Below are positions 1 through 31,599 of a stretch of DNA of 31,599 bases, piece by piece. The position numbers were made by a program, and so were the translations under genes. Location of the stretch: positions 1-31,599 of IMG/VR virus record IMGVR_UViG_3300025835_000024. One strand, 5' to 3'. This DNA comes from a virus (lineage: Duplodnaviria; Caudoviricetes). Each line of letters begins with the position of its first letter. Positions within the stretch are counted from its first letter, which is position 1. Below the pieces are notes generated by a model, which made no database searches, was not told the origin of the DNA, and saw nothing but the letters and a program-made list of their open reading frames with translations.

Positions 1-1
1 C

Positions 2-2461
2 CCCGCCAAGGGCATCGCGGGGTTCGAGCCCGAACCGAAGCGGTGGTTGTGCGTCGACATCGACAAGCTGGTAATGCCCGAGGGGCAGGACCCGGGAACC
101 GACCCCGACGCCGTCGCTGCATGGGCTTGCACGCAGCTCCCCGCGTGGCTCCAGGACGTCACGTTTCACTACCAGTGGTCGGCGTCCGCTGGCGTCCCCA
201 ACTGGTACAAGTGCAAGATCCACCTGTGGTTCTGGATGGACCGTCCCATCGAGGATGTGGCCCTCCGCACTTGGGCGGAGACGACTGAGTACGTCGACCC
301 CGCGCTGTACGACGCCATCCAGATCCACTACACCGCAGACCCCAAGTTCCAGCCCGGCTCGCGTAACCCCCTCCCGCAGGGACGGTGCGGTCTGGTCCAG
401 GGCGCCGCCGACGTGGCTGTCGTCCCCGAAGACCTCAAGCTCTGGGCGCAGGACGAGCAGGCACGGAGGGCCGCACGCCGTGCTGCGCGCCCCCACCGCG
501 TGTGTGGCGTGGCTCCGGAGAACCTGACTGAGGCCCGCAACAGCAAGCTCCAGTCCAGCCTGTCGGAGTGGTCAAACGCCGAGCGCACGGCGTGGGTGCT
601 GAAGACCGTGTCGGACCTGACCGCGCGCCTGGAGGACTCCAACGACGGCGACCGGCACATGACTGCGCTGCGTGTGTCGGGGTCGCTGGCCAACATCGTG
701 TCCTGGGGCTGGATGACGGAGGAGACCGCGATGGAGGTCCTGAACCGCAGCCCCATCAGTGACATCCCCGACCGCGACGGGGAGCTGGAGCGCGTTCTGG
801 AGCACAGCATCCGGATGGCGGAGGAGAACCCGTGTGACCCTCCGACCAACGTGAAGTCGACGCTGCGCCTGGAGGACATCCAGGGCGCGGCCGCAGCCCC
901 GGAGACCTCGATCGCCTACGACCTGCCGGTCATCGTCATGGGCAACCAGCCCCTGGACGACATGGAGGCCGCAGCTGAAGCCCTGCGCATCCGGGGCCGG
1001 TACGAGAGCACGGGGCTGTTCCGCCGGGGCGAGGCGCTGGCAGCTCTGCGGGCCGACCGTGACGGGCAGAACGGCAAGCTGGTCCCCATCACGGTGGAGT
1101 ACATGCAGGGCGTCCTGGCGAAGTCGGCGACCTGGCAACGCTACGGCAAGGAACAGGAGCTGGTCGCGTCCAAGCCCAGCAAGGACGTTTCGAAGCTCGT
1201 GATGACGATGGGCGTGTGGGGCAACAGCGCCGCGCCGCCCGTGACGGGCATCACTCGGAGCCCCGTGCTGCGTTCCGACGGCAAGGTGCAGTGCTCCCCC
1301 GGCTTCGACGAGAGTACCCAGCTCATCTACCTGGGGGAGCCGTGGGACGTCGCCAGGGTGCCCGTGGCGGCCGCCGTGGCTCTGCTCCAGGACATGACCT
1401 GTGACGTGCTGTGGGACGACCCTGCGGGCTTCTCCGCCTTCCTGTCCCTCATCATGACGATGGTATCACGCAACGCCCTGGGTGCGATGGGGGCCGCGCC
1501 TGTCTTCGGTCTGTTCGCCCACAACCCTGGCGTGGGCAAGAGCCTCTTGGCAGACATCGCCACCATCATCGCCACGGGGGAGCGGCAGGAGCCCGTGGGT
1601 GTGGGCAACCCCGACACCATGAAGACCCTCCTGTTCTCGATGGCCATCGAGGGCGCCCCCACGGTCTTCTTCGACAACGTCCAGACCGGCTCGACCTTCG
1701 GCAACCCCGTGCTGGAGTCCCTGGTCACGCAGGGCACGGTCAAGGACCGACTGTACTTCACGCAGACGACGGCGTCGGTGCGGTGGGCCACCACCATCAT
1801 GGTCTCGGGGAACAACCTGTCCTTCGGCCCGGACATGCTGCGGCGCATCATCCCCATCGCGTTGCGCACCGAGGAGGGTGTCGAGCCCGACCAGCGCTGC
1901 GGCTTCAAGCGCGAGCGGCTGCTGGAGTGGGTTCATACCAACCGCAAGGGCCTCCTGGACGCCGTCCTGTCGATCCTGATGTCCTACGTCGAGGCAGGGC
2001 GGCCGAAGCCCCCTGGCAAGTACGGGTCGTTCGAAGCGTGGTACGACCTGGTCGCGGGCGCGTGCGTGTGGGCGGGGCTCCCCGATCCCACCAACACGCG
2101 CAAGGCCCTGAAGGCGGTGCGGTCCCCTGAGCAGGAGGCCCTGGAGTCCTACCTGGCCTGTACGCAGCGCGTCTTTGGCGTGCTGGTGCCGGGGGCATCC
2201 ACGACGGAGCGGGACGCAGTGACCTTCTCGGCATCCGACCTGACTGCCGGAGGGGGTGTGGGAAAGGAAACGACCTACTTCAACGCGATGCTCGACGCGC
2301 TGGCGCAGCTCGCCAACGTGGGCGCCCGTGACTTGGGGGCGCGCCAGGTGGCATTCGTCCTGGCGAAGTATCGTGGCGTGGAGTCGTCCGGGCTGAAGCT
2401 GACCGAGGTTTGCAAGCACCCCGTGAGCCGTCGGACCATGTGGGCGCTCGTCCAGGCGTAA
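2..2461 (+). CDS. Primase-polymerase (AEP-type) fused to SF3/D5-like helicase, 5'-truncated
   Basis: Frame is open from base 2 (PAKGIAGFEPEPKRWLCVDID). Prim-pol-like motifs WLCVDID, SASAG..KIHLWFW, YDAIQIHYTA; PriCT-like GDRHMTALRVSGSLA; helicase Walker A AHNPGVGKS, Walker B VFFDNV, motif C VSGNN, Arg finger DMLRR. Confidence 0.85.
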   Translation, partial: PAKGIAGFEPEPKRWLCVDIDKLVMPEGQDPGTDPDAVAAWACTQLPAWLQDVTFHYQWSASAGVPNWYKCKIHLWFWMDRPIEDVALRTWAETTEYVDPALYDAIQIHYTADPKFQPGSRNPLPQGRCGLVQGAADVAVVPEDLKLWAQDEQARRAARRAARPHRVCGVAPENLTEARNSKLQSSLSEWSNAERTAWVLKTVSDLTARLEDSNDGDRHMTALRVSGSLANIVSWGWMTEETAMEVLNRSPISDIPDRDGELERVLEHSIRMAEENPCDPPTNVKSTLRLEDIQGAAAAPETSIAYDLPVIVMGNQPLDDMEAAAEALRIRGRYESTGLFRRGEALAALRADRDGQNGKLVPITVEYMQGVLAKSATWQRYGKEQELVASKPSKDVSKLVMTMGVWGNSAAPPVTGITRSPVLRSDGKVQCSPGFDESTQLIYLGEPWDVARVPVAAAVALLQDMTCDVLWDDPAGFSAFLSLIMTMVSRNALGAMGAAPVFGLFAHNPGVGKSLLADIATIIATGERQEPVGVGNPDTMKTLLFSMAIEGAPTVFFDNVQTGSTFGNPVLESLVTQGTVKDRLYFTQTTASVRWATTIMVSGNNLSFGPDMLRRIIPIALRTEEGVEPDQRCGFKRERLLEWVHTNRKGLLDAVLSILMSYVEAGRPKPPGKYGSFEAWYDLVAGACVWAGLPDPTNTRKALKAVRSPEQEALESYLACTQRVFGVLVPGASTTERDAVTFSASDLTAGGGVGKETTYFNAMLDALAQLANVGARDLGARQVAFVLAKYRGVESSGLKLTEVCKHPVSRRTMWALVQA

Positions 2462-2476
2462 CTTTCAGGGTCGGTT

Positions 2477-2513
2477 GAGCCCCCCGCTGAGGTTTTAGGC
2501 CTCCGGGGGGCTC
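2477..2513. terminator. GC-rich stem-loop after primase gene, possible terminator
   Basis: GAGCCCCCCG(2477-2486)...CGGGGGGCTC(2504-2513) with inner GAGG/CCTC pairing, 15 bp after the stop; only a short TT follows, so no strong U-tract. Confidence 0.5.
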
Positions 2514-2522
2514 TTGCGTGGA

Positions 2523-2880
2523 GGCAACCACCCATCGCGGGGGTCGCCCGAAGGGTCTCCGAAGGGTCTCCGAAGGGTCTCCGAAGGGTCTCTTGAGCGA
2601 CGGACGCCCGCTGTCAGGGGCTCCAGAAGCATCCGAACCGTCTGAAGGGTCTTAAACCTATAAGCATGAAGTGACTTGGGAGGGACAATTTTATTTTATT
2701 TTATTTTATTTTATTTTGTGGGGGCGCCATAGTCATATATGGCCTCTCCGGAAAAGACCCTTCAGACGGTTCGGATGCTTCTGGAGCCCCTGACAGTGGG
2801 CGTCCGTCGCTCGAGAGACCCTTCGGAGACCCTTCGGAGACCCTTCGGAGATGCTTCGGACGCCCCCGCGATGGGTTGCC
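2523..2880. repeat. ~127-bp near-perfect inverted repeat (2523-2653 / 2754-2880) carrying 11-bp tandem iterons CCGAAGGGTCT; candidate replication origin
   Basis: Left arm has 4 perfect copies (2548-2591); right arm has 3 perfect inverted copies AGACCCTTCGG (2816-2848) plus one degenerate (2849-2859); the arms enclose a 100-bp AT-rich spacer; lies directly downstream of the primase-helicase. Confidence 0.9.
2688..2717. repeat. (ATTTT)6 microsatellite, likely DNA-unwinding/bent element
   Basis: Six exact ATTTT units, 30 bp of pure A/T in a very GC-rich genome, inside the spacer of the inverted repeat. Confidence 0.95.
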
Positions 2881-2881
2881 C

Positions 2882-2910
2882 TTGACCCCGGGCGCCCCGT
2901 GCCTTATAGT
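2882..2910 (+). promoter_or_regulatory. sigma70-type promoter for the packaging operon
   Basis: TTGACC-N17-TATAGT, abutting the right arm of the inverted repeat; GGAG at 2941 and ATG at 2954. Confidence 0.75.
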
Positions 2911-2953
2911 TACAGCCACGGCACCGACGCCGTGACAGCCGGAGTTCCAGCCC

Positions 2954-3373
2954 ATGGACACTGTACGCGAAGCCTGCGCCCTGTTCTACCGGTGGGAGGC
3001 TCCCACGTTGACCGATCGGCACCGGGACGAGTTCGTCGACGCCGTGAACAGCACGTGGGACATGTTGGACGCGGTCGACGGCGCCATCGACGCCACGCGG
3101 TGGGCGCACCAGCTCGACGTGACGCACAGCGTCCCACAGCCCTCGGGCCGTCGTACGCCCCAGGACGCCTGGGCGGTGGTCGTGGAGCACCTGGTCGAGC
3201 GTTGGCATGACGCCCGCGTCAAGACATGCGCCCAGGAGGCTCAGGACGCCCCCACGTTGGACGCGAAGCTCCAAGCACAACACCGGGCCGTCCACGTGGC
3301 ACAAGCGCGTCTGGAGGCCTCCCAGGCCCGCCTAACGTCCGCCCTTGATCGGTACGCCCGAATCTTCGACTGA
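2954..3373 (+). CDS. Hypothetical protein (139 aa, helical C-terminus)
   Basis: ATG with upstream GGAG, GC3-rich codons, fills the gap between promoter and terS. Confidence 0.75.
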   Translation: MDTVREACALFYRWEAPTLTDRHRDEFVDAVNSTWDMLDAVDGAIDATRWAHQLDVTHSVPQPSGRRTPQDAWAVVVEHLVERWHDARVKTCAQEAQDAPTLDAKLQAQHRAVHVAQARLEASQARLTSALDRYARIFD

Positions 3374-3384
3374 GGAGACCTCCC

Positions 3385-3804
3385 ATGGCCCGTCCCCCCG
3401 TACGCTACCTGTTGGACCCTGACGACTCCAGGGTACTCGAAGCCCTGGCGCCGCTGAACGAACGGCAGCGAGAGTTCACCCTGCTCGTCTGCCAGGGGGA
3501 GTCCTACGCCGAGGCATACTCCACGGCCTACGGCTCCGACCGCAGCCGGACGGCTGGGGCGGCCTCGCGCCTGGCCAACAAACCCCACGTTGCCGAGGCC
3601 CGGCGAGTCATCCGCGAGATCGGCGAGACGGCCGCCCGTGCAGCCGCACTGATGAGCGCCTTTGAGCGGCGGGAGCTGTGCGCCCGCGTGGCGCGCGACG
3701 ACGACGCCGAGGACGACACGCGCCTACGTGCGGTCAAGTTGGACAAAGAGCTTGATAATACGGACGGTGATAACGGCTTTATCACTATCGAGGTCGTGAT
3801 TTGA
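3385..3804 (+). CDS. terS: Terminase small subunit
   Basis: LNERQREF...GESYAEAYSTAYG...AASRLANKPHV is the typical TerS N-terminal HTH pattern; GAGGAG RBS; directly upstream of TerL. Confidence 0.85.
   Translation: MARPPVRYLLDPDDSRVLEALAPLNERQREFTLLVCQGESYAEAYSTAYGSDRSRTAGAASRLANKPHVAEARRVIREIGETAARAAALMSAFERRELCARVARDDDAEDDTRLRAVKLDKELDNTDGDNGFITIEVVI
3767..3785. promoter_or_regulatory. Palindrome GTGATAA-N5-TTATCAC, possible operator/enhancer or packaging signal
   Basis: Perfect 7-bp inverted repeat within an AT-richer patch at the 3' end of terS. Confidence 0.35.
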
Positions 3805-3809
3805 CCTCG

Positions 3810-5117
3810 ATGCGGTTCAAAGTGGCACGGTCCTTGCCGGCCCAGACAGCCTTCTGGACCGACGCGGCGAAGAACCGCGCTTACGTCGGGGGCATCGGGG
3901 CGGGCAAGACCTACGCCGGCGCCATCGAGATCTTGCGCATGCCCCCTCAGTCGCGTGGTATGGTTATTGCGCCGACGTACCCCATGCTCAAGGACGCCAG
4001 CCAGCGCACGTTTTTCGACGTCGCCAGCGACGCAGTCAAGCAGCACAACAAGCAAGAGCAGTACACGATCCTGCGTAACGGCACGACGGTCCTGTGGCGC
4101 AGCGCCGACAACCCCATCCGGTTGCGCGGCCCGAACCTGGGGTGGATCTGGGGGGACGAGTGGGCCTACGCCAGCGACGAGGCCCACAAGGTCGCCCTGG
4201 GCCGTCTGCGCCTGGCGCCGGGGCGCCTGTGGGCCACGACGACCCCCGCTGGCATGAACTGGTTCTACAAGCGCGTGACGGCCCCGAGGTCCAACTTCGG
4301 CCTGCACTTCAGCGCGACGGCCGATAACACGCACCTCCTGCCCGACTACGTCACAAGCCTCCAGGACTACTACGCCGACGACCCCGAGTTCGCGGCGCAG
4401 GAACTGGCAGGCACCTTCGTCGACCTGGCGAACAGCCGGCGGTTCCCCGGCCTCCTTGTCGCGGCCCTCACACGCGAGGGGCCAGGCCTGCGTGACGAGC
4501 TGACCACGGTCTTTGAGGCCGCGCACTTCGGCGGCCGCTACGTCATCGGGGCGGACCCGGCCGAGGGCATTCGGGGCGGCGACGACAGCGCGGCCGCCGT
4601 GATCGACGTGGACACACGCAACGTCGTGGCCTACCTGGCTGCGGAGCTGGAGCCCGTGGACGCTTTCCCAATGGCGCTGGCAGCGTTGTCGCGGAGGTAT
4701 AACAACGCCCCAGTCATGGTGGAGCAGAACGCGATGGGCCGCACTGTGATCAAGCGTCTGGCCGTGCATGGCCCCGAGGTCCCGCGCCTGAGCGGCCCCG
4801 GCGAGGGCCCGGGGTGGCTTCAGACGCCCACGACCAAGGCGCAGATGTGGGCCACGGCCTACCGGTCCCTGGTGTCCAGCAAGCAGCTCGGGCGACAGCC
4901 CCTGCGCGGGGAGCTCCTGGTCAACCAGATCCGGAGCGTCGAGCGCACCACCCTCGCTGGCGAAGGCAAGGGCAAGCGCACCAAGGTTGACGACCTGGCC
5001 GTGGCCTGGGCGTTGGCTGAGTGTGGAGCTACGGCCCTGGAGGGTGGTAGCTTCGTCGCGCTGGACTCGCACCTGGCCGTGAGGGTTCACCCGGTTATGG
5101 ACCTTGACGGCTGGTAG
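3810..5117 (+). CDS. terL: Terminase large subunit (alternative start TTG 3801)
   Basis: Walker A GGIGAGKT, IAPTY, LRGPNLGWIWGDE (Walker B), TTTP (motif III), nuclease motifs IGADPAEG..DDSA, VEQN, DDLAVAWALA. Confidence 0.96.
   Translation: MRFKVARSLPAQTAFWTDAAKNRAYVGGIGAGKTYAGAIEILRMPPQSRGMVIAPTYPMLKDASQRTFFDVASDAVKQHNKQEQYTILRNGTTVLWRSADNPIRLRGPNLGWIWGDEWAYASDEAHKVALGRLRLAPGRLWATTTPAGMNWFYKRVTAPRSNFGLHFSATADNTHLLPDYVTSLQDYYADDPEFAAQELAGTFVDLANSRRFPGLLVAALTREGPGLRDELTTVFEAAHFGGRYVIGADPAEGIRGGDDSAAAVIDVDTRNVVAYLAAELEPVDAFPMALAALSRRYNNAPVMVEQNAMGRTVIKRLAVHGPEVPRLSGPGEGPGWLQTPTTKAQMWATAYRSLVSSKQLGRQPLRGELLVNQIRSVERTTLAGEGKGKRTKVDDLAVAWALAECGATALEGGSFVALDSHLAVRVHPVMDLDGW
3823..3838 (+). promoter_or_regulatory. 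sigma54-like -24/-12 motif inside the 5' end of terL
   Basis: TGGCACGGTCCTTGCC matches TGGCACG-N4-TTGC; its intragenic position makes function uncertain. Confidence 0.4.
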
Positions 5118-5147
5118 CTAGTGCACTACTTTGGCATGGACGCTGCA
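5104..5147 (+). promoter_or_regulatory. Tandem sigma70-like (5104-5132) and sigma54-like (5132-5147) motifs upstream of portal
   Basis: TTGACG-N17-TACTTT followed by TGGCATGGACGCTGCA (TGGCAT-N5-CTGCA); ATG at 5181. Confidence 0.55.
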
Positions 5148-5180
5148 AGCGCAGCACAACCCATACCAAGGCACTAAACC

Positions 5181-6767
5181 ATGGAAACTGTGCTAACGCC
5201 GGACGTCGACGTCAAATTGACCGTGGCCGACATCAACACGGGCGAGTACACGGTCAACTGGCTCAAGCCCATCGGCACCACCGGCATGCCGTGGTCCGGA
5301 GGTCAGCTGTTCCTGGAGCGCAACCCCAAGTACTATCCGATCGCGGCTCGTGGCCAGGGGGCGCCTGGAGTCTTCTGGGACCTCCAGTACCTCCCCCAGG
5401 TGCAGACGGCACTGCGGCGGCCCCTCCGGGCGATCCTGTCGTTGCCCTATCGCATCGAGCCGGCGGAGCCCCCGGATTGGGCCAGTGACGAGGACTACGC
5501 GGCCGCTGAGCGCCACTGGGGGCTCTGCCAGCGGGTCTTCCACAGCCTCACCTCCGACCGCATGGCCTTCACCAAGATGCTCCGGGAGATCTTTACCACC
5601 GCAGCGGTGGGGGGGAGTTACCTCGGCGAGCTCGTCTGTGACGAGAGGGTCTACGACTTCGAGGGGCCGGAGTACCGGTACTGGATCCCACGGCACCCCG
5701 AGCTGCGCGCACCCTGGACCGTCAGGCACTGGCTCACGCAGGGCGAGCGACCCGTCGGCGTAGTGCTTGACAGCGCCCGCGCCCGCGACTACTCCGGCGG
5801 GGGTGGCCCGAGCTGCGCCGTGATCCCGTGGCGCAAGCTCATCCACGTGGCCAACGAGTACACCGGTAGCAACCTGGAGGGCGTGTCGTGGCTGCGGCCC
5901 GTCGCCAACCTGATCAAGATGATCCAGCAGGCCTACATCACTCTCGGCCTGGCCAACGAGATCAACGGGATCGGCGAGCTGTGGTTCACACTTCCGGAGG
6001 GCATGAACGCCGCAGACCCCGTCGCCGAGCGGCTGATGCAACATATCCGGCTCCGCAAGTCCGGCCAGTCCTCGGGGGGTGTGGCACCCTACGGCACGGC
6101 CATCCAGGCCATCTCGCCGCAGGCGACCATGCCCAACATGGAGCCGTCTCTGACCGCCCTCGAGAAGGGCATCCTGATGGGGATGGACTCGATCGACACC
6201 ACCATCGCGACGGACGGTGTGGGGTCGTATGCTGCCAAGGTCGAGGGCGGGGCCGAGCAGCGCGACGGGCTGGATTACATCGCCCAGGAGTTCGCGGCCT
6301 TCCCGGTCGAGCAGATCTTGCGCAAGGCGATCGAGATCAACTACCCCGGGGACGTCGCGGCCGGCCGCGTCTTCTGCCCCACGGTCCAGTGGGGCGTCGT
6401 CGAGGAGCGGGACAACGACACCTACATCAACACCCTGGTCGCGGCGTACCAGGGCGGTCTCCTGACCGAGGCCGACATAGCCAAGGCGCGCCCGGTGATC
6501 CGGGAGCTGTTAGACCTCCCCGAGCCCAACAGCGAGGGCGAGGCGGGGGCTGGAGCCGACGCGGTGGGGGACGACGACGACCTCCGGAGCGGGCAGTTCC
6601 AGGACACGGGCAGCGTGGCCCGTATCTTCGGGGTCCGGGCGAGCACCATCAACAACTGGCGCGCCCGGGGGCTGGTCGACGGCCGCAAGATCGGGGGACG
6701 CTGGCGCATCGACGTTGCCAGTGTCCGGCGGTTGTTGACGCCGGCCGAGGCCTCGTTGGAAAAATAA
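5181..6767 (+). CDS. Portal protein (Mu gp29/DUF935-like) with C-terminal excisionase/MerR-like HTH
   Basis: Follows TerL, 528 aa; IPWRKLIHV...NLEGVSWLRPV, GSYAA and IRELLDLPEP are DUF935-like portal patterns; tail TGSVARIFGVRASTINNWRARGLVDGRKIGGRWRI is an HTH_17-like motif. Confidence 0.88.
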   Translation: METVLTPDVDVKLTVADINTGEYTVNWLKPIGTTGMPWSGGQLFLERNPKYYPIAARGQGAPGVFWDLQYLPQVQTALRRPLRAILSLPYRIEPAEPPDWASDEDYAAAERHWGLCQRVFHSLTSDRMAFTKMLREIFTTAAVGGSYLGELVCDERVYDFEGPEYRYWIPRHPELRAPWTVRHWLTQGERPVGVVLDSARARDYSGGGGPSCAVIPWRKLIHVANEYTGSNLEGVSWLRPVANLIKMIQQAYITLGLANEINGIGELWFTLPEGMNAADPVAERLMQHIRLRKSGQSSGGVAPYGTAIQAISPQATMPNMEPSLTALEKGILMGMDSIDTTIATDGVGSYAAKVEGGAEQRDGLDYIAQEFAAFPVEQILRKAIEINYPGDVAAGRVFCPTVQWGVVEERDNDTYINTLVAAYQGGLLTEADIAKARPVIRELLDLPEPNSEGEAGAGADAVGDDDDLRSGQFQDTGSVARIFGVRASTINNWRARGLVDGRKIGGRWRIDVASVRRLLTPAEASLEK

Positions 6768-6779
6768 GCACCGAGGGGC

Positions 6780-6838
6780 TTGCAGTTGGCACAGAGTGTG
6801 AGTAACTTGAGCCCGTGGCGTATGGCACGCTGTTTGCT
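6780..6838 (+). promoter_or_regulatory. sigma70-like promoter (6780-6808) and consensus sigma54-like motif (6823-6838) upstream of protease/capsid genes
   Basis: TTGCAG-N17-TAACTT (spacer begins TTGGCAC); TGGCACGCTGTTTGCT is an exact match to TGGCACG-N4-TTGCW; intergenic. Confidence 0.6.
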
Positions 6839-6847
6839 TGAGGCACC

Positions 6848-7957
6848 ATGCTCAGTATCTACCCCATCCAAGACTCCCGCCCGTCCAACTGGCTTCGGCT
6901 CGTCCGAGGCCCACGCTTCGTAGCGCCCGACGGCACGCCCGTCCAGGCGGACAAGGCCTGGATGGATAAGCGGGTCGCGGAGTACCGCCGGTTGACGTCG
7001 GCTGGCTACGTCGTGCCCGTGATCACGGGGCACGATGCCGCGTTGACGGACCAGCGCGCTCTCGGCGACGTGCTAGACATGACCGTGGCCGAGGTGGATG
7101 GGGAACTGGAACTCGTCGTGGCCGTCGCCTGGAACGACGAGACGGTTCCAGCGGACATCGCGTCGCGCAAGATCAAGTATGTCAGTCCGAGCTTTAGCTC
7201 TTACACGGATGAGCGGGGGGAGTCCTACGTCCTCGTGCTCTCCGAGGTCTCTATCACGGCCCGTCCCCACCGCAAAGGCGCGGCCACCCACATCCTCATG
7301 TCGGAGGCAGTTATGCCTGATTCTATCGTCGTGCCGGACCCCGCGTCGGCCCCTGCGCTCCCCTCGACGGAGGAGCGTATCGTCTCACTGGAGGCCGCGA
7401 TCACGGATCTCACTGAGGGCTTCGCAGGCCTCCAGACCATGCTCCAGGATCTGGTCGAAGCCAAGACCGACCCCGAGGAGCCGGCCGAGACCCCCCCGGC
7501 TAACTCGCCGCCGGCCGAGGCGACCGCAGCCCCACCCACGGCCGGAGAGATCAAGATGGCTGAGGCCAACGCCAAGCTCAACCTCCAGCTCCAGGAGGCC
7601 GAGCGGAACCTGGCCGTCGCCAAGCGCGCGGAGCGCCGGGCGTCCTTCGACCTGCGGTACCCCGTGGGTGCCGTGATTGAGATGACAGAGGCTTCGCGCG
7701 ACCTTTTCTTCACTCTGGCCGAGGCCAGCCCCGAGGCCATCAACGCCCTGACCATCCAGGCGGTCAAGCCCGGAGCGGAGGGCCAGCCCGCCGGCCCTCC
7801 GCACCGTAGCTCCGTGCCGTGGGGGATCGCCATGGGCGAGAGCGCCCACACCCCCACGCCGGCCATTGAGAGCGACGGCGAGCTCCTGACCCGGCTCCGG
7901 AAGGAAACCGGGTCCGCCGGCGCGGCCCTCGAGCAGTTCAAGCGTCTCCGGGGTTAA
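6848..7957 (+). CDS. Prohead protease/scaffold (Mu gpI-like)
   Basis: PVITGH, IKYVSPSF, LSEVSITARPH protease-type motifs; C-terminal Pro/Ala linker and coiled coil; sits between portal and capsid. Confidence 0.85.
   Translation: MLSIYPIQDSRPSNWLRLVRGPRFVAPDGTPVQADKAWMDKRVAEYRRLTSAGYVVPVITGHDAALTDQRALGDVLDMTVAEVDGELELVVAVAWNDETVPADIASRKIKYVSPSFSSYTDERGESYVLVLSEVSITARPHRKGAATHILMSEAVMPDSIVVPDPASAPALPSTEERIVSLEAAITDLTEGFAGLQTMLQDLVEAKTDPEEPAETPPANSPPAEATAAPPTAGEIKMAEANAKLNLQLQEAERNLAVAKRAERRASFDLRYPVGAVIEMTEASRDLFFTLAEASPEAINALTIQAVKPGAEGQPAGPPHRSSVPWGIAMGESAHTPTPAIESDGELLTRLRKETGSAGAALEQFKRLRG
7313..7957 (+). CDS. Nested in-frame scaffolding protein (internal start)
   Basis: GGAGG (7303-7307) 5 nt before in-frame ATG 7313, right after the protease domain, as in Mu I/Z and lambda C/Nu3. 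Confidence 0.6.
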   Translation: MPDSIVVPDPASAPALPSTEERIVSLEAAITDLTEGFAGLQTMLQDLVEAKTDPEEPAETPPANSPPAEATAAPPTAGEIKMAEANAKLNLQLQEAERNLAVAKRAERRASFDLRYPVGAVIEMTEASRDLFFTLAEASPEAINALTIQAVKPGAEGQPAGPPHRSSVPWGIAMGESAHTPTPAIESDGELLTRLRKETGSAGAALEQFKRLRG

Positions 7958-8022
7958 CCCCGTGGCGGTGTTGATTTAGATCCCATACCCGGCCCTTTGG
8001 CCCCCCGATAGAGGCAAACACC

Positions 8023-8940
8023 ATGGCCACCATCCTCCCATTCATCGCTGGCACGGACCTCTCGTCCAGCCAGTACCTGCTCGTCAAGAGCGACGGTACC
8101 GACTCCGAGCGAGTCATCGTTGCGACGGCCGCGAGCGACAACCAGATCGTTGGCGTCCTGGACAACGCCCCCGGCGACGAGGGCATCGCGGACGTGGTCC
8201 TGTCCGGGATCTGTAAGGTCCGTGCCGGTGGAGCCCTGGAGCCCCACGACTACATCATGTGGGGCACCGGAGGCAAGGCGGTCAAGTACGTCGCCGGATC
8301 CGGCAACATCTGCCTGGGGCGCTACATCCCGGAGGTCGCGGACGCTGGCGGCAGCAAGAGCTACCGTGACGCGGCCGCGACCGACCTGGTCACCATCGAC
8401 CTCCAGGTCGGGCTCCAGGTTGCGGACGTCAAGACCACGGCGGAGCTGGCGTCCACCGCAGGCGCCGGGCTGATCGGGATCCTTGACACCGCCACGGACT
8501 ACACGGCGACGACCGTCGAGGGTGCCCTGGCCGAGGTCAAGATCATCGCGGACGCTGCGGCCCCCAAGGCCTCCATCCGGCGGGCCGTCGGCACCGCCGG
8601 CGCGGACGCTGGCAGCAGCATGCCGGTTGCCGTCCAGATCGAGGACGGCAACGGAGCCAGCGTCGCGGCCGTGACCACGGTCCTGTGCGAGATCTTCGAC
8701 GCGGACATGATCCTGGGCCTTGCGGCCGCGTGGACCCTGGCCGAGACCGGCGTCGGCGCGGAGGTCACCGCGTCCGCACACGCCACCCTGCTGATCACGA
8801 CCGACGCCAACGGCGCCGCCACCGTGACTGTCTCGGATGTGGTTACGGGGACTAATGAGACGGTGCGTCTCAAGATGACTGTGATTCCGGGCGAGGGTGA
8901 AATCGGCCAGCCGACCTTCACCGTGTGCGACTTCAACTAA
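8023..8940 (+). CDS. Capsid decoration/cement protein (DUF2190-like) extended into a probable head fibre
   Basis: N-terminal IVGVLDN...ADVVLSGICKVRAGGAL..GGKAV beta-tulip-like pattern; GAGLIGI..TTVEGALAEV fibre-type motif; beta-rich C-terminus; immediately before MCP; GAGG RBS. Confidence 0.7.
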   Translation: MATILPFIAGTDLSSSQYLLVKSDGTDSERVIVATAASDNQIVGVLDNAPGDEGIADVVLSGICKVRAGGALEPHDYIMWGTGGKAVKYVAGSGNICLGRYIPEVADAGGSKSYRDAAATDLVTIDLQVGLQVADVKTTAELASTAGAGLIGILDTATDYTATTVEGALAEVKIIADAAAPKASIRRAVGTAGADAGSSMPVAVQIEDGNGASVAAVTTVLCEIFDADMILGLAAAWTLAETGVGAEVTASAHATLLITTDANGAATVTVSDVVTGTNETVRLKMTVIPGEGEIGQPTFTVCDFN

Positions 8941-9027
8941 TGATTTGACCCGGGCACCCCCAGGGCGCCCGGCTTCGACGTTCAACCAAGGGGGTGCCCA
9001 GTCCCCCGCCACTATATGGAGGCCCCG

Positions 9028-10053
9028 ATGGCCAACCCCTATATCTCCCCGGTCGCGGATGTGGCTCTCACCATGGTGGCGGAGAGCTGGCACGACCGAA
9101 ACGAGGCGCGATACATCGCGCCCAAGCTCCCCCAGGTGCAGGTCCGTGGCCTGCGGTCGCAGCACAGCGGCATCACGACCTACAGCCTGGCTGCCCGCGA
9201 CAACTACTTGCTCAAGGCTGGCAAGGGCCGCAGCTACCGCCCCGGCCAGGATCTGCGCCCCGCCCGCGCTCTCGGCGAGCGGTCCGTGACGATCACGTTG
9301 ACCAACGAGGCCAACGACCCGACCCCGTTCCCGCTCCCCCGCGATGGGCAGTCCAGTCGGTTCGCGGACTACAGCTCGGTGATCGCGCAGCACCTGTTCG
9401 AGCTCTACTCCCGGCGGGACCAGGCCGTGATCACGGCCATGGCCAACAACACCCTGTTTGGCGACGGCGCGGGCGGCCCGGCCTCGTGGAGTGGCACCGA
9501 CGTGCTGTCCCTCCCCGACAGCGACGGCACCCAGACCCCGATCCGGGACATCGACAAGTACATGCTCACCCTGAAGCCGTTCACCCGCCGTGGGGACCTC
9601 CGCCAGGTGGCGTGCGCGGACCTGCTCACCCTCCAGACCCTGGCCAGCAAGCCCGCCTACCACGGCGGCGGCGCGGGCAGTGGTGTGAGCGCCCGCCTCA
9701 CGAACCTGGAGATCGTGGACCGACTGAAGGCCCTCCACGGCTTCGACGAGGTCTGGATCTCCGATCTGCCCGCCGACACCGTCTTCGACGGCCAGACCTC
9801 GGCCCCGTCCCTCATGGCGACCACGCCCTTTTTCTGGATGGGCCTGGTGGCGGAGGGTAACTTCGATCTCACCAACATGATGCCCCTGAGCCTGCCGGAT
9901 GGCGCCATCGTGATGGCCCAGGAGTTCAGTCCATGGGTCGACCGGATCGAGGACCCCACGACGGAGAGCCTGCTCTACGTGGGCAAGGACGCCTTCCAGG
10001 CGGCGACGCCCCGTGCTGCCTTCGGCCGGTGCATCACGGGGAATTTCCAGTAA
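9028..10053 (+). CDS. Major capsid protein
   Basis: 341 aa from ATG 9028 with GGAGG RBS; position after scaffold/decoration; YIAPKLPQVQV, SWSGT..TPIRDID, LKALHGFDEV resemble gpE/Mu-gpT-like capsids. Confidence 0.8.
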   Translation: MANPYISPVADVALTMVAESWHDRNEARYIAPKLPQVQVRGLRSQHSGITTYSLAARDNYLLKAGKGRSYRPGQDLRPARALGERSVTITLTNEANDPTPFPLPRDGQSSRFADYSSVIAQHLFELYSRRDQAVITAMANNTLFGDGAGGPASWSGTDVLSLPDSDGTQTPIRDIDKYMLTLKPFTRRGDLRQVACADLLTLQTLASKPAYHGGGAGSGVSARLTNLEIVDRLKALHGFDEVWISDLPADTVFDGQTSAPSLMATTPFFWMGLVAEGNFDLTNMMPLSLPDGAIVMAQEFSPWVDRIEDPTTESLLYVGKDAFQAATPRAAFGRCITGNFQ

Positions 10054-10071
10054 GCCCCGTAGCTGCGGGGC
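10054..10071 (+). terminator. Small GC hairpin directly after the MCP stop
   Basis: GCCCCG-TAGCTG-CGGGGC; no U-tract, so possibly an mRNA-stabilising or partial terminator. Confidence 0.35.
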
Positions 10072-10110
10072 CGTGAGGCCCCCGGCTCGGTTCACCATGA
10101 GGGTCCGTCC

Positions 10111-10599
10111 ATGACTGCGACCGCACTCCAGACCTTCGGGATCACGAGCACCATCCTGGCGGCCTACCTGCCACAGGTGGGGTTCGAAGGCGCCGACGAC
10201 CTGTTGACCACCGCTCGGGTGGCGCAGCTCGTCGAGGACGCCAGCTCCGAGGTCTGTGGGTATCTGGTCGCGGCGGGCGTCGACGTCACAGCCTTGGCGG
10301 CGGACACCTCGTCTGGGGCCTACAAGCTCATCCAGCGCGTGATCGTGCGCCAGTCTATACCACTGGTGCTGCTGGCCATCTCTGGCAACCCAGACCAGAT
10401 CGAAGCGGCCGAAGAGCGTGCGGCCACAACGCTCAAGCGCCTCCTGGACAACCCCGCCCTGCTTGGCTACGACGACCCGGTAGGGCAGACGCCCTGCGCC
10501 CGGACGACGACCGACGACTACTCCACCCTGAGCGCCACCAACGCTGCCGTGGCGCGGGAGTGGGGCATCACGCCGACCAGTGGCCCCATCCCCTGGTAG
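10111..10599 (+). CDS. Head-tail adaptor/connector protein
   Basis: 162 aa helical protein after MCP; QLVEDASSEVCGYL resembles Mu gp36/HK97 gp6-type adaptors; GAGGG RBS. Confidence 0.6.
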   Translation: MTATALQTFGITSTILAAYLPQVGFEGADDLLTTARVAQLVEDASSEVCGYLVAAGVDVTALAADTSSGAYKLIQRVIVRQSIPLVLLAISGNPDQIEAAEERAATTLKRLLDNPALLGYDDPVGQTPCARTTTDDYSTLSATNAAVAREWGITPTSGPIPW

Positions 10600-10615
10600 G
10601 GTCCGGAGGTACACC

Positions 10616-11008
10616 ATGGCCTACAGGTCCAACGCACAAGTCAAGTCGGGCGGGGGTCTTCGGTTCGACAAGTTCCGGGCGGCCATCGGGGCCGCCCAGG
10701 CCGCCGTTGACCCTGCCAAGATGGGCAACAAGGCGAAGTTCCTCGACTTTCTCGACCGTGAGGTCGTGGCCTTTTATCGCTCTCGCGGTGGGGCGATCTC
10801 AGTCGTGACAGGCGCACTGCGTCGGGCGCTGACCGCGACGAACGACAGCGCCCGCGAGATCACGATCTCGGGCCGCACGATCAGGCTCGTGATCCTCCAC
10901 CCCGGCGCGGCCGTGTGGGGCGCCCCCAAGGTTATGCCCGTGATCGACCTCGGCAAGGTGGCTGCTGAAGCCACCCGCAAGTACCACGAGTGGGAGAAGA
11001 GCCAGTGA
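10616..11008 (+). CDS. Putative neck/tail-completion protein
   Basis: GGAGG RBS then ATG 10616; basic protein with VVTGALRRAL motif typical of HK97 gp10/virion morphogenesis-like proteins; synteny. Confidence 0.5.
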   Translation: MAYRSNAQVKSGGGLRFDKFRAAIGAAQAAVDPAKMGNKAKFLDFLDREVVAFYRSRGGAISVVTGALRRALTATNDSAREITISGRTIRLVILHPGAAVWGAPKVMPVIDLGKVAAEATRKYHEWEKSQ

Positions 11009-11625
11009 CCGCGCACGTCGCCTCATACGCCTCCGAGGTTGAGGAGCGAGCGCACTCCGTGCTCACGGACGCATGGACCGACGTCCTGGCTGCCGTCGCG
11101 GCGCGCCGGTCCCTGACCACGATCGACATCGGGCCACCCCTGACCCAGAGCACCGTGGAGCTTGGGCCGGACCTGGCCGCCCCGGTGGATGGGATGGTCG
11201 AGATCGCCCCGGCCTTCGAGGACGACGTGCGGCCGCCGCAGCGCTACCCGGCTGTCCGGGTCGCCGTGGTGGACTCGGACGAGGTCTACGGTGTCAACGC
11301 CGGCGCGGGGCGCGCCCTACACACCCTCGAGGTCCGGACGCTGGTCCGGGTGTCGAGCCGGGCCGGGACCATCGGCGCGACCAAGGGGTGGTCGGCGTCC
11401 ACGGCCAGTCTGATCTGCGGCCTGACCCACCGCATGGCGGTCTACCTACTCCAGGCGGGCCTGACCGACGACACCACCGGGATCTACAACGTCGAGTCGA
11501 CGTCCGGTGGATCTCGCGACCTGGTCCAGGGCGACGACGTCACGATCTACCGCGCCACGTCCACCCTGGGCGTCTGGCAACGCACACGCTCGGGGAGGTT
11601 TGACCACCCCGTCACCGATAGCTAG
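11005..11625 (+). CDS. Putative tail terminator protein
   Basis: GTGA overlap with upstream stop; RYPAVRVAV motif; directly upstream of tail tube. Confidence 0.5.
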   Translation: MTAHVASYASEVEERAHSVLTDAWTDVLAAVAARRSLTTIDIGPPLTQSTVELGPDLAAPVDGMVEIAPAFEDDVRPPQRYPAVRVAVVDSDEVYGVNAGAGRALHTLEVRTLVRVSSRAGTIGATKGWSASTASLICGLTHRMAVYLLQAGLTDDTTGIYNVESTSGGSRDLVQGDDVTIYRATSTLGVWQRTRSGRFDHPVTDS

Positions 11626-11636
11626 GAGGCCCTCCC

Positions 11637-12719
11637 ATGTCCACGTACAGCGAGAAAGACGGATCCGTCCGGGTCAAGGTCGAGTCGGCTTACGCTACCG
11701 ACCCCACGTTGGTTGAGAGCGACGTGGTCTACGTCGAGGAGCTCGTGGTCACGGCGCAGCGGGACGTGATCCAGCGCAAGGGCGCCAGCCCCTACCGCGC
11801 CGGTGCAAAGCCCGTCGTCGGCCCCCAGACGGCCGACTGGTCGGCCAAGGTCGAGATGACCCCGGTAGTCATCACGGCCGGCACGGACCTTCCACTGGAG
11901 GACCCGTGGCTCCAGGCCATGGGGTTCGAGGCGGTCTACGCAGCGGGGCCACCGAAGACCCGGACGTACACCCTCAAGGCGCGGCCCACCGCCTCGGTCG
12001 CGCTCGAGATGTACACCCACAACGCCGCCGATGACGACGGGTGGGGGCTCCAGCTCCTCGGCTGCCGGGCCGACGGCTCCATCGAGATGACTGGCAACGA
12101 GCGGTGGTTCCTCGCGCCGTCCGGCAAGGCCGCGTCCTTCGCGCGCTCCGACGAGGGCGCCAGGGCCGCCACGGTCTATGACTTTGACACCAACCCCCTC
12201 GTCGGGGGCGCCGGCGAGTGCCAGGTGATCGCGCTGCTCTCCGACCTGGCCGGGACGGACGAGCCCTACCCCATGACAACGGGGCGGCTCGTGAGCGCGA
12301 CCATCGCGCTCAACAACGGTGTCAACCTCAAGCGTGGGGTGTGCGGGCAGTCCGTTGGCATCGACCCCGTCGACGCGCCGACGATGGAACTGGTCCTGGA
12401 GGTCACCGACCCCAGCGACTTCGACCCGTGGCAGTACCAGGGCAACGACGCGACCGGCTCCACGCAGGTCCCGATCCTGGTTTGCATTGGCTCCCCCGAC
12501 CTGTCCTACGTCGCCACCACGGGCGTGCCAGGCGACATCGGCACCGGCGTCGCGGTTCGGTTCTACGGGTTCATCACGGCGGTCGCCGAGGGTGCCGACT
12601 CCGGCGCCAAGACCTGGACACTAAGCCTCCAGGGTGCCTGGCCCGAGGGCGCGCAGCCCGCCGGCGAGACGGCCGCCGAGGGTGTCCTGACCATCACTTA
12701 CGCGACCAAGGCCGCGTAA
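11637..12719 (+). CDS. Major tail (tube) protein
   Basis: AGGAGG RBS; N-terminal VKVESAYATDPT typical of siphovirus tube proteins; beta-rich 360 aa; precedes chaperones and TMP. Confidence 0.8.
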   Translation: MSTYSEKDGSVRVKVESAYATDPTLVESDVVYVEELVVTAQRDVIQRKGASPYRAGAKPVVGPQTADWSAKVEMTPVVITAGTDLPLEDPWLQAMGFEAVYAAGPPKTRTYTLKARPTASVALEMYTHNAADDDGWGLQLLGCRADGSIEMTGNERWFLAPSGKAASFARSDEGARAATVYDFDTNPLVGGAGECQVIALLSDLAGTDEPYPMTTGRLVSATIALNNGVNLKRGVCGQSVGIDPVDAPTMELVLEVTDPSDFDPWQYQGNDATGSTQVPILVCIGSPDLSYVATTGVPGDIGTGVAVRFYGFITAVAEGADSGAKTWTLSLQGAWPEGAQPAGETAAEGVLTITYATKAA

Positions 12720-12729
12720 CGGAGGCCCC

Positions 12730-13074
12730 ATGTTCAGTACGCTGTTCAGTTCTATCCGCGTCGAGGTCGCTCCCGGTCTTGACGCTCTCGTCATGTCGGA
12801 GCCAACCGTCGGAGTCCTCCGCGCGTTGGGTCGTGCCGTGACTGCCGCCGGAGGCAACCTGACCCCAGTGGAGGACGCCGCGCTCTGCGTGGCGCTCATG
12901 GTGACGGCGTGGGAGGGCGCGGGCGCCCCCGGCGCCGACGCCTGGCCCCCGCTCAGCCCCGAGGGCGTCGCCACGCGGCTCGCCACCGTCGACGCCTTGC
13001 CTCGAGGAGTCCTCGTGCGGCTCGGGCAGGAGTGTGGTGCGGCCCTCCGCCTGAGCGCTGCCGACTCGGACTGA
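12730..13074 (+). CDS. Tail assembly chaperone (gpG-like)
   Basis: GGAGG RBS; 114 aa between tube and TMP. Confidence 0.7.
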   Translation: MFSTLFSSIRVEVAPGLDALVMSEPTVGVLRALGRAVTAAGGNLTPVEDAALCVALMVTAWEGAGAPGADAWPPLSPEGVATRLATVDALPRGVLVRLGQECGAALRLSAADSD

Positions 13075-13469
13075 TCCGGCGTGCCGTCCGGTTGACCCGA
13101 GGGCGGCTCGCAGGGTACAAGGGGACCACAGACTGCGCGACCTGCCCGGTCAAGACCCGGTTGGGTCGCCGGTGCGACCGCCCCATGACGCGCCCCCCGC
13201 GTTGGGAGGACGCCCGGTGGGACTCATGGACGGCGGCGCTGGCACGGGTGCAGGGCCCGTCGACGTGTCCGGTCCGTTCCATCGAGGACCACCCCCTGGG
13301 GGCATGGATCGTGCAGGTCCTGGTGGACGCGCGGTCGGTCGAGCGAGGCTACCTGCTCCGGGCAGGCGGGCTGGAGGATCAGCCAGCCCGGTGGTGGGAG
13401 GCGGTGCACCTGGTGATCGCGGAGGTCGCCCGGTGTGATGCCGAGGCGGCTGAGGAGGCAGCACGATGA
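13071..13469 (+). CDS. Second tail assembly chaperone segment (gpT-like), in the -1 frame; start uncertain
   Basis: Open -1 frame overlapping the gpG-like stop; GYLLRAGGLEDQPARWWEA motif typical of pre-TMP proteins; stop overlaps TMP ATG (ATGA). Confidence 0.6.
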   Translation: MIRRAVRLTRGRLAGYKGTTDCATCPVKTRLGRRCDRPMTRPPRWEDARWDSWTAALARVQGPSTCPVRSIEDHPLGAWIVQVLVDARSVERGYLLRAGGLEDQPARWWEAVHLVIAEVARCDAEAAEEAAR

Positions 13470-15193
13470 GCAACACCCGCGAGACCCTCACGCTGGACGT
13501 CAGGGGCAATGCGGTCAAGGCCCTCGGGGCTATCGACCGCAAGCTCGATCAGGTCGCCAAGAGCGCGAGCCAGGCGACCTCCGGCCTTGGGGCCATCACG
13601 TTCGACGCGGCCAAGGGCGCGGCCTTGGGTGCGTTCGGGGCCGCCGTAGGCGCGGCGGTGCTCAGCTTCCAAAAGCTCGGCGAGGTCGTGGGGAGCTCCC
13701 TGTCCCGAGCCGTGGCGGGGTCTGAGGAAGCCACCGCAGCGTCGGCGAGGATGAGCGCCGAGTGGGAGCGCATGGAGCTCACCCTGGGCCGGGCCTTGCT
13801 CGGGCCCGACGGGGGGGCCGCCCTGTTTGAGGGGCTGGGGCAGGTGGTCGCCACGGTGACGGCGGCCATCAGTGCCAACGTGAAGTCGTTCGGCGGGGCC
13901 TTCGAATACGTGATCCCCGTCATCAAGACTGTGGCGGTGGTGGTCGCGACTATGGCGGCTGCGGGTTTTACACCACTGGCACTGACGATTGACGCCGTGG
14001 TGCTGGCTGCCACCACGTTGTACGCAGGGTTTCTTGCCCTGAAGGCGGGGGCGCGGATCGCGGAGGAGGGGCTGGTGGCGCTGTCCACGCGGCTCGGGGT
14101 CACCAGTGATGAGGACCTGGCGGCGGCGCAAGACGCGACCAAGGCCGCCGCCAAAGAGTTTGACGAGTTCAAGATCTCGTCGGCCGGGGCGACCGAGGGC
14201 CTCTGGGACCTACGTGCGGGCATCATCGGGGTCGTGGACAGCACGGGGCAGTTGATCCCCGCCCTGGACCGCACGGCGAAGCTCCTAGAGGAGAAGTACA
14301 AGGCGGCGTTCAAGGGTCGGCAGGAGCTCGCGGCGTGGCTCGACATGAGCCCCGACGAGCTCGAGGCCTACGCCGAGCTGAACCAGCAGATCAGGGACAA
14401 CACCGCGTCAATCAACGCTTACGCGAACCTCGGTCTGGAGCCGGCAAAAGGGGCGTCGGCGGGTGCGGCCGAAGCCACGGTGGAACTGTCGGAGGCCCTC
14501 GGCCTGGAGGCCACCGCCCTGCTGCGGGTGTCCTACGCGCGCGAGCAGGCCACGGCGTCCTTCATCTCGGAGCAGCAGGCGCAGGAGGAGTACAACAAGG
14601 GCCTGGAAGCATCCCTGGAATCCCGCGCCGACGCGGTGCGGGAGCTGTCAGACGCCGAGACCGCCGCCGAGGTGGCTCGACAGCAGGCCGCCGAGAAGGA
14701 CAAGAACAACCAGCGCGGAGAGCAGATCGCCTCCACCCGCGACGCGCTGAGGGGGCTGGCGGGCGACACGGCCACCCTCACAGCCAACACCCTGACCCTG
14801 GCGGCGAGCACGGCGTTGGCGGGGGGGAGCCTGGCGGGCATGGGGCAGGCGTTCGCTGCGTCCCTGGGGGACCTGTTTGTCAAGGTCGGTACGGGGCTTC
14901 TGGTCGCGGGGTCGGGACTCTCGGCCCTGTTCGAGGGCAACCCCGGTGGTGCCATCGCGTGGGGTGCCGGACTGATCGCGGTGGGTGTGGCCCTGGGGGC
15001 CATCGGCAAGGCGGGGTCGAAGGGCGCCAAGCCCTCGGCCAGCGGCGCCGCCGGCGGAGCGTCCCTGGCTCGTGCGGCCGCGCCGCAGCAGACGACCCAA
15101 CGCGACCGGTCGGAGACCGTGATCGTAGTCAACCTCGGCACTCGCGAGATCGCTCGTGAGATCCGGGACATGGGCCGGAGGGGCCAGATATGA
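13466..15193 (+). CDS. Tape measure protein (575 aa)
   Basis: Ala/Gly-rich helical protein with hydrophobic segments, N-terminal LTLDVRG and C-terminal VIVVNLGTREIAR; canonical position. Confidence 0.9.
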   Translation: MSNTRETLTLDVRGNAVKALGAIDRKLDQVAKSASQATSGLGAITFDAAKGAALGAFGAAVGAAVLSFQKLGEVVGSSLSRAVAGSEEATAASARMSAEWERMELTLGRALLGPDGGAALFEGLGQVVATVTAAISANVKSFGGAFEYVIPVIKTVAVVVATMAAAGFTPLALTIDAVVLAATTLYAGFLALKAGARIAEEGLVALSTRLGVTSDEDLAAAQDATKAAAKEFDEFKISSAGATEGLWDLRAGIIGVVDSTGQLIPALDRTAKLLEEKYKAAFKGRQELAAWLDMSPDELEAYAELNQQIRDNTASINAYANLGLEPAKGASAGAAEATVELSEALGLEATALLRVSYAREQATASFISEQQAQEEYNKGLEASLESRADAVRELSDAETAAEVARQQAAEKDKNNQRGEQIASTRDALRGLAGDTATLTANTLTLAASTALAGGSLAGMGQAFAASLGDLFVKVGTGLLVAGSGLSALFEGNPGGAIAWGAGLIAVGVALGAIGKAGSKGAKPSASGAAGGASLARAAAPQQTTQRDRSETVIVVNLGTREIAREIRDMGRRGQI

Positions 15194-16035
15194 GCCTGAC
15201 ACAGCCCGTGTTCCTGCATCCGATCACGATCCCGACGGCCTACGCCGGCGCCGGGGCGCTGTTGACCCTCAACGCTGCGCCGGTCACCCTCGCTGCGGGC
15301 ACGTACTACTGGGCCGAGACCGAGGGTTCGGCCGGGAGCTTCAACGCGGCTCTGGTCACCGCGCTCAACGCCGCCATGGCGGGCACATGGACGGTGCGCT
15401 TCGGCGCGACGTTCCGGCTCACGATCGCGTACACCGGCGCTTCCACGCCCACCACACTGGCCTTCGTCGCGCCGACCGTGCTCGGGCTTGGGATGCTCGG
15501 GGGCGCGGAGGACCCGGAGTCGACGAGTTCCGCCAGCTTCACCGCGAAGTCCTGGACGGGGGCGTGGGACTGCCGGTGGATGTGGCGGCCCGTCGAGTGG
15601 ATCATCGACGACCGCACCATGCCCCGTGCGGCGGTGGTCGTCGCCCGGAGCCCTTTTGACGGGACGGCGACGATCGACGACTACGGCGCCTGGGACGAGC
15701 GGACCCTGCGCCTGGAGGGCGTCCGGGGGGCCTACGTCTTTGACTGGGCGGCTGGACGCTCGCCCTTCTACGTCGAGGCCGGATCGGGCTCGGCGCTGGT
15801 CAACAACACCCTGGAGACCTTCTGGCGCGACGCGCGCCGCTTGTCCTCGGCGCCGGGGACGATCCGGTACCTGGCCAACGGTCAGGACGACTTCGGCGCG
15901 TACGAGTGGGAGGGCCTGGTCTGGAGCGACCCGGAGCAGCTCGGCAACCTGGCTGAGTGCCTTGAGGAACTGAACCCGTCGCCGTTGCTGTACACCGTGA
16001 CCCTGCGCCTGCTCGACACGGGGGTGGCATCATGA
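15190..16035 (+). CDS. Putative distal tail/tail-tip protein
   Basis: ATGA-coupled to TMP; beta-rich 281 aa; synteny only. Confidence 0.55.
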   Translation: MSLTQPVFLHPITIPTAYAGAGALLTLNAAPVTLAAGTYYWAETEGSAGSFNAALVTALNAAMAGTWTVRFGATFRLTIAYTGASTPTTLAFVAPTVLGLGMLGGAEDPESTSSASFTAKSWTGAWDCRWMWRPVEWIIDDRTMPRAAVVVARSPFDGTATIDDYGAWDERTLRLEGVRGAYVFDWAAGRSPFYVEAGSGSALVNNTLETFWRDARRLSSAPGTIRYLANGQDDFGAYEWEGLVWSDPEQLGNLAECLEELNPSPLLYTVTLRLLDTGVAS

Positions 16036-18287
16036 CGTTGTCGATCTTCGAGGGCGGGTCCGGAGGTGGGAACCGCTGGATCATCGGGATCAAGATCTCG
16101 ACGATCGGGGACTCGTCGACCAGTCCGATCGACGGTCGGTACCGCCTGGCGAGCGGTGTGCCCACGTGGGATAGCTCCAACATGTACCGTTCGGCCCTGG
16201 TGGGCTGGCCCGCCGAGATCACGTCGACGGTGGACTACCGGGGCGGCGCGACCACGATCGGCGGCCTGGACCTGGACCTACTCCGGACGGACGAGGTTGC
16301 CGGGTGGCTCCAGCGCGTCCGCTTCAACAAGGTCTCCCAGCTCAACCTGGGTATCGCGGCCGCAGGGACGACGGTCGTCCTGGACACAGCCGTGGGCGAG
16401 GGTGTCGACGTCGTGATCGGGCGGGAGGTCCTCCTGCTCGGGACGGAGTCTGGGGCGGGTCCGTACACGTACACCGACTGCGCGCGGGGGCGTCTGGGGA
16501 CGATTGACGCGGCCCACGGCGAGACCGGGGTGTCCATCGCGCTCCAGCCCTTGGTGGACGCCGAGGTCTACCTGGCGGGCGAGGCCCCGATCTACGACCT
16601 GCCGGTCGAGCTGTTCGTCGTCGATGCGGTCGACGGTGGATACGACGACGAGGAGACCTTGTGGACCGGCGTGATCCACGGGGTGCTCTGGGACGGAGCC
16701 AAGGGCGCCCTGCGCCTCACGCTGGACTCGGCGCTGGACATCCTTGGTCGCACCACGTTGCTCCGGCGCCAGTGGAGGTCGCGTGGGGGCGCCGGGACGC
16801 TCGCCTGGCGCGGCTCCGGAGAGCCCGTCGGCGACACCATGACGCACACACCCGGCGACGACGAGATCACGTACCGGACCTGCCTGCTGTACGACGGGAC
16901 CTACTGCCTGCGCTCGGGCGTGAGACGTATTGGTGTCGGGCCTGAGTGGATGCACTCACTCACCGGGCGCGACGTGCCCGCCGATCCCGTGCTCTTCGGC
17001 GGAGGCGCGCCCTTGCCCCCGGCGGCGGACGACGGTGGGATCGGTTACTTCGGGGACCAGTTCCGCCAGGTCTTCGCCGCCGCCCCGGGCGCGCCTGCCG
17101 TCAACGACGCCGGCGCCACCCTGTCGACCAACGCCATCACGCTGGCGCTCCAGCTGTTGACGACCACCGCGACGGGAGGCAACGGCGCCTATGATCTCGG
17201 TGTGGAGGACCTCGGGTGTGGGATCCCGGCGTCACTGATCGACGTGGCCGGGATGGAGGCCCTGGCCGCGATCGCGGGGGACGGAGTGGACCTCGACGCG
17301 TGGTTCCTCGGCCTGGATGGCAAGCCTGTGAAGGCCGTGGACGCGATCGACAGCGCGATCCTGGCCTTCGGGTTGCGCCTGGCCCCTCGCGAGGGGGGCA
17401 AGATCGGCCTGGCCTGGCTCGTCGACGGGGCGATGGACACCACGGCGATCGGCGAGGCCGCGCTCATGGAGCCCCCAGCGACGGACTACCGCGCGGTGCC
17501 CGCCGTGTCGGAGGTGACGGTCTCGTGGGACGAGCGGCCGGGGCTGGAGGCGCGGTCGTCGGTCTTCCGGGCAGGGTACTCCGTCTCCCGCTCGGTCGGC
17601 GGGGCCAACACCGCCATCGAGATCAAGGCGCCGGGGATCCGGAGCGCCCGCGTCGCGGAGGCCCTGGGGCAGGACTGGACGACGCTGTACTACGTCCCGA
17701 TCCCGGTCGTGACTCTCGTCGCCCGCCGCACGGTGTCCCTGTGGCCTGGCGACGCGGTCCAGTTGACGCACGGTGTCATGTCCGACGCGGTGGGTGTCCG
17801 GGGCCTGGTCGACGGCGGCGGCGTCGTGGCGAGCCGGACCCTGTCCCTGGAGGCCGGGACCATCCGCTACACGATCTGGTGGACCGGGGCGCGGTACGGG
17901 CGCATTGGGCGCATTGGGCCCTCGGCGCGGGTCGCGTCTTACTCGGCCCCCGACGTCACGGCGGAGGTCAACGCCTTCACCTCGGCGTTGGGCTCGCCGG
18001 CGACCGACACGGCAGCGTGGACGGCGCTCATCACGCTGGCGGGGTCGCTGGCCGTGTTGATCCTCGACTCGGACCTCAGCGTCCGGGGGACCGCCACGCT
18101 GACCACGGCGTCGGGCACGACCCTGACCCTGAGCGCGCCGACGGTGGACCCGGTGGCGGGGGACGTGATCGTCCTGGCGGCCTACGACGCAGTAGGGGCC
18201 GAGGAGCAGGCGCGGTACGCGTACCTGGCCGCCGCCGCTGAGACCCTGGGGAGCGCGTCTGACGACGCGTACGAGTGGACCACATGA
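16032..18287 (+). CDS. Putative tail-tip hub/central tail protein (751 aa)
   Basis: ATGA-coupled; CARGRLGTIDAAHG motif and LWPGDAVQLTH OB-like segment seen in phage tail proteins. Confidence 0.6.
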   Translation: MTLSIFEGGSGGGNRWIIGIKISTIGDSSTSPIDGRYRLASGVPTWDSSNMYRSALVGWPAEITSTVDYRGGATTIGGLDLDLLRTDEVAGWLQRVRFNKVSQLNLGIAAAGTTVVLDTAVGEGVDVVIGREVLLLGTESGAGPYTYTDCARGRLGTIDAAHGETGVSIALQPLVDAEVYLAGEAPIYDLPVELFVVDAVDGGYDDEETLWTGVIHGVLWDGAKGALRLTLDSALDILGRTTLLRRQWRSRGGAGTLAWRGSGEPVGDTMTHTPGDDEITYRTCLLYDGTYCLRSGVRRIGVGPEWMHSLTGRDVPADPVLFGGGAPLPPAADDGGIGYFGDQFRQVFAAAPGAPAVNDAGATLSTNAITLALQLLTTTATGGNGAYDLGVEDLGCGIPASLIDVAGMEALAAIAGDGVDLDAWFLGLDGKPVKAVDAIDSAILAFGLRLAPREGGKIGLAWLVDGAMDTTAIGEAALMEPPATDYRAVPAVSEVTVSWDERPGLEARSSVFRAGYSVSRSVGGANTAIEIKAPGIRSARVAEALGQDWTTLYYVPIPVVTLVARRTVSLWPGDAVQLTHGVMSDAVGVRGLVDGGGVVASRTLSLEAGTIRYTIWWTGARYGRIGRIGPSARVASYSAPDVTAEVNAFTSALGSPATDTAAWTALITLAGSLAVLILDSDLSVRGTATLTTASGTTLTLSAPTVDPVAGDVIVLAAYDAVGAEEQARYAYLAAAAETLGSASDDAYEWTT

Positions 18288-20029
18288 CTGTACGCCCCAT
18301 CGACACCGCCTCTGCCGCCCTCGGCGCCGACGCCCAGCTCGCCAGTGCCATCCTGACCTACGCCGCCGAGACGGGACGGGCCGCGCTGGCGGACTGCACG
18401 CGGTCCTGCACGGCGACCTACGATTACCGCCACCCGCCGCTCCTGCACTCGGTCCCGGCCGGACAGGAGGAGTGGGCGGACCCTGACGCCCAGCTCGGGT
18501 GGCTCGTGTACCTCTGGCGGGCGGGACCCGGCGCGGACTCGCTCACGGTGCGAGTCCGGTGCACGCACTCCGACGTCACGGGGGGGACCATGGGGCTGCA
18601 CGTCACGCCCCTGGACGACTACTACGCCCGTCGCGTGCTGCCGCCGGCAATCGACACGGACGCCGGCGCCGCCGGCGAGACCACGGTCACCCTGACCGCG
18701 ACGGACCTGGAGCTGGTCGAGGGCGACCTGTACGTCGTCGCGGTGTCGTGGGCGTCGACGCTGCACAGCGTCTCCGAGCTGTGGTTCGACGCCGACACCG
18801 TGGACGGCGGGGGCCTCCCGACCGGCGGGTCGGGGTTTGACGACTGGGCCTACGACTACCTCCGGAGCGCCAACGGCCAGACCACGTATTGGTGGGACGG
18901 GTCGACGTTCGCGGCCTTCGCCGACGCGACGGTGCCCTACCTCGTTGAGATCCTCGAGGGCGCCGCCTACGCCACGGTGGCATGGTCCACGGGCAAGGCT
19001 GCGGACGGTAAACCCTTGCCCAATGGCAGGCTCGCCCACCGGACCGGCCTGAACCTCGCGCGCTTCGGCGTCATCGCCGATTTCATCCACGTGTTCCCGT
19101 CGCTCGAAGAGCGATCGTCCCTGTACGAGGGGACGCTCACGACCGCGAACATCTGGGTCCGTCGCACGGCTCTGAGCTACGTCAAGGTTCACGGTGTCGA
19201 GATCCTCGAGGGCGTCGTGGCCCCGAGCGCCCTCGGCGCTCGCCTGGCGCCGGAGCAACCGACGTCCATCAGGGCGTGGCGGTCGGCGTCTCAGTACGCA
19301 GAGACCGTGGTCGGTCACCGGTCCCGGCCCCTGGCGATCGCCCCGACCCCGGACTACTCGGCGACGGAGCCCCACCACTACAGCCCCGACGACCCCCGAG
19401 CCATTGTGGGTTATCGCCAGCTCGCCCTGCCGGTCCACCGACTCACGACGACCTTCGGCACGGTCTTGCTCGTGCCGTGGGGCGAGCTCGCGCAGGTCAA
19501 CACCGGTGGGGTCGACTACATCGGTCGGGACCTGCTCGTGGCCCTCGTCGCGGAGGTTTTCTTCGCGGGGGACGCCGGTGTGCCGGGCGAGATCACGTTG
19601 GTCTGGGACGCGTGGAGCGTCGTCTACGGCTCGACGACGCGGCCCCCGGCCGCACACCAGGTCGAGGTCATCGCGACGACGACGCCCTACGACCGACCGC
19701 GTGGGGAGGACTCGCACGCGGCGCAGTGGTGGGGGTTGGTGACACCCAACGACACCGACGGCTCCATGCCTGTGCGCCACTCCGGCGAGGCCTGCGTCTG
19801 CCCGACCGTGCTGTCGAGCGAGGCCCCGTCGCGGGTGGAGCTGCGGGTGCCCGCCAGCGCCGTGCGGGCCGTCGAGCCCGAGAACCAGCTCGCCCTCCGC
19901 GTCAAGAGCCCCGGTCGGAGTTCCACCGGGACGCCCTACGGGACGACCGCGCGGGTGTACCTCCGCGTCGTCGCCCTGTCCGTCTGCACCGTGCCGTCGC
20001 TCGACGCGACGGACCTGGAGGCTACATGA
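18284..20029 (+). CDS. Putative virion tail protein (581 aa)
   Basis: ATG 18284 overlaps upstream TGA; strong GC3 bias; within tail block; no family recognised. Confidence 0.55.
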   Translation: MTVRPIDTASAALGADAQLASAILTYAAETGRAALADCTRSCTATYDYRHPPLLHSVPAGQEEWADPDAQLGWLVYLWRAGPGADSLTVRVRCTHSDVTGGTMGLHVTPLDDYYARRVLPPAIDTDAGAAGETTVTLTATDLELVEGDLYVVAVSWASTLHSVSELWFDADTVDGGGLPTGGSGFDDWAYDYLRSANGQTTYWWDGSTFAAFADATVPYLVEILEGAAYATVAWSTGKAADGKPLPNGRLAHRTGLNLARFGVIADFIHVFPSLEERSSLYEGTLTTANIWVRRTALSYVKVHGVEILEGVVAPSALGARLAPEQPTSIRAWRSASQYAETVVGHRSRPLAIAPTPDYSATEPHHYSPDDPRAIVGYRQLALPVHRLTTTFGTVLLVPWGELAQVNTGGVDYIGRDLLVALVAEVFFAGDAGVPGEITLVWDAWSVVYGSTTRPPAAHQVEVIATTTPYDRPRGEDSHAAQWWGLVTPNDTDGSMPVRHSGEACVCPTVLSSEAPSRVELRVPASAVRAVEPENQLALRVKSPGRSSTGTPYGTTARVYLRVVALSVCTVPSLDATDLEAT

Positions 20030-21219
20030 GCCTGACCATCCCCACGACCCACACCCGCCCCGACACGCGGACCACCGGCGTCTGGCGCGGCGGCGCGATC
20101 CGTGCGACGCAGGTTGCCGCCCTCGCGGCCAACGCCATCCACGCCTACGCCCTCGGCGCCCGGCGCACCGCGCTATCCCTGCGGGCGATCGACGTTGTGG
20201 GGCAGGCGACGTACACGACCGTCGCCAAGGTTCCCTTCGCCTTCGCTGCGGGGCGCGAGGCGGTGGGGCTCCAGATCGTCGTGCAGTTGGACAACGCCGA
20301 CGTGCGGATCACGCTCCGCAACGCCACGGACACCGTGGACCTGGCGACGTGGACGGACGCGTCCACGGGGACCGGGACCGTGAAGGCCTCCGTGGGGCCG
20401 TCCGCCAGCGCGGACGTCCTGGTCAAGATCGAGGCGCGAGAGCACTCCGGCGCCGGCGGGACGATCCCGCTGGTGCACCTGTACGAGCGCGGCCACACGC
20501 AGTACACGTATCCCAACGCCGTCCTGGACCACGTGGCCATCGCGCAGTCGTATGCGTGGGATCACGTCTGGTCCTTTGACGCCGCCGGGACCAGCACCGA
20601 GGACGTGGGGGGCGTGGGGGGCTCGACGTTGACCCGCACGGCCAACGTCACCAACTACGCGCCGATCTACGATGGCACGCGAGGCTACGACCGAATCACG
20701 GTGCACGCGGCGTCGACCGGAGACTACTCCGGCAACATCAACGTCTCGCGCACGAGCGACTGTTTCTTCGAGGCCATCTTCACGCTGCCCGAGGCGCAGA
20801 CCGCCGCCGGTGTTTACACCCTCGCGGCGGTGGGGCAGGGCACCGCCGCCAGCGGCTTCTGTTTGATCCGATACTATGCCACCGCCGACGTCGTGCGGGT
20901 CTACAACGCGCCGGGGTCATCGCTGATCGCGGCCCTGACCGGCCTGAACGCCGCCACGCTCGCAGCCGGGCCGGTGTACATCGCCGTGTGGTGGGACCAC
21001 GCGGCGTTGACTTATCGGGTCTACTGGAACGCCGGCGCCGGCGAGACTGCGCTGTCCGCCGCCGGTGGCGCGGGGGCGGGCTCGACGGCCCGACCCATCG
21101 GCCTGGGATACTCGACCGCCGACTCCAGCGCCAAGATGGGTGTGCATTACGCCGCCTTTAGTCGGGGTGAGCCCGACGCGACTTACCGCAGCCTCCAGTA
21201 CGCGGCACGCGGCTGGTGA
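20026..21219 (+). CDS. Putative receptor-binding/tail protein with C-terminal LamG/ConA-like beta-sandwich (397 aa)
   Basis: True start ATG 20026 (GGAGG RBS, ATGA overlap) rather than 19276; HVWSFD, FFEAIF, YIAVWWD..YRVYWN, IGLG resemble LamG-like domains. Confidence 0.6.
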   Translation: MSLTIPTTHTRPDTRTTGVWRGGAIRATQVAALAANAIHAYALGARRTALSLRAIDVVGQATYTTVAKVPFAFAAGREAVGLQIVVQLDNADVRITLRNATDTVDLATWTDASTGTGTVKASVGPSASADVLVKIEAREHSGAGGTIPLVHLYERGHTQYTYPNAVLDHVAIAQSYAWDHVWSFDAAGTSTEDVGGVGGSTLTRTANVTNYAPIYDGTRGYDRITVHAASTGDYSGNINVSRTSDCFFEAIFTLPEAQTAAGVYTLAAVGQGTAASGFCLIRYYATADVVRVYNAPGSSLIAALTGLNAATLAAGPVYIAVWWDHAALTYRVYWNAGAGETALSAAGGAGAGSTARPIGLGYSTADSSAKMGVHYAAFSRGEPDATYRSLQYAARGW

Positions 21220-21228
21220 CGCTGGCAC

Positions 21229-21257
21229 TTGCGCTTGGCACGGTTTGTGCCTATACT
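21229..21257 (+). promoter_or_regulatory. sigma70-type promoter with a sigma54-like/palindromic site filling its spacer
   Basis: TTGCGC-N17-TATACT; the spacer contains TGGCACGGTTTGTGCC (21236-21251); in the only sizeable intergenic gap of the tail/lysis region. Confidence 0.65.
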
Positions 21258-21331
21258 GGTCCCTGTACGGCGCACCGTCGCCGGGGCATCCCGCCCCACC
21301 CGCTCACGCGGGCCCCACCTGGAGTACGCCC

Positions 21332-21649
21332 ATGGCCAGCAATCAGTGTCTCGTCCGATCCTCCGGCCCCCTCCAGATCGCGGCTGCGTCGGTGACGCAG
21401 GCCACGGTCTCCCTCACGACCGTGGACAAGGAACTGCTGGCCCCAGGGACGTACCGCTGGATCTTGATCCAGAACCGGGGCACCACTGCGGCCTACCTGT
21501 CCCTCGACGGGGGTGCGGCCGTCGTCGCGGACGGCTTCGAGCTTCTGCCTGGTGGCACCCACCGCCAGGAGGCGACGGTCCTCGGGGCGGGGATCCGTGG
21601 GATCCGCAGCTCCGGCACGGGCAACGTCATCGTCGCGACGGGGGTCTAA
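21332..21649 (+). CDS. Small beta-sandwich virion-type protein (105 aa)
   Basis: GGAG RBS, ATG 21332; RWILIQNRGTTAAYL...GFELLPGG pattern of small jelly-roll-like phage proteins. Confidence 0.6.
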   Translation: MASNQCLVRSSGPLQIAAASVTQATVSLTTVDKELLAPGTYRWILIQNRGTTAAYLSLDGGAAVVADGFELLPGGTHRQEATVLGAGIRGIRSSGTGNVIVATGV

Positions 21650-21651
21650 CC

Positions 21652-22479
21652 ATGGAAACCCGACGCCACGTGGCGACCTACCCATCCATCCAGTCCTACC
21701 TCGACGACGGCGGAGACCTCGACGCCGGGACCCTCGTCGAGGTCTACGGCAGCGTCCTCGGGACCGTCGTGGCGACCGGTCGCCACGACGGCACCGACGG
21801 CCCCGCGGCGCTGTTCAGGGCGCGGGACCACGTGCTGTTCAGCGCCCTCGCGCTCGGCGAGGGCCTCAGTCTAGAGGCCGGATCCGCCGGCCAGGTCACC
21901 CGGCACGCCGACGGTGACATCCTGATCACGTTGACGGAGGCCGCACCGACGTGCGAGCTTCGGCTCGACGTCTTCGGCGCGGCCTGGGGCTGCGGGATGG
22001 CCCGGCTCGTCCTGACCCCGGACCCCGGCGCCAGCGACCAGCCCACCGCCGACGCGCGGTGTGCCGTGGCCCTCGAGGTCGAGGGCTCGGTCAACGACGG
22101 CAACTACCTGGCGCAGGAGATCTACTGGACCGGGGCGGCGTGGGCGGAGCGGCTGGCCTACAACGTCGGCGCCGGCGAGGCCACGACCTCGGCTGCGGCC
22201 CTGTCCGGCACTGAGCCGACCGCGCTGGAGATCTTCGCGCGCGGGCGCGGGACCACCACCGCGCAAGACCCCCTCGGGACCGCGCAACGCAACCTCCCGG
22301 CCGCCGGCGCAGCCCCCGGCGGCACCATCAACATCGCCTGGATGACAGACGCCACGGACACCACACGCGTCGCCAGCGTCCGGGTCAAGGCCGACCTCCC
22401 CGCGCCCGGCGCGGGGGACACGGCGACCTTCAAACTTTCGCGGGCGTCTTGGGCCCCGATCCTCGGGAGGGTGGTGTGA
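21652..22479 (+). CDS. Hypothetical beta-rich protein (275 aa)
   Basis: ATG 21652 two bases after upstream stop; GC3 bias starts here; no family recognised. Confidence 0.6.
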   Translation: METRRHVATYPSIQSYLDDGGDLDAGTLVEVYGSVLGTVVATGRHDGTDGPAALFRARDHVLFSALALGEGLSLEAGSAGQVTRHADGDILITLTEAAPTCELRLDVFGAAWGCGMARLVLTPDPGASDQPTADARCAVALEVEGSVNDGNYLAQEIYWTGAAWAERLAYNVGAGEATTSAAALSGTEPTALEIFARGRGTTTAQDPLGTAQRNLPAAGAAPGGTINIAWMTDATDTTRVASVRVKADLPAPGAGDTATFKLSRASWAPILGRVV

Positions 22480-23381
22480 TTACGCTGGACCAGCCGCAGA
22501 CCCTCGCGGTGGGGGAGGTCCTGGACCTCGGCGGGGACACCCTGGTGCGCTCTGCCCTCCACGCAGGCGTCGCGGGGCATGGGGTCGTGCCCCGGCACGG
22601 CTCCGTGGTCCGTGCCGGGACGCTGGACGGCACGGCCTCCCGCGTGGGGGGCTCGGCCAAGGCTCACGGCGTCGCCGTGGGCAACCTCGGCGCCAAAGAC
22701 GACCGCGCGATCGACCGCGTGGTAGTGGACCGGGTCCGAGTAGTGGGTTGGCAGCACGCCGGCGTCTACGTCGGGCACAGCGCCCACGTCGAGCTCCGGG
22801 GGCTCTCCGGAGCGAGTGGCTCGGCGGGACAGGGCGCGATCGTCCTGGCCGGGGTGCGGTCCCATGCACGCGTCCGGGGGTGCGACGTGGACCACGTCAA
22901 CATTGAGATCTCCGCCAACGGCGACCCCACCCACGTAGCACTGGGGCGGACCCGGTGCGGGTACCTCGGCGGCCAGCTCCGCAACGCTGGCTCGACCCTC
23001 CGCCTCACGGACGTCGAGGTCACGATCCGGGCGGACCTGCACACCCCGGTCTGGGTGGAGGCGATCCGGACCACCGTTGAGGCCCTGGACACGCGCCAGC
23101 CCGGAGACCAGACCTGGCGCGGCTGCACCATCGGGCCCGTCGAGCTACAGTTCCAGACCGCGTCCCGGACCGTCGTCGAGGGGCAGGTCGTCCGCCTGGT
23201 CGACTGCACCGTCGGCCCGATCCAGGTCCGGGGCCAGGGCGAGCTACACCTGACCCGGACCCCCGCCGTGATCACGGCGGTGCACCACGTCGCGGCCGGC
23301 CTACCCACCGCCGTGATGGTCTACGTGGCGGGCGAGGTCGCTGCGCTGTTGACCGACGGCGACGCCCTGGAGGTGCCGTGA
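22476..23381 (+). CDS. Right-handed beta-helix (pectate-lyase-like) protein, possible depolymerase
   Basis: GGGAGG RBS, GTGA overlap; LDLGGDTL, GTLDG, HGVAV, VVVDRVRVVGWQHAGVYV are beta-helix-type repeats. Confidence 0.55.
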   Translation: MITLDQPQTLAVGEVLDLGGDTLVRSALHAGVAGHGVVPRHGSVVRAGTLDGTASRVGGSAKAHGVAVGNLGAKDDRAIDRVVVDRVRVVGWQHAGVYVGHSAHVELRGLSGASGSAGQGAIVLAGVRSHARVRGCDVDHVNIEISANGDPTHVALGRTRCGYLGGQLRNAGSTLRLTDVEVTIRADLHTPVWVEAIRTTVEALDTRQPGDQTWRGCTIGPVELQFQTASRTVVEGQVVRLVDCTVGPIQVRGQGELHLTRTPAVITAVHHVAAGLPTAVMVYVAGEVAALLTDGDALEVP

Positions 23382-24190
23382 TGCGCAGGGCGGTCTTCCT
23401 TGGTTTTCGGCCCATCGACTCGACCGGGCTCAACCTCCTGCGCCGCGTGGGCGCGACGACCGTGATCCTCGGCCTCGACGACGAGGACGACGACGCGCGA
23501 GGCGTCGACCCCACGGACTACGCGGATCGGTGGACGGTGCGGCCGCAGCTCCAGGGCGGCCGTGCGGCCGCAACGCTCCGGGCGTGCAGGGACGCTGGCA
23601 TGCGGGTCGGTGTCCACGTCTGGGGGCGGCCGGTGCGGTCGTGGACCCACGCACAGGCGGCGGAGGTCCGAGCTATCCACGCCGCCGTGCCGCTGGACCG
23701 GGTTATGATCGACCACGAGCGCCACGGCCTCCGGATGGACCCGGTCCGGGGCGGCTACGGCTCGCACGCCGAGTGGGTCGCCGACGTGGCGCGCCTGTGG
23801 ACCGCGCCACCCTACGTCGGCGCCTACCCGTCCTGGCCCGAGCTGTGGTGCGCGATCTACGGCCTGCCGGGGGTTCGCCACGCCGAGCTTGTGCGGGTGT
23901 GCGCCGGCGCCGTGCCGATGGTCTACGGCGACCTCAAGCACACCGGCCTGGACCCCCTGCCCTTGTACCGTCGGAGCGCGCGCGCCTGCGCCGCGATCTT
24001 GCGCCCCGACCAGCGCTTGGTCATGGGCGTTGGAGCTTACGATCAGTCCCGGCCGGGGGTGACTGCCGAGGCGATGATCCAGCGGACGCTGGGGGCCCTC
24101 CGGGGGCATGACGTCGCGATCTGGTCCCTGCCCCACCTGCTACACAACCCCGGCGTCGTCCGGGCGCTGGAGGTACCACCATGCCCCTGA
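23378..24190 (+). CDS. TIM-barrel glycoside-hydrolase-like protein, candidate endolysin
   Basis: Alternating beta/alpha pattern: ACRDAGMRVGVHVW, VMIDHE (DxE), VPMVYG, VMGVGAY, VAIWS; directly upstream of a membrane protein at the end of the late arm. Confidence 0.55.
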   Translation: MMRRAVFLGFRPIDSTGLNLLRRVGATTVILGLDDEDDDARGVDPTDYADRWTVRPQLQGGRAAATLRACRDAGMRVGVHVWGRPVRSWTHAQAAEVRAIHAAVPLDRVMIDHERHGLRMDPVRGGYGSHAEWVADVARLWTAPPYVGAYPSWPELWCAIYGLPGVRHAELVRVCAGAVPMVYGDLKHTGLDPLPLYRRSARACAAILRPDQRLVMGVGAYDQSRPGVTAEAMIQRTLGALRGHDVAIWSLPHLLHNPGVVRALEVPPCP

Positions 24191-24561
24191 TCCCCGCCCG
24201 GCGCATGAGCGCCATCCTGACCTACGGCCCGCTGATCTCAGCGGGCGTCGCCCTCGCCGGCGCCACGGTCTACGCGTCCAGCGTCGCCGTCGCGCAGGAC
24301 CCCAGCGCGATCACGGGCATGTCCCCTGCCGGCATGGACCCGATGATGCTGGTGTACAGCGTCGCCATCCAGGCCATCATCGCGCTGGCGACCGCCGTGA
24401 CGGCGGCGCTCAAGGCCCGAGAGACCAACGTCGACGCCCTCCAGGCTCAGCTCGCCGATGCGGCGAAGGCGGCCGCGTCGGAGCGCGACGCCAAGATCGA
24501 GCTGAAGCTGAAGATCGCGGCGCTGGAGACGGAGGCCAGACTTCGGAGCGCGGGCCCTTAA
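24181..24561 (+). CDS. Membrane protein with C-terminal coiled coil (holin/spanin-like)
   Basis: GGAGG RBS; two hydrophobic segments then heptad-rich tail; last gene of the late arm. Confidence 0.55.
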   Translation: MPLIPARRMSAILTYGPLISAGVALAGATVYASSVAVAQDPSAITGMSPAGMDPMMLVYSVAIQAIIALATAVTAALKARETNVDALQAQLADAAKAAASERDAKIELKLKIAALETEARLRSAGP

Positions 24562-25169
24562 CCCTCGTAGGGTAAAATGTAGTGTTCGTAGCCTACGCGC
24601 ACGCGGCACGCCAGCCCCTCGGCCTCCAGGGCGCGCACGTCCTGCCAGGTCGCGGTCTCATGCACACCTGTCAGTGACGCCAGCTCCCGCACCAGCGCCC
24701 CTCCGCTCTCCCGGATGATGCGTAGCACGTGCGCCCGACGGTCGACGGTCGCCTGGCGCCGCGCTGCCAGCACCGCCTCACGACCCACACCGGGGTACCG
24801 CGTGGGCACCCCGTCGAGGGCCTCCGCCACCTTCGCCAGCGCCTCTTGCACCAGGTACTCCGCGCCGGGGTGTTTCAAGCCCAAGAGCTCCGACAGCTCG
24901 CGGTGGCTGGTCCCCCCACGCTCTTCGGCGACGGCCAGGGCGCACGTCGCAGGCATGTCCTCCACGTCGACGCCCGGCCACGTGTACGTGATCGACCCCC
25001 GCGACGTGACGCGGAGCCCCAGGTGGTACCGACACCCATACCAGGGGCAGGGCCCGGTGGGGCACTCGCTGCGGCAGGTCGGGCGCGACGGTAGGCCCTC
25101 CCCACGCTCGGGGTCCGCCCGGAGGGCGGCCCGTTGGGCTCTGAGGTTCTCGGTGCGTAGGGTGCTCAT
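24558..25169 (-). CDS. Cys-rich sigma70-region-4-like DNA-binding protein with extra C-terminal wHTH (203 aa)
   Basis: Start ATG 25169 overlaps upstream TGA; RPTCRSEC..PCPWYGCRYHL..GSI..DMPATCALAVAEERGGT then HTH; second HTH VRELASLTGVHETATWQDVRALEAEG. Confidence 0.7.
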   Translation of the reverse strand: MSTLRTENLRAQRAALRADPERGEGLPSRPTCRSECPTGPCPWYGCRYHLGLRVTSRGSITYTWPGVDVEDMPATCALAVAEERGGTSHRELSELLGLKHPGAEYLVQEALAKVAEALDGVPTRYPGVGREAVLAARRQATVDRRAHVLRIIRESGGALVRELASLTGVHETATWQDVRALEAEGLACRVRVGYEHYILPYEG

Positions 25170-25441
25170 GGCTTCCGCACCGCCATGGACAAGAAGCGTT
25201 CCACGTAGGTATGTGCCCACCCCGGATGCAGCTTCACACCATCCACCGCGTCGCCATCGACCATGACGAGGGCGTCACGTGCCCGGCTCGGCGACAGCAC
25301 CGCGTGCGTGAGCCACAGGTACCAGCGGCCCGTGGGGCGTCCGCCGGCGGCGTCGAGTTCTTCGGCCCAGTGGACGGTGACGTCCCGGAGGCCTAGCTCG
25401 AACAAGTAATCATGGATGGCTTGGGAGAGGGCGAGATTCAC
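25166..25441 (-). CDS. Hypothetical protein (91 aa)
   Basis: AAGGA RBS, GTG start, downstream of predicted promoter, coupled to next gene. Confidence 0.65.
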   Translation of the reverse strand: MNLALSQAIHDYLFELGLRDVTVHWAEELDAAGGRPTGRWYLWLTHAVLSPSRARDALVMVDGDAVDGVKLHPGWAHTYVERFLSMAVRKP

Positions 25442-25492
25442 GGCGGGAGTCCTTGGTCAGGGGGCTGGGGATAGCCAGCCACGTCCATGACC

Positions 25493-25528
25493 AATAACTT
25501 AGTGACTCACTCCGTCCGCGTCAAGCCC
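25493..25528 (-). promoter_or_regulatory. sigma70-type early promoter with palindromic box
   Basis: TTGACG-N17-TAAGTT; AGTGAGTCACT palindrome abutting -10; near-identical copy at 29772-29806. Confidence 0.7.
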
Positions 25529-26025
25529 GCTCGCTCGCGCGCGATGCGCAGGAGGATCAGGTAGCCCATCAGGTCCTGCTCGACGTCCTCACCCGCCGCC
25601 GAGCCGCGCGCCAGGCGGGAGAGCTTGTCGTCGATGCGGACCAGGATCTGCTCGACGGGGTCCGCGTGGGAGAACACGCGAACCGGGTCCAGGGCGCTGT
25701 CGCCGTAGGCCGCGTTCTTGGCAACCAGCATGTCGGCGAGCTCGCCGCACACCCGCCGGATGTCATCCTGCGTTGAGGGTGCGACCGCGACGGGGGCCCG
25801 CAGGAGGTAGGAATCCCCCACGCGCTCATGCGCGATGGCCCCCAGGGCCGCGCGCCACGGGGGGTTGTTCCAGTCGAACGCCGGTGTGATGCCCTCTCCG
25901 AGACACCACGCGGTGTACGCCGTGAGCAGGGCGGGGGGCGCCAGCCACTGGTCCCCGCAGTCGGCGGTCGCAGCCCACTTCTGCATGGAGACTTCGGTGC
26001 AGTGTCCGTGCCGGTAGGTAGTCAT
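25507..26025 (-). CDS. DUF1599/Nmad1-like (nucleotide-modification-associated) domain protein with N-terminal winged-helix-like region
   Basis: LVAKNAAYGDS...VRIDDKLSRL...EDVEQDLMGYLILL is the DUF1599 signature; N-terminal LLTAYTAWCLGEGITP. Confidence 0.75.
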   Translation of the reverse strand: MTTYRHGHCTEVSMQKWAATADCGDQWLAPPALLTAYTAWCLGEGITPAFDWNNPPWRAALGAIAHERVGDSYLLRAPVAVAPSTQDDIRRVCGELADMLVAKNAAYGDSALDPVRVFSHADPVEQILVRIDDKLSRLARGSAAGEDVEQDLMGYLILLRIARERAGLTRTE

Positions 26026-26026
26026 G

Positions 26027-26275
26027 TTAACCCTCGTCGGTGTTGGTGGTGTTGTCGGTGGTGTGTCCGGAGGTCAAGCGCCACACAGTCACGCGGCGGC
26101 CGCGCTGGCCAGGGGCGTGATCAACCGTGTGGCAGGCCTCCACGACGCCGGCAGCGTGCAGCACGCTGAGCAACGTGCGCAGCGTGCGGAGCTTGACGCC
26201 CGTCGCCTCGGCGAGCTTCGTGGACGTCTGGGGGTTGCCCTCCAGGGCCTGGAGGATGACGATGGTGGTGTTCAA
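26027..26275 (-). CDS. Small winged-helix DNA-binding protein
   Basis: ILQALEGNPQTSTKLAEATGVKLRTLRTLLSVLHAAGVVE...GRRVTVWRL. Confidence 0.75.
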   Translation of the reverse strand: MNTTIVILQALEGNPQTSTKLAEATGVKLRTLRTLLSVLHAAGVVEACHTVDHAPGQRGRRVTVWRLTSGHTTDNTTNTDEG

Positions 26276-26279
26276 GGGT

Positions 26280-26762
26280 CTACCTCATGCGGTGGAGCGT
26301 GACGAGCCCGATCGCCACGGCGTCCATGACGTTGTGTTGGAGTGTCTGAGCGACGGTGCCCAAGCCATTGGACAGCCGGACCGCCTCGCCCGCGTCGAGG
26401 GCCCCGTAAGCCTGCGCGGTGGTGGCCTCCTTCGACCTTTGCCCCTTCCACTCTCGCGGGAGGACCGTAGTCATGGGGTGCTCGGGCCACCGTTGAGCGA
26501 TGGCGCCGACCACGCCGGCGAGCTGAAGGAGGTCGTCCGGGTTGACGTTGCGGACGGAGTAGAGCTGCGGGAACTCCGACACGATGCTGAAGCGGCCCTC
26601 GAACCGGGGCAGGTCGTCGACCACCGCGCGCCAGGCCTCGGGCCCCCGCGTCCCACACGTGGTCAACCCCGCTGCCAACCCGCAGGACTGGAGGATCCCG
26701 TGGTTGAAGAAGGCCCACCCAACCAGGCGGAGGCCGGGGTCAATCGCGAGGAGCTGAGTCAT
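26280..26762 (-). CDS. RuvC-like Holliday junction resolvase
   Basis: Start ATG 26762 with AGGAGG; LLAIDPG, IVSEFPQ, PREWKG, HNVMDAVAIG catalytic motifs. Confidence 0.85.
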   Translation of the reverse strand: MTQLLAIDPGLRLVGWAFFNHGILQSCGLAAGLTTCGTRGPEAWRAVVDDLPRFEGRFSIVSEFPQLYSVRNVNPDDLLQLAGVVGAIAQRWPEHPMTTVLPREWKGQRSKEATTAQAYGALDAGEAVRLSNGLGTVAQTLQHNVMDAVAIGLVTLHRMR

Positions 26763-26967
26763 TGGTGGCCTCCTGGAGCGCGCGCATGAGGCGCTTGGAC
26801 TCATTGTATCCGGCGCGAACGCCGGGGCGCCCGAGCTTCCACGGGCCGGAGGCGAAGGCCTCCTCCTGTGTGTCAAGGCTCACGACCACCCGCCAGCGAC
26901 GGGGGTGTGCCGAGCGCTCGAGGTAGAAGCGGACGCGGACCTGGACGGAGTCGTGGCTGATAGTCAT
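26740..26967 (-). CDS. Hypothetical protein (75 aa)
   Basis: Fits the operon, GAGGAGG upstream, short overlap with next gene. Confidence 0.55.
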   Translation of the reverse strand: MTISHDSVQVRVRFYLERSAHPRRWRVVVSLDTQEEAFASGPWKLGRPGVRAGYNESKRLMRALQEATNDSAPRD

Positions 26968-26970
26968 GGC

Positions 26971-27213
26971 TCAGGGGACCTCCTCAGCGTTGGGGCAGCG
27001 GTTCTGCATGACCTCGCGTAGGGCGCGCTCGGCCTCGGCCTGCGTGGCGTAGCGGCCCTGGCGACCGTAGCTCACGGACCACAAGCACTCGGGGTGGTAG
27101 CCCATGAACCACCGCTCGCGGGGCACGGCCGTGGCCCTGTAGGCCCCGACGAACTTGTATGGTGCCCCCGTGGGGGCGTGCTCGATCATCGTCCACTGCG
27201 TAGGCTTACTCAT
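26971..27213 (-). CDS. Hypothetical protein (80 aa)
   Basis: Overlaps polymerase stop by 8 nt, GGAGG upstream. Confidence 0.6.
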   Translation of the reverse strand: MSKPTQWTMIEHAPTGAPYKFVGAYRATAVPRERWFMGYHPECLWSVSYGRQGRYATQAEAERALREVMQNRCPNAEEVP

Positions 27214-29140
27214 CGTCCGTGTCCTCCGCGATGATGGCCTGGATGTCCAGGTCCAGGTTAATGCTCCGCTCGCCTTGGGGGGTCCAGACGCTCCACGTCC
27301 CGTCGGCCTGCCGGTGCGACTCGGCCTTCTTTGACCAGGAGGTCGTCAGACACGGCTCGGCCCGCACGGGCACGTCGGGCATGACACGTTGCATCGCGTC
27401 GACCATGATCTGGGTGAGCCGGTCGGCCGTGGCGCTGGCCTGGGCGTCGTCCGGGATCTCGAAGAAGATTTCGTCGTGGATGAAGGCCACGGGCCGCGCC
27501 ACGACACCGCCCACGTAGCAGGCCTTGGCCACGTCCCACAAGGCCAGCTTCGCCCCGTCGGCGACCAGACCCTGAAAGTACGTGTTGGCCGCGCGGGAGT
27601 ACCAGCAGCCGGCGCGCAGGCGCCCGGACACGAGCTGCTTGATGGTGGTCGCGTCGGTGTGCGCGGTCAAGCTGCTGATGTAGTGCTGGAGGTACCACTG
27701 CCCCTCGGGCCAGGTCGCGAACCAGTTGTGCTTCAACCAGCTGGCGAAGCTCTCCGTGATCGTCACGCCGTAGCCCCGCGCGTAGTCAACCAGGGTCCGG
27801 GCGCCCATACCACCGGGGAACCCGAAGTTCGCGATCTTGCTGAACTGTCGGTGCTCTTTGACCCGCACGTCGCCAGCGTGAAGGGCCACCATCGCGTCGT
27901 CGTACGACATGCTCAGGAGCTGGGCCGCGAAGAACGTGTGCGGGTCGAAGTCGGGGTCGGCCTGGTACCGACGGGCCATGACGCTGTCGCCGTGCAGCGC
28001 CAGGCAGACCTGAGCCCAGCCCCGGAGTTCGATGGAGTTGAAGTCGATGGACAGGAACAGGTTGCCCGCGCGGGGCGCGAAGCACTGCCGGATGCCTGCC
28101 CCACGCGGCAGGTTCTGGATGTTGGGCTTGAAGCTACTGGTGCGGCCCGTTTCCTTCAGCACGTCGTAGCTCGGGCAGATCGCGTGGTCGACGCCGGTCC
28201 ACATCATGTCCAGGTAGGTTTTCTTGAGCTTCTCGGCCGCAGTGTAGACCAGGCTGGCTCGCACAGCCGGGTGGTCAACCTGGCGCAGCACGTCCTTGGT
28301 CGTGGCGACCTGACCAGTCGCCGTCGCCGGCGGCGTGGTGCCACGGGTCGCATAGTCCTCCGTGATGAGGCTCTGGAGGGCCTTCTTGTCTCGCGTACCG
28401 TTGGGGCGCATGAGTCCCGCGTCGACCAAGACCTGGCGGGCGCCGTCCATCTGTGTGTCGGCTTCGTCGCTGGCGACCTGGAGCATGGTGGCGTCGGTGC
28501 GCATCCCCCACGCGGACATGATCGACAGCGCGAAGTGCGCCCGGACGTGGCGCTGAACATCGAGAACATCCCCATCGGCCCCCAGGTAACTTAGCGCGGT
28601 CGCCAGGCGGCGGTTGTGCCAGTAGAGCTCGCGGCAGTAGTGCGTGTCGGCCAGGGGGTAGGCCACCGCGTCGGACGGCCACAGACCAAGGGGAACGTCG
28701 GCCAGGGCGTTGTAGTGTAGGCGCCAGGAGTCCGTACCGGACTTCATGCGCTCGAAGCTGTTGTCCGTCGCCAGGTCGGCGTAGCGGGCCTGCGTGGCGA
28801 GGCGGAACTTTCCGATGCCCTTGAGGTTGCCGGTCTTCGCCAGCTCCAGGAGCTTGGACTGGATCATGGTGCAGGACACGCGGCCGGCGTCGTAGGCCGC
28901 GAAGACCTCCGCCACCATGCCGGTGTGGTGCGCCATGACGCCCATGTCGAAGGCCGCGCTGTGCGCCACGAAGCGAGTGTCGGGGTCCATCAACCACCGG
29001 GAGAACAGCACCACGGCGCCGGCAGCGTCCACGATCTGGACTTCGCCCCCGTCGACGGCATAAGTCATGCAGACCAGCGGTGGGATGGTCAAGCCGGTTT
29101 GGATGAGACCGGTCTCGGTGTCGAAGTAAACGGTGCTCAT
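27206..29140 (-). CDS. polA: Family A DNA polymerase with 3'-5' exonuclease (644 aa)
   Basis: ExoI YFDTETG, ExoII HSAAFDM, ExoIII YPLAD; TGRTSS..PNIQNLPR; motif A SIDFNSIELR; motif B RQFSKIANFGFPGGMG; motif C FIHDEI; start ATG 29140 with GAGGG. Confidence 0.96.
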   Translation of the reverse strand: MSTVYFDTETGLIQTGLTIPPLVCMTYAVDGGEVQIVDAAGAVVLFSRWLMDPDTRFVAHSAAFDMGVMAHHTGMVAEVFAAYDAGRVSCTMIQSKLLELAKTGNLKGIGKFRLATQARYADLATDNSFERMKSGTDSWRLHYNALADVPLGLWPSDAVAYPLADTHYCRELYWHNRRLATALSYLGADGDVLDVQRHVRAHFALSIMSAWGMRTDATMLQVASDEADTQMDGARQVLVDAGLMRPNGTRDKKALQSLITEDYATRGTTPPATATGQVATTKDVLRQVDHPAVRASLVYTAAEKLKKTYLDMMWTGVDHAICPSYDVLKETGRTSSFKPNIQNLPRGAGIRQCFAPRAGNLFLSIDFNSIELRGWAQVCLALHGDSVMARRYQADPDFDPHTFFAAQLLSMSYDDAMVALHAGDVRVKEHRQFSKIANFGFPGGMGARTLVDYARGYGVTITESFASWLKHNWFATWPEGQWYLQHYISSLTAHTDATTIKQLVSGRLRAGCWYSRAANTYFQGLVADGAKLALWDVAKACYVGGVVARPVAFIHDEIFFEIPDDAQASATADRLTQIMVDAMQRVMPDVPVRAEPCLTTSWSKKAESHRQADGTWSVWTPQGERSINLDLDIQAIIAEDTDDE

Positions 29141-29150
29141 GCGTACCCTC

Positions 29151-29196
29151 AAAAGCGGCGAGGCCCCGGCCGCCGTCCCTGGCAACCGGGGCCTCG
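29151..29196 (-). terminator. Stem-loop between SSB-like gene and polA, probable partial terminator
   Basis: CGAGGCCCCGG (29159-29169) / CCGGGGCCTCG (29186-29196) 11-bp stem followed on - strand by CCGCTTTT. Confidence 0.55.
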
Positions 29197-29212
29197 TTCC
29201 CCAGGCGGTGGG

Positions 29213-29695
29213 TTACTCGCCGAACGTCGGACTCAGTGACACGTGCTCGAAGACCGGGTTGTAGTAGGTCTTGTTCGCACCGAGCCGGTCCTTCGCCTCG
29301 CGGGACGTGGTCCGGATGCGGATCCGGCCGCCCTTGGCGAGGGCGCCGTCGTCCGCGATCAAGTCCTGGATGTCCTGAGCCGTGGCCTCCGTCGTCCCCA
29401 GGATCGCGGCGCACAGGGCGCCGACCTCGCGGAGGTTGCGGTCGGCGCCAGGACCCATGAGGTACCGGGGCATGCCGAGCACGTCGCCGACCTCGCGGCG
29501 ACCCTCCTTGACCCCGACGACGGCGCCCTCGAAGACGAAGTACTGAAAGCCCCTCGTCGCGGGCTTGTTGCTCGTGGCGAGCTTGAGTCCCGTGATCTCG
29601 ACGATCACGTCCATCAGATGGTCGTCCACCGGCCAGGTGACGGCGAAGGTACCAGCGGCGGCGCCGGCGATCTGGCTGAAGATGTCGTTGCTCAT
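29213..29695 (-). CDS. Putative single-stranded DNA-binding (OB-fold-like) protein (160 aa)
   Basis: True start ATG 29695 (GAGGA RBS); VIVEITGLK..YFVFEGAVV..GGRIRIRT..TYYNPVF pattern; own promoter and hairpin; sits between helicase and polA. Confidence 0.5.
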   Translation of the reverse strand: MSNDIFSQIAGAAAGTFAVTWPVDDHLMDVIVEITGLKLATSNKPATRGFQYFVFEGAVVGVKEGRREVGDVLGMPRYLMGPGADRNLREVGALCAAILGTTEATAQDIQDLIADDGALAKGGRIRIRTTSREAKDRLGANKTYYNPVFEHVSLSPTFGE

Positions 29696-29771
29696 GATCT
29701 TGTCCTCGTATCCATGGGGGGCCGGTTGGTTGGCCCGTCTTGGTTCGTGGGGCGCTGCGCCCCGGCTGTCG

Positions 29772-29806
29772 AATAAGTTAGTGACGCACTGCCGGGCGTC
29801 AAGCCC
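29772..29806 (-). promoter_or_regulatory. sigma70-type early promoter, paralogous to 25493-25528
   Basis: TTGACG-N16-TAACTT with AGTGCGTCACT box. Confidence 0.65.
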
Positions 29807-29810
29807 TACG

Positions 29811-31430
29811 TCAAACGAAAGTGGCCAGCAAGAGCTTTTGGGGCTGGCCCGTGGTGCCCTCGAGGTACCGCGCACCGCCCAGGCCCGACGCCAGGGCGTC
29901 ACGCTGGCCCTGCGTGCCCTGGTACACCCACACGCGGACCTCGTCGGCCTGTTGCCCCTGGCGGTGGGTGCGGCCGAGGAGCTGCTCCCACGTGGTGCCG
30001 CTGGCGGGCGGCGCCAGGATGACGTTGGCGTCCCAGGCCTGGAGGTTGCGGCCCGTGCCGTGTGCCTCGATGCTCGCCGCGACCACCCTACGCTCCCCGT
30101 CAAGCTCGTCGCCGGCGGCGAAGACCTCCATGCCCAGCTCGCGCAACCGGGCCCCAACCGCGATCCAGGAGTACCACAGGATCGCGTCGTGCTCGTCGGC
30201 GAGGGCCTTGGCGTGCAGTAGCACGTCGTCGGTGAGCCAGACCGGGTACGTGGTCGGGGAGGCCTCGGGCTCGATGGTCTTCCACGCCAGCCAGGCTGGC
30301 CCCAGGGAGGGTCCACAGGCCGCCGCATCCGCCTCCAGGAGTGCCTCGACAGCTCCGGGCGTGTCGAGGCACCTCCGCTTGCCCTCGCGCGTCAGAAAGG
30401 CTTGTAGGGCCTTTGCGTATGTTGACCTCGCGTGGAGCCACGGGATGTTGGGTCCACCCTCCCCCCACTCGACCGCGTAGTAAAACCCCACGGCGAGCTG
30501 TCTTGCGGCCGCAGCGAGCTGGGGTGCCTGCGTGATGCACGTCCCGTCGGGGAGCTCCCACGTGGAGCGCAGGGCTCGGATCGCGTCCGTGATCGCCTTC
30601 GGTAGGCGCGGCCGCACGGTCGCGATGTTGAGGGCCATCGCTGCGCTCGACCTGGTCGTTGCGACGACGCCATCCGCCTCGGCGAACCGCCGCTCGAGGG
30701 CGGCGCGGACACCGGCGCGGTCGTGTTGCAGGCCGTAGTGCGTGGTCAAGGGGCGCGTGATCGACCAGTCCGTGGCGCTCGGGACTACCAGGGCCGACTC
30801 GACGTCGGAGCACTGCGCCACGGCCTCCAGGGTGTTGTAGTGCGTGGGCAGGGGGGACAGCGGCCCGAGGGCCGTCCCGGCCAGGTGCCAGGCGTCGCGC
30901 ACGGACTTGCCCAGTAGCGTCCCGGACATCGGGACCAGCCGCGTGCCGGCGTGGTCGGCCAGGTACCGGAACACCCGGCGCGTGCGGGCCGCAGTGGAGT
31001 GCCGCAGGTAATGGGCCTCATCGGCGAGGATGACGCGCGGGGCGCGGTCGTCCAGGACGCCCACCGCGTCGGTCGCGCTCAGGGCGGAGTAGGGTAGGAT
31101 GATCGGGGGGTCCACGTCGAAGTGGACGGCGTACAGGGCAAACTCCCGCCGCGCCGTCTTGACCAGGGTCGGGGGGACCAGTAGGACACAGGCACTGCCG
31201 GGGAGCTGGAGGGCCCTCGGCGCCAGGGCGAACACCAGGGTCTTCCCCGAGCCCACGCCCATCGCTCCGACCACGCTGCCAAGGCGCCGCAACGACGAAA
31301 GCGCCTCCCGCTGGTGAGGCAGGAGGCGCATGGTGCCCTCGGGTAGGTGGAGGTTGTCAATCCAGGCCTCGCCCCCCGCGCCGCCCGGCGCGGGAGCCAG
31401 GGACAGGATGCGCCGGATATCCTTACTCAC
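29811..31430 (-). CDS. SF2 (SNF2/DEAH-like) helicase (539 aa)
   Basis: LLPHQ (Q motif), MGVGSGKT, ILADEAH, PMSGT, GTGRNLQ, EQLLGRTHRQGQ; likely GTG start 31430 with GGAGG, overlapping upstream stop. Confidence 0.92.
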   Translation of the reverse strand: MSKDIRRILSLAPAPGGAGGEAWIDNLHLPEGTMRLLPHQREALSSLRRLGSVVGAMGVGSGKTLVFALAPRALQLPGSACVLLVPPTLVKTARREFALYAVHFDVDPPIILPYSALSATDAVGVLDDRAPRVILADEAHYLRHSTAARTRRVFRYLADHAGTRLVPMSGTLLGKSVRDAWHLAGTALGPLSPLPTHYNTLEAVAQCSDVESALVVPSATDWSITRPLTTHYGLQHDRAGVRAALERRFAEADGVVATTRSSAAMALNIATVRPRLPKAITDAIRALRSTWELPDGTCITQAPQLAAAARQLAVGFYYAVEWGEGGPNIPWLHARSTYAKALQAFLTREGKRRCLDTPGAVEALLEADAAACGPSLGPAWLAWKTIEPEASPTTYPVWLTDDVLLHAKALADEHDAILWYSWIAVGARLRELGMEVFAAGDELDGERRVVAASIEAHGTGRNLQAWDANVILAPPASGTTWEQLLGRTHRQGQQADEVRVWVYQGTQGQRDALASGLGGARYLEGTTGQPQKLLLATFV

Positions 31431-31599
31431 GCACGGCCTCCAGGGCGTAGAGCATGGCCGTCTCCAGGTGGGTGAACGCGATGGCCTTGTGGCGCCCCGC
31501 AGGGAGGGCGGTCTCCATCCGCTCGCGTAGGGCACCGAACTGCGCCCGGATGTCCTCGGGGTCGGACGGGGGCGCCATGACGCCGACGCGGGCGTCAAC
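31423..31599 (-). CDS. Acb2/Tad1-like (helical hairpin) protein, probably 5'-truncated; not in the supplied ORF track
   Basis: Manual translation from 31599: VDARVGVMAPPSDPEDIRAQFGALRERMETALPAGRHKAIAFTHLETAMLYALEAVRE*. Confidence 0.6.
   Translation of the reverse strand, partial: VDARVGVMAPPSDPEDIRAQFGALRERMETALPAGRHKAIAFTHLETAMLYALEAVRE

Follow-up and report, generated by a model that had tools for sequence, protein, structure and literature searches.

Sigma-54-type sites on predicted late promoters of a tailed phage: possible occlusion by host sigma-54

Sigma-54-type -24/-12 sites were found on and beside the predicted sigma-70 promoters of late genes in a tailed-phage contig with 69% GC (IMG/VR record IMGVR_UViG_3300025835_000024; the window hereafter means the whole stretch of 31,599 nucleotides that was analysed). 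Five of these sites overlap or closely follow three sigma-70-like promoters that begin at positions 5104, 6780 and 21229, and each of the three predicted promoters has a sigma-54-type site inside the holoenzyme footprint. We propose, with a probability of about 0.4, that inactive host sigma-54 holoenzyme blocks the overlapped sigma-70 late promoters until replication dilutes sigma-54. Whatever their effect, the sites themselves are, to judge from their sequence, very probably real sigma-54 binding sites.

The phage record gives an estimated completeness of 94%. The plus strand encodes a primase-like gene, the terminase, the portal, and head and tail genes, and the minus strand encodes a helicase and a family A polymerase. 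L007, a metagenome contig from the same phage, joins both ends of the window and adds 2,593 bases, which contain the start of the primase together with two small genes and a gene for a PD-(D/E)XK nuclease. All 24 listed sequencing runs come from groundwater or aquifer DNA, with no RNA run listed among them, and contigs of four low-share runs yielded no useful variants of the phage. A search for a close cultured relative found none, a portal alignment search of genome contigs gave zero matches, and a PDB sequence search with a possible alpha-CTD-like protein from the gap had no match.

The GG-N10-GC spacing by itself says little: the loose pattern TGGC-N9-GC has 29 matches on the plus strand and 14 on the minus strand of the window. 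The strict pattern TGGYAYR-N5-TGC, picked post hoc when the sites were already known, has six matches (3823, 3956, 5132, 6823 and 21236 on the plus strand, 5168 on the minus strand), compared to means of 0.33–0.44 and a maximum of three in 900 Markov simulations. Control spacers of N3, N4, N6 and N7 have no matches in the window, N2 has two and N8 has one. A scoring matrix made from 261 sites of other phages retrieves the identical six sites at a cut-off of at least 12, against a mean of 0.18 expected; one weaker match, with a score of 9.7, is at 29056. Both scans exceed background, a comparison of the kind suggested by an earlier reading of this DNA from its letters alone (the sequence-only reading). 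Four of the six strict sites fall within 1,227 non-coding bases (0.01–0.02 expected), and five of the six are co-oriented with the late genes. The sequence-only reading had named four plus-strand 16-mers with GG-N10-GC spacing, at 3823, 5132, 6823 and 21236; all four are present in the sequence, and its list lacked 3956, the backward site at 5153–5168 and a degenerate site at 6787.

Two sites are located inside the terminase large subunit gene (TerL, 3801..5117, plus strand). The first (3823..3838, plus) matches 11 of 12 consensus bases and covers codons 8–13, with rare codons among them (GCA, 5%; TTG, 9.5%). The second (3956..3971, plus) consists of four rare T-ending codons, whose joint frequency is 4e-5. 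The gene of the portal protein, which has a C-terminal HTH_17 domain (5181..6767, plus), is preceded by a head-to-head pair formed by a forward site (5132..5147, plus) and a backward-facing site (5153..5168, minus) five bases from its partner. Two sites precede the gene of a likely Mu-like prohead protease/scaffold (6848..7957, plus; phrog_976, E 0.01, a lead): a degenerate one in the -35/-10 spacer (6787..6802, plus; GG-N10-GA, score 5.8) and a perfect one in the leader (6823..6838, plus; 12 of 12 consensus bases). The last site (21236..21251, plus) again occupies a -35/-10 spacer, and the first gene 3' of it (21332..21649, plus) has no family match. The earlier placement of sites in gaps ahead of the portal and protease genes holds; the genes after 21236, read earlier as an accessory/lysis block, lack a convincing family match. 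The C at -12 is retained in six of the seven window sites and is absent at 6787; a G at -15 is found in two.

The sigma-70-like pattern TTG-N3-N16/18-TA-N3-T matches the window at seven places, one intragenic and six at or within intergenic gaps, and the missing stretch at three. All start positions given here are predictions from consensus distances. On the plus strand, the candidate promoter of the terminase unit (2882..2910) has no full sigma-54 site; the other three belong to the portal gene (5104..5132, predicted start ~5139), the protease/scaffold unit (6780..6808, ~6815) and the last plus-strand unit (21229..21257, ~21264), and at these the pairing of sigma-70-like elements with sites claimed earlier is borne out. 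The two matches in the replication arm (25496..25524 and 29775..29802, both on the minus strand) have no sigma-54 site. Sites thus accompany three of the four plus-strand sigma-70-like promoters, and the five remaining intergenic matches, which lie in the replication arm and the gap, have none; with a post hoc grouping, the association of sites and promoters is three of three versus none of six (p = 0.012). Three gaps with late promoters carry sites, and no site was found in the 492-base non-coding block 2462–2953, in four other late gaps (57–97 bases) or in the 2.6-kb gap.

The sites at 6787 and 21236 occupy the 17-base spacer in identical register, so that the sigma-54 and sigma-70 starts predicted for each locus are two bases apart (6813/6815 and 21262/21264). 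The forward site at 5132 covers the predicted sigma-70 start of the 5104 promoter, and the backward site follows five bases on. The forward sites 5132, 6787 and 21236 would give leaders of 23, 35 and 70 bases (predicted starts 5158, 6813 and 21262). The predicted sigma-54 start position fits these three sites and misfits the backward site 5168, the TerL sites 3823 and 3956, and 6823, whose predicted start at ~6849 would be the second base of the ATG that opens at 6848; the start near 6849 expected in the sequence-only reading falls within this start codon. The TTGGCA sequence was considered as a second -35 box and ruled out on inspection, there being no -10 at 17 bases.

Two relatives were compared with the window. 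G006 (portal 81% identical, 16.8 kb) ends in tail genes; L008 (portal 68% identical) differs in its terminase and replication genes. G006 has six strict matches versus 0.17–0.28 expected. It keeps the 3823 site with the first 15 bases identical, both portal sites, and 6823 at the same position, and its 6780 spacer holds an intact GG-N10-GC site, the counterpart of the degenerate 6787. The 3956 site is absent from G006, two further sites lie inside G006 genes, and the counterpart of the 2882 promoter has only a TTGGCAC half site. The -35 and the spacing of the 5104 promoter are kept in both relatives, and the 6780 promoter has counterparts in both. L008 thus retains both sigma-70-like elements, while most sigma-54-type sites are gone, 6823 included. 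Its portal gene is preceded by a -24 box with only TTGT as -12, at a nearly unchanged distance to the ATG, and by a poor -10; the backward site is lost. Sites are absent from all 13 loci with ~30% portal identity and from four distant portal loci of cellular genomes. No relative covering 21236 was found, as a tail-protein scan led to the same phage only and a polymerase scan to one weak locus. Judged from these genomes, conservation is shallow and depends on one close relative, G006: the TerL, portal and protease sites of the sequence-only reading recur there, and most of them are missing from L008.

The sequence-only reading had also offered a palindromic GGCAC-N5-GTGCC operator for a phage protein. 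Of the 15 sites compared across three genomes, not one carries the two outer arms together (TGG...CCA), and the second arm has its outer T in two of 15 sites and its outer G in two of 15; the 21236 site, with 7 and 6 of 7 arm bases, comes close to a palindrome. By their base composition at each position, the sites fit the asymmetric sigma-54 consensus and not a palindromic operator.

The portal-promoter pair (5132/5168) is the same head-to-head unit from which, in other phages, arrays upstream of terminase genes are built. A head-to-head scan of viral contigs found 127 loci in 26 of 64 parts (~300 estimated), two of which are the present phage; a control pattern with six-base spacers found one locus. 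The first 80 array loci contain 521 single sites versus six controls in 409 kb. The gap within pairs is 2–5 bases in arrays, and the five bases of the window are the second commonest value. The profile of 298 neighbouring array sites, with TGG-N9-TGC fixed (C 0.83, A 0.89, Y 0.94, R 0.95, T at -15 0.76, W at -11 0.90), agrees with the TGGCAC...TTGCT consensus given in the available part of PMC12316311. TerL is within the 3-kb flank of 35 of 79 array loci (16 of 45 lineages), and all 35 genes point away from the array. Array sites are used in both orientations and without phage activators: neither a sigma-54 DNA-binding domain nor an activator was found in the 40 array records searched, ten of them near complete. 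A motif common to phages with unrelated terminases suggests a conserved host protein. Only 15 of 647 sites in array phages overlap a sigma-70-like element, against a background of ~4.6%, so occlusion is not a general function of arrays. The window has no array; its sites are dispersed, with no dense non-coding cluster upstream of the terminase. Comparison of two array sequences with cultured phages found no sigma-54 array, and stretches of Caulobacter phage RW, phage nickie and MW202545 have none. T5-like matches were rejected as sigma-54 arrays, having a different motif that we take to be Fur-box-like.

The last gene of the replication unit (24558..25169, minus strand) encodes a predicted regulator with a Cys/His motif, a sigma-70 region-4-like helix-turn-helix (AsgB-like) and a winged helix-turn-helix. 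The relatives of this regulator family suggest a Myxococcota-like host: nine of 20 cellular matches are from Myxococcota or subgroups, three from Deltaproteobacteria, and eight have mixed labels. The nearest predicted-structure cluster has an AsgB-like name and is mostly from Myxococcota (TM 0.49, a lead only); M. xanthus AsgB is described as a putative transcription factor (PMC4320627, available part). The rpoN gene is present in all five Myxococcota-labelled genomes examined, a lineage that is itself the inferred host, and the strict pattern is weakly enriched in them (23 versus 17 controls). Positions 1–20000 of the window had no CRISPR-spacer-like match to 401 Myxococcota-group genomes, short weak matches only. 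Excerpts of PMC12316311 describe Myxococcota as rich in sigma-54 activators. Neither PF00158 nor PF04552 was found in G000, G006 or G007, and no sigma-54 activator or sigma-54 domain among the four gap proteins; the absence of an enhancer-binding protein noted earlier is thus confirmed by domain search in the window and extends to the 2.6-kb gap. An IHF consensus was not found in the window, and the upstream DNA at the expected enhancer positions is coding.

We propose that host sigma-54 RNA polymerase would bind the late-promoter sites as an inactive closed complex, which would block the three morphogenesis-arm sigma-70-like promoters early in infection. The most speculative step is release. 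After replication, genome copies with six or seven sites each might outnumber free sigma-54 and so titrate it; equally speculatively, the AsgB-like regulator of the phage might tip the balance to sigma-70. The RpoN-bearing Myxococcota-like host, the binding of sigma-54 and repression by occlusion are the elements of this scheme that we infer. A further step, in which host sigma-54 would serve as a ready-made late repressor that counts phage genomes, making a switch with no phage transcription factor, seems to us unlikely.

Occlusion is ranked first because the backward site, the ATG site, the persisting sigma-70-like elements and the orientation-free use of sites elsewhere favour binding without initiation. 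The backward site and the ATG-overlapping 6823 have non-productive geometry, and both are kept in G006; the sigma-70-like elements of L008 outlast most sites; and no phage activator was found in the genome. Without an activator, sigma-54 holoenzyme remains a closed complex, and sigma-54 lowered sigma-70 transcription by 10–60% at four overlapped E. coli promoters in vitro (PMC4551910, available part). Sigma-54 is also able to bind DNA without core polymerase, according to the accessible text of PMC5626770, and such core-free binding may allow both halves of the head-to-head pair to be occupied. Against occlusion, the forward sites 5132, 6787 and 21236 are well placed for productive initiation, and a Myxococcota-like host would have many activators at its disposal; the L008 portal promoter, with its poor -10 and the distance of its -24 box kept, fits initiation; and the backward site can also be read as an RNA hairpin arm. 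The TerL sites 3823 and 3956 are unexplained as repressors because intragenic sigma-54 sites were not roadblocks in E. coli, as far as the available part of PMC4591121 goes. Of the gating by host sigma-54 put forward in the sequence-only reading, as activation or repression, the geometry favours repression, not decisively; the head-to-head pair was not part of that proposal.

For the portal leader only, and compatibly with the other readings, the inverted pair might be kept because its RNA folds into a hairpin and so conceals the ribosome-binding site of transcripts that read through from the terminase unit, a possibility that we hold tentatively. Hairpins are predicted with z-scores of -2.5 in the window, -4.3 in G006 and -2.6 in L008; in the window the backward site forms the 3' arm. 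The L008 stem covers an SD-like sequence despite the lost backward site, and the inner 5-pair stem is retained while the loop has changed. However, both the window and G006 preserve the exact N5 spacing of the backward site even though this puts an asymmetric internal loop into the hairpin. In other phages, the inner bases of 120 distinct pairs show no more complementarity than expected by chance, with one perfect case, and there is no comparable fold at 6775–6856 (z 0.5).

The forward sites could instead be productive sigma-54 promoters that respond to an activator of the host, in which case the promoters would be dual (sigma-70 and sigma-54) and 6823 might yield a leaderless transcript. The late-gene orientation of five of the six strict sites and the single spacer register shared by 6787, 21236 and G006 suit such a role. 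The G at -15 in two window sites has a parallel in the M. xanthus mbhA promoter (PMC12316311, available part), and late-gene transcription in phage YuA reportedly relies on sigma-54 (excerpts of PMC10914365). Activation nevertheless appears somewhat unlikely to us, given the missing phage activator and IHF consensus, the coding upstream DNA, and the loss of the -12 C at 6787 in the window; it also offers no account of the ATG site, the backward site and the two sites within TerL.

The sites might also be a small version of an array that acts as a decoy for sigma-54 or marks the DNA for packaging or end handling, with promoter overlap of no regulatory effect. Six of the seven sites fall within 3 kb across TerL and the portal, a position that recalls the outward-pointing TerL genes that flank arrays. 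Selection for intragenic sites is suggested by the rare codons, and G006 adds its two further intragenic sites. There is no array in the window, however, and the non-coding block 2462–2953 and four late gaps are empty where the three promoter-bearing gaps have sites; array sites elsewhere show no preference for sigma-70-like elements. We regard this role as distinctly unlikely. Finally, use of the sites as an operator by a phage helix-turn-helix protein, for which there are at least three candidates (the portal HTH_17, the AsgB-like regulator and 26027–26275) and which the near-palindrome at 21236 would suit, is very unlikely in view of the failed palindrome test, the one asymmetric motif in phages with unrelated terminases, the portal HTH kept in L008 though most sites are lost, and the weak excess at most (14 versus 3–10 for other spacers in 746 kb) at 48 viral regulator-family loci, which may stop short of late promoters.

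The known late switches of phages rely on polymerases, sigma factors, activators or antiterminators that the phage supplies. A host sigma factor as the late-promoter repressor would, if true, be a different design of late switch. The sigma-54 clusters of uncultured phages are mostly in non-coding blocks without an obvious readout; here the sites are on three short promoters, and three fragments of ~100 bases suffice to assay directly whether they repress, activate or merely bind. A literature search that covered sources other than subscription journals found no report on sigma-54 arrays or on occlusion by sigma-54 at the late promoters of phages.

The arrangement is a variant of the known competition between sigma-54 and sigma-70 at promoters, linked to a widespread unexplained phage feature. 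It resembles the E. coli argT, chaC, mdfA and patA promoters (PMC4551910, available part) in having a -24/-12 site within the -35/-10 footprint with the -12 C retained. It differs from them in being in a phage, at three promoters of one functional class and known from sequence alone; two of the three phage promoters have two sites each, one of them backward. As in Pseudomonas phage YuA (NC_010116), sigma-54 is tied to morphogenesis genes, including a promoter before the scaffold gene; the YuA promoters are reported as activating in the accessible part of PMC10914365, whereas the window sites are canonical and overlap sigma-70-like promoters. The three annotated -24/-12 fragments of YuA have no matrix match, and its genome has none with a score of at least 12. 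The TerL sites 3823 and 3956 are similar to the silent intragenic sigma-54 sites of E. coli (PMC4591121, available part), which are conserved and have no nearby activator, but the density in the window is far higher and the sites cluster at packaging genes. With the arrays of uncultured phages the window shares the consensus, the head-to-head unit, the proximity to the terminase and the lack of a phage activator; unlike them, its sites are dispersed and written into promoters rather than gathered in a non-coding block before the terminase.

The inverted repeat at 2530-2876 of the window, directly 3' of the primase gene, has 114-base arms that are 95% complementary and contains 11-base iterated units flanking an AT-rich centre. 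These units are the same in G006, a relative with 81% identity in the portal, but different in L008, a more distant one (68%). The repeat is likely a replication origin.

The promoters of the replication arm (25496-25524 and 29775-29802 in the window, and about 3545-3575 in L007, a metagenome contig of the same phage that bridges the two ends of the window; all on the minus strand) share a common motif, GTCACTAA, which extends into the -10 box and is a possible early operator. Several leaders (2915-2950 and 21265-21290 in the window; 3505-3540 and 4085-4120 in L007) have in common a GC-rich GGC-ACCG-CGCC-like element followed by a GGAG ribosome-binding site; two of the L007 leaders are near-identical to each other.

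The last gene of the replication unit (24558-25169, minus strand) is predicted to encode an AsgB-like sigma-70 region-4 protein joined to a winged HTH, possibly a late regulator; its N-terminal family was found in 48 viral loci. The excisionase-like HTH_17 domain at about 6600-6750 is the C-terminal end of the portal, and is annotated in six of ten portal relatives too. The L007 stretch absent from the window encodes a 174-aa protein (3562-4086, minus strand), which by eye resembles either the C-terminal domain of RNA polymerase alpha or a helix-hairpin-helix domain; it gave a weak HHH match and nothing stronger. A Cas4-like PD-(D/E)XK nuclease is encoded at L007 2051-3502 (minus strand); its C-terminus, at the right end of the window, shows a weak match, under the cut-off at E 1.6e-5, to an Acb2/Tad1 hairpin domain.

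In Pseudomonas phage YuA (L224), the -24/-12 consensus is absent from the fragments annotated as -24/-12 promoters (38392-38570, 40888-41035 and 47152-47312); the first has a TTGACC-17-TACAAT element in its place. Single sigma-54-type sites in another phage, G026 (2195-2210, 6192-6207 and 10214-10229), lie ahead of replication-arm genes and are all oriented opposite to them. The viral sigma-54-type arrays (L093-L219) have a regular geometry, with gaps of 2-5 head-to-head (3-8 were permitted in the search), 7-10 tail-to-tail and 10-12 in tandem; terminase genes are downstream in 35 of 79 loci. Nine of the 80 array loci (L105, L109, L118, L128, L131, L151, L152, L158 and L160) carry motifs that we presumptively term Fur-box-like, and the T5-like phage phiR2-01 has a cluster of similar ones within its terminal repeat (L220 1320-1570). 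The arrangement in the window resembles that of one array locus, L132, where a head-to-head pair between the scaffold and major capsid genes (3001-3036) overlaps a weak -35/-10-like pair.
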